In this document: positions 1 to 38,480 of the stretch, piece by piece
How the letters are laid out: every line of letters begins with the position of its first letter
How positions within the stretch are numbered: the first letter of the stretch is position 1
DNA from: a virus
Virus record (IMG/VR): IMGVR_UViG_3300042923_000626
Strand: one strand, 5' to 3'
DNA length: 38,480 nucleotides
Position numbers and translations under genes: made by a program
Notes under the pieces: model-generated
The model's input: only the letters and a program-made list of their open reading frames with translations
Told to the model about the DNA's origin: nothing
Databases searched by the model: none

Positions 1-127
1 CCTTGGGCTTTCTCCAAAAATATCATTTTCATTAATATCCTGTCTTAAATGAATAATATCAGTGTAAGGATATGTAACAATAACTCCATTACGATTAGTA
101 AATCTTAGGAATAAATCGCCTGTAGAG
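1..127. repeat. Terminal direct repeat, identical to 38354..38480 (circular-contig overlap)
   Basis: Read directly: ccttgggctttctcc...cgcctgtagag occurs at both window ends and lies inside an uninterrupted ORF. Confidence 0.95.
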
Positions 128-525
128 TTGTATAAGGCTTCTACTCCTGCGCATGGAATATTGTACATTTCTAAAGGATAACCGTTGTCGTCTCTTACCA
201 ATAGAGCAAAAGCATTATTATTTAGTGCTAATTGAGTTGCCATCTTTTCTCTAAATACAGACCCAGTCATTAAAGGGTTAGGTTCTTCATACAGAAATCT
301 TATATAAGGCTCAGGATTAACTGAAAAGCCTTGTTGAGAATTGTTTCTAATATGTTGAGGTATAAGTTTACCTACAGCCTTAACTTTTGGTCTTATACAG
401 GCTCTAACAATATCAGATTTATATATATTGCCATTCCACATATAAAAGCCATTGCCCTTATCTTCAATCATTTCAAACCTTGCTTGAGTTACACTTCTAT
501 TAAATAAATTTTTAATGAATCCCAC
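1..525 (-). CDS. Portal protein, HK97 family, N-terminal 175 codons (continues from 38480 across the circular junction)
   Basis: Open minus-strand frame from a GTG at 525 preceded by GGGGGTGAAA. It is in frame with ORF 37682..38338 once the 127-bp overlap is removed. Translation starts VGFIKNLFNRS...NPLMTGSVFREKMATQLALNNNAF. Sits just downstream of terL. Confidence 0.85.
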   Translation of the reverse strand, partial: MGFIKNLFNRSVTQARFEMIEDKGNGFYMWNGNIYKSDIVRACIRPKVKAVGKLIPQHIRNNSQQGFSVNPEPYIRFLYEEPNPLMTGSVFREKMATQLALNNNAFALLVRDDNGYPLEMYNIPCAGVEALYNSTGDLFLRFTNRNGVIVTYPYTDIIHLRQDINENDIFGESPR

Positions 526-556
526 TTTAATTTCACCCCCTCTCTAGCCTGTAGAG

Positions 557-2401
557 TTAAATAACTGACATATAAGCTTCATACATTCGCTCTAGTTGTA
601 CATAAGCATCTAACAATGAAGCTAGTCCGTCAATACGCCTACGTGGATTGCTTGTCTTTATAGGCTGTATATTATCATTCTTATCAATGTCTATTGCAGT
701 ATTAGTTAAACACCATTTAAGAATTGGATTATTATTATAATTAATTATGTTATTCTCTAAATCAGCGCCTAGATTTTTCATAGGTCCGCTTAAAGTTTTC
801 TTTCCTTGAATAACTTGTTGCCATGTATCTTTGCCAAATGTATTATGCATTTCTTCTACCCAATAAGCAGCACTCCACGCATCATATCCACCCGAGTATA
901 TATAAATATCATAAGTATTTTGAATCTCTAAAAACCACTCGGTAACATACTTATAATGTACCTTGTTTCCTGGTGTAGTTCTTAATAATCCCATATCTCT
1001 CCATAAGTCATATGGGATTTTGTCTTCTTGTACTCTTTTTTCAAGTAGATCTTCAGGCAAAAAGTACATTTGCATAGCAAATATTTCTTCTTTTCCTGGA
1101 ACTTTGAATATAATAGTTGCACATGTTAAGTCAGTAGTACTAGACAAATCCGCACCACCTATACCATAACGTGGCTTTAGTTCCTCTAGAGTATAAATAG
1201 CAGTATTATTAGCCTGTTCAAAAGTCAACCATGCTTCAGCGCTTGTTTCTCTTATATTAAAATCTTTGCATAATAGATTTTTAACTAATAATGGATTAGC
1301 TTTAGCCTTATTTACTTTAGTAATTAATTGATCTATCTTTTTAATAGTTCCTAAACCTGGATTAGCTTTTATAAAGCAATCTTCATCCATCCACTCATTT
1401 CTATTATCTAATTCATACACTATAGGCAAGAATGACTCGTCTTTATATCCATTTTCATCATCATAGCCATTTATAACTCTTTCAGCTTCATCATATTTAA
1501 TGTCATATACACATTCTCTTACTGTTCCAGCTGTTGTTGTTATAAATATCAATGGTTCTTCTCTTGCTGTTGTACCATCTACAATAACGTCATATAGGTT
1601 CTTGTCCTGCCATGCATGTATTTCATCCAATAATGCACAATGTACATTTAAACCATCTAAACTATCACTATCACGCCCTAAAGGCCTAAAAAAAGAATCG
1701 TTAAAATCTGCTGTCAACTCCCCAACTAAAGTTTTAATTCTTTTCTTGAGAGTTTTCGACTTATTAACCATTCTCTTTGATTCTAACCATATTATTTTTG
1801 CTTGATCTTTCTTGGTAGCACATGCATAAATCTCGGCTCCTGGTTCACCATCCGCAACCTGCATATATAATCCTATAGCGGCAGCTAGTGTTGACTTACC
1901 GTTCTTTCTAGCAACTACAAGTAAAACTTCTTTATGCTTTCTGAGTCCAGTTATCTTATGAACTATACCAAATGTTGCAGCTACTAAAGCCTTTTGCCAT
2001 AACTCTAATATAAATGGCTTACCGCCCATCTTGCCTTTAGAGTGTTTACAATAGTTTTCTACAAATTCAATAGCATGATTTGCTTTATGATTATCATATT
2101 CCCACTCACTTGTAGGATCATTAATTATTCTTATTAGTTCTTTATATACTTTATAAACTTTATAACTTGTATTAATTGCACCAGTAGTAGCCTTTATCTC
2201 ATTAAGTTCTTTTGTAAGTTCTGCTAATTCATTTTCTTTAGCCTTAAGTTTAACTTCGTCAAGTTCTTTTTTGATGATGAATATTTCTTTCTTTAAATTT
2301 TCTACTTTTTGAAATAGTGGCTTATATTTTATTTTTTCCCAGTATTCTTCTACAGGATTATAAGCCAAGTCATAAATTATTTTTCTTACTGCTTTACTCA
2401 T
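557..2401 (-). CDS. terL: Terminase large subunit
   Basis: 614 aa. Terminase_1-like ATPase (GGKPFILELWQK, LLVVARKNGKST Walker A-like) plus a C-terminal nuclease region. Start overlaps the terS stop by 4 nt. Confidence 0.9.
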   Translation of the reverse strand: MSKAVRKIIYDLAYNPVEEYWEKIKYKPLFQKVENLKKEIFIIKKELDEVKLKAKENELAELTKELNEIKATTGAINTSYKVYKVYKELIRIINDPTSEWEYDNHKANHAIEFVENYCKHSKGKMGGKPFILELWQKALVAATFGIVHKITGLRKHKEVLLVVARKNGKSTLAAAIGLYMQVADGEPGAEIYACATKKDQAKIIWLESKRMVNKSKTLKKRIKTLVGELTADFNDSFFRPLGRDSDSLDGLNVHCALLDEIHAWQDKNLYDVIVDGTTAREEPLIFITTTAGTVRECVYDIKYDEAERVINGYDDENGYKDESFLPIVYELDNRNEWMDEDCFIKANPGLGTIKKIDQLITKVNKAKANPLLVKNLLCKDFNIRETSAEAWLTFEQANNTAIYTLEELKPRYGIGGADLSSTTDLTCATIIFKVPGKEEIFAMQMYFLPEDLLEKRVQEDKIPYDLWRDMGLLRTTPGNKVHYKYVTEWFLEIQNTYDIYIYSGGYDAWSAAYWVEEMHNTFGKDTWQQVIQGKKTLSGPMKNLGADLENNIINYNNNPILKWCLTNTAIDIDKNDNIQPIKTSNPRRRIDGLASLLDAYVQLERMYEAYMSVI

Positions 2402-2781
2402 TTGCTTGCCACAAACTCATCAAAATCATCATCATCATTTTTATCTCCTGGAGAATTGTCACCTTTAGGAAGTAAATCAATCAATTGCTTCATGACTGCA
2501 CTATGATTTTTTATCATGGTGTTATATATTTCAACTTCACTACATTTTTTAATACCTTTTTGAGTAGCTCCATTCTGATATTCTTCAGTGTAACCCTTTT
2601 GGTTTATTATTTCCTGTAGATCTTCAAGACTTATAGCCATAAAAGCAGCATTCTTAATGAGAGATTGTACAGTTTTTTTAGTTTCAGGTTCTATCTTTGC
2701 AAATATACCGTTAAGTCTCTTTTCCTCTGCCTTTATCCTTTTATTTTTCTCTAAATACTTCTTACTTTCTCCATCTTCCAT
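2398..2781 (-). CDS. terS: Terminase small subunit (P27-family-like)
   Basis: 127 aa with an acidic C-terminus, immediately upstream of and overlapping terL. RBS GGAAGTGA lies before the ATG. Confidence 0.7.
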   Translation of the reverse strand: MEDGESKKYLEKNKRIKAEEKRLNGIFAKIEPETKKTVQSLIKNAAFMAISLEDLQEIINQKGYTEEYQNGATQKGIKKCSEVEIYNTMIKNHSAVMKQLIDLLPKGDNSPGDKNDDDDFDEFVASK

Positions 2782-2878
2782 TAAAAATCACTTCCTTTCT
2801 TGACTACACCCCTTACGTGAAATTAATCGTGCATTCTTTGTCTGTCCACTCATCGGTCTCCAAATGAGATTTCTTAAA
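2782..2878. other. Candidate cos region between the HNH and terS genes
   Basis: Non-coding stretch locally richer in GC (gactacaccccttacgtg here; ggggggactagac lies just past the end, at about 2888..2900). It is in the position where HNH-dependent HK97-like cos phages carry cos. Confidence 0.3.
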
Positions 2879-3040
2879 TTATTTTATGGGGGGACTAGAC
2901 TCTTTCATATTTAATACTCTTTCAATATCGCATGAACATATTGGAACACCTCTTTTATTATTCTCAATCATCTTGGTTAAATATTGTATTTGAGATTCAT
3001 TTAATTTGTATCCATTGCATTTACATGACACCTTAATCAT
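2879..3040 (-). CDS. Hypothetical small protein (53 aa, Cys-containing)
   Basis: Hand-translated MIKVSCKCNGYKLNESQIQYLTKMIENNKRGVPICSCDIERVLNMKESSPPIK. Its ATG overlaps the HNH stop. Below the cutoff of the ORF track. Confidence 0.4.
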   Translation of the reverse strand: MIKVSCKCNGYKLNESQIQYLTKMIENNKRGVPICSCDIERVLNMKESSPPIK

Positions 3041-3329
3041 TCCTTTCAATCAATTCTCCATACTCATTAAACATTAATCCATCTCTTGTATTATCTTTCT
3101 TGGCATGTCTTTTATGATGGCAATCCTTACAAAGTAATATAAGATTACTTTCACCTAATGTAATATTAGTATCATTAATATTATCTGGACTTAAGAACTC
3201 TTTGTGATGTACTTCCTTACCTGGCTTACCACAATCAGCACATAGCCCATGATACTTATTAAAGATATATTCTCTTGTTTGTTTCCATGCTTTAGATTTA
3301 TAAAAACTTTTACTAAACTCTCTTGCCAT
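3033..3329 (-). CDS. HNH endonuclease (packaging-associated)
   Basis: 98 aa with CADCG...HHKEF...LLCKDCHHKRH, an HNH/zinc-finger motif. Located upstream of terS/terL as in HK97-like cos phages. Confidence 0.85.
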   Translation of the reverse strand: MAREFSKSFYKSKAWKQTREYIFNKYHGLCADCGKPGKEVHHKEFLSPDNINDTNITLGESNLILLCKDCHHKRHAKKDNTRDGLMFNEYGELIERND

Positions 3330-3587
3330 CTAATCACCTTTTTTATATCTTTCCCAAAACCCTTCATTAAGCTCTCCAAACATATCTTCCCAATGAGTAG
3401 TAAAAAGTTTTATGCCTTCTTTATTAACTTGATACTCATATTCTTTTACTTGAATATCATTAGCCATACTTTCTAGTTTATTAGCTAATTGTCTAACCAC
3501 TTCATCCTTTTCACCTGTAGTATACCAATACTCACGAACTAAATCGGCAATGCTATCTAACAATTTGCTCTTTTCTTTAATATTCAC
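3330..3587 (-). CDS. Hypothetical protein, first gene of the late operon
   Basis: 85-aa ORF with a GTG start preceded by AGAAGGTGA. Directly abuts the HNH gene. Confidence 0.55.
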   Translation of the reverse strand: MNIKEKSKLLDSIADLVREYWYTTGEKDEVVRQLANKLESMANDIQVKEYEYQVNKEGIKLFTTHWEDMFGELNEGFWERYKKGD

Positions 3588-3699
3588 CTTATCACCTTCT
3601 TATATAAGCTTATTAGCCTCATACTCTAGCCTAAACATATTAATCATATACTTTATCATCTATGTTACTTAATGCCTGTACAAGGCTATAAACTGCATT

Positions 3700-3734
3700 A
3701 AAAAAGACACCTACATAATTAATATGTAAATGTC
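3700..3734 (-). terminator. Rho-independent terminator between the late activator gene and the late operon
   Basis: On the minus strand: GACATTTACAT-attaatt-ATGTAGGTGTC. This gives an 11-bp stem, two pairs being G-U, followed by TTTTTT. Confidence 0.7.
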
Positions 3735-3861
3735 TAAAGTAAAGAATTATTTCTCTTAACTAACTCTTCCAACAATATAATTATCTCATGGATATTAGTA
3801 TATAAAACTATGTCTTAAAGAGTTTAAAACTACATAAAAAAGGTATTAAAACTAGATTATG

Positions 3862-4317
3862 TTAAGGGAATATTGATTCAATAAGACTATTAATTATTTT
3901 GTTCCTTAATTGCTGGCAGTAATCTTTATTGAAGCTTAATTCCATACCTATCTCAATCCAACTCTTTTTATATTTGCTTAAGTATCTCATTTCAACCAGC
4001 TTGTACTCATTCTCTTTTAAATCCTTTAGAGCATTATATATTTTAGTTCTCAATGCCATCTTATCAGCCTTTAGAGACTTAAGTCTTGCTATCTCCTGTT
4101 CCATATAAATAGATCTGTGAATTACTTCATCTTCAACGTTGCTATGAAATGCATTAGTTGGACTTCCTTTATCCTCGTAACTAACCGCCTTTAGAGTAAT
4201 ATCATTCCTTAAGTGTTCTATGTCTATATCTATGTTATTAATAGCTGTATCAAGTTTCCTATAATCATATAATGTCTTTTCCATCTTTTTAAATTTATCT
4301 TCCAAGTTTATCACCAC
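3862..4317 (-). CDS. RinA/ArpU-family late transcriptional activator (sigma-70 region-4-like)
   Basis: 151 aa. N-terminal LYDYRKLDTAINN and C-terminal MRYLSKYKKSWIEIGMELSF helix-turn-helix. It is the last gene before the packaging module. Confidence 0.6.
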   Translation of the reverse strand: MVINLEDKFKKMEKTLYDYRKLDTAINNIDIDIEHLRNDITLKAVSYEDKGSPTNAFHSNVEDEVIHRSIYMEQEIARLKSLKADKMALRTKIYNALKDLKENEYKLVEMRYLSKYKKSWIEIGMELSFNKDYCQQLRNKIINSLIESIFP

Positions 4318-4322
4318 CTAGG

Positions 4323-4706
4323 CTATTTTAATAATTCTGGATTCTCATAAATGTTTCCTATAACTTTATCACCAAATCTTTTTGATTTTGTATCACCTAT
4401 ATCGTTATATAGAGTCTCTATATATGATTCACCTCTATAATTTCTTTTAACCTTTAAACAATATTTCCACGAATTATCTTTCCAGATTACATATCTTACA
4501 TATCCATCATAAGATTCAGTTATATCACCCTCATAAATTGCATTATCATTCTTATCTTTTAAGCCTGTATATTGCATCAAATAAAAATCTTCTATATTCT
4601 CCCACTCAGCATTGTAAATATGCAGTGTATTTTCACCTAAAAAATCTACTGATTCCATTTTAATATTTTCTTTATCCCATGCTCTAAATTTAATTACTCT
4701 ACTCAT
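4323..4706 (-). CDS. YopX family protein
   Basis: 127 aa with IKFRAWDK...LMQYTGLKDKNDNAIYEGDI...GNIYENPELL, the typical YopX signature. Confidence 0.8.
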   Translation of the reverse strand: MSRVIKFRAWDKENIKMESVDFLGENTLHIYNAEWENIEDFYLMQYTGLKDKNDNAIYEGDITESYDGYVRYVIWKDNSWKYCLKVKRNYRGESYIETLYNDIGDTKSKRFGDKVIGNIYENPELLK

Positions 4707-4893
4707 TTATTACACCTCTCTTGATTTCAAACTCTTTAATTTCCTTAATAAGCTTTTTCTTTTCTGCCTGTAGTGGAATAATAATCTTGTCTTGATTCAC
4801 CTTAGATATCTTTTTGATTCTATATGCACTTCTTAGTTGCTTATCTACTTCTTTTAATCTATCTTTTTTAACTTCTAACATATCAATTGACAT
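4699..4893 (-). CDS. Hypothetical protein (64 aa, lysine-rich coiled coil)
   Basis: ORF overlaps the YopX start by 8 nt. RBS GAGGTGAA lies upstream. Confidence 0.5.
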   Translation of the reverse strand: MSIDMLEVKKDRLKEVDKQLRSAYRIKKISKVNQDKIIIPLQAEKKKLIKEIKEFEIKRGVINE

Positions 4894-4914
4894 ATAAATT
4901 CACCTCATTTTTAA

Positions 4915-5325
4915 TCTCAGAACAAAAAATAACAAGTTTATAACAAGAAAATAACAAGTTTTTTAACTTTTTGTTATCCCTGTAACCGTTGATATAACTA
5001 ACCTGTAGGGTTCTCATAACAAAATAACAAGAATTTTTAAAATATACACCCTATCTTTATATATAAGGATGTATATACCTTTTCTCATCTATAGTATATA
5101 TATATTTATATTTTTTGTTATTTATATAATATATATATATAAGGATGGCTTAACCATGCGGTATGAGGCACATAACAAAACCGAAAAAATTCTTGTTATA
5201 TCCAGTTTTTAACATCACCTTCAAAGCTTTGGTACCACTGGCCTAGAGTACATAACAAAAAATATTTGATTTTTGTTATTTTTTTGTTATTTTCTTGTTA
5301 TGGCTCTATAGGTTGGACTACTTCA
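4915..5325. repeat. Iteron/AT-rich element, copy A (inverted homolog of 20845..21232); candidate replication origin
   Basis: 13 exact ATAACAA/TTGTTAT heptamers. Outer triplets are phased at 11 bp (4929, 4940, 4951 and 5273, 5284, 5295). ATAACAA-N14-TTGTTAT pairs start at 5172 and 5252. A central (TA)n tract runs about 5060-5140. Confidence 0.8.
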
Positions 5326-5350
5326 AATTTTAGTATTGCGAACTATTATC

Positions 5351-5764
5351 TTATTCTTTTACTATGTTATTTTCTTTCATTTTTTCACCTATTACTTTAA
5401 GTGCATATTCAAATCCTTCTTTGAATCCCTGTAAATACTTTCTATCTGTTCTACAAGTATTTCTTTTATATTTTTCTATTTCTTTCTTTGTTAATAAATT
5501 TTTTATTTCCATTGATATTACTCCTTCACCATTTAAACATGCATCCGTTTTAGAATCTTGAACTACATCAAAACATTCCTCTAACCAATTAAAGACCATT
5601 TTTAAGCTATATGAACTGTACCCTATATGGCATTCTCCATCATCAATGGGATAATATTTAATCTCGTAATATGGTTTTTTCATATTCCCATGAACAACTA
5701 TCTCTGCACTTGTTACTTTGATTTTCTCAATTTCATTATTTTCTTCAGATTTAAAATCTTTCAT
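5351..5764 (-). CDS. Hypothetical protein
   Basis: 137-aa ORF co-oriented with the early operon. No motif recognised. Confidence 0.55.
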   Translation of the reverse strand: MKDFKSEENNEIEKIKVTSAEIVVHGNMKKPYYEIKYYPIDDGECHIGYSSYSLKMVFNWLEECFDVVQDSKTDACLNGEGVISMEIKNLLTKKEIEKYKRNTCRTDRKYLQGFKEGFEYALKVIGEKMKENNIVKE

Positions 5765-5853
5765 TTTTACAACACCTTTCTTTCATATCATCTACATCTT
5801 ACATATTAAATTTCATCCTTAAATTTAGAATATTTTATAGCATTTTCCCAACA

Positions 5854-6048
5854 TTACTTGCAATCATCATCCAATTCACAGTGTTTAATATAAGGACAAT
5901 CTATTTCAGTATCATCTTTTGTATTAATTAATACAAAACACTCTTCATCAGAATCTGTTAAATCTAAAACTTTAAATTTTTCATTAAATTCGCTTCTTGT
6001 GTTTTCTTTTACCAATTTTTCAAATGATTTATTAATCAAAGTTATCAC
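5854..6048 (-). CDS. Hypothetical protein (64 aa, acidic, Cys-containing)
   Basis: Co-oriented ORF. No motif recognised. Confidence 0.45.
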   Translation of the reverse strand: MITLINKSFEKLVKENTRSEFNEKFKVLDLTDSDEECFVLINTKDDTEIDCPYIKHCELDDDCK

Positions 6049-6080
6049 TCCTTTAGCTTGGCTAATTTTAGTATGATGTA

Positions 6081-6326
6081 CTAAAAGCCACCACTATTTC
6101 TATATGACCCATAGGTTTTTACAATAATACCACTTTCATTCAAACTGTCATGTAATACATCTCCACCTTTAGCCCAACAATCTCCTATAACTGTTGTTTC
6201 ATTGGCATCAATCTTTGATATAGCGTGTAAACTTTCATCCATACCATAAAAATTTATTTTTAGTTCTCTACATTTCTTAAATGCTCTTTCTAAAGATTTT
6301 ATTGCCTTTAATTGTTCTTTATCCAA
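6081..6326 (-). CDS. Hypothetical protein
   Basis: 81-aa co-oriented ORF. Confidence 0.5.
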   Translation of the reverse strand: MDKEQLKAIKSLERAFKKCRELKINFYGMDESLHAISKIDANETTVIGDCWAKGGDVLHDSLNESGIIVKTYGSYRNSGGF

Positions 6327-6372
6327 TTACGTCACCTCACTCACTTAATACGCAAATTCTACATATCACGCA

Positions 6373-8970
6373 TTATTTAGCAACACTAAATATATTCCGT
6401 TCAGCCATGTTAACAGCTTCTTCCATTAGGTCGCATTCAACTATTTCACCAACTCCAAGTTCTATAAGTTTGTCTGTATTGAATTCATCATACCAAGGCT
6501 TGGAACCAGTATCTTTATCAGTAAACTGTTTTTCATTAACCTTTAAAAGATATCCACTTTTCTTAGCTTGCTTTCTGAAATCTTTAATCTTGACCATGTT
6601 AATATCAACAGATTGATAATCACGCTGATACTTAAATAATGTATCTACCAATATTTGTGATCTTATAAATGTCCTCTTTTTTTCTGTTCTTACAGCTTTA
6701 AATGCACTTACATAATTACTGTCCTGTAGAATATCATTAAACAATGTTATCATCTGTTCTATGGTACTGTCCGTATCGTCTCCGTTGCTCAAAACTTCAT
6801 CACGTATGTTTTGTTCAATAGCACTTTCATACTCTTCTACAGGCTGTAACCCCTGTTTAATTAGCACCTTATTAAGCAATTCAATTCCGCAACTTATGTT
6901 AATTGCTGTGTTAAGCGGTCTATCCTTTAGAGTGAATTTATTTCTCAAGCCGATTCTAAGCTGCTTATATTCCTCTATAGGCAAGTTTAAGACTTCTAAT
7001 ATAAGGCTTTTACCTAACTTATTTAACAATTCTCTATGATCTTCTAACCAAAATATTGAGTTGCTAGTTTCTTTGGTTCTTTCACCTTTTCCCATGTAAA
7101 CTATGCAGCTTCTAGTAATAATTGCTTTTTCATTACCTGGTATCATTTCTTCACCTGCAACTATCATTGGTCTTGTTAACTTTACATCTTTAACGCCAAA
7201 ACCTTTATCACCTCTAGATATTGCGTCTCTATCATATGCAGATCTAAAAATATTACTTAATTCATCTTTCTTATACTGAGTCATTTTACTAGGTTTGAAT
7301 TCTTCATATACTATTGGATAATTTCCGACTGCTAATTCTTCTTTAATAGAATGGATTGTACTTGACATTGTTTTTTTATCGCATTTAGGATAATTAAGAA
7401 GTGGCATTAATACTTTTTCTAATATAGTAGTTTTACCTGTTTGGCTTTCACCAAGTAAGAATAAATGATGTAATTGTGAATCTAATCCTATGCTTTGTGC
7501 TACTTCTAAAAAGCTTAATGCACTACCTATAAGGCAAACTGCTTGATTGTAATTTATGAATCTGAATAGATGTTGCATAAGCTCCTGAAGCTCATTTTTC
7601 TCTATAGGCTCTATATCTAATATGTCAATGTTGCTATTTTCAGCTACACAACTTCTATCCATGGCGCCCGGTGTCAATGTGCCTGTAGATGTAATGATTT
7701 TAAATTGTTCAGTACCTTCTATAGGCAATATTTTAGTTCCGACATTTATCTCACTATTATCTACTGCAAAATACTTATTAACCCAACCTTTGAGCTTTAC
7801 TAATTCACCTACATTTATACCAGTAAAGCTAAAGTCCATGCCCAGGAAGTTTCTAAAGGTCCTGAGATCATCAAAAATCTTACTTGGTCCAATCTTTTCA
7901 ACTATCTTTCCATCTATACAGCTTTTAATCTTAAGCTTTATATTTTGTGTTCCTTCATCAACTCGATTTATCTTACTTGCCTCTAGAATATTAAAATCAG
8001 TTAAACGCTCTTTTTTAAATGAATCTTCTTCGTCTTTACTTTTCTTTAAGTAATAAATTCCTTCATTGTCCTGCTGTAGTTCATATTTATTCTTAAGGTC
8101 CAGTGATCTATCAAATGATTTTATTAACTCTTCTTTTGTATGTCCAGCCTGCAACCAATCCGTAACGTCAGCACCTTTTCCCATAGATTTAATACCGGGT
8201 AAATTTACTACTTTAAACATTGAAGCGCATTTTATAAAATTCTTTTTAATGTTTTCCAAATATTCAATTCCTGTTTTATCATTGTCTGGAATCACTAATA
8301 TTTTCATGAATTCAGCCTGTATTTTAGCGTAATCCTTAAAACATTTTATTGAAGTTGCTACATAATCTTTTTTGCTTAAGGTGTTATTTATCGTATTAAC
8401 ATCTTTTTCGCCCTCTAGGAAGACAATAGTTTTATTCTGTGCTATTCCTTGCAATAGATTGTAATAATTGTATGGCACTTCATCATGTAGCCTTTTATTA
8501 AAGACTTGTCCATCCTGTAGAGAATAATAAGGTGTTTCTTTCTTGCCATCAGGCTTCAAAAACTTAACTTTTGCATATATAGGATTGTTATTTTCATCTA
8601 CAAATACAAACACTCCTAAAGGCTTGTATCCTTGCTTATTTCCGCTCTTAACTTGCTTAGATACATAATCTTCTATTGCACTTTTAAACTCTTCTAAAGG
8701 CGTTCTAGTGACTTCCATGCCTAGATATTCTCTAGCTTCTTTATGGCTTAGATTTTTATATTCCATAATAAAGTCCACACAATCTCCGTATTTACCACTA
8801 TCACTAAAATCTTTGAATTGCCATTTGTTCTTATTACTATTGAAAAATACACTAAAAGAAGGTGTCTTTTCATTGGTAAATGGTGAGCATATTTTATTGT
8901 CCTTATTAAATCTCTGTCCTGTCTCAGCCTCTATAACTGCCTTTAGGTCTATATCTTGTATTTCTTTCAA
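6373..8970 (-). CDS. Bifunctional DNA primase/helicase (zinc-finger-like N-terminus, Toprim, P-loop NTPase)
   Basis: 865 aa. N-terminal CSPFTNEKTPSF resembles the DnaG CHC2 finger. Toprim-like FLEGEKDV...PDNDKTG. Walker A LLGESQTGKTT in the C-terminal half. Confidence 0.8.
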   Translation of the reverse strand: MKEIQDIDLKAVIEAETGQRFNKDNKICSPFTNEKTPSFSVFFNSNKNKWQFKDFSDSGKYGDCVDFIMEYKNLSHKEAREYLGMEVTRTPLEEFKSAIEDYVSKQVKSGNKQGYKPLGVFVFVDENNNPIYAKVKFLKPDGKKETPYYSLQDGQVFNKRLHDEVPYNYYNLLQGIAQNKTIVFLEGEKDVNTINNTLSKKDYVATSIKCFKDYAKIQAEFMKILVIPDNDKTGIEYLENIKKNFIKCASMFKVVNLPGIKSMGKGADVTDWLQAGHTKEELIKSFDRSLDLKNKYELQQDNEGIYYLKKSKDEEDSFKKERLTDFNILEASKINRVDEGTQNIKLKIKSCIDGKIVEKIGPSKIFDDLRTFRNFLGMDFSFTGINVGELVKLKGWVNKYFAVDNSEINVGTKILPIEGTEQFKIITSTGTLTPGAMDRSCVAENSNIDILDIEPIEKNELQELMQHLFRFINYNQAVCLIGSALSFLEVAQSIGLDSQLHHLFLLGESQTGKTTILEKVLMPLLNYPKCDKKTMSSTIHSIKEELAVGNYPIVYEEFKPSKMTQYKKDELSNIFRSAYDRDAISRGDKGFGVKDVKLTRPMIVAGEEMIPGNEKAIITRSCIVYMGKGERTKETSNSIFWLEDHRELLNKLGKSLILEVLNLPIEEYKQLRIGLRNKFTLKDRPLNTAINISCGIELLNKVLIKQGLQPVEEYESAIEQNIRDEVLSNGDDTDSTIEQMITLFNDILQDSNYVSAFKAVRTEKKRTFIRSQILVDTLFKYQRDYQSVDINMVKIKDFRKQAKKSGYLLKVNEKQFTDKDTGSKPWYDEFNTDKLIELGVGEIVECDLMEEAVNMAERNIFSVAK

Positions 8971-8984
8971 ACTCTTGCACCTCC

Positions 8985-9275
8985 TTATACTTTAAATCCG
9001 TTCCAAATTTCATCTTCTGTCATATTCCTATAGAGTAAAGTTTCAATATCATGCTTAGTCTGGCTTAAATCTGCCACTAACCCATCAAATTCAGTTCTAG
9101 CATTTATATACATTGGATTACCTTTTCCATCATCTTTGGTCTTATATGTGCCATCTTTATTTTTTAAAGGAGTTTCATATTCTAGCCAAGTATGTGTTTT
9201 AAGGTAAGTTTCAGCCTTACTATTTCTAACTAGCAAGGCATTATATTTCTTTTTTAGCTCTATTAAACTTTCCAT
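8985..9275 (-). CDS. Hypothetical protein
   Basis: 96-aa co-oriented ORF. Confidence 0.5.
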   Translation of the reverse strand: MESLIELKKKYNALLVRNSKAETYLKTHTWLEYETPLKNKDGTYKTKDDGKGNPMYINARTEFDGLVADLSQTKHDIETLLYRNMTEDEIWNGFKV

Positions 9276-9423
9276 GATTTCACCTTATTTTTGCTCTTTT
9301 GATGCAATGATTTTTTATTGCCTGTCCTTCTTACTTCAATCTCTATAGGCTTATCATTACGCAACCTAATTAATGTATTTTTAACAGCTTGTATTATAAT
9401 TTCTTCAACTGTTCTATAAATCA
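9262..9423 (-). CDS. Hypothetical small protein (53 aa)
   Basis: Hand-translated MIYRTVEEIIIQAVKNTLIRLRNDKPIEIEVRRTGNKK... RBS GGAAGTGA. Fills the gap between two genes and overlaps the next start. Confidence 0.4.
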
Positions 9424-9430
9424 TATTTAA

Positions 9431-9907
9431 TCACTTCCTATAGGCATATTTACAGTGTCCAACTTCTGTATATCTATCAAAAGGTGTTATTGCCTGTTCA
9501 TCAAAATGATTGTATAAATCGCAATCCTTAAAGCACTTCTCGCAACCTTGACAATTAATATCCATAGTGATTTCAACTAAACTAAAATACTCCTTATTTT
9601 CTTCATAAGCTGCTCTTTCATCTGCTGATTTTCTCTTTTTAAGTATCTTGTACTTTTCTTCATCAACTGCGCTAATCATCATGTATTTAGCCTTTCTCTC
9701 TAATTTATCAAGTTCTTTAGTACCAATTCGATTAAAGATATTGTCAATTCCCTTCATAATGAATGAGACACCTCTTTTAAAATCTCCTTGACCTTTAGAG
9801 TCTACAAATTTATGAAATCTTTTTGAAATACTGAATACTGCTGTAATAAGTGTTATCATGTCTCTTTCTTCTTCACTATTTAGATAATCTTTCATATTAC
9901 CAAACAA
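9431..9907 (-). CDS. Hypothetical Cys-rich protein
   Basis: 158 aa with a C-terminal CQGCEKCFKDCD...HC cluster. Start is ambiguous: TTG at 9907 or ATG at 9895. Confidence 0.55.
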   Translation of the reverse strand: MFGNMKDYLNSEEERDMITLITAVFSISKRFHKFVDSKGQGDFKRGVSFIMKGIDNIFNRIGTKELDKLERKAKYMMISAVDEEKYKILKKRKSADERAAYEENKEYFSLVEITMDINCQGCEKCFKDCDLYNHFDEQAITPFDRYTEVGHCKYAYRK

Positions 9908-9912
9908 CTCCT

Positions 9913-10212
9913 TTACCTTGGTCTATTCTTGATTTTCTCAAGATGCAATGGATAAAGTTTCATTACTTCATCAGCAGATATTTCATATTTATCTAACATT
10001 CCTAATGATGATTGGACCTTATCCCAAAATTCTTCGATTACATGAAGCCTATTTTTAACGGACCTATTTTCTAGAAAAAATATAAGTGCTTCATCAAACT
10101 CAATATTTTCTTCCTTAACTTTATAAAGTTGCTCTAATTCACTTACTTTACTTAAATCAATATTTACAAGCTTTATATTCTCTACAGGCTCATTATTATT
10201 CATTAGAATCAA
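9913..10212 (-). CDS. Hypothetical protein
   Basis: 99-aa co-oriented ORF. Confidence 0.5.
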   Translation of the reverse strand: MILMNNNEPVENIKLVNIDLSKVSELEQLYKVKEENIEFDEALIFFLENRSVKNRLHVIEEFWDKVQSSLGMLDKYEISADEVMKLYPLHLEKIKNRPR

Positions 10213-10642
10213 CCTCGCTCTCTTCTATATACCATTTGCCTTCTTGAATTATTGTTTTAATATCTATTTGGTTGTTAGTTAAAGTAAACAGAACCCAATC
10301 CAAATCATTAAAATCTGATATTTTTTTATTACTATATACAGTAAGGTCAGTATCTATTAATTCATGTTCAACTTTGCACTTCTTACCACTTTTAACTACT
10401 TCCATAAAGCTTACAGGCTGTTGAATTGGAATGAATACTCCATTAATTAAATAATCATATGGTTTCATAAAAGTACCATCAGGATGGCTTTTCCAGTCTA
10501 TATGCTTAGTGTTTCTATCACTTGCTAAACTTCTATAAATCACCATTGTATTATTAGGTATCTTTTTGCCATCAAAAATAACTTCGAATTCAGTACCTAA
10601 AGGCATTTTCATAGCCTCGATTATATTTAACTTTTTACTCAT
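10196..10642 (-). CDS. Hypothetical protein (148 aa, start trimmed)
   Basis: The track ORF 10196..10723 overlaps the upstream gene. An internal ATG at 10642 (MSKKLNII...) follows GGAG with good spacing. Confidence 0.55.
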   Translation of the reverse strand: MSKKLNIIEAMKMPLGTEFEVIFDGKKIPNNTMVIYRSLASDRNTKHIDWKSHPDGTFMKPYDYLINGVFIPIQQPVSFMEVVKSGKKCKVEHELIDTDLTVYSNKKISDFNDLDWVLFTLTNNQIDIKTIIQEGKWYIEESEVDSNE

Positions 10643-10877
10643 TAATATCAACTCCATTATCATTTTTAAATTGAATATTGTTTGTTGCTTCTTCCCAACA
10701 ATCTCTACACCTAATCGAATCATTTCCTAAACATTTGCTTGTCCTTTTAAAACTCTTAAGCCTATAAGAATGAGGACAATCATGGTCTTGATTTAATATT
10801 CCTAAGTTTATTTGACATGATTGAGTTAGAAACTCTTCTCTTGTCATGGTCTTAGCAACTTCTTTTATATCAATCAT
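10635..10877 (-). CDS. Small Cys-rich protein, paralogous to the N-terminus of 14147..14713
   Basis: 80 aa. MTREEFL...DCP...C...RCRDCWEEATNNIQFKNDN aligns with MTKEEFF...GCP...C...TCEECWLKAIEKNNIKFKDDE. Confidence 0.6.
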   Translation of the reverse strand: MIDIKEVAKTMTREEFLTQSCQINLGILNQDHDCPHSYRLKSFKRTSKCLGNDSIRCRDCWEEATNNIQFKNDNGVDINE

Positions 10878-11589
10878 TTATATCGCTCTCACTTTCCTCT
10901 ATTAAATCCCACATAAATTCATCACAATAACCCTCATGAACTAGCTTATTTCTTACTCCATACTTTAAAGTATTAAATATCTCGCTACCCATGCATTCCT
11001 TACCTATAGGGCGAATAATAGTCCTAAACTCTCTTTCTAAGGATTTTACTCTAGCATATAAGGATTCTTTTTTGTATTGACTTCTATAGTTACCTCTTCT
11101 TATATTTTCATCAAAGTTTTTATCCTCTACAAATATAAAAAACTCAATACCGTTTTTATTTATACTGGTCAATTCTTGCTTAAATCTGTTATAATCAGAC
11201 TTTAGAACCTTAGCTAAATAATCTTTCCCAAGTAAATCAATTATCTCCTTATTTATCTCGTTGATATTAGTCTTTTTATCCTTAAAGTTCATTGCAATTT
11301 CATCAATACAAAATTTTCTTTCAATAACAATATCATTCGTGAAATAAATGTCCCTTTGTTGCCCTTTAAAGCTACCTTGTGGCAACATAACCGAATAATC
11401 CCCATAGTCAAGTTTTACGTTTTTATAATTAATTCCTTTAAGTTTAAAAAAATCAATTATATGTTTATTGGTTTGTTCTCTGGTATCGCAAAGTATTGTT
11501 AAATTCTTTTGTATACTATCGATTTCTCTATCTACAAATTGATATCTCAAATTTTCACCATCCTTTAGAGCAATTGAGCAAATAACCAA
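10870..11589 (-). CDS. ERCC4-type (XPF/Mus81-like) structure-specific nuclease
   Basis: 239 aa with DTRE...GDYSV...VIERKFCIDEI, matching the GDxn-ERKxxxD signature. Start is uncertain: TTG at 11589 has poor RBS spacing, and TTG at 11550 is an alternative. Confidence 0.6.
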   Translation of the reverse strand: MVICSIALKDGENLRYQFVDREIDSIQKNLTILCDTREQTNKHIIDFFKLKGINYKNVKLDYGDYSVMLPQGSFKGQQRDIYFTNDIVIERKFCIDEIAMNFKDKKTNINEINKEIIDLLGKDYLAKVLKSDYNRFKQELTSINKNGIEFFIFVEDKNFDENIRRGNYRSQYKKESLYARVKSLEREFRTIIRPIGKECMGSEIFNTLKYGVRNKLVHEGYCDEFMWDLIEESESDIND

Positions 11590-11619
11590 ATTGTTAAATG
11601 CTCAAAACTCCTAATTAAA

Positions 11620-11814
11620 TTATTCAAAATCACTTAAATCTCTAGTTTTCTCCATTATTCCTCCACAATGTTTACAAACCATTCTTTTGGCATAATAGAT
11701 ATTTCCTTTTTTAGATATTATCTTAGTACTTTTATACTCTCCATCACTTCTTGGCCATGGCTCTTTTGCGGTTCTTGGAGGGCATTTTGGGTTATAACAA
11801 TAATAAGTAACCAT
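11620..11814 (-). CDS. Zinc-ribbon small protein
   Basis: 64 aa with CYNPKCP...CKHCGG. Confidence 0.55.
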   Translation of the reverse strand: MVTYYCYNPKCPPRTAKEPWPRSDGEYKSTKIISKKGNIYYAKRMVCKHCGGIMEKTRDLSDFE

Positions 11815-11830
11815 TTATACCTCCTATAGG

Positions 11831-12196
11831 CTATATTTCTGCAAATGCTAATGATACATTATCAAAAATTACTTTCTTAGTTTTATCTGTAACTAAGTTT
11901 TGATTTTCACATGAAGCACCTGCTATTACTTGCTCACTTTGGCAATAACATTGTTTATTTAAAAGGCATCTTTGATTTAAACAACTCTTATCTTTTATTA
12001 ATTCACTATCATCTTTAGTTAGTTCTACTGGATCAGCAATTCCAAAATAATCTGCAAGTTTCTTCAATCTATCATTTGATGTATTATAGTGCTTATTTTC
12101 AACATTACGAATTGTAAGTTCTCCAACACCAGTTTCCTTTTCTAATTGCCTATAGGTTAGACCTCTTTCAAGTCTAAGCTTTCTTAATAAAATCAT
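11831..12196 (-). CDS. XRE-family HTH protein with Cys-rich C-terminus
   Basis: 121 aa with an HTH_3-like LRLERGLTYRQLEKETGVGELTIRNVE. Confidence 0.65.
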   Translation of the reverse strand: MILLRKLRLERGLTYRQLEKETGVGELTIRNVENKHYNTSNDRLKKLADYFGIADPVELTKDDSELIKDKSCLNQRCLLNKQCYCQSEQVIAGASCENQNLVTDKTKKVIFDNVSLAFAEI

Positions 12197-12208
12197 AATT
12201 GCGCCTCC

Positions 12209-12793
12209 TTAGAACGGCATGTCCCCATCATCTACTGGCATAATATCTTCATTAGGGTTATTTCCATTAGGATACTTTAATTTATCCTTAGGTACTTCAA
12301 CGCCTTCCTTAATTTTTGCTACACTTTCAAAATTAAATATTTTAGTTGCAAATTTTAATTCACCAGTTGCTTGAACTTCATATTGTTCACGTCCAAATAC
12401 TGCACCTACTAATTTATTTTTAAATCCATTACGAAATTTAATATTTTGTGGGTCATTATCATCAAAAGGTTCTACCCAGCCAGGATTTGAGGATTTAATC
12501 GAATCTGTAAGGTTTTTAAAAAATGCATTAGTAGAACCATTTTTATTAAACATTATTTGTCCATGAACTCCACGCCACTTTTTAGGACTTCTATTATCAT
12601 TATCAAAAGAATTTTGAAAGAATCCAGCTTGCTTATCTGTTGTGTGCATATCATATTTTAGAACTATTCTTTCTAGTCCATTTGTTGTTGTTTCTACCCT
12701 TACATCTTTGATTATTATTATATGTCCTCCTAGTTCTACAGTTGGAAATCCTCCTGCTGCTTGTACTTGGTCAAAATCACTTGGCTTTCTCAT
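12209..12793 (-). CDS. DUF669-like protein with SSB-type acidic C-terminal tip (putative ssDNA-binding protein)
   Basis: 194 aa ending in DDGDMPF, like the SSB tail DDDIPF. Located downstream of a P-loop recombination-type ATPase, as in Sak4-type modules. Confidence 0.5.
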   Translation of the reverse strand: MRKPSDFDQVQAAGGFPTVELGGHIIIIKDVRVETTTNGLERIVLKYDMHTTDKQAGFFQNSFDNDNRSPKKWRGVHGQIMFNKNGSTNAFFKNLTDSIKSSNPGWVEPFDDNDPQNIKFRNGFKNKLVGAVFGREQYEVQATGELKFATKIFNFESVAKIKEGVEVPKDKLKYPNGNNPNEDIMPVDDGDMPF

Positions 12794-12795
12794 AA

Positions 12796-13125
12796 TTAAT
12801 TATCCCCCTTAGCTGCTTTAATGCTTATTTGATGTATATCAATTTCCTTATAAAGTTCTGCAATGTCTATATGATCTATTTCTTTGTTATTAACCTTAGT
12901 TACTGTAGTTTCAACTTTCTCTTTTTCTAAGCCTTGTCTTACACTATCAGCTATCTTTACGCTGCCTTTAGAGCAAGCCCATTCAGTCAATTTATTTTGC
13001 TCCATGAATTGTTCAAGTTCTTCTTTTGCTCCTGTTATATAAGCCTTATCACTCTTTGCAGCTTCTCTTTTCTCTAAGATTGTTGCAATTAATTGTTCTG
13101 CTCTTGCTTCACTAATTTTCTCCAT
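12796..13125 (-). CDS. Hypothetical coiled-coil protein
   Basis: 109-aa ORF inside the recombination module. Confidence 0.5.
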   Translation of the reverse strand: MEKISEARAEQLIATILEKREAAKSDKAYITGAKEELEQFMEQNKLTEWACSKGSVKIADSVRQGLEKEKVETTVTKVNNKEIDHIDIAELYKEIDIHQISIKAAKGDN

Positions 13126-13127
13126 AA

Positions 13128-13310
13128 TTATTCTTCCTCACTTTCAAATTTGTATTTTTCTTCTATCTGTAATTGATAACTTAACGCTCTTGTTAAATCC
13201 AATATTGATTCACTTAACGCTCTAGTATTTTCATAAGTTGCATTAACAAAATTTTTATTAAATTCATTAAAACATTGATCTAAACAACTCTTTATTTTTT
13301 CACTTTGCAT
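13128..13310 (-). CDS. Hypothetical protein (60 aa)
   Basis: Co-oriented and tightly packed with neighbours. Confidence 0.45.
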   Translation of the reverse strand: MQSEKIKSCLDQCFNEFNKNFVNATYENTRALSESILDLTRALSYQLQIEEKYKFESEEE

Positions 13311-13362
13311 GTGTTACCTCCTTAAAATTCCTCCAAAGCCTTTAAAACATCAGCCATGTTTA

Positions 13363-14007
13363 TTAACTTTCTACAGGCTTATCAAATTCATAATATTCAC
13401 GTATTGTTTTATCAACTAATTTAAGGTCATTATCTATTTGCAACTCATTAAACATTCCTAAAGGCGATTTACTTACCGCACCACCATCACTTTGAGTAAC
13501 AAAAAACCATTTTCCACTTTCTTTTATTGCTCTGAGAACAATAGTAAACATTCCCTCTAGACATATTTTTTCATCAAGTAATTTTCCTATTGTCTTAGGC
13601 TTTATATCACCAAACTCATTAACATCTTCATGCATTATTACATAGACAATTACGTCTTTTGGTAAGGCACTTACAATGTATTGAATTAAACTCCAGAACC
13701 TATCCGCTAAGTCGTTATACATACCAAAAATTGCATTTCCTTGGCCTTTAGAACTATGATTCTTCATAAACTGATTAGTTATTAAATAACCTGCATCATC
13801 TATTACAATTGACTTTGCTTTGCTGCCTTTAAGCCATGCCATAACTTTTACATAATCATCCGTAGTACCACTACTTATCTTTCCTCTAAATGGTAGTGGC
13901 TTTTCTATTACCTTAATTAATCCCCAAGCATCATTGTTTATACAATTTCTCATGCTTGTACTTTTTCCGGTTCCTGATTTTCCTATAACTAATACTGGTA
14001 TTGCCAT
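13363..14007 (-). CDS. P-loop ATPase, AAA_24/Sak4-like (RecA-core recombination ATPase)
   Basis: 214 aa with Walker A VIGKSGTGKST, Walker B SIVIDDAG, and VYVIMHE. Confidence 0.55.
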   Translation of the reverse strand: MAIPVLVIGKSGTGKSTSMRNCINNDAWGLIKVIEKPLPFRGKISSGTTDDYVKVMAWLKGSKAKSIVIDDAGYLITNQFMKNHSSKGQGNAIFGMYNDLADRFWSLIQYIVSALPKDVIVYVIMHEDVNEFGDIKPKTIGKLLDEKICLEGMFTIVLRAIKESGKWFFVTQSDGGAVSKSPLGMFNELQIDNDLKLVDKTIREYYEFDKPVES

Positions 14008-14159
14008 TACTTATTACCTTCTTTCTTATCCTTACTTGGCTTTTCTAAATTTCTAACAAGAATTACTGCTGATGTATTGCCTCTAGTGTAATGAACATCT
14101 TTTCTAATTCTTAATTCCTCAACTAATAGCCATGTAGGAACTCTTTTTAAATTTGCCAC
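14007..14159 (-). CDS. Hypothetical small basic protein (50 aa)
   Basis: Hand-translated VANLKRVPTWLLVEELRIRKDVHYTRGNTSAVILVRNLEKPSKDKKEGNK. GGAGGA lies 7 nt before the GTG. Its stop overlaps the next ATG (TAATG). Confidence 0.4.
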   Translation of the reverse strand: MANLKRVPTWLLVEELRIRKDVHYTRGNTSAVILVRNLEKPSKDKKEGNK

Positions 14160-14713
14160 TGATTTATCCTCCAGCACTTTTTATTGCCGTTATCTATTCC
14201 CATGTCCCAACTAACAATTTTCCCATAAGTTTGTCCATATTTAGTATCACAGCAAACCATACTTCCTATAGGCAATGTTTCATCAGAAATAAATGTGTAT
14301 CTCTTGCCGCCTTTAGAATGTTCAACTTTATAGATAACCACTTTAGGTTTTATTGAATTTTCTAATTCTTCAAGTTCAAATCCACTAGGCGACCATTCGC
14401 TTCCTAATCTGTCAGCTATTTTGCAGGCGTTTGGTTCACTGAAAGCACACTCTTTGCAATTTTCTTTACTTAAACAATAATCTTGAACTATCTCTAGAGC
14501 ATCAATAACCTTTTGTTCCTCTGGTTCATCATCTTTAAATTTTATATTATTTTTTTCAATAGCCTTTAACCAACATTCTTCGCAAGTAACATTACTACAA
14601 TTTTCTATATACTCATTTTTAAAATTAAACTTATCAGGGCATCCACAATGACCTACTTCTTTTTCAAAAAACTCTTCTTTAGTCATTTTTTGAGTTATAT
14701 TCTTAAAAATCAT
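14147..14713 (-). CDS. Cys-rich protein (two Cys clusters), N-terminal domain paralogous to 10635..10877
   Basis: 188 aa. See the alignment given for 10635..10877. A second cluster reads CLSKENCKECAFSEPNAC. Confidence 0.6.
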   Translation of the reverse strand: MIFKNITQKMTKEEFFEKEVGHCGCPDKFNFKNEYIENCSNVTCEECWLKAIEKNNIKFKDDEPEEQKVIDALEIVQDYCLSKENCKECAFSEPNACKIADRLGSEWSPSGFELEELENSIKPKVVIYKVEHSKGGKRYTFISDETLPIGSMVCCDTKYGQTYGKIVSWDMGIDNGNKKCWRINQWQI

Positions 14714-14736
14714 TTACTTTTCACTCTCCTTAACTT

Positions 14737-14934
14737 TCACAAAACTTTATCAGCTATTTCTAATACTTCTAGTACCTCAGAATAATACTGTAAGCCTTTA
14801 GTAGCTTTAGTTAATTTACTATCTAAATATCTTTTACAATCTATGCTTACAGGCTGTTCTAAGCATTCTTCAAGGTCTTTGATATACAGCTCAATCTCAT
14901 CTATTTTTTTCTTTGTTTCAGTAATTAAATTCAT
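14737..14934 (-). CDS. Hypothetical protein (65 aa)
   Basis: Co-oriented ORF. Confidence 0.45.
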   Translation of the reverse strand: MNLITETKKKIDEIELYIKDLEECLEQPVSIDCKRYLDSKLTKATKGLQYYSEVLEVLEIADKVL

Positions 14935-14942
14935 ACATCCAC

Positions 14943-15134
14943 CTACTTCTCAACATCAGATATAACAACATCTAAAGTCTCAATTACGTCAATAATCATG
15001 CTCCAAAGTTCATAATAATTATTATCTAAGTCTTCAGCGTATTCATTATCAGGCAACTGGTTTCTAACATGTTGTACTAAAGTATTAACCATAGTTGCCT
15101 TTTCTTTTAGTTGTCTTAAACTAACTTTTGCCAT
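14943..15134 (-). CDS. Hypothetical protein (63 aa)
   Basis: Co-oriented ORF. Confidence 0.45.
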   Translation of the reverse strand: MAKVSLRQLKEKATMVNTLVQHVRNQLPDNEYAEDLDNNYYELWSMIIDVIETLDVVISDVEK

Positions 15135-15193
15135 TTACATCCCTCCATTTTGTGATATAATTGACTTAAATTTATTACCCAAGCTATTTTGAA

Positions 15194-15361
15194 TTACTTG
15201 CCGGTGTTCTTAATAGCTTTTTGTTTGTCCAGTTCCTCCTGTAGAACCTCTGCGAATGTCCGACTATCACCTTTAGAGCATTTATCTTGAACTCTACAGG
15301 TTATCTCTTTAGCCTTTTTCCTATCGGCAGCTATCTTAGCGATAATATCAATATTACCCAT
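15194..15361 (-). CDS. Hypothetical small protein (55 aa)
   Basis: Hand-translated MGNIDIIAKIAADRKKAKEITCRVQDKCSKGDSRTFAEVLQEELDKQKAIKNTGK. Its ATG abuts the upstream stop (TAGATG). Confidence 0.45.
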   Translation of the reverse strand: MGNIDIIAKIAADRKKAKEITCRVQDKCSKGDSRTFAEVLQEELDKQKAIKNTGK

Positions 15362-15565
15362 CTAAACCTCCTTATCATTCTCTTTCCAGTACTTTTTTAA
15401 TAATCTTGTAAGTTCCTCCAACACTTCTTCTTTGCTCATTTGTTCATCAGCTATTAAATTAATAGCTGTATTAACTACACCGCCTAAATCTGCTAATATT
15501 TCAAGAGTTGTTCCTCTGATATCTGCCTCTATGATTTCTTGGTTTTTAACCTCAATTCTTAACAT
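15362..15565 (-). CDS. Hypothetical protein (67 aa)
   Basis: Co-oriented ORF. Confidence 0.45.
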   Translation of the reverse strand: MLRIEVKNQEIIEADIRGTTLEILADLGGVVNTAINLIADEQMSKEEVLEELTRLLKKYWKENDKEV

Positions 15566-15724
15566 TTAATCCCTCCTTACTGGTAGTTCTATTTGTTTAG
15601 TTTCCTTATTGTATAGGACCATTTCCTCAGGCGTATTCTTAACTACTAAGTAGCACTTAACTTCATAGCCTTTAGAGATAAGAAACTTTCTTTGCTCTCT
15701 TGTAGGCTTCTTACCATGCTTCAC
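15566..15724 (-). CDS. Small conserved-looking phage protein (52 aa, KKPTReQrkFL type)
   Basis: Hand-translated VKHGKKPTREQRKFLISKGYEVKCYLVVKNTPEEMVLYNKETKQIELPVRRD. Resembles a short protein family common in Firmicutes prophages (from memory, unverified). Start and stop both overlap neighbours. Confidence 0.5.
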   Translation of the reverse strand: MKHGKKPTREQRKFLISKGYEVKCYLVVKNTPEEMVLYNKETKQIELPVRRD

Positions 15725-15882
15725 CTATTCACTATCCTTACTCTTCTAAAAATTGCATTAGCCATATTGCTATATTTTTTAAGTTCTTTCATACATCTAT
15801 GACATATATAAGTACCATTTATGTCTGTTAATCCTACTTGACATGGACATTGATAACACTTTGGATAATCTACTTTTTTCAC
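15721..15882 (-). CDS. Small zinc-ribbon protein (53 aa)
   Basis: Hand-translated VKKVDYPKCYQCPCQVGLTDINGTYICHRCMKELKKY... GGAGG RBS lies 8 nt before the GTG. Confidence 0.5.
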   Translation of the reverse strand: MKKVDYPKCYQCPCQVGLTDINGTYICHRCMKELKKYSNMANAIFRRVRIVNR

Positions 15883-15894
15883 TCTAAAGGCCTC

Positions 15895-16089
15895 CTAATA
15901 ATTAGTCTCTTGAAAACTTTGATACCTAATTAAGTCAATCTGCCTTTGTAATTCTGCAATAGCCTTATCTTGTAGGTGTTGGCAACATTCCTTAGAGCAA
16001 CAATCTTTTTGTACACTATTTCCATGTGGATCAGTAATTAACACTTTATATCCTTTGCTTATTTGCTTGTAGCAAACTTTGCAATACAT
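15895..16089 (-). CDS. Small zinc-binding protein (64 aa)
   Basis: MYCKVCYKQ...CCSKECC. Confidence 0.5.
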   Translation of the reverse strand: MYCKVCYKQISKGYKVLITDPHGNSVQKDCCSKECCQHLQDKAIAELQRQIDLIRYQSFQETNY

Positions 16090-16433
16090 TAGATAAGTTC
16101 AACTCCTTTCATTTTTGACTCTGTAAAGTCCTTAAATTCATGTATAGGCTTGTCTCTGCATATGCAATAGTAAGATAAGAAAATCTTATTATTATCAGCA
16201 TATTTCAAGGCTATTATTTCCCACTTCTTACCGTCTTTAGTTTTAAATTTGGTACCTGTAGGATACATTAAGGATTCCTCCTTAATAACTTGGCATTCAA
16301 AATCAAAATCAAATTCATCTGCTAGGTTTTTAGAAAACTCAAGTACTTCCTTAGCTTCTGCCAAAGATAATGGACTTTCAGCTAATATTTTTACTATCTT
16401 ATAGGCAACTTCTACTTTGTACGCATCATCCAT
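16089..16433 (-). CDS. Hypothetical protein
   Basis: 114-aa co-oriented ORF. Confidence 0.5.
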   Translation of the reverse strand: MDDAYKVEVAYKIVKILAESPLSLAEAKEVLEFSKNLADEFDFDFECQVIKEESLMYPTGTKFKTKDGKKWEIIALKYADNNKIFLSYYCICRDKPIHEFKDFTESKMKGVELI

Positions 16434-16444
16434 AATATTTCCTC

Positions 16445-16972
16445 CTATTTTTCAATTTCTTGGTCTTCTTTAAATTTAGGTAACTTATCTTTCAACTCTT
16501 GGTCTGTTATAGGAACCCCTACTAATTCAACAATAGCTCTAGTTCTTGCACCGCTAAAAAATGAAAGTCCTTTATTATTTAAAATTTTTTCGAGTTTTAA
16601 GAAAGCCATTCTTTTGCTAGTAGCTCTTGAGTAAAGTTTCATTCTATCTTCTTCCATTCCCTCAATACATACGGTATATACGCAATCCATAACTTGTCCA
16701 CTTGCATCTTGAACTTGAGTGTCTAATTTTGCATTAATTAAATTATTAACAGTAACATCTAATACTTTTGCTAGACTTTCAATTTCATCAAGACCTATAC
16801 GATATTTAACATTTTCAATATTTCCTAATCTGCTTAATTTAATTTTTGATTTTTCAGCTAACTCTTTTTGAGTTAATCCCAACTCTTCTCTTTTTTTAAC
16901 AATGTTTATTGCAATATCACAATAAAAGTCATATCCTATTCTTTCTGTAATTGTATCTGTGTAAAACTTCAC
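16445..16972 (-). CDS. XRE-family HTH domain protein
   Basis: 175 aa with LGLTQKELAEKSKIKLSRLGNIE. Confidence 0.6.
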   Translation of the reverse strand: MKFYTDTITERIGYDFYCDIAINIVKKREELGLTQKELAEKSKIKLSRLGNIENVKYRIGLDEIESLAKVLDVTVNNLINAKLDTQVQDASGQVMDCVYTVCIEGMEEDRMKLYSRATSKRMAFLKLEKILNNKGLSFFSGARTRAIVELVGVPITDQELKDKLPKFKEDQEIEK

Positions 16973-17092
16973 TTTTATTCCTCCTAAAATTTAATATTTA
17001 ACTTTTCCGAATACTCTCTTAGCCTGTAGTGAGTTTAGTATTTCCTATAGGCATTGCCTACGTATTAACTACAGCTTGACCAATAAAATACA

Positions 17093-17305
17093 TTAAAAAT
17101 TAATTGAATCGCTTCTAAATCTGTGACCTGCTGTCAACATTCTGTCTATTCTAAAATGTCTTAGAAATCCTCTTTTGACTTTTCCTATTACTTTAGGAAT
17201 TATCATTTCTTCAATTTCGTACCATGCTGGCTTTTCTAAAAAACTTAAGTATATAGGCCTATTAATTACAGAACAAAAATTCGTTCCTAAACCTTTATAA
17301 TACAA
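17093..17305 (-). CDS. Hypothetical basic protein (70 aa)
   Basis: TTG start 7 nt after GGAGG. Flanked by two related ~25-bp direct repeats (17074.. and 17373..). Confidence 0.5.
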   Translation of the reverse strand: MYYKGLGTNFCSVINRPIYLSFLEKPAWYEIEEMIIPKVIGKVKRGFLRHFRIDRMLTAGHRFRSDSINF

Positions 17306-17402
17306 ATAAATTCCTCCTTAATATAATTTCCTCACCCTTAGCACTTAACAGGTGTGTGGTTTATTTGTTAAGGCTTGACTAATAAATAACCTAATACATT
17401 AG

Positions 17403-17570
17403 TTATAATTTGTGGTTAACAAAAAGTATTGTTTCAGATTCTTCGTTAATTCTTCCCATGTATTCCATAGTTACATCACTAGAAATTCTTTTATCTGCAA
17501 TCATGTCGATAAGTATTTTTGCAAGAACATCTAACTCTCTATCAGTATCAATATTAAAATTTAAATTCAT
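17403..17570 (-). CDS. Hypothetical small acidic protein (55 aa)
   Basis: Hand-translated MNLNFNIDTDRELDVLAKILIDMIADKRISSDVTMEYMGRINEESETILFVNHKL. GGAGAG RBS. Preferred over the antisense track ORF 17410..17598. Confidence 0.5.
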   Translation of the reverse strand: MNLNFNIDTDRELDVLAKILIDMIADKRISSDVTMEYMGRINEESETILFVNHKL

Positions 17571-17572
17571 AA

Positions 17573-18343
17573 TTACTCTCCTAACTTATTCTTTTTAACT
17601 ACATAACACCAATTTGATGAACCTTCTTGTCTAACTTGTTTATAAGCATGGTTATCTTTATTTGGGATAACTATTTCCATAAGTAACAGCTTTTTATTGA
17701 GAATTGACTTTGCTATATGCTTTTCTTCGGCTTTTTCAAGCATCATATTTCTATCAAGTGCAATTCCTTCTTCTAATACTTTTAAAGTTCCTATAGGTAA
17801 AACTGACTTTATTATTTCGATAATAGTTTCATCTGGAACTAAATCAATCTTTTCAGCCATTGGTGCTGATATACCTAATTGCTTTTCTCTCTTGGATAGC
17901 TTCATTCGCTTATCTGAATATACAACTTGCTTTAGTTCATTTAATTCTTTTCTAGTGTTTAATAATTCGGTTTGTAGGCTTTCAAATATGCCTATAGGGC
18001 TAGAATTATATGTGCCTGTTTTTCTGATTGAAGGAATAACGTCTATCGCAAGCCACATTTGAAACTTTTTAGCAGTTTCGTTATTTGCTTTCATGCCTAG
18101 TAAATAAAAAATGCTTTCTGGTATAAAAGAATCTTTCGACACTTGTGCCGAAGAATCAAATTCCTTAATAAACTGATTTATTCTTCTCCACATTACATAC
18201 TCTTTGTTGTCTTTAATTTCTGTCCATCCAAAACCTATAGCAGTATCTTCAGCATTAACCGAAATACTTCCATCATCATTCAAAAGTGTTCTTACTTTAA
18301 TTCCTAAAGTACTATTATTAAAAATCTGTAATTTATTATCCAT
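17573..18343 (-). CDS. Antirepressor (BRO-N domain)
   Basis: 256 aa. N-terminus LQIFNNSTLGIKVRTLLNDDGSISVNAEDTAIGFGW is Bro-N-like. Position is immediately after cro. Confidence 0.75.
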   Translation of the reverse strand: MDNKLQIFNNSTLGIKVRTLLNDDGSISVNAEDTAIGFGWTEIKDNKEYVMWRRINQFIKEFDSSAQVSKDSFIPESIFYLLGMKANNETAKKFQMWLAIDVIPSIRKTGTYNSSPIGIFESLQTELLNTRKELNELKQVVYSDKRMKLSKREKQLGISAPMAEKIDLVPDETIIEIIKSVLPIGTLKVLEEGIALDRNMMLEKAEEKHIAKSILNKKLLLMEIVIPNKDNHAYKQVRQEGSSNWCYVVKKNKLGE

Positions 18344-18351
18344 ATTTCCTC

Positions 18352-18558
18352 CTAATCTGTTATTCCTAAATCTTTGAATATATCATCTGTACTGCATTTG
18401 TAAGTTTTAGCAAGTCGTAAAATTAATTGAACTCCAGGATTAGTCCATCCTTGCTCTAATTTGTAAAATGTGCTTTGACTGATTCCGAGAGCTTCAATGG
18501 CTGCATTACTGTCTAAACCTGCATTCATTCTTCTTAATCTTATTGGTGTAATTTTCAT
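18352..18558 (-). CDS. Cro-like HTH regulator
   Basis: 68-aa XRE-type HTH (LGISQSTFYKLEQG). Divergent from the CI-like repressor. Confidence 0.75.
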   Translation of the reverse strand: MKITPIRLRRMNAGLDSNAAIEALGISQSTFYKLEQGWTNPGVQLILRLAKTYKCSTDDIFKDLGITD

Positions 18559-18679
18559 TTGGTTTTTTCTCCTTTCTGATTAATTTCATATGTTAGGTGA
18601 TTTAATTAATTTGCTAGGTGATTAAGTTATCTTTGGTATGGTTTTATTATATCCTCTTTTGAGATAATTTAAAAGTTCC

Positions 18680-18708
18680 ATTTTATCACAAAATGAGATA
18701 TTTGGCAA
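18680..18708 (-). promoter_or_regulatory. Early lytic promoter (PR-like)
   Basis: Minus strand reads TTGCCA-17 nt-TAAAAT with a TGn extended -10. Operator 18684..18700 lies in the spacer. Confidence 0.6.
18684..18700. promoter_or_regulatory. Operator O1 (TATCACAAAATGAGATA)
   Basis: 17-bp pseudo-palindrome TATCWCA-AAA-TGWGATA. A second full copy is at 18765. Half sites are at about 18659 and 18732. Confidence 0.65.
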
Positions 18709-18757
18709 ATTTATCTCTCTCATGCTTTAAATATCTCAAATTTTCTTCAATTTAATA

Positions 18758-18785
18758 TTGATTTTATCTCAAAATGTGATAATAT
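18758..18785 (+). promoter_or_regulatory. Repressor maintenance promoter (PRM-like)
   Basis: TTGATT-16 nt-TAATAT with a TGn extended -10. Operator 18765..18781 lies in the spacer. The leader before the repressor start would be very short. Confidence 0.5.
18765..18781. promoter_or_regulatory. Operator O2 (TATCTCAAAATGTGATA)
   Basis: Same 17-bp architecture as O1. Confidence 0.65.
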
Positions 18786-18795
18786 TATCAAAGAG

Positions 18796-19431
18796 GTGGT
18801 TAATTTGTTAGGTGGTAAAATAAAAGAATTAAGAGAAAAGTTAAATTTAACTCAACAAGATTTGGCTGATAAATTGAACATAGGTCAATCAACTATAGGG
18901 ATGATTGAAAGCGATAAAAGAATACCAGGAAGAAAAACTTTGACTAAACTAGCAACTTTCTTTGGAGTTTCTTTAGATTACTTATTAAAAGATGAAAATG
19001 TTGAAGAAGATTTTGAAACTATAGATATAAGTACTCAATTTGTACCTATTCCAATAGTAGGAGAAATAAGAGCAGGAGAGTTAATACTCGCAGAGGAGAA
19101 TTTACAAGGATATATGCCAGTACTTAGGAACTCTTTGAAATTAGACGGAGAGTATTTTGCTCTTAAGGTTAAAGGAGATTCTATGAATTTAGAATTTAAT
19201 GAAGGTTCTATTTTAATAATAGAAAAAACTTGTTGTATAGAAAATGGTCAAATTGGAGTTGTCAGAGTTGATGGAATTGAAGCAACTGTAAAGAAAATTG
19301 TTATTAACAATGGAATGATAACTTTAATACCAATGTCTACAAATCCTGTACATATTCCAAGAATGTATAACATTCGCAATGATGACGTTGAAGTAATTGG
19401 GATAGTAAAACAAGCAATAAAGAGTTATTAA
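18796..19431 (+). CDS. CI-type repressor (XRE HTH plus S24 LexA-like autopeptidase)
   Basis: 211 aa with HTH LNLTQQDLADKLNIGQSTIGMIE and S24 motifs KVKGDSM and ATVKKI. The true start may be the in-frame TTG at 18805. Confidence 0.9.
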   Translation: MVNLLGGKIKELREKLNLTQQDLADKLNIGQSTIGMIESDKRIPGRKTLTKLATFFGVSLDYLLKDENVEEDFETIDISTQFVPIPIVGEIRAGELILAEENLQGYMPVLRNSLKLDGEYFALKVKGDSMNLEFNEGSILIIEKTCCIENGQIGVVRVDGIEATVKKIVINNGMITLIPMSTNPVHIPRMYNIRNDDVEVIGIVKQAIKSY

Positions 19432-19442
19432 GGAGGATTGAA

Positions 19443-20525
19443 ATGGATTTTAATATTACCTATAGGAAAAAAGATGGTGGACTTCAAGCAATCATTTCTT
19501 ATAAAGATTCTACAGGCAAGTGGAAACAAAAAAGTAAGCAAGGGTTTGAAGATAACAAGAAAGGCGAAAAGGCTGCAGCTAACTGGGCAAATGATGCCAT
19601 AACAGAACTTAAAAATAGTTCTACAATTATTAGACAGCATAAGGATATAACGCTAATAGAGTTCTATAGGCTTTTTATATCTGACAGAGTAAATACATTA
19701 AGAGCTTCTACATTAAAAGGATATGAGGACGCAATAAAGCATTTTGAAGCATTGTATAATGTAAATCTTAAAGATATCAATACTATGGATATTCAAAGAG
19801 AAGTAAATAAACTTAATAATCTTAGTTCTGAATCTATTTCAGCATACCTGAAAAAAATTAAATGTATTTTTAATTTTGCTGCAAACAAATATGAAATAAT
19901 ATCTAAAAGTCCCGTTAAAAATATAGAATATACAGGTACAAAACCACAAGAAAAAACAGCGTTAAATAATAAAGAACTTGAAAAATTATTAATTGATTTA
20001 AAATCACTTAGGACCTATAGACCTTTTATAGCTTCTCTTTTAGCTGCTAAATGTGGTTTACGCATAGGAGAATTTTGTGGACTTACATGGAAAGATATAG
20101 ATTTTGTAAATAATAATATAGATATAAATAAGCAATGGATAAAAGACAAGCAAGGTATATGGGGTTTTGGAAAACTAAAGTCTAATAATTCCTATAGAAT
20201 TGTTCCTATGCCACCAATAGTTCGTAAAGAGTTGTTAAAATTAAAAGAAACAATGCCTTTAAATATTGATACTAGAATATTGCACGTAAAAAATACTACT
20301 GCTTTTAGTAGTGATCTAATTATAAGATATAAAAAATTTGGATTTAATATAAGTGTTCATGAATTAAGACATACTTATGCAACTAATTTAATTTCTAATG
20401 GTATAGACTTTAAAACTGCTGCAAAATTATTAGGTCATGATATTAAAGAAACTATGAAAACTTATAGTCATGTTAATGATGACATGCTTAAGAATGCTAA
20501 AAATATTATAGAAAAAATTTTTTAA
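19443..20525 (+). CDS. int: Tyrosine integrase
   Basis: 360 aa with catalytic-region motifs GLRIGEF, HELRHTYATNL and LGHDIKETMKTYSHV. AGGAGG RBS. Confidence 0.9.
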   Translation: MDFNITYRKKDGGLQAIISYKDSTGKWKQKSKQGFEDNKKGEKAAANWANDAITELKNSSTIIRQHKDITLIEFYRLFISDRVNTLRASTLKGYEDAIKHFEALYNVNLKDINTMDIQREVNKLNNLSSESISAYLKKIKCIFNFAANKYEIISKSPVKNIEYTGTKPQEKTALNNKELEKLLIDLKSLRTYRPFIASLLAAKCGLRIGEFCGLTWKDIDFVNNNIDINKQWIKDKQGIWGFGKLKSNNSYRIVPMPPIVRKELLKLKETMPLNIDTRILHVKNTTAFSSDLIIRYKKFGFNISVHELRHTYATNLISNGIDFKTAAKLLGHDIKETMKTYSHVNDDMLKNAKNIIEKIF

Positions 20526-20531
20526 TTCAAA

Positions 20532-20748
20532 TTTTTGACGTTTTTTTGACGTTTAAGAAAAGCATGGCTTTAAATAGGCCTTTAGGTACAATATTATAGT
20601 TTTCTGGATGAAAAATTTATTCTTATCAACGCCAAAGATAAAATACGATATAACTATTCAAACTACTGATATTATAGTTTTCTAAAAGATAATATTATCT
20701 ATGAGCGATTTATTATTTTTATAAAATTTTTTTGACGACTTTTTGACG
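20532..20748. repeat. Probable attP arm region: four direct TTTTTGACG sites and two ATATTATAGTTTTCT 15-mers
   Basis: TTTTTGACG at 20532, 20543, 20729 and 20740, in pairs phased by 11 bp. The 15-mer is at 20591 and 20669. Directly downstream of int. Confidence 0.5.
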
Positions 20749-20844
20749 GCAAAAATAATATTGCCTATAGAAGATAAAAATATCTATTTTATAATTAAAA
20801 TAAATTATAAAGATATAAAATTAGTTAATCAATAACTCATCACA

Positions 20845-21232
20845 GAAAAATAACAAAAAAATAACAAAAATGAAAAAATTCTTGTTATGGCCTTTAGAGT
20901 AGTAATATCAAGGGTTTGAGCCTAATGGTAAAAAATAGATATAACAAAAATAAAATCAGTTTTGTTATCTCGCTATCCATTGGTATCACTAGCCTTAGCC
21001 TATATATATAATATATATAACAATAATTTTATAAAATATATATATATAGATGAGAAATAATATATATACTCATATAAAGATAGGGGGTATATTATTTATT
21101 TTTTTGTTATTTTGTTATTTTTTCTCTAAAGGCTTGATATCACTGGGATGGGAGCATAACAAAAGTTCTAAAAAGCTGTTATATTGTTGTTATATTGTTG
21201 TTATTTTCTTGTTATTTCTTGTGAAATGCTGA
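20845..21232. repeat. Iteron/AT-rich element, copy B (inverted homolog of 4915..5325)
   Basis: 12 exact ATAACAA/TTGTTAT heptamers in the same order and spacing as the reverse complement of copy A. It shares a 25-nt identical block (aaaataacaaaaaaataacaaaaat) and the blocks tatagatgagaaa and ataaagataggg. Confidence 0.8.
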
Positions 21233-21649
21233 TTTGAAGCTAAAATGAGGATGAAAGATAAGATTTATTTTACTCTATAGGCAATATTGTTTAAATCTAA
21301 AGTCGGATATTCCTACTATAGGAAATATTATTACCATAAATGAGAAGTACCAAGGGTCATTCCAAAATGGAGTTACCTTTAAGTCGTTTATTTTACTGGA
21401 TTGCTCCAAAACGGTGCTACCCAAGTTGGCGAAAGATGATTTTATTAACTCCTATAGGCAATATTATAAACGGGTCGTGAAATGCGAGGGGTATCGGTGA
21501 AATGCCTCCCCCATTTTATAATAGCAAATTAGACTATTTAAGGCACTTACATTTCAAGTCGATAAAGTTATCATTAAAAGTGTTTTAAAAGCTATATGAA
21601 AGCGATAAGGCTATTCTATAAGCATCTATAGGTATAAATTAATTAATGG

Positions 21650-21681
21650 CATAAAAATAAAGCTAGGAAATTAATCCTAGC
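21650..21681 (-). terminator. Terminator of the late/lysis operon
   Basis: Minus strand GCTAGGA-ttaatt-TCCTAGC followed by TTTATTTTT, 30 nt after the endolysin stop. Confidence 0.65.
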
Positions 21682-21710
21682 CTTTTACACTCTTGCATAT
21701 TAAATTATAT

Positions 21711-22478
21711 TTATTGTTCTATTGAATAAAACCAGCTGCCTAAAGTTTCCTTTAGTTTATTACATTGCTCTATAGGCATATATCCTGTTTCTATCCATAC
21801 ACCCTTATCATTGCCTCTCACGTACGTTTTAACGCCTTGGAAATAACCAAGAATATAATTTATGTCTACGCCATCATAACCTTCATATGCGGTCGGTAGA
21901 TAGGCTGTAACTACATAACCTTGGCCTGTAGAGTTAGAAATGTTTTCTATAGGCTCTTTAGATATACTTTCATCAATGGCATTACACAAAACATGTGCTA
22001 ATTTCTCCCAAGAATACTGATTATAAATGTCTATATCCTCTTGAGAGTCGCAAAAACATATTTCACTTATTATATTGCCACAATTTATATGATTCATTTC
22101 ATAGAGCTTTTCGAATTTAACACCTCTACAGGCGAATCCTAATTCAGCATAATTGTTAAGCAATCTTTGTGCGTATTGATAAGCCGAACTATTTTCACTA
22201 CTTACAAGCACCTCGGTTCCATGTGCTGAACCATTATAGCAATTCATGTGCAAACTTATAAATAAATCACAATTAGCTGAATTTGCTTTATTAGCGCCCT
22301 CTGAAAGTTCTGCATTTTCTGTATTTGCATTAGAATTGCAATCAATAACAGTATGCCCATATTGTTCAAGTACTGCTTTTACTGCTGCGTAATACTTTTT
22401 CATTTGCTCATGCTCATTTACTATTCCTACAGCGCCCTCGCAATTATCGCTGTGCCCTGCTCTTAATCCTATTATCAT
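21711..22478 (-). CDS. Endolysin, N-acetylmuramoyl-L-alanine amidase (Amidase_3) with C-terminal binding domain
   Basis: 255 aa with GLRAGHS...FISLHMN motifs. Overlaps the holin stop. Confidence 0.85.
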   Translation of the reverse strand: MIIGLRAGHSDNCEGAVGIVNEHEQMKKYYAAVKAVLEQYGHTVIDCNSNANTENAELSEGANKANSANCDLFISLHMNCYNGSAHGTEVLVSSENSSAYQYAQRLLNNYAELGFACRGVKFEKLYEMNHINCGNIISEICFCDSQEDIDIYNQYSWEKLAHVLCNAIDESISKEPIENISNSTGQGYVVTAYLPTAYEGYDGVDINYILGYFQGVKTYVRGNDKGVWIETGYMPIEQCNKLKETLGSWFYSIEQ

Positions 22479-22966
22479 TGTATTTCACCCTCTTTTTTAA
22501 CATTACTATCAACTGTATCTGCTAATGTATCTCCACTTTTTTCAACTACAACTTTAAAATTTTGTACAACTTTAAGCAAAAAGCTCGGCAATGGAACTTC
22601 TAACCTTGTTAAATTCTCTAAAATAGATATTAATTCATTAATTATTAACCATACAGCCACTAATAGACCAAAGAATGTTGCTACAGGTATATTGAAACCT
22701 AAACTAGATGCAACCTGTAGAATAGTCCAATCGACTATCATACCAACCGCTACAGCTACGCCATATAATAGTTTTTTTACAATGCCCCACATGCCTGTTT
22801 TACTATTTATTTCGCCACGCTGTTTAGCATCTAGAATGCCTGTAGAATAATCTATTACCATTACTACAGTTAACATTATTAATACTGGCAATAATATTCC
22901 TAACTTAACGCTTAAATATGCTCCTATGCTTGCTATAAATGCTCTTATATAATTTGTCTTTTCCAT
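22475..22966 (-). CDS. Holin (phage_holin_4-like)
   Basis: 163 aa with several hydrophobic helices and a charged C-terminus. Immediately upstream of the endolysin. Confidence 0.75.
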   Translation of the reverse strand: MEKTNYIRAFIASIGAYLSVKLGILLPVLIMLTVVMVIDYSTGILDAKQRGEINSKTGMWGIVKKLLYGVAVAVGMIVDWTILQVASSLGFNIPVATFFGLLVAVWLIINELISILENLTRLEVPLPSFLLKVVQNFKVVVEKSGDTLADTVDSNVKKEGEIQ

Positions 22967-23096
22967 TATTAATTCCCTCTTTCTTATCTTTTTTTTGTTT
23001 AAAAATGTGCAACAAAAAAGACCCTTTAAAGGCCTTGATTATTGTTTTACTATTTTTGATACGTAATATCTTCCTATTATATATTAAAAAGAAAAT

Positions 23097-24134
23097 CTAC
23101 ATTTGTTCTTTGATGTAATTATCATTATTCTTAATGTACTTATTCCCAATTATAAACGGCAAATATTTATTTACTATATATATGATAGGTAAAATACATA
23201 CTAACAATATTAACAAAGATATGATAATACCTATTAAATTGATTCTAATAACATCTATATCAATCTTGCTAATCACAGATATTATTTTAAGTAGCATTCT
23301 TTTTATTGGTTCGTGTACGCACATTATAATTAATGAATTTGCTCCTAAAAATCTAACAAATTGTAAATTACAATATAGTGATATTAGATATATAAATATT
23401 ATCCCACAGAAAGCTGAAATAAAATATAAAAAGTAGTTAGAATATATACTTTTATTCATGTCAACATATCCATTCAAATGTGAACAATAGATATTTAATG
23501 CCAAAAGAATAAAAATAGATAAAAAATTCATCAATTTGTTTTTGTCAGACTTTTTGTAATTCATTACGACATTTGATATTAAATATCCAGCTCCATAAAA
23601 TACTATCGCTATAAGCATAGTATCAATACTCCAAGGCAATCTAATCTTTAAATTATAACTTAGTATAACTCCTAAGATTGATGAAACCGCTAAGAGGCAG
23701 CATGCCATTTTATTTGAAAATTTATTTTTTATAAAATAAAAAATTATCTCTGTTATAAATAAGCAAGGTAAAAACCACATAACTATATTATATACATGAT
23801 TGTATTCACCACCTTGGGAAGTGAATATGCCAATAAATTGGCTTAATATTGAAGTGGTATCTCCTCTGAGTTTTCTTTCAATTACACTCCAATAAATAAA
23901 TGTTAATAATGAAAAGATAAAATATGGTATTAGTATTTTATTTACTTTTTTTCTAATAAAGTTTTCCTTTTTTGACACACTAAAAGTAATACCAGATATA
24001 AAGAAAAATAAAGGCATGTGAAAAGAAAATATCCATGTATTTAATATATTTAATTGTGATATATGACCAACAACAACTAATATTATTCCTATACCTTTCA
24101 TTATATCTATAAATTCAATTCTTCTATTCTCCAT
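23097..24134 (-). CDS. Membrane acyltransferase family 3 (OatA/OafA-like); lysogenic-conversion moron
   Basis: N-terminal RIEFIDIMKGIGIILVVVGH signature and about 10 hydrophobic helices. Start trimmed to the ATG at 24134 (GGGGTGA RBS). Confidence 0.8.
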   Translation of the reverse strand: MENRRIEFIDIMKGIGIILVVVGHISQLNILNTWIFSFHMPLFFFISGITFSVSKKENFIRKKVNKILIPYFIFSLLTFIYWSVIERKLRGDTTSILSQFIGIFTSQGGEYNHVYNIVMWFLPCLFITEIIFYFIKNKFSNKMACCLLAVSSILGVILSYNLKIRLPWSIDTMLIAIVFYGAGYLISNVVMNYKKSDKNKLMNFLSIFILLALNIYCSHLNGYVDMNKSIYSNYFLYFISAFCGIIFIYLISLYCNLQFVRFLGANSLIIMCVHEPIKRMLLKIISVISKIDIDVIRINLIGIIISLLILLVCILPIIYIVNKYLPFIIGNKYIKNNDNYIKEQM

Positions 24135-24236
24135 AATATCACCCCAATGCAATATTTTATCATATTATGGATTAACGTTCCATAAAAGCAACGTTTTTTT
24201 AATGCCCACTATTATATTAGGGAGTTTTAATCATGA

Positions 24237-27200
24237 TTATTTAAATATAATTTTTATTATATTATCATTAACTCTTGAAATTACCCTATAAGTATCCATT
24301 CCTTTTTCACTTGTTATTGCTATACCGCTAGAATTTACAGAACAATATCCATTAACTTGGCAACTTCCATCGTCTCTAACCGCTAATACTCCCAACATAC
24401 CTACTGTGTCCCATTCAGGACGATTAGCTCTTTGGATATATTCTTTTGTTTGGTCATAATTAGCACTTAATTTTAATCTACCATTTTTAATTATACTCCC
24501 TGTTTTAACTAATGTTACTTCTCTTGTTTCTTCATTAATTTGCTCAATTTCCTCTTCAACATCTTCATATATAAAACGGCCGAAATCGTCATGTGCATAT
24601 TTTCCGAGCCAGTCCTCGTCACTATTTCCAATTATACATGGATTAGCTGATACAACGCCAAGTATATAATCTCCTGTTGTGGCTATTTTAATTTTGTCAC
24701 CATCTGTTGTTACGAAATAACCACATCTATCTTCTTTATTTATATTTTCATCAGACCATTCGAAAAATTCAGCATAATCGGCACCAGTGGCATTATACGC
24801 TTGTGTACCATAAACACCGCCACCATAATTAACTCTAAATCCATTTGATAATGCACTACTACTTGTCCCGTTACCAATAACAAAAGCGTCACCGATCTGA
24901 TTGTTTGAAGCGCCCCCCGTTAATAATGGTTTGTTATATTTACCCATTACCATACATGCATAATTATTAGCAGTTGTAGAATCACCCATAGCTGTAGAAG
25001 CACGCTCTGTTGCTTGCGTAGATTTATTTTGTGCATGTGACCATAAATTTGTAGCTTTACTTCCGCTTCCTTCTGAATGTGCACCTTCTTCTCCAGCAAA
25101 GGTATTAACGCCACTTGCACATGAAGCGTAACCAGTTGATAAATTATTTGCACCTTCAGCAAATGCTGCATTTGGGTTAAAATTACTAGGTCTATATAAT
25201 AAATATTTAGCACCAGTATATACTGGCTTATTTAATGTAACAGTTAAATAAGTGGTATCAATAGCTGTAATTTCAGCATATACAATTGCATTCCAATCAT
25301 GCTTTATAATTACGTTGTTTCCGACTGCTAACCCACTAACTGAGCCTAAAGTGATTATGTTACTTCCATTTGTATAAGTCTTAATTCCATAAACATTAGA
25401 AGAATAGGCAAGATTCATATTACCAAACGCAGTAGAATTAATTCCTGCATAATTATACTTAGTGCTTCCAAAAACTCCTCCACCATCAGGTGTTTTTACT
25501 AAAGCATTATTATATGAATAAAGTACATCACCATTATCATTTATAGTCTTTTTATTATATTCTTTTATCACACTATCTAAATCTATTAAAGACGAATCTA
25601 TTGCAACAATTTGTGGGGTTTGAGTTAAATCAAAGTTTATCCCTCTATTCGTTATTGTATGCTCGTCATTTCTTGTCCAATATACACATATGACGCTATT
25701 ATCTGCTTTCTTAAAATATACAAAATAATCAGCTGAGCGAGGTTGTTCGTGAAATAAAAGTTCACTTCCATTTCCTAAACTTGATAAAAAGTTTTTAATC
25801 ATAGTTGCAGATGTAGTAGGACTATAATCTGCATTAAACAAGCTAAACCAATACTCACTATCTGTATTATTACTCTGAGGTGAATATAATTCATGTATGC
25901 TTTGTGTAGAAATTCCATTTATTAAATTTGCCATAAAACTTCTCAAAAAATATTGTCCTCTTTGTGTGTCTGATAATGAAGGTAACGGAGGCATACTTAA
26001 ATTATCCCAGTTTGATGGTATTGGGTATCCAAATTCCGTTATGGCTATTTCCATATCCTTATTATTAAAAGTCCCTATTAAACCTTTGTAAGTATTATAA
26101 ATAATCCCTAACATTTCAGGTTCTTGTACACTATAAGGATGAATTGAAAGAGCATCCATATAATTTAGTCCACCTAAAACACAAAAATTTATAAAAAAGT
26201 CTGAAACTCTATATTGATATCCGTTTTCTGGTCTGTATGACTCCGCTAAACAACATCCATATACCTTATGATTACTATTTATAGCTTTAATTGCGTTGTA
26301 AGTATCTTTAATTAGTAGGTAATAATAATTTGATGCATTAGCTTGGTCATTCCAAAAATACTCCAAATTTGGTTCGTTCCATACTTCCCAAGAAACATTA
26401 TAATTTTTATATTTATTAACTGTTGCTTTTACATAATTTATAAATGCTGCTCGAGCAGTATCTGTTACTATATGACTTCCTGTGCTATAAATAGAATTAT
26501 CTCTTCCTAATGTTATAATAGGTCTTATCCCATTGTTTATTAATTCCATTATTGTACTATCGTAATATGAAAAATCATATGCACCACTAACAGTTTCAAC
26601 TTTACTCCATAAGACTTCTAGTCTAAAGCTTGTTATTCCATAAGTTTTTAAATTAGCAACTCCAATATTATCAATTACACTTGGGTTTCTTCCGCCTAAA
26701 CTTACTCCTACATCTAAACTTTTATTATTATGGATAATATTTGACAAACCAGCGTTGATATCAGCCAGTTTATTAGATATGTCCGTAACGTCTGCGTGTT
26801 CCTGTTCAAAAGTCTCCAATGAATTTAAAAGACTATCTCCTGTAGATATGGTTCCTTCTAAATCATCTTTTAGAGTATTACCTGTAGATATATCATTTTC
26901 TAAATTAGTTTTTAGAGTATTACCTATAGAAAAGGTATTGTCTAAGTTGACTTTTAATGTATTTCCAGCAGAAATGCTACCATCTAAATTATTTTTAGCA
27001 GTCTCACTATTGCTAATAGTAGTTTCTAAATTAGTGTTAGCTTCAATAGCTTCACCTATATGTTCAAAAAAGTCACTTAGCTGATCTAATTTCTTCTCTA
27101 ATTCCTCTAATAATGTATAAGTTGCTTTGCTTATACTTGCCTCTATAGCAATTGCACTTGCAACAACAACTAATACTAAGTTGAATGTGGCTTTCTTCTC

Positions 27201-27503
27201 ACCTGTAGACTTATCTATAAATTGTAACTCTACAGGCGTATTACCTGCGGTAGTTGTTAATTGTTCATCAGCTTGAATATTAACTACATTGCCATCAATA
27301 TCTATACCTATATGTTGTTGTATAAGTGGAACATTATCAGCTTTCATTGCTCTAAGCCTTACATCATAATTAGTTAAATCTGCCTGTAGACTATTATCAA
27401 AAATACTTAAGATTAAATTTAAATTATCAAACTGCTTACACGTTGCATATATATTCAAATTTTGTTTAAGGTCTAAACTTGCTGTTAAATCTTGTATTGC
27501 CAT
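24237..27503 (-). CDS. Receptor-binding protein/tail fibre: BppU-N-like anchor, 14-aa repeats, clan GH-A glycosidase-like domain, head repeats, phi29 gp12-type C-terminal chaperone domain
   Basis: 1088 aa. N-terminal DLKQNLNIYATCKQFDNLNL. WEVWNEPN and ITEFGYP catalytic-Glu motifs. C-terminal GADYAEFFEW...EDRCGYFV...ILGVVS...DDFGR resembles Peptidase_G2. Confidence 0.75.
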   Translation of the reverse strand: MAIQDLTASLDLKQNLNIYATCKQFDNLNLILSIFDNSLQADLTNYDVRLRAMKADNVPLIQQHIGIDIDGNVVNIQADEQLTTTAGNTPVELQFIDKSTGEKKATFNLVLVVVASAIAIEASISKATYTLLEELEKKLDQLSDFFEHIGEAIEANTNLETTISNSETAKNNLDGSISAGNTLKVNLDNTFSIGNTLKTNLENDISTGNTLKDDLEGTISTGDSLLNSLETFEQEHADVTDISNKLADINAGLSNIIHNNKSLDVGVSLGGRNPSVIDNIGVANLKTYGITSFRLEVLWSKVETVSGAYDFSYYDSTIMELINNGIRPIITLGRDNSIYSTGSHIVTDTARAAFINYVKATVNKYKNYNVSWEVWNEPNLEYFWNDQANASNYYYLLIKDTYNAIKAINSNHKVYGCCLAESYRPENGYQYRVSDFFINFCVLGGLNYMDALSIHPYSVQEPEMLGIIYNTYKGLIGTFNNKDMEIAITEFGYPIPSNWDNLSMPPLPSLSDTQRGQYFLRSFMANLINGISTQSIHELYSPQSNNTDSEYWFSLFNADYSPTTSATMIKNFLSSLGNGSELLFHEQPRSADYFVYFKKADNSVICVYWTRNDEHTITNRGINFDLTQTPQIVAIDSSLIDLDSVIKEYNKKTINDNGDVLYSYNNALVKTPDGGGVFGSTKYNYAGINSTAFGNMNLAYSSNVYGIKTYTNGSNIITLGSVSGLAVGNNVIIKHDWNAIVYAEITAIDTTYLTVTLNKPVYTGAKYLLYRPSNFNPNAAFAEGANNLSTGYASCASGVNTFAGEEGAHSEGSGSKATNLWSHAQNKSTQATERASTAMGDSTTANNYACMVMGKYNKPLLTGGASNNQIGDAFVIGNGTSSSALSNGFRVNYGGGVYGTQAYNATGADYAEFFEWSDENINKEDRCGYFVTTDGDKIKIATTGDYILGVVSANPCIIGNSDEDWLGKYAHDDFGRFIYEDVEEEIEQINEETREVTLVKTGSIIKNGRLKLSANYDQTKEYIQRANRPEWDTVGMLGVLAVRDDGSCQVNGYCSVNSSGIAITSEKGMDTYRVISRVNDNIIKIIFK
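26814..26999. repeat. Tandem 42-bp (14-aa) repeats inside the receptor-binding protein gene
   Basis: Four to five units of the form LKxNLxxxISxGNT: AKNNLDGSISAGNT, LKVNLDNTFSIGNT, LKTNLENDISTGNT, LKDDLEGTISTGDS. Confidence 0.7.
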
Positions 27504-27515
27504 TTATCTTCCCTC

Positions 27516-29234
27516 CTAACTGCTACTTGTCATATCTGACACTATATCTCTTATATAAGAATGTAAACTTTGTCCATTCATGCTTATACTTCCACTTACG
27601 TCTAAATCTCCATCTATATCTACATTTGCATAGAATCGAGAATAAGCTCTAAATCTAGCAGTATCAACAACATTTAAAGTATTAGTTACCTCAAAATCAT
27701 CATCTGCAATAAGTGTTGTCCTATCGTCAGCAACATAAATTTTACTTGTATAACCATTTTCATTTGTCATAGTTAGACCATTTCTATCTAGTTTATAAGT
27801 TGCGTCACCATCATCTACTACAAAGCCACCATCGGCAGTACAACGCCCATTAGTATTAACATAAAATACTAAATTAGAATCTTTATAAAGTCTAAACTTG
27901 CCATCATGAACCTCTAGACCATTTGCATCTATTATTACGTAAGCATTACTTGCACCTACACATGCCACCTTAAAGGCACTTTTACTAAGTTCCCAACCAA
28001 AGCCAGTACCATCCTGTTCAACTACTGCGTCAATTTTTTCTTCCTGTATATCTAGTCTTGCACTAAGCTTTCTATCTGTATTTTTAACCTCTAGACTTAT
28101 TTCATCTTTAGCAAATTTAATTTGCTTAACAGTATCTTTTATAATGTCAGTTATTTCTTTTCTACTAAATCCAATTTCAACCGTATCAATAGTTTTATTA
28201 CCTTCACTATCAACTCTATAGGCAATCTTATTAACTCTGCCCTGTAGATCTAAATTAAGCACTTTATGCCTTACTGTAACTGTATCTCCTAAATTAACAG
28301 TTTCAAGTATTGCATAATTTTTATATTCTTCAGTTTGACTTAATTGCACAAAATCAACCGTATAGTTAAACACTAGCTGGTCTACTTTATCAACTGTAAA
28401 CATCTTGCTACAGGCTTGCCTCATTAATGCGTAGGCTTCTTCTATTGTTACTTGCTTGTCTTGTTTAGTATTAGTTCCATCCCAAATATCTAAATTCAAA
28501 TCAACTTCTTTAAAGTATCTTTTTTCATATGCTCCAACTAAAGGACTTTCAATGCTATACTCTGGAAGTCTATAATCTCCACTTTTAGGAATTAAAACTG
28601 TTGCTAAATCAGTGTTACTTATTTTTTCACTAATGGAAGATAAATTCTTTCCATATTCAATAACAACGCCATTATCTGAACCTCTAGAATCAACAATATC
28701 AATTTGATTATTGTTAATGATAAATTCTCCACCATATTCACTTAACACGCTATTCTCAGCGCCTATAAGGGCATTTAAGACACTTCCTTCTTGAACATTT
28801 AGAATTACATTAGTATTTGTATTTGTGTCTAAATTGCCTACAGTATAATTGTGTGGATCCAAAGCAGCATTTAAAATAGCCTGTATAGCTTGTTTTCTAG
28901 TTAAACCAGTTAATGTCATTGCCCTAACTCTATTTTCCTTTAGGTCAGCTAATAACTTAGCTTGCATTTGTACTGTTACAGTGGTTAAAGATGTATCTTT
29001 GTCTATAATCCTAAATAATTGATCTGGTCTACTATCTAATGTAGGAATTGAAACTATGCCACCTACAACCAAATTACTAGATAAACTTTTACTATCTTCT
29101 AAAGGATATTCTAACTCGGTTATATAATCGTCATTGATAGCCTCTACAGGCTTACAAGATATAACCTCATTTAATACCCATTCATTATGCGTAAAGTCTG
29201 TTTCTGTAGGTCTAAACAATCTAATCAGACTCAT
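27516..29234 (-). CDS. Tail-associated protein (Tal; prophage tail / minor structural protein N-terminal family)
   Basis: 572 aa from the ATG at 29234 (GGAGGTG RBS, TAATG overlap with the upstream stop). SLIRLFRPTETDFTHNEW N-terminus. Confidence 0.7.
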   Translation of the reverse strand: MSLIRLFRPTETDFTHNEWVLNEVISCKPVEAINDDYITELEYPLEDSKSLSSNLVVGGIVSIPTLDSRPDQLFRIIDKDTSLTTVTVQMQAKLLADLKENRVRAMTLTGLTRKQAIQAILNAALDPHNYTVGNLDTNTNTNVILNVQEGSVLNALIGAENSVLSEYGGEFIINNNQIDIVDSRGSDNGVVIEYGKNLSSISEKISNTDLATVLIPKSGDYRLPEYSIESPLVGAYEKRYFKEVDLNLDIWDGTNTKQDKQVTIEEAYALMRQACSKMFTVDKVDQLVFNYTVDFVQLSQTEEYKNYAILETVNLGDTVTVRHKVLNLDLQGRVNKIAYRVDSEGNKTIDTVEIGFSRKEITDIIKDTVKQIKFAKDEISLEVKNTDRKLSARLDIQEEKIDAVVEQDGTGFGWELSKSAFKVACVGASNAYVIIDANGLEVHDGKFRLYKDSNLVFYVNTNGRCTADGGFVVDDGDATYKLDRNGLTMTNENGYTSKIYVADDRTTLIADDDFEVTNTLNVVDTARFRAYSRFYANVDIDGDLDVSGSISMNGQSLHSYIRDIVSDMTSSS

Positions 29235-29944
29235 TAATAACACCTCCATCTAGGAGTAATTTCTAATTTAGTAACATTGCCTGTCCAGTTTATATTAATA
29301 GGGCCTATAGGCAATATTGGATAATCCCCTACCATATCTCTTCCTTTATTAGTGTTGTCTTTATAACACTCTTTTATTTCACTATCTACAACTACATAAC
29401 TACTAACATTATTAACAGTGAAACTCTTACCGCCTATAGAAACAGAAACATTACCACTTCCATATATCTTTACTAAAGGCTTAGATTCATAACTACCAAA
29501 GTTATTTAATACAGCACTGCTAATAAGCTCTATAGGCCTTAATCCACTAGTCATATATTTTAGTCCTGTACATGTGAAAGTAACGCTAAAATGCCTTAAT
29601 ATCCTACTTGTAGTGGTTGTATTATCAATCTGTATTTGTTTTACTTTATAGGCTGTGAATTCATCTAAGCTATAAGTTAAATAATTGCCTATAGAATTAA
29701 GTAGCCAATTATCTATTCTAGACTTTTTCATTAGATATTCTTCTCTTTCAGCAAAATATACAAAGTCTATTTTAAAAGTTATACCTTTAAATCCTTTGTT
29801 TTTTGTAAGTGGTTCCCCCCCATCAATTGGAACTACATCATAATCAATGTTAGAAGGAGGAATATCAGGTGTCTTTTCAATTATTAAGTCTAGATCTAAA
29901 CTTTTTTGATTATTATAAAATACATATGAAAGCACCCTTACCAT
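29234..29944 (-). CDS. Distal tail protein (Dit, siphovirus tail component)
   Basis: 236 aa. Synteny places it between the tape measure and Tal. Overlaps the tape measure stop. Confidence 0.65.
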   Translation of the reverse strand: MVRVLSYVFYNNQKSLDLDLIIEKTPDIPPSNIDYDVVPIDGGEPLTKNKGFKGITFKIDFVYFAEREEYLMKKSRIDNWLLNSIGNYLTYSLDEFTAYKVKQIQIDNTTTTSRILRHFSVTFTCTGLKYMTSGLRPIELISSAVLNNFGSYESKPLVKIYGSGNVSVSIGGKSFTVNNVSSYVVVDSEIKECYKDNTNKGRDMVGDYPILPIGPININWTGNVTKLEITPRWRCY

Positions 29945-32937
29945 CCCCTTCTATTATTATTAAATGCAAGTTGATTGCTTACTGTTGGACTTACTAATTT
30001 ACCAACTTCCCTACTATCCATTAATATTTTCATATTTGTTATTGCATCAGTTAATCTATCCATTTTTGCTAAGATTGCATCTAAATTACTGCCTGTAGAA
30101 CCAACATTATTTCCACCTATAGGCGAATAATTAACACCCATATCAAAATTTCCATTATTAATATTAGGTATTGCTGCATTTGCTAGTGCATTTGCTTGTC
30201 TAGATATACTGCCTATAGTATCGCCAATACCTAACTCAAACCCTTGACCTGCAAAATTACCGATTTTTCTAAGAACTCTAGAAGGTGAATGAATATCTAA
30301 ACCGTCTTTATCAGTAAAACCACTTACGAAACTACTTGTTAATCCATGTACCCAAGATTTCATGCCCTCCCATTTATCTAAGATTCCTTGTCTTAAACCA
30401 TCAACTATGTTTCCACCTATTTCAGCCATTCTACTTGGCAAATTTGCAAATGTATCAACTATTCCATTAAATACATTTGTCATTCCTGTTGTGGCTTCTG
30501 AAAGCATATTAGTGCCCCATGTAGTCATATTAGTCACACAATTACTTAACCATGTTTCAATACCACCGGGTAGCTGAGTAAACCAATTTATAATTGCATT
30601 ATAGGTATTTGTAGCAGCAGTAGTTGCCTCTGTTAACATATTGCTACCCCAAGCCTGCATATTAGTAATTACATTAGTTAACCAAGTCATAATATTACCA
30701 GGAAGCGCACTAAACCATTGGCCTATAGAATTTATCCATATTGGAACATTGGTAGTTAAATAACTATAGGTATCTGTTCCCCACTTAACAACACTTCCTA
30801 TAGCTTCACCTAATCCATAAGCAATGGCATTAGGTAAACTAGCAAACCATGTTCCCATAGATTCCAACCAATTAGGAACACTTTCAGTAAAGAATGTTAC
30901 AACTCCATTCCAACCATCTGTAAAAGCTGTTGTTATAGTTGTCCATAAGTCACTAAACATTTGTGGAACTGTGCTAGTAAAAAATTCTCCTAAACTAGAA
31001 AAAGCATTTGGAATTGTTTCAGTAAAAAATGCAACTATTCCATTCCATACTTGGCTGGCAGTATCGGAAATAGTGTTCCATGCTCCAATTACAGCATCCC
31101 TAAATGCCTCATTTGTGTTCCATAGATATACTATAGCAGCCACTACACCAGCTATTACAGCTATTATTATGCCTATAGGGTTCGCATCCATTGCGGCATT
31201 CAAAAGCCATTGAGCCAATGTTAATCCTTCTGTGGCTAATTGTGCATCTTTGAATGCTGTTACTAATCCTTCCACTAAAGATGCTACTTTAAAAACTTCC
31301 ATAGCTGTACCTATCCCAATTATTCCAGCAGCAATTATACTTGAATTATCCATTATCCAACCTAAACCGCTTAATAAATCTGGTAGTATATTTGTTACTG
31401 TATCAGCTATAGCTTTTATTAAATCTCCCAGCCCTTGCGATAAACTCTCTATTGCACCTTGTAAATCAGAATTTGAAAAAGTTTCGCTTAATTGCTTTGC
31501 TGCATCATTAAGACTTGGCATTAATTCTTGAGACACTGGAAGTAATACACTAGTTTTAATTTCTCTTCCTAATCCTTGCATAGCCTCTACAGGCGTATTA
31601 TATTTAACCTGATTAATCTGTTCCATAGAATTTTTAGTTTGGTCAAAAGCACCTTGTACACTTCCTAAGCTAGTTACAACCTGAGGTCCTAAGTCTTCCC
31701 ACTGTGTTCCAAAAAGATCTACTCCGGCAGTACTTTGCGCTACAGGATCATCCATATCCTTTAGACCTTGAATAACTTGATAAAAGGCTTGCTTTGCACT
31801 ATCTCCACCAGCACCAAACTTTTGTGCCATTTCATCAGCGTTAAGGCCTAATGCTTGAAATCCTTGTTGTGTAGTTGTAGAACCATCAATAACTCTTATA
31901 GATAGTTCTTTTACTGCATCACCAACCTTATCTAGATTGAACGCTCCTGCATCAGCGCCACTTTTAAATATGTTAAACATATCTGTAGCACTTAAGCCTA
32001 ATTTATCAAATTGCACACCATATTCATTTATTGAGTCAAATAGTTCATCACTAAAGTTTAATCCTTGTTGTTGACCTTGAGCTAACAAATTAAATGCTTC
32101 TTCAGATGTAAGTCCGAATTGTTTCATTAATGCCTGTACACTTCTCATACTTTCAGGGACTTCTACTCCAAATGTATCTCTAAAGGCTATTGCGTTTTGC
32201 GTAACTCCTTGTAAATCTTCACCAGTGCCCTGCATATATTGCCTTACTTCAGAAAAACTTTCTGCTACATCTTCAACACTAGAACCAAAGTTATTATTAT
32301 AAACAGCTTCAATTTGTTCGTTAAACTGTGCCATTTCATCTGATGTTGCACCAGTTTGAGCCTGTAGACCGTTTAAAGACTTTTGCCAATCTCCACCAAA
32401 GGTTACAAGTTCGCCAAAACCTTCTTTAGCCTTGTCCCAAATATCTCCACCAATAGCAAGTCCAATTCCTCTTTTGATGTATTCACCCATGTTGTCAAAT
32501 ACGCCTTTAGACTTCTCAACTTCTTGCTCTAAGTCTTTTACAGGCTTTGCTAAATCACCACTTGTAGGTGGATTCATAGCGTCCTTATACGAGGTTTTGA
32601 ACTTATTTAATGAAGCTTCAGTAAACTCTATTTCTCTTTGAAAAGCCCTATATTGTTGCTCACCTATTTCGCCTTTAGAGAATTGTGCATCTACTTGACT
32701 TTGTGCATCTTTTAAAGCTTTTAACTTTTGACTAGTATTTTCTATTTGCTTAGACAATAATTCTTGTTTTTGCGCAAGCGCTGCTGTATTACCCGGATCA
32801 AATTTTAAAAGCCTATTAACATCTGTTAATTCTTTTTGAATAGATATACTTTCCTGTGTAACACTGCTTAAAGCCTTTTTAAGACCTGTAGTTTCTCCAT
32901 CAAGTTCAATTGTTATACCCTTAATTCTATCTGCCAT
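29938..32937 (-). CDS. Tape measure protein
   Basis: 999 aa with N-terminal coiled coil, a central TM-like segment and periodic W/F repeats. GGAGG RBS. Confidence 0.9.
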   Translation of the reverse strand: MADRIKGITIELDGETTGLKKALSSVTQESISIQKELTDVNRLLKFDPGNTAALAQKQELLSKQIENTSQKLKALKDAQSQVDAQFSKGEIGEQQYRAFQREIEFTEASLNKFKTSYKDAMNPPTSGDLAKPVKDLEQEVEKSKGVFDNMGEYIKRGIGLAIGGDIWDKAKEGFGELVTFGGDWQKSLNGLQAQTGATSDEMAQFNEQIEAVYNNNFGSSVEDVAESFSEVRQYMQGTGEDLQGVTQNAIAFRDTFGVEVPESMRSVQALMKQFGLTSEEAFNLLAQGQQQGLNFSDELFDSINEYGVQFDKLGLSATDMFNIFKSGADAGAFNLDKVGDAVKELSIRVIDGSTTTQQGFQALGLNADEMAQKFGAGGDSAKQAFYQVIQGLKDMDDPVAQSTAGVDLFGTQWEDLGPQVVTSLGSVQGAFDQTKNSMEQINQVKYNTPVEAMQGLGREIKTSVLLPVSQELMPSLNDAAKQLSETFSNSDLQGAIESLSQGLGDLIKAIADTVTNILPDLLSGLGWIMDNSSIIAAGIIGIGTAMEVFKVASLVEGLVTAFKDAQLATEGLTLAQWLLNAAMDANPIGIIIAVIAGVVAAIVYLWNTNEAFRDAVIGAWNTISDTASQVWNGIVAFFTETIPNAFSSLGEFFTSTVPQMFSDLWTTITTAFTDGWNGVVTFFTESVPNWLESMGTWFASLPNAIAYGLGEAIGSVVKWGTDTYSYLTTNVPIWINSIGQWFSALPGNIMTWLTNVITNMQAWGSNMLTEATTAATNTYNAIINWFTQLPGGIETWLSNCVTNMTTWGTNMLSEATTGMTNVFNGIVDTFANLPSRMAEIGGNIVDGLRQGILDKWEGMKSWVHGLTSSFVSGFTDKDGLDIHSPSRVLRKIGNFAGQGFELGIGDTIGSISRQANALANAAIPNINNGNFDMGVNYSPIGGNNVGSTGSNLDAILAKMDRLTDAITNMKILMDSREVGKLVSPTVSNQLAFNNNRRGW

Positions 32938-32956
32938 ATGTCCTCCTTTCTAAAGG

Positions 32957-33501
32957 CTAAAAATTATCATAATCACTTTGAGTTGCTTTTCTAACCTTTT
33001 GTTTCTTAGGGTTATTTAAGTCAACATATTCTTCCATGTAATCTAAGCACATACCTATTGTCATGACTTCCATATCCTCTAGTGTTAACTTTGATTTTTT
33101 GCATAAAGAAAGGAACAGTTCTGTCGTTATGACTTCACCATTCCCTGCATCTTCATTTTCTATTTTTTTTTACCTTGTATACATGTGATTGTTAGTTCTT
33201 GTATTTGAGGCATTATCTCCATTAGTGGAAATTCTCCAAAAGTATCTAACCACTCTAAAGGCTCTGGGATTGTGCTATCTGCTGTTTTAGCCAATATCCA
33301 AATCAAATTATAAAATGTATCAAAGTCTATCAGTGATAAAGCTTTAGACGCATCTTTTGATTTTTTTAATTTAGCTAGTTCTTCCATCTTGAGTATTTCA
33401 CTAAAATAATCTTTTCCAAACTGTGCTTTATATCTTAAAGGTGTTGCAGCTGTAGATTTAAATTTAACTTGTTTACCATCTATTTCAATAGTTTTTTCCA
33501 T
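32957..33501 (-). CDS. Tail assembly chaperone G-T fusion made by a -1 programmed frameshift
   Basis: The -1 frame is open for 68 codons (IENEDAGNGEVITTELFLSLCKK...SDYDNF) from the A9 run (T9 at 33163..33171 on the plus strand) to a TAG at 32957. Confidence 0.7.
33160..33501 (-). CDS. Tail assembly chaperone (gpG-like)
   Basis: 113 aa, between the major tail and tape measure genes. Ends in GGT AAA AAA AAA TAG. Confidence 0.75.
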   Translation of the reverse strand: MEKTIEIDGKQVKFKSTAATPLRYKAQFGKDYFSEILKMEELAKLKKSKDASKALSLIDFDTFYNLIWILAKTADSTIPEPLEWLDTFGEFPLMEIMPQIQELTITCIQGKKK

Positions 33502-33512
33502 CTAAATACCTC

Positions 33513-34400
33513 CTAAGATGTTACTGTTGTAAAGTTTACGATACTATTTGCAACCATAACACTACCATCAGCACCTCTAATTGTTTTAAGTGCTGTAGCC
33601 AAATAAGCAGTATTAAGAGATAAATCACTTGTAGGATTAAATGTAACAATCTTTTTAGTTTCATCTAAGCTCAAAGCTCCTGCAATTTCCGCACCTGCTA
33701 CTGAAGCTATAACTAAGAAATTATTGCTTGTAACATCAGATGGATTTATTGCTTTTCCAAATGTCCAAACAATGTTTGAATTAATTGCAACTCCTGTCGC
33801 TGCATCTACAGGCGATACTGTTACAGTTAAAGGCTCAGTAACCTTTTTATAAACCGCATCATACCAATTGTTATAAACACTATCTGGAGTAGTAGTTGTA
33901 GTTTTGGTTTTTACATTTAAAGTATCAGGACTAGCGCTACTTACAAAATCTAATTCTATTGTGTTAGGATCTACTTTATCTGTTTTGCTGCTTGAACCTG
34001 CACTTGGTCTAGATGCCTTACAGTAATATAAGACATGTCTAATTTTTTTAACGTCTCCATCAAATTCAAACATAAGAGCAAAATAACTACCTTTTGCATT
34101 TGCATTTTCAGTTATAACGCCATCATCCTCATCTTTTATTTGACCAAGTATATTAATTTCAAAATCTTCAGGAATATTGGCAAGTGTTAGTTTTCCATCA
34201 TACCCCTGATTGTTATCTGCTGAATAATAAAGCATATCATCAGCGTAAAACTCTGTCATATCACCACGAGGATCTAATGTTAATTCTGTACTTCCTGGCA
34301 TTGGTTTTGGTGTTTCATAAGCAATACTACCGTCAGTATTAATTGTTACTTTTGAATAGTGTGCATTTTTAAGACCATAGGTCACTTTATTTTCACTCAT
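33513..34400 (-). CDS. Major tail protein (phi13 family) with C-terminal Ig-like domain
   Basis: 295 aa. NKVTYGLKNAHYSKVT...TELTLDPRGD N-terminus. C-terminal VSPVDAATGVAINSNIVWTFGKAINPSDV is Ig-like. Confidence 0.8.
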   Translation of the reverse strand: MSENKVTYGLKNAHYSKVTINTDGSIAYETPKPMPGSTELTLDPRGDMTEFYADDMLYYSADNNQGYDGKLTLANIPEDFEINILGQIKDEDDGVITENANAKGSYFALMFEFDGDVKKIRHVLYYCKASRPSAGSSSKTDKVDPNTIELDFVSSASPDTLNVKTKTTTTTPDSVYNNWYDAVYKKVTEPLTVTVSPVDAATGVAINSNIVWTFGKAINPSDVTSNNFLVIASVAGAEIAGALSLDETKKIVTFNPTSDLSLNTAYLATALKTIRGADGSVMVANSIVNFTTVTS

Positions 34401-34401
34401 T

Positions 34402-34731
34402 TTATATCAACCTCACTTCATATATTTTCTGGAATAATTGCTCAGATTCAATCCAATCTTCAGTTGATTGATAAGCAATTCCATTTGTTTTTAATAAATC
34501 TGTTATTTTTTTCTCAGCTACAGGATCTTTTAAAACTGTATAGAGTTCAATTTGTAAGTTATCTATATCTTTATAGACAATGTCATCTGCCATAAAATTA
34601 GATGAATAAGCAGACAAATAGCATATATAAGGTGGCGTAGGTAAAGGAGTCTTATCGCTTGACTTGAAATGCGAATAAGCCACTGGATAGCCAGTAGCCT
34701 TTAGAATTGTATATATATCATTTAATGTCAT
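34402..34731 (-). CDS. Tail completion/terminator-like protein
   Basis: 109 aa. Call rests on synteny only. Confidence 0.45.
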   Translation of the reverse strand: MTLNDIYTILKATGYPVAYSHFKSSDKTPLPTPPYICYLSAYSSNFMADDIVYKDIDNLQIELYTVLKDPVAEKKITDLLKTNGIAYQSTEDWIESEQLFQKIYEVRLI

Positions 34732-35093
34732 TTACCTATCACCTTCTTTACTCCTTCTACAAATCTGTCACTTATAAATTCTTCTACAGGTCTAATATGT
34801 GCTTTACCTGGAGTCCTTCCACCATCTCTGTTAGCATGACCATATTCAAGTAAATGCGTCAATTGATAATGTTCTTTATTATAAATGACTTGCTTACCAT
34901 CAATTTTGCTTGTAGTCCAACTATTAGCATATTGCCCAGATGTTTTAGACTCTGATTTTGGGCTTGCAGCCTTCAACATTTCAACCGCCTTTTTTGCATT
35001 TGTTATTTTTTCTTTTTCAATGCCTTTAGTGACTTCATCTGTATATTCTGATAAGGCTTTTGCTATTTCATTTGCTAAATTTATATTAGACAT
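34728..35093 (-). CDS. HK97 gp10-family head-tail joining protein
   Basis: 121 aa from the ATG at 35093 (GAAGGTGG RBS). MSNINLANEIAKALSEYTDEV... Confidence 0.65.
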   Translation of the reverse strand: MSNINLANEIAKALSEYTDEVTKGIEKEKITNAKKAVEMLKAASPKSESKTSGQYANSWTTSKIDGKQVIYNKEHYQLTHLLEYGHANRDGGRTPGKAHIRPVEEFISDRFVEGVKKVIGK

Positions 35094-35409
35094 TACCTGC
35101 CACCTTCTCACATGTTAACTCTAATTCTTCAGAATTTTTCTTATATGTTTTTATAACTCTATATTTTTCCTTTGGCGTATCATCTTCACTAAATTCTATA
35201 TAAGTTTCTTTACTGTATTCGTAAGGATGAATTGTAAAGATGATTGAAGGTTTTAAACCAGCCATTGAAGCACTATAGAATTCACCTCGACTTATGGAAT
35301 TAACTTCACAAAATACAGTGGTTTCTATAGGTGGACCAGGTATTGGATTTCCTATATCGTCATATTCAATAGTTCCTTCTCCTATCAATGTCAATTCGTT
35401 ATTCCACAT
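35086..35409 (-). CDS. Head closure protein (head-tail adaptor)
   Basis: 107 aa. Supported by synteny and a typical N-terminus. Confidence 0.6.
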   Translation of the reverse strand: MWNNELTLIGEGTIEYDDIGNPIPGPPIETTVFCEVNSISRGEFYSASMAGLKPSIIFTIHPYEYSKETYIEFSEDDTPKEKYRVIKTYKKNSEELELTCEKVAGNV

Positions 35410-35683
35410 TAGTAGTCACCTCTGTATTGTAATCACCACATAATGCAAGTGATACCTTTAGAGAATCATAAGACCTTTGATATTTCTCTGAATCTTTATT
35501 ATCTAATCCGAAATTAGCTTTGCAATAAATTTTAATAGCTTGTTGAATCAATGGATCTTCTTCAGTTATTTTTTTAATTCCAGCAAGGCTTAAATCAATT
35601 TTACATGCTTCAATTAAGTCTGTTATTTCATCATCTAAAGATGATATTTTTATTCTAAGAGCTTGTTTTATTTTTTCTAACAT
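35399..35683 (-). CDS. gp6-like head-tail connector protein
   Basis: 94 aa. LKQALRI...DDEITDLIEACKIDL is the typical Phage_connect_1 pattern. Confidence 0.65.
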   Translation of the reverse strand: MLEKIKQALRIKISSLDDEITDLIEACKIDLSLAGIKKITEEDPLIQQAIKIYCKANFGLDNKDSEKYQRSYDSLKVSLALCGDYNTEVTTNVE

Positions 35684-35704
35684 TTAATCACCTCTCTAAA
35701 GGCA

Positions 35705-35732
35705 TAATAAAAGACCTATTAACGCATAGGTC
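35705..35732 (-). terminator. Hairpin/partial terminator after the major capsid gene
   Basis: Minus strand GACCTAT-gcgtta-ATAGGTC followed by TTTTATTAT. Confidence 0.5.
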
Positions 35733-35760
35733 AAGCGAGATAATTGGATCACCAGCCTTT

Positions 35761-36978
35761 CTAAACAGACTTTTTAGTAATAGTAACAAGTGAATTTTTA
35801 TCAATAACTTTACCATCAACAAGCATAATTGCTTTTGTCACTAGATCATCAGTTTCATTATCTTCATAATTCTTAATAGTCATATTAAGATTAGTATTTA
35901 ATACATAATCCTTCATGCTAAATAATGCTATAACCTTTATATCTGCTGTTGGAGCATCAACATAACTATCCATATAGTCATTTAATACTACTGTTCTGCC
36001 TAGTAATATTCTTTCAGGCTTTCCGTTAATACCATAGTTAGTTCTTGCTACAGGTTGACCATTTGAATCCTTAATTGATGAATAAGCCATAAATGTCTTC
36101 TTAGTCATTAACCAAACTGCATCACTATCATAAGCTAAAGGCAATGCTGCTTCAGCGCTCTCTAAATGATCTAATTTAGGTTTATCTGCTTTAGCAACAT
36201 CAATATTTTGTCCAGTAACTACAGTTTCAGTTAAGATTCCTTTAGGTTGGTTAGTTCCAGAACCACTAATTATAGATTGCTCTATAGCTTTAGTCATAGC
36301 TTCAACAACATTGTTAATTAATGTTTGTTCAAATATTGGAAGTGCCATTGTGTCAACTTCTAAAGAGTTAGAAACTGCACATCTTAATTTGAAGTAGCCA
36401 AAATCAATATAATCTACAGTCTTCTTTTGCTTATCGCTTGTAGCACCTTCAGATACCCATGTAGCAACTGGCTTCAAGCTTGATACTGGTACTTTAACTC
36501 CACCTTTAATGTTTGTTCTAGTAATTAAAGGAAGGATCATTCCTGTTGATTCCATTTTTTCAACTATTTTCGATAAAACAGTTTCAGGAATAAGAACTCC
36601 TATATCACCAGTTTTAGTGCTTGCATTTGCATTTTTAAATTGTGATGGCATTGGTTCTTTATTTACAACATAATTCATAAATGCCTTTCTATAATCTGTG
36701 CTGTTAGTAAAGTTTTCATCCTCTGTATTGCCTATAGAGTCAATTACTTTCATTGGTTCATTAGTTTTAACGCCACCTGCATAAACATTAGTTATCTTTG
36801 TGTTATCCTTTAGGGCATTAAGATTAGCTGCTGCTTTTACCTCATTTTCGAATTGTTCATCAAGCTTATTGATCTCTTCCATTTTTGCATTAGCTTCTTC
36901 AATTTTCCCTTCATTGATTAAACTTTCAGCCATTGCCATTAATTCATTTCTTTGTGCTAAATATTTTTCTTTATTCAT
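35761..36978 (-). CDS. Major capsid protein, HK97 family
   Basis: 405 aa from the ATG at 36978 (GGAGG 9 nt upstream). N-terminal coiled-coil delta-like region, then the capsid fold region. Confidence 0.9.
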   Translation of the reverse strand: MNKEKYLAQRNELMAMAESLINEGKIEEANAKMEEINKLDEQFENEVKAAANLNALKDNTKITNVYAGGVKTNEPMKVIDSIGNTEDENFTNSTDYRKAFMNYVVNKEPMPSQFKNANASTKTGDIGVLIPETVLSKIVEKMESTGMILPLITRTNIKGGVKVPVSSLKPVATWVSEGATSDKQKKTVDYIDFGYFKLRCAVSNSLEVDTMALPIFEQTLINNVVEAMTKAIEQSIISGSGTNQPKGILTETVVTGQNIDVAKADKPKLDHLESAEAALPLAYDSDAVWLMTKKTFMAYSSIKDSNGQPVARTNYGINGKPERILLGRTVVLNDYMDSYVDAPTADIKVIALFSMKDYVLNTNLNMTIKNYEDNETDDLVTKAIMLVDGKVIDKNSLVTITKKSV

Positions 36979-36979
36979 T

Positions 36980-37678
36980 TTACATTCCTCCAAGTTTTAA
37001 TAAATTTAATTTTGCTTTTGCTTTTTGAGCATTAAAAAAATCCATATCTTTATTAGATAATGGATTACTTTGCATTTTTGAATTTCTCATTTTTTCTATT
37101 ACCTCTAAAGGCAATAAATTTGATTGTATACTTGCCACTAGATTAACTTGTCCATTATTAAACATTATTTCATCAATGAACTTATTTTCTAGTGCCTGCT
37201 GAGGTGTTAACCAAGTTTCTTGATTCATCATATTTAATAAATCAGCTTCGCTCATTCCTGTTTTAAGTCTATAGGCATTTGCAATAGTAGTGTTGGCATT
37301 TTTTAATACATCTGAAGCATGTTGCATGTCTCTATAATCGCCACTACTTCGCGTAGATACATTATGTATCATCATTTGTCCAGTAGGTGACATTAAAATA
37401 TTATTACCTGCCATAGCAATTACACTTGCCGCACTTGCTGCCAATCCTACAATTTTGGTAGTTACATTTCCGCTATAGGATTTTAGAGTTGTATAAATTT
37501 CACTTCCTGCAAATACATCACCACCACCAGAATTAATTTCAACCTCTAGATCATCACCATTAGCTTCAAAAATAGCTTCATTAACTGATTTAGGACTTGT
37601 TGCATCCATACCAAACCAATCATAAATCCATTGGTCACCACTTTGAATAATTGCTCCTTTTACACTTACTTTCTTCAT
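36980..37678 (-). CDS. ClpP-like head maturation protease (S14)
   Basis: 232 aa with INSGGGDVFAG...GLAASAASVIAMAG. Confidence 0.85.
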   Translation of the reverse strand: MKKVSVKGAIIQSGDQWIYDWFGMDATSPKSVNEAIFEANGDDLEVEINSGGGDVFAGSEIYTTLKSYSGNVTTKIVGLAASAASVIAMAGNNILMSPTGQMMIHNVSTRSSGDYRDMQHASDVLKNANTTIANAYRLKTGMSEADLLNMMNQETWLTPQQALENKFIDEIMFNNGQVNLVASIQSNLLPLEVIEKMRNSKMQSNPLSNKDMDFFNAQKAKAKLNLLKLGGM

Positions 37679-37681
37679 TCA

Positions 37682-38480
37682 TCATTCACCCCCTTTCAGC
37701 TTATCAAGGATTTTGTTATATAGCTTTTCTTCAATTTCATTTACTACAGCAGTATCTAACCGTCTTATAACTTTATCTCCACCTTCTACAGGCGGTAAAT
37801 TAAGAACTTCTCTCCATTCATTAGGCGTTAATGCGCCTCTATCTACCATTTGTAATAAGTTCAATTTAGTAGCCATACTAGCATATTGAAGATTATTAGC
37901 AGCATAAATAATTTGATTTCCAAAACCTCTTTCACGCCTATTAAATAGCTTTCTCGTATCTTCAGCACTCCATTGTAACGCTATAGGCTCAATCTCACTC
38001 TCATAATATGCGTTCCATTCATCTTCGCTGTATTTGCTTTGTACTATCTTTTCGTTAGTATTAAAAAAGCTGTATATTCTCTGTGTGGTTCTGTCAATAA
38101 CTGACGCATTGGGAACATAATCTTTAGGTTCTATTTGCTGTGCATCTACTTTATTATCAATTCCAGCTGCTCCACCTGTATTTTCAATATTCAAGAATGT
38201 TTCTGTGAATAAATCTGTTTGTTTTTTTATGTCCTCAGGTCTAACATTTCCAAGATATTTTAATAGCCATCTAATTACACCACTATTTTTAATAGCCTTA
38301 ACTATTCCTTGATCTGTTGTCGTAACAATATTCATCAAAGGTAATAATGATTCCCTTGGGCTTTCTCCAAAAATATCATTTTCATTAATATCCTGTCTTA
38401 AATGAATAATATCAGTGTAAGGATATGTAACAATAACTCCATTACGATTAGTAAATCTTAGGAATAAATCGCCTGTAGAG
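37682..38480 (-). CDS. Portal protein, HK97 family, C-terminal part (continues at 128..525 of the circle)
   Basis: The frame stays open upstream of the track ORF to the window edge. Removing the overlap gives a joined length of 398 aa. Confidence 0.85.
   Translation of the reverse strand, partial: STGDLFLRFTNRNGVIVTYPYTDIIHLRQDINENDIFGESPRESLLPLMNIVTTTDQGIVKAIKNSGVIRWLLKYLGNVRPEDIKKQTDLFTETFLNIENTGGAAGIDNKVDAQQIEPKDYVPNASVIDRTTQRIYSFFNTNEKIVQSKYSEDEWNAYYESEIEPIALQWSAEDTRKLFNRRERGFGNQIIYAANNLQYASMATKLNLLQMVDRGALTPNEWREVLNLPPVEGGDKVIRRLDTAVVNEIEEKLYNKILDKLKGGE
38354..38480. repeat. Terminal direct repeat, identical to 1..127
   Basis: Read directly from the sequence. Confidence 0.95.

Follow-up and report, generated by a model that had tools for sequence, protein, structure and literature searches.

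To our knowledge, the stoperators of Cluster A mycobacteriophages (L5, Bxb1) are the only well-studied genome-wide private sites in a temperate phage. A phage protein reads these asymmetric sites, which are dispersed throughout the genome. The cyanobacterial highly iterated palindrome HIP1 (GCGATCGC) is a short word as well, present at 1–3 copies per kb whatever the reading frame, and outside coding DNA too. It is kept above neutral expectation, has lineage-specific variants, and its function is undefined. Chi-rich phage genomes are also known, e.g., that of P1, and lambdoid phages lacking their own inhibitors have more Chi.

The whole stretch of DNA analysed here (38,480 nucleotides, hereafter the window) is rich in the word CCTNTAG, which is likewise phage-private, asymmetric and dispersed genome-wide and which, as with HIP1, occurs in all non-stop frames and is conserved. 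From sequence comparisons, CCTNTAG is best read as a putative recognition word peculiar to a single lineage of temperate Clostridium siphophages, and as an effect of neither the host nor AT-richness. Judging from the genome organisation, the window is one complete, circularly permuted genome of a temperate siphophage, a Clostridium phage. The portal gene is split across the window ends, and positions 1–127 are identical to 38354–38480, a circular-assembly overlap. The likely host is C. beijerinckii, assigned via named homologues; about 23 kb of chromosome from other strains was available for it.

Counts, form and placement of the word

A recount on the plus strand gave 26 CCTATAG, 24 CCTGTAG, 33 CTATAGG and 18 CTACAGG, together with 29 CCTTTAG, 18 CTAAAGG, 11 CCTCTAG and no CTAGAGG. 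The opposite polarity was found three times as CCTACAG and three times as CTGTAGG. With both strands pooled, there were 159 strand-specific matches at 146 distinct places, i.e., 4.1/kb with a mean spacing of 239 bp. Because the terminal 127 bp are duplicated, the sites at 119 and 38472 are one and the same, which brings the true count to 158 in 38,353 bp.

The number of matches was 13.6 times that expected from base composition (11.7), 10.5 times that in 100 dinucleotide-preserving shuffles (mean 15.1, sd 4.2, max 27), 9 times that expected from trinucleotide composition (z = 33.8) and 2.8 times that in 300 within-gene synonymous-codon shuffles (57.7 ± 5.5, z = 18.4). For the extended form GCCTNTAGR, 72 copies were observed versus 16.0 ± 2.2 in the synonymous-codon shuffles (z = 25.8). 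The maximal-order Markov z for the 7-mers was only 4.5–6, because their sub-words are themselves enriched. Neither single-base neighbours nor spacing variants of CCTNTAG were enriched, and its transition neighbours all occurred at 0.95–1.9 times expectation. The over-representation is real, about 10-fold and highly specific.

The best form of the word is GCCTNTAGR, with GCCTRTAGA as the optimum in the sequence logo. G precedes the word in 82 of 158 sites, and position +7 is A (57%) or G (25%). The information in the flanks is confined to −1, +7 and +8, and the word is therefore not a repeat element. Extended sites number 12 (TTGCCTATAG, 4 copies; CTATAGGCAA, 8 copies). Only 13 of the 146 places are the palindrome CCTATAGG, each comprising two overlapping CCTNTAG sites (Table 1).

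Sites occur in every non-stop reading frame and in both orientations. Genes contain 140 of the 159 matches (88%; 59 sense, 81 antisense) in about 35.6 kb versus 19 in about 2.9 kb of intergenic DNA, which is thus the denser. The strand split is 90 plus versus 69 minus, with no switch point along the genome. In coding DNA, the sites are created mainly via synonymous codon choice; the peptide PVE, for instance, is written CCTGTAGAA here and CCAGTTGAA in motif-poor homologues, which keep the same amino acids without the word.

These results bear out the observations of the initial annotation, which had described the word from hand counts, and support part of its interpretation. The massive over-representation was confirmed by the recount and exceeded all four nulls, with neither the Markov nor the codon-shuffle z near zero. 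The enrichment of 10–20 fold given there holds for the compositional nulls, but for the strictest null it is about 3–4.5 fold. Most hand counts were exact, except those for CCTGTAG (24, not 23) and CTAAAGG (18, not 15). The preference for a preceding G was found again; the class of extended sites exists, but with fewer members than the approximately 15 proposed; and the number of palindromes was right, as were 12 of their starts, the one placed at 17800 really being 17790. The intergenic sites and the A-Y-R-K-stop context (9431–9443) are as described. The conclusion that protein-level selection cannot explain the word also stands, given the use of all non-stop frames and both orientations, the denser intergenic DNA and the codon-shuffle scores (z = 18–26).

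Table 1. Positions of the palindromic sites and of other features of the window.
Feature	Position	Strand	Remark
CCTNTAG site field, genome-wide	1–38480		159 strand-specific matches, 146 places
Primase-helicase, DnaG-type zinc finger	6373–8970	-	family match
DUF5651 protein, tentative candidate reader	9431–9907	-	158 aa, C-terminal CxxCxxCxxxC...C cluster
CCTATAGG palindrome	9437–9444		Y-R codons, end of DUF5651 gene
HTH/ERCC4 pair, tentative candidate reader or effector	10870–12196	-	from families and neighbourhood
ERCC4-type nuclease	10870–11589	-	
CCTATAGG palindrome	11003–11010		P-I-G codons, ERCC4 nuclease gene
Small zinc-ribbon ORF	11620–11814	-	
CCTATAGG palindrome	11823–11830		intergenic
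XRE-type HTH protein, Cys-rich tail	11831–12196	-	
CCTATAGG palindrome	12149–12156		T-Y-R codons, HTH gene
CCTATAGG palindrome	14265–14272		P-I-G codons
CCTATAGG palindrome	17044–17051		intergenic
CCTATAGG palindrome	17790–17797		P-I-G codons
CCTATAGG palindrome	17991–17998		P-I-G codons
CCTATAGG palindrome	19459–19466		T-Y-R codons, integrase gene (+ strand gene)
CCTATAGG palindrome	21451–21458		intergenic, attP-side non-coding region
Motif-free cassette	22846–26838		no CCTNTAG over 4.0 kb (Poisson P ≈ 7e-8)
CCTATAGG palindrome	29304–29311		P-I-G codons
CCTATAGG palindrome	30116–30123		P-I-G codons, tape-measure gene
CCTATAGG palindrome	31172–31179		P-I-G codons, tape-measure gene

Spacing, conservation and distribution

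The sites are spaced more evenly than by chance (CV 0.81, P = 0.004). Gaps of 2–17 bp were absent (0 observed versus 9.9 expected), and relatives have the same deficit. In comparison with an approximately 80% identical relative, third-codon identity was 89.6% inside the word (n = 192) versus 69.5% outside it (n = 6353), and the central N was unconstrained. The relative conserves 84 of 111 sites versus 32.7 expected, with 27 private sites each way. From this alignment, selection appears to preserve the word, silent codon positions included, and its conservation exceeds neutral expectation. The same conservation at synonymous sites would also arise from a drive by biased conversion.

The word was also counted in the candidate host and in related phages, as proposed in the initial annotation. 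The C. beijerinckii-type chromosome, a small sample from strains other than the lysogen, contained 6 sites in 23.3 kb, i.e., 0.26/kb versus about 0.29/kb by composition, and the density in the window is about 16 times that of the likely host. Other C. beijerinckii prophages had 0.35–0.6/kb, 50 clostridial prophage or chromosome loci 0.2–1.0/kb, and phages with 77%-identical capsid proteins 0.6–1.2/kb. The enrichment is common to at least 15 related phage contigs, some of which have unrelated structural (L136) or lysis (L141) modules. One-step variants of the word were found in sister lineages: L170 favours the palindrome CCTATAGG (22 copies in 22.6 kb), L135 and L169 have GCCWNTAG, and L274 has CCTNTAC.

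The motif-free cassette includes the start of the holin gene, an acyltransferase gene (23097–24152) and the C-terminal ~890 residues of a 1088-aa tail fibre (24237–27503). DNA similar to it was not found among the compared loci or GenBank phages. In the relative L173, the equivalent cassette is nearly site-free, though its sequence is unrelated. We read the cassette as an exchangeable module from a motif-poor gene pool. Mosaics of rich and poor segments exist as well, L157 and L169 having a motif-rich early and a motif-poor late region, and full coverage of the genome by the word is therefore not essential.

Possible function and rival explanations

We suggest, as a possibility somewhat short of an even chance, that selection maintains CCTNTAG almost genome-wide as duplex-DNA recognition sites for a sequence-specific factor that the lineage carries or that is particular to it. 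The reader would be a protein, most plausibly from the early replication/recombination module common to all motif-rich phages; the DUF5651 Cys-cluster protein and the HTH/ERCC4 pair may be proposed as candidates. A site every ~240 bp could form a distributed "this is phage DNA" tag, the sites acting as loading or protective points that favour the phage genome in replication, recombination or nuclease attack, and probably not as a gene-by-gene regulatory signal. DNA freshly imported from motif-poor phages, such as the tail-fibre/acyltransferase cassette, would have yet to gain sites. The word looks like a previously undescribed DNA tag of the phage's own. From the open list of causes in the initial annotation, a site that a phage factor binds or modifies is still the best, and it is strengthened by the conservation at synonymous positions, the even spacing and the lineage-specific variants; a host-factor or Chi-like signal and a VSP-like bias have become disfavoured.

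Every motif-rich segment found encodes the DUF5651 protein, whose Cys residues are conserved, but motif-poor phages have more distant homologues as well. The structure prediction of the protein was unusable (pLDDT 41), and a search for PDB and defence-system relatives found none. The HTH–ERCC4 neighbourhood recurs in most motif-rich relatives (L139, L141 and L252 among them), and its phyletic pattern is not exclusive. No gene of the window separated the two groups cleanly by occurring in every motif-rich contig and in no motif-poor one. A CI-type repressor is disfavoured as the reader: the repressor genes differ between the window and L134, and the word is identical.

It is unlikely, in our view, that the word results from a non-adaptive drive, in which a sequence-context-specific nuclease or repair activity of the phage resolves mismatches in recombination heteroduplexes towards it. 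The agent could possibly be an ERCC4-type or HNH nuclease acting with the Sak4-like recombinase of the phage, and through such biased gene conversion, whatever DNA resides in the lineage would accumulate the word. Such a drive agrees with the enrichment tracking gene-pool residence and not gene function (every module has it, imported cassettes lack it, and there are mosaics), with sites that are apparently conserved yet turning over, and with the phage's own recombination module (AAA_24, an SSB-like protein, ERCC4), and the word variants could mean a changed nuclease specificity. However, it predicts neither the even spacing nor the deficit of sites 7–17 bp apart, and homology breakpoints show no association with sites. 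Nor, in contrast to Dcm/Vsr, is any one-step neighbour of the word depleted, which counts against such a drive and against a VSP-like repair bias alike; a Vsr-like or mismatch-specific enzyme was not recognised, and the scan of early genes turned up neither a Vsr nor a C5-methyltransferase gene. Rather unlikely, too, is a Chi-like or decoy role, with the word read by AddAB or a different nuclease or defence protein of the host and phage DNA ends or replication tails thereby protected; the lineage would have amassed the word instead of encoding an inhibitor. Chi-rich phage genomes are a known precedent, distributed and evenly spaced sites are what protection needs, the word variants could match different host specificities, and the host frequency of ~1 per 4 kb is within the range of E. 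coli Chi. Nevertheless, a host-genome-wide signal is disfavoured because the host chromosomal sample and the other C. beijerinckii prophages are not enriched and the sites have no orientation bias or switch, whereas Chi is orientation-dependent; a free central N is also atypical for Chi.

Sequence-specific DNA methylation, or a bulkier adduct, placed at the word would shield the phage better from restriction or CRISPR with more sites. Type IIG, Type III and BREX-type methyltransferases typically read asymmetric 6–7 bp words and show single-base specificity shifts, which the word and its variants fit, and the relative L139 has an N6_N4 methyltransferase gene adjoining its primase gene. This enzyme is not common to the other motif-rich phages, though; the scanned early genes of the window yielded no methyltransferase and no other modification enzyme, and the sites of modification systems normally show neutrality or avoidance rather than a 10-fold excess, all of which leaves the explanation quite improbable. 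We give very little credence to priming sites, i.e., to a phage primase-helicase needing the word to start Okazaki fragments on both strands at short intervals. Both strands are indeed used, with no orientation bias and with regular spacing (largest gap outside the cassette, 901 bp); where a motif-rich contig extends into that part of the early module, it nearly always carries the primase family; and the complement of the word contains CTA, which, with TTA, is an initiation trinucleotide of Firmicute DnaG. Against this, known primases read 3–5 bases, and in each of the trees built from the zinc-binding, catalytic and helicase parts, motif-rich and motif-poor phages are intermingled. The zinc fingers of L136 and L156 are only 40% identical to that of the window, yet the word is the same; those of L158 and L159 are closer, and the word is absent; L170 groups with motif-poor phages, and its palindromic variant better suits a dimer on duplex DNA. 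The primase-helicase was considered as the reader; its phylogeny does not follow the enrichment. An artefact of composition, codon usage, assembly or a dispersed repeat family is hardly credible. The low maximal-order Markov z points that way, but the artefact is already refuted by z = 18–26 versus codon shuffles (z = 34 versus trinucleotides), by the flanks, by the identical sequence recovered in independent assemblies, with the same word in NCBI, ENA, JGI and Logan contigs, and by the absence of the word from more than 100 other low-GC loci. The generic AT-rich effect considered in the initial annotation is likewise dismissed by these loci.

Comparison with known systems

No known system (Chi, USS/DUS, HIP1, stoperators, R-M, VSP or primase sites) passes all of its defining tests on this word. 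Chi (RecBCD/AddAB) consists of short asymmetric distributed words that modulate a nuclease, and some phages are rich in it; it is over-represented and strand-skewed in the host and depends on orientation, neither of which was found here. USS/DUS are 9–12 bp words, about 1 per kb in both orientations, and serve as a protein-read "self" tag. However, they extend over the entire host genome and are linked to natural competence, whereas the host is not enriched here. Dcm/Vsr VSP repair illustrates that a repair activity can raise one short word in all reading frames, but there the deamination neighbour is depleted, and here no neighbour is. R-M and BREX sites are avoided or at most neutral in phages and come with a cognate methyltransferase, whereas this word is enriched 10–14-fold, and no such enzyme was found in the scanned early genes (L139 has N6_N4). 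For primase sites, specificity should co-vary with the zinc-binding domain, whereas the zinc-finger tree mixes motif-rich and motif-poor phages. HIP1 is a palindromic octamer and a property of the host chromosome, acquired by cyanophages from the host environment. CCTNTAG, in contrast, is asymmetric with a free central base, takes the palindromic form at 13 of 146 places (L170 favours CCTATAGG) and is enriched in one phage lineage only, in a host without enrichment. Stoperators, finally, are 13–14 bp long, number about 24–36 per genome and lie mostly in short intergenic gaps in one direction relative to transcription, whereas CCTNTAG occupies 146 places in both orientations and is 88% genic.

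Enrichment, form and conservation of the word

With both strands pooled, CCTNTAG was matched 159 times at 146 places in the window (4.1 per kb). The expected number was 11.7 from base composition, 15.1 ± 4.2 (maximum 27) in dinucleotide-preserving shuffles and 17.5 from trinucleotide frequencies (z = 33.8). Permutation of synonymous codons within each gene (300 shuffles) gave 57.7 ± 5.5 matches (z = 18.4), and for the longer form GCCTNTAGR the same shuffles gave 16.0 ± 2.2 against 72 observed (z = 25.8). Maximal-order Markov z-scores of the 7-mers were lower (4.5–6), as the sub-words are in excess too; CTATAG by itself was observed 108 times against 50.8 expected (z = 10.4). Neither of these two kinds of score, which the initial annotation had proposed as checks, was near zero. 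The excess is genuine, strong and specific, and an artefact is excluded as its cause. The hand counts in that annotation were essentially right on recount, except that CCTGTAG occurs 24 times rather than 23 and CTAAAGG 18 rather than 15; in its list of palindromes, 17800 is really 17790, and one site was doubled by the terminal overlap.

All single-base neighbours of CCTNTAG lay at 0.2–2.9 times expectation, and the spacing variants CCTTAG, CCTNNTAG and CCTNNNTAG at 0.5–0.9 times. The central N is free, with a slight preference for G and A after correction for composition, and information outside the core is limited to positions −1 (G 52%), +7 (A 57%, G 25%) and +8. Since the flanks are nearly uninformative, the word is not a dispersed repeat element.

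Sites were found in both orientations relative to genes (59 in sense and 81 in antisense) and in all frames except those in which the word would introduce a stop. Their peptide contexts were varied, including P-[ILV]-x, [SPTA]-[ITKR]-G, L-[KQE]-x and x-[YFC]-[RS]. The non-coding ~7.6% of the genome holds 19 sites, and intergenic DNA is therefore denser in sites than the genes. Taken with the codon shuffles, the frames, orientations and intergenic density bear out the earlier proposal that coding cannot explain the word. The idea that the word forces amino-acid changes was rejected, since the proportion of sites lying in tripeptides that are fully conserved (~0.32) is equal to background. In motif-poor homologues, the amino acids are often unchanged and the codons different: PVE is written CCTGTAGAA in the window vs CCAGTTGAA in such homologues, and LKD CTAAAGGAT vs CTAAAAGAT. 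In the compared locus L069, the word is absent at six of seven sites in conserved tripeptides. It should be noted that three sites (26839, 26881 and 26923) lie exactly 42 bp apart where the tail fibre repeats 14 residues in tandem (…ISTGD/ISTGN/FSIGN…) and are therefore not independent. Of the 61 called genes, 16 end in TAG, 35 in TAA and 9 in TGA; the share of TAG appears high given 31% GC, and some of these stops lie within motif sites (e.g., 21275).

The window was aligned over 21 kb with a relative of ~80% identity. Third codon positions were 89.6% identical inside the six specified bases (n = 192) vs 69.5% elsewhere (n = 6353); the corresponding values were 91.7% vs 84.8% for first and 93.8% vs 89.4% for second positions, and identity at the N position was like background. 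Position-specific divergence predicts that 32.7 of the 111 aligned sites stay sites in both genomes; 84 did. A further 27 sites were private to each of the two, which indicates turnover at a roughly constant density. The sites are spaced more evenly than random (coefficient of variation 0.81 vs 0.99, P = 0.004): no places lay 2–17 bp apart (9.9 expected), with the same deficit in relatives, and the largest gap outside the motif-free cassette was 901 bp. No orientation switch, periodicity or site pairing was found along the window. The possibility that sites mark mosaic breakpoints or are hot spots of recombination was rejected, as the nearest-site distances of 128 homology ends equalled random expectation.

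The phage genome, its gene pool and its probable host

The window represents one complete, circularly permuted genome of a temperate siphophage. Its two ends carry an exact 127-bp direct repeat, which stems from overlap in a circular assembly and leaves a unique length of 38,353 bp; the portal gene spans the end junction, and the site at 119 is that at 38472, counted twice owing to the overlap. The GC content is 31%, the minus strand bears nearly all genes, and an identical sequence is present in three other metagenome assemblies. No tRNA genes or Rfam elements were found in the window.

Coordinates of the genes and elements recognised in the window
Feature	Position	Strand	Remarks
Terminal direct repeat	1-127; 38354-38480
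Large terminase	557-2401
HNH endonuclease	3033-3329
ArpU-like regulator	3862-4317
Iteron element, two copies	4921-5302; 20838-21213		mutually inverted, 72% identical
Primase-helicase	6373-8970
DUF5651 protein	9431-9907
Early proteins with common Cys-rich segment	10635-10877; 14147-14713
ERCC4 nuclease	10870-11589
HTH protein	11831-12196
AAA_24 recombinase-like protein	13363-14007
LexA-like repressor	18796-19431	plus
Integrase	19443-20525	plus
TTTTTGACG, four copies	20530-20750
Amidase	21711-22478		holin also recognised
Motif-free cassette	22846-26838
Acyltransferase	23097-24152
Tail fibre	24237-27503		1088 aa
Tape measure	29938-32937
Capsid	35761-36993		ClpP-type protease also recognised

The non-coding iteron element (~380 bp) is conserved in the relatives L134 and L136 and contains in each copy about 15 TTGTTAT/ATAACAA iterons flanking a (TA)n run. 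It has no Rfam match and resembles an origin of replication or a region to which a regulator binds at multiple sites. TTTTTGACG is arranged as two pairs just downstream of the integrase gene, and its copies are likely arm-type integrase-binding sites of attP. The Cys-rich segment of the two early proteins ends in C-x2-CW-x2-A…I-x-FK-x-D and is an unannotated repeated domain.

Motif-rich contigs span 1.8–5.2 sites per kb. They include the prophage IMGVR_UViG_2593339124_000002 (loci L070, L134 and L173), whose DNA is ~80–89% identical to the window, and L136, L137, L139, L141, L155, L156, L169, L170, L252 and L256; enrichment was weaker in L135 and L259–L264. Early replication/recombination genes are common to the motif-rich contigs, other modules not necessarily. 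L136 has a different terminase/portal/capsid module, yet carries ~2.2 sites per kb there; the lysis module of L141 is different and equally site-rich; L170 has only a handful of proteins in common, at 30–66% identity. Mosaic contigs were also found: L157 is rich in its first 4 kb only, L169 in its first 13 kb only, and L182 and L189 are poor apart from rich islands of 3 kb. The sole poor stretch of the window is the cassette (no sites in 4.0 kb), which comprises the acyltransferase and the tail-fibre C-terminal part; its counterpart in the relative is non-homologous and likewise almost site-free. Based on these modules and mosaics, the density of the word records the residence time of a segment in the lineage.

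The host was sought via the integrase, the repressor, the attB-side helicase fragment and the amidase, and sequence similarity makes the C. beijerinckii group most likely. The proteins of L139 are named C. beijerinckii by NCBI, and the closest relatives of the amidase are from C. beijerinckii (80%), phage HM T, C. saccharoperbutylacetonicum and C. butyricum. In C. beijerinckii, segments of the chromosome and other prophages (CP053893.1, CP070895.1, JABFUL/JABFUM contigs and a JGI contig) had 0.34–0.59 sites per kb, and the clearly chromosomal parts 6 sites in 23.3 kb (0.26 per kb); the phage thus carries the word at ~16 times the density of host-type DNA. Other Clostridium chromosomes (including L142 and L147–L149) were likewise unenriched. 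On these segments and prophages, a host-wide signature was rejected. Relatives are inserted in a UvrD/PcrA-like helicase gene, at its 3′ end (L139, 12371-12799; L149, 1-1191 and 10001-10456; L147/L148, 10001-10384), leaving C-terminal fragments of 127–150 aa that databases name "3′-5′ exonuclease". This end of the gene is a recurrent integration hot spot, and the islands differ between Clostridium species.

Loci surrounding related integrases in Clostridium, Veillonella and further genomes (n = 50) had 0.2–1.0 sites per kb, and 80 viral contigs with related capsid genes 0–1.8, with the sole exception of L070 (4.9 per kb); even the closest capsid relatives (77% identity) had merely 0.6–1.2. When all XXX-N(0-4)-XXX words were scanned neutrally over 117 loci, the median top z was 7.5, and the motif-rich phages stood apart at z = 19–34, always with CCTNTAG. 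The equal enrichment across AT-rich genomes that the initial annotation had named as the mark of a compositional effect was not seen in more than 100 low-GC loci, which, together with the codon shuffle, rules out a generic AT-rich or codon effect. The cause of the excess is a property of the phage lineage, neither host nor compositional. No near-identical DNA was found among GenBank phages and PLSDB plasmids. In the IMG/VR loci L097–L112 (GC ~42%, capsid 53–55% identical to that of the window), CCTNTAG is depleted, the opposite of the window, with zero matches in up to 21 kb vs 8–10 expected from composition.

The form of the word varies between lineages. The group of the window uses GCCTNTAGR. 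L170 favours the palindrome CCTATAGG (22 copies in 22.6 kb; N is A in 77%, +7 is G in 59%, and there is no G at −1), L135 and L169 have GCCWNTAG, with A or T at the third position, and L274 has CCTNTAC (42 copies vs 7 of CCTNTAG in 16.5 kb). Such one-base shifts would be the expected outcome of changing specificity of a reader protein. Besides CCTNTAC, L274 (IMGVR_UViG_3300045988_174257) is enriched in TGTCCC/GGGACA (23 vs 2.5 expected, z = 13). In L165 (IMGVR_UViG_3300033174_000156), GGTNACC occurs 16 times in 10 kb vs 1.5 expected (z = 11.7); it has the same 3 + N + 3 architecture as CCTNTAG but is palindromic.

Candidate readers and possible function

Presence/absence matrices revealed no gene found in all motif-rich and no motif-poor contigs. 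The closest was that of the DUF5651 Cys-cluster protein, present in every rich segment, with more distant homologues also in poor phages. This protein matched nothing in PHROG, NCBIfam or PADLOC, a PDB profile search was empty, and its single-sequence AlphaFold model (pLDDT 41) was unusable. The HTH/ERCC4 pair is frequent among motif-rich contigs, not universal. The window and L134 have the same word, although their CI-type repressors are different. The primase-helicase is an unlikely reader, as the trees of its three domains mix rich and poor phages. We found no literature on CCTNTAG or CCTATAGG as genomic words, on DUF5651 or on phage-private iterated words.

We tentatively favour, as the best-supported reading, that CCTNTAG is a selected protein-recognition tag. 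The sites would be duplex-DNA recognition sites kept by selection for a lineage-specific factor, because the word is private and sharp with a free centre, is conserved at silent positions, keeps a minimum distance, covers both strands evenly and has single-base variants in sister lineages. Their role may be that of a distributed phage-DNA tag, not of a gene-regulatory signal. The data establish the word, its privacy, its variants and the selection on it; the reader and the benefit are inferred. A conversion or repair drive piling up the word would account for its residence-dependent accumulation and apparent conservation, but leaves unexplained the spacing rule and the lack of a depleted neighbour. 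Were the word a Chi-like signal or a decoy for a host nuclease, distributed protection would fit; against this reading stand the unenriched host and co-resident prophage types and the absence of orientation bias. For a modification target, no enzyme was found among the early genes of the window that were scanned; a priming role is at odds with the primase trees, which do not track the enrichment.

The recognition-tag reading can be taken further, to a self "barcode", which we consider rather doubtful in this specific form. Cells have genome-wide "self" words, such as Chi, uptake sequences and HIP1, and phages deplete words to escape restriction. A heptamer about once per 240 bp throughout the genome, with a phage-encoded reader, could let phage DNA be told from host DNA and competing phage DNA by sequence, without base modification. 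The benefit might be selective loading of replication/recombination proteins or protection from nucleases, and co-evolution of reader and word would yield the sister barcodes CCTNTAG, CCTATAGG, GCCWNTAG and CCTNTAC.

A private 7-mer enriched ~10-fold by a phage lineage, written via synonymous codons in nearly all genes, missing from the host and accompanied by sister one-base variants, would add a new level to the organisation of phage genomes. It would constrain codon choice at ~140 places per genome and mark long-term resident vs recently imported segments as a built-in tracer of mosaicism. It would also give a handle on a new sequence-specific DNA reader, through recoding or pull-down with a word-bearing oligonucleotide, and could help to classify clostridial phage contigs in metagenomes and link them to hosts.

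Among the known systems closest in behaviour, HIP1 of cyanobacteria is alike in density, frame-independence and conservation, but is cellular and palindromic. Small in number, intergenic and oriented, the stoperators of Cluster A mycobacteriophages share with the word that they are phage-private and dispersed. Chi and uptake sequences, analogues in behaviour as well, are host-wide. Since each of these lacks at least one of the defining features tested here, we file the word under none of them.

Follow-up and report, generated by a model that had tools for sequence, protein, structure and literature searches.

An intergenic, repeat-rich element in a temperate Clostridium phage is probably a replication origin of the SaPI type, built from short iterons set around an AT-rich core; this is our reading of its sequence alongside those of its relatives, in which all of the sequence-level expectations of a SaPI-type origin that we tested held. 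The element, which we call copy A, lies at 4915–5325 of the window, by which we mean the whole stretch of DNA analyzed (IMG/VR record IMGVR_UViG_3300042923_000626; 38,480 nucleotides). The window, whose G+C content is 31%, is a circular ~38.35-kb temperate Clostridium phage: an exact terminal direct repeat of 127 nucleotides (1–127 = 38354–38480) shows that the genome, of ~38,353 bp, was assembled as a circle, and its TerL, endolysin and full-length late region indicate that the virion genes are present. The genes that orient the reader are the following.

18796–19431, not on the minus strand: CI-like repressor
19443–20525, not on the minus strand: tyrosine integrase with an arm-binding domain
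18558 to 5351, minus strand: early and replication genes, including that of an 865-aa primase-helicase
3862–4317, minus strand: late regulator of the phrog_36/DUF722 type
557–2401, minus strand: large terminase
21711–22478, minus strand: endolysin

Apart from the repressor and integrase genes, all genes of the window are on the minus strand, along which the early and replication genes are followed by copy A, a 64-aa ORF, YopX, the late regulator, HNH and the large terminase. Past the large terminase, the circle continues through the structural genes and the endolysin gene to a second copy of the element (copy B) and the integrase region. The late operon is thereby bracketed by the two copies, with 15.5 kb between them by way of the early/lysogeny arc. 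We found the window phage in circular form only, with no integrated copy, and attP was instead mapped in a relative (the L013-type phage). Cumulative GC and AT skew across the window tracked the direction of transcription only and gave no origin signal. The genomes of this clade also carry a motif of their own, GCCTDTAG(AG), which is spread genome-wide (82 copies, ~1 per 470 bp) and is absent from host DNA; the GCCTNTAG motif showed no strand switch at copy A or copy B and therefore gave no signal of replication direction.

Copy A fills most of a gap between ORFs, and its left edge adjoins the ribosome-binding site (RBS) of the minus-strand ORF at 4699–4893. Its parts are listed below; unless a strand is given, none applies.

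4915–5325: copy A, the iteron element and candidate origin, with 13 heptamers around an AT core; non-coding
4929–4977: left iteron array, three ATAACAA in 11-bp steps and then an inverted TTGTTAT at 4971 (a pair with spacer N13)
5016–5030, plus strand: heptamer doublet ATAACAAAATAACAA, with an 8-bp step
5041–5140: AT-rich (TA)n core, candidate DNA unwinding element, with one TTGTTAT inside it (5115)
5172–5199: inverted pair ATAACAA-N14-TTGTTAT, its half-sites 21 bp apart on the same helix face
5252–5301: second inverted pair and right array, ATAACAA at 5252 and three TTGTTAT in 11-bp steps

An earlier note on this DNA had drawn attention to a 457-bp gap holding 13 exact ATAACAA/TTGTTAT heptamers, including three ATAACAA phased at 11 bp at one end (4929, 4940 and 4951), three TTGTTAT phased likewise at the other (5273, 5284 and 5295), two ATAACAA-N14-TTGTTAT inverted pairs starting at 5172 and 5252, and a central (TA)n-rich tract at about 5060–5140. 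Each of these features proved to be where it had been placed: the inter-ORF distance (4894–5350) is 457 bp, our recount gave 13 heptamers within 4929–5301, the phased words and the starts of both pairs are exact, and the (TA)n-rich tract is as described. The expectation of ~0.2 heptamers by chance was also reproduced, as dinucleotide shuffles of the whole window yielded 19.2 ± 4.6 matches over both strands of its 38,480 bp, or about 0.2 per 411 bp. The window itself contains 45 heptamers (copy A has 13, copy B 12 and the rest of the window 20), and thus the entire excess over the shuffles is accounted for by the two copies.

The remaining heptamers of copy A are at 4971 (minus strand), 5016, 5024 and 5115 (minus strand), and those at 4951 and 4971 form an additional, third inverted pair with a 13-nucleotide spacer. 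Altogether six heptamers lie to the left of the core and six to the right in opposed orientation, with one inside the core, at steps of 11, 11, 20, 45, 8, 91, 57, 21, 59, 21, 11 and 11 bp that are mirror-conserved; with steps of 11 and 21 bp, the words fall on the same helix face. The heptamers of the left array are preserved at the corresponding positions of other copies, the doublet ATAACAAAATAACAA is near-invariant across five aligned copies (one substitution, in L018A), the (TA)n core has conserved flanks (CCCTATCTTTATAT and TTTCTCATCTATA), and the N14 unit at 5172–5199 recurs in other clades with the word GTAACAA.

Copy B, flanked by the integrase/attP region and the endolysin gene, is an inverted and diverged sister of copy A.

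20838–21232: copy B, with 12 heptamers (20850–21215) in mirror-image spacing
21001–21100: AT-rich core of copy B, the least stable segment at all three window sizes used below

The sequence of copy B corresponds to the reverse complement of copy A, the inverted arms being 74–76% complementary without gaps and the gapped alignment having a mean column identity of 82%. This identity is unevenly distributed, with 87 of 91 heptamer columns identical between the copies as opposed to 170 of 305 other columns (Fisher p = 1e-14), and the same contrast was repeated in cross-phage comparisons. Between the copies and across relatives, heptamer columns are 90–96% identical and spacers as little as 56%, and 10 of the 13 heptamers occur unaltered at matching positions in every one of the five copies aligned. 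As read from these alignments, such conservation, together with the spacing, is the signature of protein-binding DNA words and not of coding or RNA-structure constraint. The only ORFs in the two copies are short, of low complexity and not the same in both, which agrees with the earlier statement that no ORF is conserved.

Duplex stability, calculated over the whole genome from nearest-neighbour energies in windows of 40, 60 and 100 bp, singled out the same two places: the core of copy B is the least stable segment of the genome and that of copy A the second least stable, both about 4.5 SD from the genome mean. Both copies thus have a candidate unwinding element, flanked by iteron sets that point in opposite directions. 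Promoter and terminator scans at A and B gave nothing better than did shuffles.

Megablast and blastn searches with the region and the element found no match among deposited phages and plasmids, and relatives were instead recovered by pattern scans and protein-anchored look-ups in IMG/VR, metagenomes and Clostridium genomes. A first pattern scan of the viral collection, with a 23-mer, gave chance matches only, and that of the genome collection gave two chance matches without clusters; the metagenome scan gave one real copy (L107). Orthologues of copy A that have the ATAACAA word and lie 3′ of the primase-helicase gene were found at L016, L018/L101, L103, L112, L113 (in a chromosomal prophage of C. 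beijerinckii), L114 (in C. saccharobutylicum, with 3.8 kb between gene and element) and L255, and orthologues of copy B at L013 (on the same contig as L018), L102 and L107. The distance from element to gene in the relatives ranges from ~50 bp to 3.8 kb, and in one relative of 60–70% (L017/L250) no element was present within the 2.3 kb available downstream. When all copies were clustered, A-type and B-type copies formed separate orthologous groups, of 8 and 4 contigs, respectively, which indicates that the duplication is old and that both copies have been maintained without gene conversion. The two copies are again inverted in both of the other contigs in which the pair was seen, assuming that loci derived from the pattern scans are stored in contig orientation.

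The earlier note had also pointed to a primase-helicase gene ending at 6373, about 1 kb away. This gene is the ORF at 6373–8970, 1.05 kb from copy A, and it is listed here with its proposed DNA-reading module and a neighbor that will be considered later.

6373–8970, minus strand: fused DnaG-type primase, Rep/Cch-type initiator helicase and C-terminal domain, 865 aa
6376–6753, minus strand: C-terminal domain (residues 740–865), the proposed iteron-reading module
8985–9275, minus strand: helical protein of 96 aa whose gene lies upstream of that for the primase-helicase; second and weaker candidate for a partner at the origin

The primase part (residues ~1–300) comprises a zinc ribbon and a Toprim domain, and the helicase part (~300–739) contains an invariant Walker A motif at 507–515. 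Pfam recognized only the DnaG-type zinc ribbon, PHROG and tblastn placed a Toprim/primase region at ~100–330, and tblastn of the primase-helicase against deposited phages returned remote Toprim matches only. An AlphaFold2 model built from 24 homologues (mean pLDDT 83.5) was used for Foldseek searches of the PDB. Residues ~300–865 had as their best match the SCCmec Cch protein (5dgk, E 5e-14) and also matched SaPIbov1 Rep (8tch, E 1e-13, TM 0.66 on the target, ~580 aligned columns), with weaker matches to the Rep proteins of SaPI1 and SaPI5 and to poxvirus D5/E5, and the N terminus matched DnaG of Aquifex and Bacillus. By these matches the helicase part resembles Rep/Cch/MCM-like and SF3 proteins and not DnaB, and similarity to SaPI Rep was not detectable at the sequence level. 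According to the model, then, the 865-aa protein joins a DnaG-type primase to an initiator helicase of the Rep type, and the earlier assignment of the nearby primase-helicase to the SaPI-type class of initiators gains from the fold matches of its helicase part to SaPIbov1 Rep and SCCmec Cch.

In L114 the C-terminal domain is a separate ORF of 131 aa that starts at residue 740, which marks this residue as a natural module boundary. Modeled alone, the domain (pLDDT 80.6) gave a Foldseek list dominated by winged-helix DNA binders, none of them significant; the best was TcpK–oriT (E 0.046), and MarR, Fur, ORC/Cdc6 and RTP were among the other nonsignificant matches. At most, this list hints at a winged helix.

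Distant relatives of the primase-helicase have a gap of ~420 bp in the equivalent place, ending at the corresponding RBS and small ORF before the DUF722 gene, and within this gap they share the plan of copy A: direct words, a (TA)n core, units of a word, N14 and the inverted word, and inverted words at the other end. Their words are (T)GTAACAA in C. botulinum-type prophages (L118, L120, L245, L248, L249, L252 and L254) and TGCACAA in L122. The primase-helicase is a three-part mosaic, and in an identity matrix of the eight proteins of known word only residues 740–865 sorted by word, with identities of 0.64–0.79 and 0.97–0.98 within a word and 0.35–0.46 between words; the primase and helicase parts were mosaic and did not sort by word. 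For example, protein P0022 goes with the same word as the window, yet its helicase part is only 47% identical to that of the window, and P0025 goes with a different word, yet its helicase part is 68% identical. P0025 is, like P0022, 63% identical overall and has 40% identity in the C-terminal domain. On the basis of this 40% we predicted blind that its word would differ, and the word in its prophage turned out to be GTAACAA.

Because the C-terminal domain and copy A are neighbors, we ran controls for linkage. No sorting by word was seen for the small ORF downstream, DUF722, DUF5651 or ERCC4; the DUF722 protein of L114, for instance, is 89% identical to that of a GTAACAA phage and 40% identical to that of the window. 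In addition, a GTAACAA-type contig that has an A-type copy (L245) carries a distant second copy (L157, 70.6% identical) beside regulator genes, and the word of this distant copy is GTAACAA, the clade's own, which makes for a test of word and domain that is free of linkage. (L157 groups with the A copies of its own clade at 65%, partly owing to the shared word.) From this covariation, the specificity for the iterons apparently resides in the C-terminal domain of the primase-helicase. The 96-aa protein also sorted roughly by word, so the reader of the word could be this protein or a complex. However, its margin disappeared when more relatives were added, and it had no family match and no DNA-binding signature, making it a weak candidate for an alternative binder or partner. 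A 121-aa HTH protein of the replication module (11831–12196) was considered as the heptamer binder and rejected, being absent from L118–L124, which keep the element.

The heptamers might instead be sites for a transcription or looping factor of the phage, such as the 96-aa protein or some other early gene product, acting on the small ORF and late-regulator genes just downstream of copy A, with copy B as a partner site for looping or insulation across the late operon. Such an operator array would explain why copy A ends, in every clade, exactly at the RBS of the small ORF preceding the DUF722/phrog_36 gene and why A and B bracket the late operon, and the rough tracking of the word by the 96-aa protein would fit as well. 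We nonetheless consider it unlikely, since copy B precedes no conserved gene, the promoter scans did no better than shuffles, and neither the meltable cores nor a SaPI-ori layout beside a Rep-like helicase would have any role; of the candidate factors, the 96-aa protein has the fading margin and lack of a DNA-binding signature noted above, and the 121-aa HTH protein is missing from clades that still have the element. Partition is a still more doubtful function. Type II centromeres, such as R1 parC, are arrays of short repeats in 11-bp steps, and two dispersed copies of a comparable array could be imagined as centromere-like sites served by a ParR- or ParB-type adaptor in an episomal prophage. 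The phage integrates, however, and its relatives are chromosomal prophages at tRNA-Leu; no partition ATPase appeared among those genes of the window that were annotated, and the AT core and the covariation with a Rep-like protein would be left unexplained, so that we give this reading very little weight.

The position of copy B, in the gap between the integrase and lysin genes where attP is classically found, raises the question of whether its heptamers are arm-type sites of the integrase, with copy A a stray duplicate, particularly as the integrase of the window has an arm-binding domain and B-type copies are always near an integrase. But the ATAACAA heptamer accompanies four types of integrase, some of which have no arm domain, and A-type copies are far from any integrase. 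Moreover, the L013-type attP, read from the junction in a closely related prophage (L115), has as its core the 3′ end of tRNA-Leu(GAG), which lies between the integrase gene and copy B, about 190 bp outside B, and integration therefore leaves copy B intact. A better candidate for the arm sites is TTTTTGACG, present four times and only at 20532–20551 and 20729–20748 (two 11-bp pairs), whose placement gives the window the order int, attP, copy B, lysin, as in the L013-type phage. With the word also following the C-terminal domain of the primase-helicase, the variety of integrases, the attP outside B and the word–domain covariation largely refute arm sites, which we regard as extremely improbable. 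Equally improbable is a MITE-like mobile element with terminal inverted repeat arrays, or a gene for a structured non-coding RNA. Opposed repeat arrays at both ends and two copies per genome could be expected of the former, and the word-N14-inverted word units could form the hairpins of the latter. However, the copies occupy syntenic positions and fall into separate orthologous A and B lineages, with none found outside the phage clade in the viral, metagenome and genome collections or in annotated phages and plasmids. Scans with Rfam (gathering threshold) and for tRNAs with ARAGORN were empty, and from clade to clade the words in direct repeat are altered in step with the inverted ones, which hairpin pairing would not need. 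Synteny, orthologous lineages, the empty Rfam scan and the co-changing direct words thus largely refute both.

We return to copy A as a SaPI-type iteron origin, the reading that we consider probable. In the mechanism that we infer for its firing, the C-terminal domains of a hexameric primase-helicase would bind the ATAACAA words on both sides of the (TA)n core, binding would melt the core, the helicase would load itself on the melted DNA, and the fused DnaG-type primase domain would prime synthesis. Copy B, inverted at the opposite end of the late operon and next to attP, would be a second site for the same protein; it has every feature of copy A and has been under the same selection, which argues that it is functional in this capacity. 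It may be a second origin that fires, a possibility to which we give somewhat less than even weight; given about the same weight between them are a barrier like SPP1 oriR, at which bound initiator halts the fork in the transition from theta to concatemer, and a regulatory or handcuffing site. More speculatively, A and B might be a programmed pair, in which either replication starts at A and the fork is arrested or redirected by initiator bound at B, or both copies load oppositely oriented helicases, with GCCTDTAG(AG) acting as a cis code for the replisome, for example as primase priming or loading sites. We think this elaboration unlikely, and pairing of such a kind is undescribed for Rep-type initiators. 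The inverted orientation of the copies would in any case avoid deletion by recombination between them. The window also encodes an ERCC4-type nuclease and AAA_24 proteins, which could serve recombination-dependent restart.

The kind of element is already known, both as an iteron origin with a self-loading Rep-type initiator and, in SPP1, as a dual origin, and the location of an origin next to a primase-helicase gene would not surprise a specialist. What is new is its host, a complete temperate Clostridium phage, together with the DnaG-primase/Rep fusion, the words of 7–8 bp with N14 pairs, the natural series of three word specificities that go with an exchangeable domain, and a second copy that is conserved and inverted. 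These findings provide a testable origin and initiator for widespread but unstudied prophages of C. beijerinckii, C. saccharobutylicum, C. botulinum and C. butyricum, of use in replicon construction and in working out how prophages are induced in solvent-producing and toxigenic clostridia. With them, the self-loading Rep helicases of SaPI and SCCmec type reach into complete phages, newly fused there to a DnaG-type primase, and the words ATAACAA, GTAACAA and TGCACAA with their swappable domain of ~125 residues form a natural series for studying how initiators read DNA. With its second copy, the phage adds another, independent case of the oriL/oriR design, which could help to probe the fork-arrest model of the theta-to-sigma switch.

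Among known systems, SCCmec Cch (5dgk) is the best structural match of the helicase part and belongs with SaPIbov1 Rep to an MCM-like group, but it is not fused to a DnaG-type primase, and we know of no cognate iteron origin for it. The alpha protein of satellite phage P4 also combines a primase, a helicase and a C-terminal origin-binding domain in one polypeptide and binds two separated clusters of the same iteron. Its primase and helicase, however, come from other families, and P4 crr is a repeat cluster without a full copy of the origin; P4 needs this second cluster in cis in order to replicate from ori.

The SaPI replicon is closer. In replicons of this class, Rep attaches to its own ori and melts it, and pri, rep and ori together replicate autonomously. 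SaPI Rep is a self-loading helicase in which a winged helix of the C-terminal domain reads iterons of 5–6 nucleotides (Qiao et al., 2022; PMC9371898), and pri and rep are fused in SaPI5 (PMC9371898). The earlier note had likened opposed iteron sets flanking an AT-rich unwinding region to SaPI origins, and the layout of copy A does fit the published definition, in which rep is followed downstream by 6–12 iterons placed around an AT-rich centre, two or more of them on either side and in opposite orientations (PMC9371898). The phage thus shares with SaPIs (SaPIbov1 Rep, 8tch; SaPI5 PriRep) a Rep-fold helicase, opposed iterons, an AT-rich centre and a primase that is upstream or fused. It differs in being a complete temperate phage and not a satellite without virion structural genes, in having words of 7–8 bp, 12–13 of them and including N14 inverted pairs, in the DnaG type of its primase (zinc ribbon and Toprim), in the second, inverted copy of the element, and in the distance of about 0.05–3.8 kb, with small genes between, that separates origin from gene.

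For copy B the closest precedent is SPP1, where two alike sites are bound by one initiator. SPP1 oriL and oriR, separated by ~13 kb of the circular genome, lie one in the replication region and the other intergenic among late genes, and both consist of repeats and an AT-rich unwinding element; oriL fires, and bound initiator at oriR has been proposed to halt the fork there and so bring about recombination-dependent synthesis of concatemers (PMC6316719, PMC3485210). The window similarly has two alike sites of repeats and AT-rich DNA that share one word and are 15.5 kb apart, an arrangement also present in two other phage contigs. In SPP1, however, initiation involves gp38, the loader gp39 and the DnaB-type helicase gp40, in place of a Rep/Cch-type helicase-primase fusion, and oriL is inside gene 38, whereas both sites of the Clostridium phage are intergenic, homologous over their full length and inverted with respect to each other.

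The octamer GCCTDTAG, whose longer form is GCCTDTAGAG, occurs 82 times in the 38.35 kb of the whole window (37 copies on the plus strand and 45 on the minus strand; examples at 118, 547, 6975, 7719, 20763, 21275, 21452 and 29303), with the individual 8-mers of the set found 60–90 times above expectation. The D position is occupied by A, T or G, and C appears there just twice. Most copies are intragenic and use five of the six frame and orientation classes, the remaining class being the one that would give an in-frame TAG. Within the window, strand preference did not switch at copy A or copy B, the two candidate origin elements. Density is highest near copy B, where 10 copies fall within 20578–21947, and degenerate copies occupy conserved places inside the origin elements. 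Enrichment is confined to the phage clade of the window (1–2.4 per kb); the density is 0.3–0.5 per kb in the Clostridium prophage relatives whose origin-like elements use the word GTAACAA, approximately zero in unrelated low-GC phages, and zero copies across 9.8 kb of host DNA.

An exact terminal direct repeat indicates that the assembly of the window is circular, with a length of ~38,353 bp. This repeat and the others that we found are as follows.

1–127 and 38354–38480: exact terminal direct repeat, 127 nt
20532–20551 and 20729–20748: direct pairs of TTTTTGACG, 11-bp spacing, pairs 197 bp apart
20757–20783, 21265–21292 and 21438–21467: repeats of ~27–30 nt containing CTATAGGCAATATT, two in one orientation and one in the opposite
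26830–26997: four tandem 42-nt (14-codon) repeats, 67–71% identical, within a 1088-aa ORF (24237–27503) that is probably a tail fibre gene

The four copies of TTTTTGACG (0.15 expected in the window) are confined to the two pairs, directly downstream of the integrase gene, and are likely to be integrase arm-type sites on both sides of the attP core, in which case attP would fall outside copy B. The CTATAGGCAATATT-containing repeats lie on both sides of copy B within the gap between the integrase and endolysin genes, which also includes a 460-bp non-coding stretch (21240–21700). For relatives of the L013 type, the integration site is the 3′ end of a tRNA-Leu(GAG) gene, which lies downstream of polA-coaE in a Clostridium sp., with attP/attB set by a ~55-bp identity segment (L115 9813–9896; L013 ~4758–4812).

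In relatives, the surroundings of the primase-helicase gene and origin are a hotspot for gene insertion (L016 ~5300–6000, L018 ~5330–6000, L017 8691–9548 and L114 14245–15600), with examples that include ThyX, an HNH/NUMOD4-type endonuclease, a PAPS-reductase-like PP-loop protein and a DNA methylase. The primase-helicase gene itself (6373–8970, minus strand) and its homologues P0005, P0018, P0022, P0025, P0045, P0097 and P0109 form a three-module mosaic of primase (residues ~1–300), helicase (~300–739) and C-terminal domain (740–865). Among Clostridium prophages these modules recombine independently of each other, and in L114 the C-terminal domain is encoded as its own ORF.

Follow-up and report, generated by a model that had tools for sequence, protein, structure and literature searches.

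Why would a temperate phage carry two inverted copies of the same iteron-bearing element, one beside its replication genes and the other at the far end of its late genes? The DNA analysed here (the window; 38,480 nucleotides) contains the complete genome, 38,353 bp, of a temperate Clostridium siphovirus. Copy A occupies 4915..5302 on the minus strand, co-directional with the replication gene pri-rep, while copy B occupies 20838..21232 on the plus strand, inverted relative to A. Using blastn, MAFFT, and shuffled controls, we compared copy B with the reverse complement of copy A. The two aligned end to end in MAFFT, and blastn matched positions 1-376 of copy B to 5302-4921 at 72.5% identity over 386 columns with 14 gaps (E 5.9e-51), in agreement with the full-length match described in the original prediction. 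The global alignment score was 169.5, compared to 15.1 +/- 8.6 for 200 shuffles. An inverted-repeat search recovered arms of 131 nt at 76% identity (5172-5302/20838-20968), as well as the pairs 4994-5062/21072-21140 and 5055-5093/21045-21083. The gap between the copies measured 15,535 nt, matching the earlier estimate of about 15.5 kb. Since independent contigs cross each copy collinearly at 100% identity (L603 for A, L273 for B), the pair is not an assembly artefact, as had been argued from the sequence.

Both copies are built around the heptamer ATAACAA and its complement TTGTTAT. The genome contains 45 of these heptamers, with 25 inside the two elements (13 in A, 12 in B) and 20 outside, compared to ~19 expected by chance. 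In copy A, direct ATAACAA repeats at 4929/4940/4951 (plus strand reading, 11-bp phase) and an ATAACAA-N13-TTGTTAT pair at 4951-4977 are followed by the block ATAACAAAATAACAA (5016-5030). The A+T core, a presumed DNA unwinding element, spans ~5055-5150 (83.3% A+T, with a 60-nt maximum of 91.7%) and contains a central TTGTTAT at 5115 and a conserved block, CTATAGATGAGAAA...ATATAAAGATAGGG, kept in 13/13 aligned copies. On the other side of the core are two ATAACAA-N14-TTGTTAT pairs, at 5172-5199 and 5252-5279, and direct TTGTTAT repeats at 5273/5284/5295.

Copy B retains every feature of this architecture. All 12 of the heptamers attributed to it were located as exact matches: ATAACAA at 20850, 20861, 20941, 21017, and 21156, and TTGTTAT at 20882, 20962, 21104, 21112, 21187, 21198, and 21209. 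Direct ATAACAA repeats at 20850/20861 and N14 palindromes at 20861-20888 and 20941-20968 precede a presumed unwinding element at ~20995-21090 (84.4% A+T, 60-nt maximum 93.3%) with a central ATAACAA at 21017. Beyond it are the block TTGTTATTTTGTTAT (21104-21118), an ATAACAA-N13-CTGTTAT pair (21156-21182), and direct TTGTTAT repeats in 11-bp phase at 21187/21198/21209. The predicted N14 pairs (20861/20882 and 20941/20962) and phasing were correct, and the predicted 25-nt identical block, AAAATAACAAAAAAATAACAAAAAT, was present in both copies. All four exact N14 palindromes in the genome fall within A or B. In both elements the heptamer sets on the two sides of the core are oppositely oriented, paired heptamers are two helical turns apart, and direct repeats keep an 11-bp phase. 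The cores (~95 bp) reach 83-84% A+T, compared to 69.1% genome-wide. Homology among phages extends past the iterons, over 4838-5377 for A, which takes in the start of a 64-aa ORF, and over 20835-21285 for B (relative to L401, L216, and L239). The conserved tail of the B block (21233..21285, plus strand) is homologous to the ribosome-binding site (RBS) region after copy A (AAAATGAGG.TGAA) and has no conserved ORF behind it. Separately, the motif CTANAGG showed a striking 14-fold excess in the genome.

Neither a protein nor a structured RNA was supported as the basis of this conservation. A 60-aa ORF within copy B (21050-21232) was rejected as coding, as its frame is broken in copy A and the copies differ by indels; its tblastn matches can be attributed to DNA conservation alone. 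Scans for tRNAs and for Rfam families, the latter at both gathering and E-value thresholds, gave no match within or close to the elements. Folded with RNAalifold, the 13 copies reached -12 kcal/mol over ~400 nt; the covariation term was +0.4 and the helices were the heptamer palindromes only, so we also rejected a structured noncoding RNA.

Copy A lies 1,071 nt downstream of pri-rep (6373..8970, minus strand), with three small ORFs in between. This gene encodes an 865-aa primase-helicase fusion that is presumed to be the iteron-binding initiator. Residues ~1-290 form a DnaG-type zinc ribbon/Toprim primase, with N-terminal matches to Pfam PF01807 (Zn_ribbon_DnaG), TIGR01391 (dnaG), and PHROG primase families, and the helicase part carries a Walker A motif, GESQTGKT, at residues 507-514. 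A GenBank phage search with the primase returned remote matches only. In Foldseek, the AlphaFold model (pLDDT 87) matched SCCmec Cch (5dgk, E 1.6e-14) and SaPIbov1 Rep (8tch, E 1.8e-13, TM 0.65 on the target) over ~590 columns, followed by SaPI5 Pri-Rep, NrS-1, poxvirus E5, and MCM. Based on the model, the helicase part is predicted to be a self-loading initiator helicase of the MCM/SaPIbov1-Rep/Cch-like type. The C-terminal domain (~residues 736-840) was modelled as winged-helix-like, with two helix-helix-strand-strand units. Searched alone, its best PDB matches were winged-helix DNA binders (TcpK, CprK, MarR, ORC, RTP), at a non-significant best E of 0.04. The fold matches of Pri-Rep and of its C-terminal domain included no P4 alpha structure.

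Homologous pri-rep genes in about 20 related phages are followed by an element of the same architecture. Orthologues of copy A were found downstream of pri-rep in L010/L406, L395, L005, L008/L414, L006, and L007/L422, as well as in more distant relatives. Among 77 further loci, an HMM of the element matched once in each of 15, on the same strand as the pri-rep homologue and downstream of it, and likewise placed the element downstream of pri-rep in L395 and L397. Across relatives it begins 67 nt to 4 kb past the pri-rep stop codon, always on the same strand. The HMM had no matches among ~110 bacterial-genome pattern matches, among the metagenome pattern matches listed, or in unrelated phages sharing the lysin or int. 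Neither the element nor 25 kb of the genome showed DNA similarity to any GenBank phage. Two relatives whose Pri-Rep is 55-60% identical (L009/L413 and L399) have no element at the A position, which implies that the element is not obligatory for the Pri-Rep family or has diverged past detection.

Iteron types in these phages include ATAACAA, TGTAACAA, GGTAACA, GGTTACA, and AATAACAT. In the pattern scan, phages with TGTAACAA iterons had single, A-type copies only, among the matches listed. Identity of the Pri-Rep C-terminal domain alone separated ATAACAA phages (98, 74, and 59%) from the rest (43% or less). Comparison of L395 with the window gave 38% identity for the middle region of the protein, 54% for the ATPase, 74% for the C-terminal domain, and 86% for copy A. 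Iteron sequence therefore appears to track the C-terminal domain, in a comparison that draws on few independent lineages and is confounded by physical linkage, since the codons for this domain form the end of the gene nearest to A. The two half-sites of the palindromes shift jointly, from A..T to G..C, as expected for protein recognition. The architecture persists at only 50-55% sequence likeness (L397, L402, and the TGTAACAA group).

These features resemble the origins of staphylococcal pathogenicity islands (SaPIs), where 6-12 iterons follow rep and at least two opposed iterons lie on each side of an AT-rich centre; a winged helix in the C-terminal domain of SaPI Rep binds the iterons, and pri and rep are fused in SaPI5 (PMC9371898). 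Phage-inducible chromosomal islands (PICIs) of Gram-negative bacteria share this origin layout (PMC6092414). As in SaPI5, the primase of the window is fused to a self-loading MCM-like helicase (structural matches 8tch and 5dgk), copy A lies downstream of pri-rep with opposed iteron sets around an AT-rich centre, and iteron sequence varies with the initiator C-terminal domain. In contrast to these satellites, the window replicon sits in a complete temperate siphovirus of Clostridium, its primase is DnaG-type (zinc ribbon/Toprim), its iterons are heptamers that include pairs two helical turns apart, and its element is ~390 bp with conserved spacer motifs. It also has a second, inverted, conserved copy 15.5 kb away. 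To our knowledge, SaPIs have one ori, and a second inverted copy adjoining an attachment site is unexpected in SaPI-type replicons.

Collectively, these findings point to both elements being copies of the phage's replication-origin module, a reading to which we assign a probability of about 0.7. Copy A would be the cognate origin, placed downstream of pri-rep as in SaPI/PICI replicons. The winged-helix-like domain of Pri-Rep may bind the heptamers, and the bound protein could then assemble on both flanks of the A+T core, melt it, load itself, and prime synthesis. GC skew was uninformative as an origin marker because it follows gene orientation. No host DnaA boxes were detected in or near the elements, and there was no excess of them in the genome.

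Copy B lies 11.9 kb from pri-rep, on its other side and inverted. On one side it faces the tyrosine integrase gene int (19443..20525, plus strand) across a probable attP region (20526..20837), and on the other the last late gene, which encodes an endolysin (Amidase_3; 21711..22478, minus strand) with a terminator-like hairpin at 21659-21684 on the same strand. The original prediction put copy B beside attP. This position is plausible and would fit two observations: two independent, 100% identical contigs terminate at 20574 and 20599, just 3' of int, and L239 carries a tmRNA-3'-like fragment between int and its B copy. Gene annotation agrees with the proposed layout, in which A and B separate an early/lysogeny arc of the circle from a late arc.

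Orthologues of copy B were identified in L401, L216, L239, and L402/L403, and five phages carry a B-type copy. They are 78-88% alike, or 56-63% for L402. In 5/5 the copy lies beyond the endolysin gene, with the lysis genes on one side and int/attP on the other, and has the same orientation, while integrase types and morons differ among the phages that share it. Both copies, inverted and ~15.5-15.7 kb apart, are present in two complete genomes, the window and IMGVR_3300042922_000505, and in a third if contigs _000637 and _000449 derive from one phage. Within one genome A and B are 62-71% alike, whereas orthologous copies reach 74-94% across phages. These values give no hint of exchange or gene conversion between the two, and no concerted evolution was found. 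The comparisons indicate that copy B is an old, separate paralogue, apparently kept under selection, since five phages retain it in the same place and orientation despite their differing integrases and morons.

On this analysis the pair most likely represents a dual origin. Among the three roles raised in the original prediction (dual origins, inversion substrates, and module linkers), the evidence favours this one, as copy A has the position and architecture of a SaPI-type Pri-Rep origin and copy B has the same features. As an ancient paralogue at the far end of the late operon, adjoining attP, B might be a second firing origin. It could instead act as a Rep-bound roadblock at which the fork from A stalls, so that replication switches to recombination-dependent synthesis of concatemers, an idea put forward for SPP1 oriR; the window phage encodes a Sak4 annealase and an ERCC4 nuclease. 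A third option is that B serves as a cis-acting partner of A, like P4 crr. Each of these roles for B (second origin, fork barrier, or cis enhancer) is inferred.

The original prediction was not aware of any such paired element described in a temperate siphovirus; it passed over two close precedents, SPP1 and P4. In Bacillus phage SPP1, oriL and oriR are repeat-plus-AT-rich elements ~13 kb apart that are both bound by gp38 (PMC6316719), and fork stalling at the distal origin has been proposed to drive a theta-to-sigma switch with phage recombination proteins (PMC6316719, PMC3485210). The window is similar in having two such elements in one ~40-kb siphovirus genome, one with the replication genes and the other in a moron-bearing intergenic stretch among late genes. 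The differences are that SPP1 is virulent and the window phage temperate, that oriL lies inside gene 38 while both window copies are intergenic and inverted, with B abutting attP, and that in SPP1 gp38 acts alongside gp39, which is a separate loader, and gp40, which is a DnaB-type helicase, where the window has a Pri-Rep fusion. No family match to a gp38-type binder with separate loader and DnaB-type helicase was found among the early proteins scanned.

In satellite phage P4, primase and helicase are united in the alpha protein with a C-terminal domain that binds the origin, and alpha recognises the same iterons at two separated loci; at A and B, too, the same heptamers occur. The second locus, crr, is reportedly needed in cis with ori (Flensburg & Calendar 1987; Ziegelin & Lanka 1995). 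Unlike the pair described here, alpha belongs to another protein family with octamer iterons, and crr, located ~4.5 kb from ori, does not repeat the whole of ori and has no AT-rich core of its own. A noncoding, repeat-rich, AT-rich segment after a large primase-like gene is also found in streptococcal and lactococcal phages of dairy origin (such as Sfi21 ori). Like copy A, these segments lie at the boundary between replication module and late genes; they are reported as single copies, with different repeats. Alongside SPP1 oriL/oriR and P4 ori/crr, the window pair would give another natural case in which to ask why some phages keep two initiator-binding origin elements.

A more specific proposal is that B, rather than being a redundant origin, is a programmed, Rep-bound boundary at the prophage edge, or that Rep bridges A and B into a loop needed for firing. 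Copy B lies within ~250-300 bp of the probable attachment site, where the 22-kb late operon has its 3' end. Rep loaded at A would send out forks, and Rep on B would arrest the fork, which would both confine in situ replication of the induced prophage and produce a break that switches theta replication to recombination-driven concatemers through Sak4 and ERCC4. We regard this proposal as possible, though less likely than not. If either version were true, clostridial Pri-Rep phages would share a conserved two-site origin system as a general trait, and they would offer a natural setting in which to test the SPP1 oriR model, itself still unproven.

The elements might instead control transcription, with the heptamers forming operator arrays around a core promoter for a phage regulator such as the HTH-plus-cysteine-motif protein encoded at 11831-12196. 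At copy A such a promoter would fire into the 64-aa ORF, YopX, and rinA genes, and at copy B it would run antisense to the lysis genes. Dimeric HTH proteins suit palindromic half-sites, and the HTH family is found within the replication module of element-bearing phages. Outside the iterons the core also contains strongly conserved blocks, and each copy is followed by an RBS-like sequence, so a promoter could be part of the element; as origins and promoters can coincide, transcriptional control is partly compatible with an origin. However, a sigma-70 promoter scan showed no excess over shuffles. The HTH protein is unsupported as the heptamer binder, as its recognition helices vary between phages with identical iterons and a homologue occurs in L009, which has no element at the A position. 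CI/Cro was rejected because its operators are ATCTCAAAAT-like rather than ATAACAA.

The 64-aa ORF directly downstream of copy A (4699..4893, minus strand) has its first ~20 codons in the conserved A block and is variable among relatives beyond them. Gene context also argues against transcriptional control, as no conserved ORF follows B. Downstream of the gene for the RinA-family late activator (3862..4317, minus strand; TIGR01636, phrog_36), the gap at 3588-3861 is conserved (3587-3789) and is a likelier RinA-dependent late promoter region than copy A, which is therefore probably not the late promoter. The family-wide association is instead with pri-rep and its C-terminal domain. We consider transcriptional control an unlikely explanation.

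Module exchange by homologous recombination, with the copies as linker sequences that have no role within the genome, is a poorer explanation still. Both elements are islands of nucleotide homology between phages with replaced flanks (the 64-aa ORF past codon ~20, the small ORFs between pri-rep and A, and the integrases and morons near B), and this mosaicism is the part of the linker proposal that stood. A functional site amid variable accessory genes would yield an identical pattern, leaving the reading weak. Phased heptamers, symmetric halves, and an A+T core are more specific than a linker needs, and the architecture survives where sequences are only 50-55% alike. For these reasons we view a linker function as improbable.

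We find it very doubtful that the copies are remnants of a non-autonomous, MITE-like mobile element inserted twice, or plasmid-type partition (centromere) sites. Their symmetric internal structure with inverted ends would fit either, and phased iterons flanking a core recall R1 parC. Two pattern scans of bacterial genome contigs from 185,579 species revealed no copy (0 matches in the first; 109 chance matches and no element in the second), which bears on the concern, raised with the original prediction, that an insertion element might be widespread outside phages. Metagenome contig scans gave nothing in the first and, among the matches listed, chance matches only in the second. Unlike MITEs or insertion sequences, the element is carried by pri-rep phages only, at fixed and orthologous positions, and no target-site duplication was seen. 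As for partition, no ParA, ParM, or ParB was found among the proteins scanned, and the phage integrates by a tyrosine integrase.

Inversion of the 15.5-kb early/lysogeny segment against the late genes, the remaining role in the original prediction, fits the geometry of two ~390 bp inverted repeats and is highly improbable on every other count: a scan of 30 early and flanking proteins recovered neither a serine invertase, such as accompanies Mu G, P1 C, or Hin-type segments, nor a second recombinase, contigs L603 and L273 are collinear with the window, all relatives show pri-rep -> A -> late genes and lysis -> B -> int, with no inverted isomer in independent contigs or relatives, A and B are less alike within a genome (66-68%) than orthologues in different phages (74-94%), without gene conversion, and 72% identity with 14 gaps makes a poor substrate for homologous recombination.

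If both elements are copies of the origin module, an origin and its initiator would be assigned to a widespread, unstudied group of temperate Clostridium phages, including prophages of C. beijerinckii, saccharobutylicum, botulinum, and butyricum. Complete phages would then use a SaPI/SCCmec-type self-loading Rep and two-sided iteron origin, with the Rep fused to a DnaG-type primase. Candidate uses include origin-based phage-resistance ('per') constructs and shuttle-vector origins for solventogenic clostridia. The elements also explain an assembly problem, as assemblies of these phages break at the places of A and B.

A repeat search of the window found a perfect 127-nt direct repeat at its two ends (1-127 and 38354-38480), which indicates that the genome is circularly closed, at 38,353 bp; its G+C content is about 31%. 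Almost all genes lie on the minus strand. In transcription order, a cro-like regulator, an anti-repressor, and further early genes (18558 down to 9000), among them a Sak4-like annealase (13363-14007) and an ERCC4-type nuclease (10870-11589), are followed by an 865-aa primase-like gene (pri-rep, 6373-8970), three small ORFs, and copy A of the iteron element (4915-5302). Next come a 64-aa ORF, YopX, a RinA-family activator (3862-4317), and the HNH endonuclease, terminase, head, tail, acyltransferase moron, holin, and endolysin (21711-22478) genes, with copy B (20838-21232) beyond the endolysin. A CI-type repressor (18796-19431) and a tyrosine integrase (int, 19443-20525) are encoded on the plus strand. 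Annotated homologues of the primase-like protein come from Clostridium beijerinckii, C. saccharobutylicum, C. botulinum, and C. butyricum, and one orthologous prophage was found in the C. beijerinckii chromosome CP199770; no GenBank phage similar to the window at the DNA level was found.

As the original prediction proposed, copy B is a diverged, inverted copy of A from end to end (72.5% over 386 columns, E 5.9e-51), with a global alignment score about 18 standard deviations above shuffles. Everything it listed in detail proved correct, including the 25-nt identical block and the heptamers, 11-bp phasing, and N14 pairs of copy B. The two elements make up 2% of the sequence and hold 25 of the 45 heptamers in the genome, the remainder matching chance expectation, as well as all four exact ATAACAA-N14-TTGTTAT pairs. 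Independent contigs from other samples were 100% identical to the window and collinear with it across A and across B, in agreement with the view that the duplication is not an assembly artifact. Short-read assemblies of this phage are fragmented by the repeats and attP: independent window-identical metagenome contigs (L272, L274, L602, and L604) terminate at or close to the elements and a short way 3' of int (window positions 20574, 20599, and ~5339, and within A).

Read along the plus strand for B and the minus strand for A, each element starts with two to three direct ATAACAA heptamers in 11-bp phase, followed by an ATAACAA-N14-TTGTTAT pair, a spacer, a second N14 pair, and a second spacer. 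The core of ~95 bp is 83-84% A+T, with 60-nt maxima of 92-93%, and contains one central heptamer plus the conserved blocks CTATAGATGAGAAA and ATATAAAGATAGGGGGTATATT. Beyond it are TTGTTATTTTGTTAT, a spacer, an ATAACAA-N13-TTGTTAT pair, and three to four direct TTGTTAT heptamers in 11-bp phase, so that the heptamers on the two sides are oppositely oriented. A second motif, AGTRATAYCAA, occurs once per spacer, at 20901, 20980, and 21134 in B and 4989 and 5229 in A, and also at 5512. Allowing up to one mismatch, it has 14 matches compared to 6.5 expected, and three of its four exact copies are in B. B-type and A-type copies carry it in opposite orientations in the right-hand spacer.

In aligned copies, the palindrome half-sites change jointly (ATAACAA to GTAACAA, with the partner becoming TTGTTAC), as predicted for a symmetric DNA-binding protein. 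A structured RNA was rejected, as RNAalifold on 13 copies gave -12 kcal/mol, the covariation term was positive, and the sole 'helices' were heptamer pairs; an Rfam search of the elements found nothing. A 60-aa ORF within B was likewise rejected as a gene, since its frame is broken in A.

The 865-aa protein has a DnaG zinc ribbon and a Walker A motif at residues 507-514. The best PDB match of its AlphaFold model (mean pLDDT 87, 52 homologues as input) was the SCCmec Cch helicase (5dgk, E 1.6e-14), and the SaPIbov1 'initiation of replication protein with helicase activity' (8tch) matched with an E of 1.8e-13 and a target TM of 0.65. Lower-ranked matches were the SaPI5 primase-helicase, NrS-1, the ASFV and poxvirus primase-helicases, and MCM. 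By sequence and model, the protein encoded near A is predicted to be a Pri-Rep initiator. Its C-terminal domain (~736-840) models as two helix-helix-strand-strand units and, searched alone, matched only winged-helix DNA binders, at non-significant scores (best E 0.04). SaPI Reps are self-loading initiator helicases whose C-terminal winged-helix domain recognizes 5-6-nt iterons; the origin, downstream of rep, has 6-12 iterons, at least two on each side of a central AT-rich region and in opposite orientations, and SaPI5 has a pri-rep fusion (PMC9371898). Copy A agrees with this description feature by feature.

Using an element HMM, we found an orthologous A-type copy between the primase-like gene (upstream) and a homologue of the 64-aa ORF (downstream) in the CP199770 prophage and in IMG/VR contigs 2593339124_000002, 2916594526_000001, 2875816112_000004, 3300042922_000505, and 3300042922_000449. 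A protein-alignment search gave 77 loci with primase-like homologues of 39-92% identity, and a broader element HMM matched 15 of these once each, invariably on the gene's own strand and beginning 67 nt to ~4 kb past its stop. Iterons differ among relatives (TGTAACAA, GGTAACA, GGTTACA, CGTAACAA, and AATAACAT) while the architecture is constant. The element was absent from ~110 chance pattern matches among 185,579 bacterial species, from the listed metagenome pattern matches, from 80 integrase-anchored loci, and from phages sharing only the endolysin with the window. In L007/L422 and L396 (a C. saccharobutylicum prophage), pri-rep is split into 722 aa and a 149-aa C-terminal piece in another frame, which is either a frameshift or a C-terminal domain that is truly separate; copy A is 3.5 kb downstream in this case.

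Residues 751-840 are 98, 74, and 59% identical to the window protein in the three comparable ATAACAA-iteron phages (the A-carrying relatives L406, L395, and L414, L395 being the CP199770 prophage) and at most 43% identical in every phage with other iterons or none detected, although this is a small sample and, within the gene, the C-terminal codons also lie nearest to A. The iteron groups were not separated by identity over the primase, middle, or ATPase regions. The CP199770 prophage is especially informative: the middle region is 38% and the ATPase 54% identical, yet the C-terminal domain reaches 74% and copy A 86%. From these comparisons, iteron type appears to follow the Pri-Rep C-terminal domain, as expected of a specificity domain and its site. 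The replication module also encodes a small conserved protein (11831-12196, minus strand; homologues in relatives L395, L396, L397, L401, L402, and L009, the last without an element at the A position) with an XRE-type N-terminal helix-turn-helix and a probably zinc-binding C-terminal cysteine motif (C-x-NQ-x-C-x-LN-x2-C-Y-C...C). The recognition helix of this family does not track iteron type.

B-type copies were found in five phages: the window, L401 (Logan SRR28674926), L216 (IMG/VR 3300042922_000637), L239 (3300042922_000505), and L402/L403 (Logan SRR22971175). In all five, B lies past the endolysin, with or without morons, and ahead of int, inverted relative to the late genes. Integrase type varies among them (21-23% identity or no match), as do the morons. 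The B copies have B-specific spacer sequences in common. Contig 000505 resembles the window in having both copies, in inverted orientation and separated by ~15.7 kb. Contig 000637 (L216/L420), with B, ends at pri-rep residue 458 and 000449 (L005), with A, starts at residue 484; they are probably two halves of one genome, which would then have both. Between phages, A copies are 74-94% identical and B copies 78-88% (56-63% for the divergent L402 copy), compared to 62-71% for A against B (68% within the window, 66% within 000505). The duplication is therefore older than these phages, with both copies kept and no mutual homogenization, and by these comparisons B appears to be an old, selected paralogue.

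Two independent window-identical contigs end 49-74 nt past int (20574 and 20599), and in L239 a fragment resembling a tmRNA 3' end (4771-4787, E 0.017) lies between int and B, suggesting that 000505 integrates into ssrA. Both place attP most likely between int and B, consistent with the proposal that copy B sits beside attP. The prophage order would be att - B - lysis...late - A - replication/early - cI - int - att, with B about 250-300 bp or less from one junction.

Among the roles originally proposed for the pair, dual origins fared best: from their sequence, both elements are best explained as Pri-Rep-binding origin modules. The conserved core may also act as a promoter or operator, possibly alongside origin function, but no regulator fits, and across the family it is pri-rep that the element accompanies. 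Linkers for module exchange would describe the mosaic flanks but leave the element architecture unexplained. Inversion substrates failed their defining tests, as independent contigs are collinear and A and B do not homogenize. The mobile-element reading also failed, with no copies in bacterial-genome pattern scans, and so did the centromere reading, with no ParA/ParM/ParB found among the scanned proteins.

By the SaPI paradigm, Pri-Rep C-terminal domains would bind the opposed iteron sets of A, the A+T core would melt without ATP, Rep hexamers would load themselves, and the fused primase would start synthesis. On sequence alone, copy B could be a second firing origin, a Rep-bound roadblock, or a cis partner of A like crr, which has this role in P4. 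The inverted second-motif arrangement and B-specific spacers hint that B is not doing exactly A's job. In SPP1, oriR-bound gp38 is proposed to stall the oriL fork, after which phage recombination proteins turn theta replication into concatemer synthesis (PMC3485210, PMC6316719). The window phage has its annealase and nuclease in the same module. Two origin-like elements in one phage genome are known from SPP1 and P4, close precedents overlooked in the original prediction, which knew of no such pair in a temperate siphovirus, and the element type is a known SaPI/PICI-type Rep-iteron origin. New are such a replicon in complete temperate Clostridium phages, the DnaG-type Pri-Rep fusion with heptamer iterons, and the conserved inverted second copy adjoining attP.

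A separate motif, CTANAGG/CCTNTAG (extended form tCTAnAGGc), has 158 copies in the 38.35 kb genome, 14 times the composition-based expectation (e.g., 119, 548, 9437/9438, 21275, and 29304/29305). It occurs on both strands, between and inside genes, where stop-creating frames are avoided. The excess is common to phages with a Pri-Rep at least ~50% identical (mostly 4-13 times), compared to 1-3.5 times in most more distant pri-rep phages, 1-3 times in unrelated Clostridium phages, and ~1 times in prophage-flanking host DNA. CTA is the reported initiation trinucleotide of Firmicutes DnaG primases, and one idea is that CTANAGG, which starts with it, is a preferred site of the phage primase. A longer form, CTATAGGCAATATT, flanks copy B, with one inverted site on the int side (20764, reverse complement) and three direct sites between B and the endolysin terminator (21275, 21316, and 21452); others are at 7719, 29305, and 19459. 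Integrase arm-type sites are one possible identity among others; around B, relatives that encode other integrases carry the short motif alone. A 4-kb stretch free of CTANAGG (22839-26839) spans the acyltransferase moron, whose G+C content is ~24%, together with the distal portion of the gene for a 1088-aa tail protein, suggesting recently imported DNA that has not yet acquired the motif of this lineage. The same tail protein gene contains four tandem 42-nt (14-codon) repeats, 67-71% alike, at 26830-26997.
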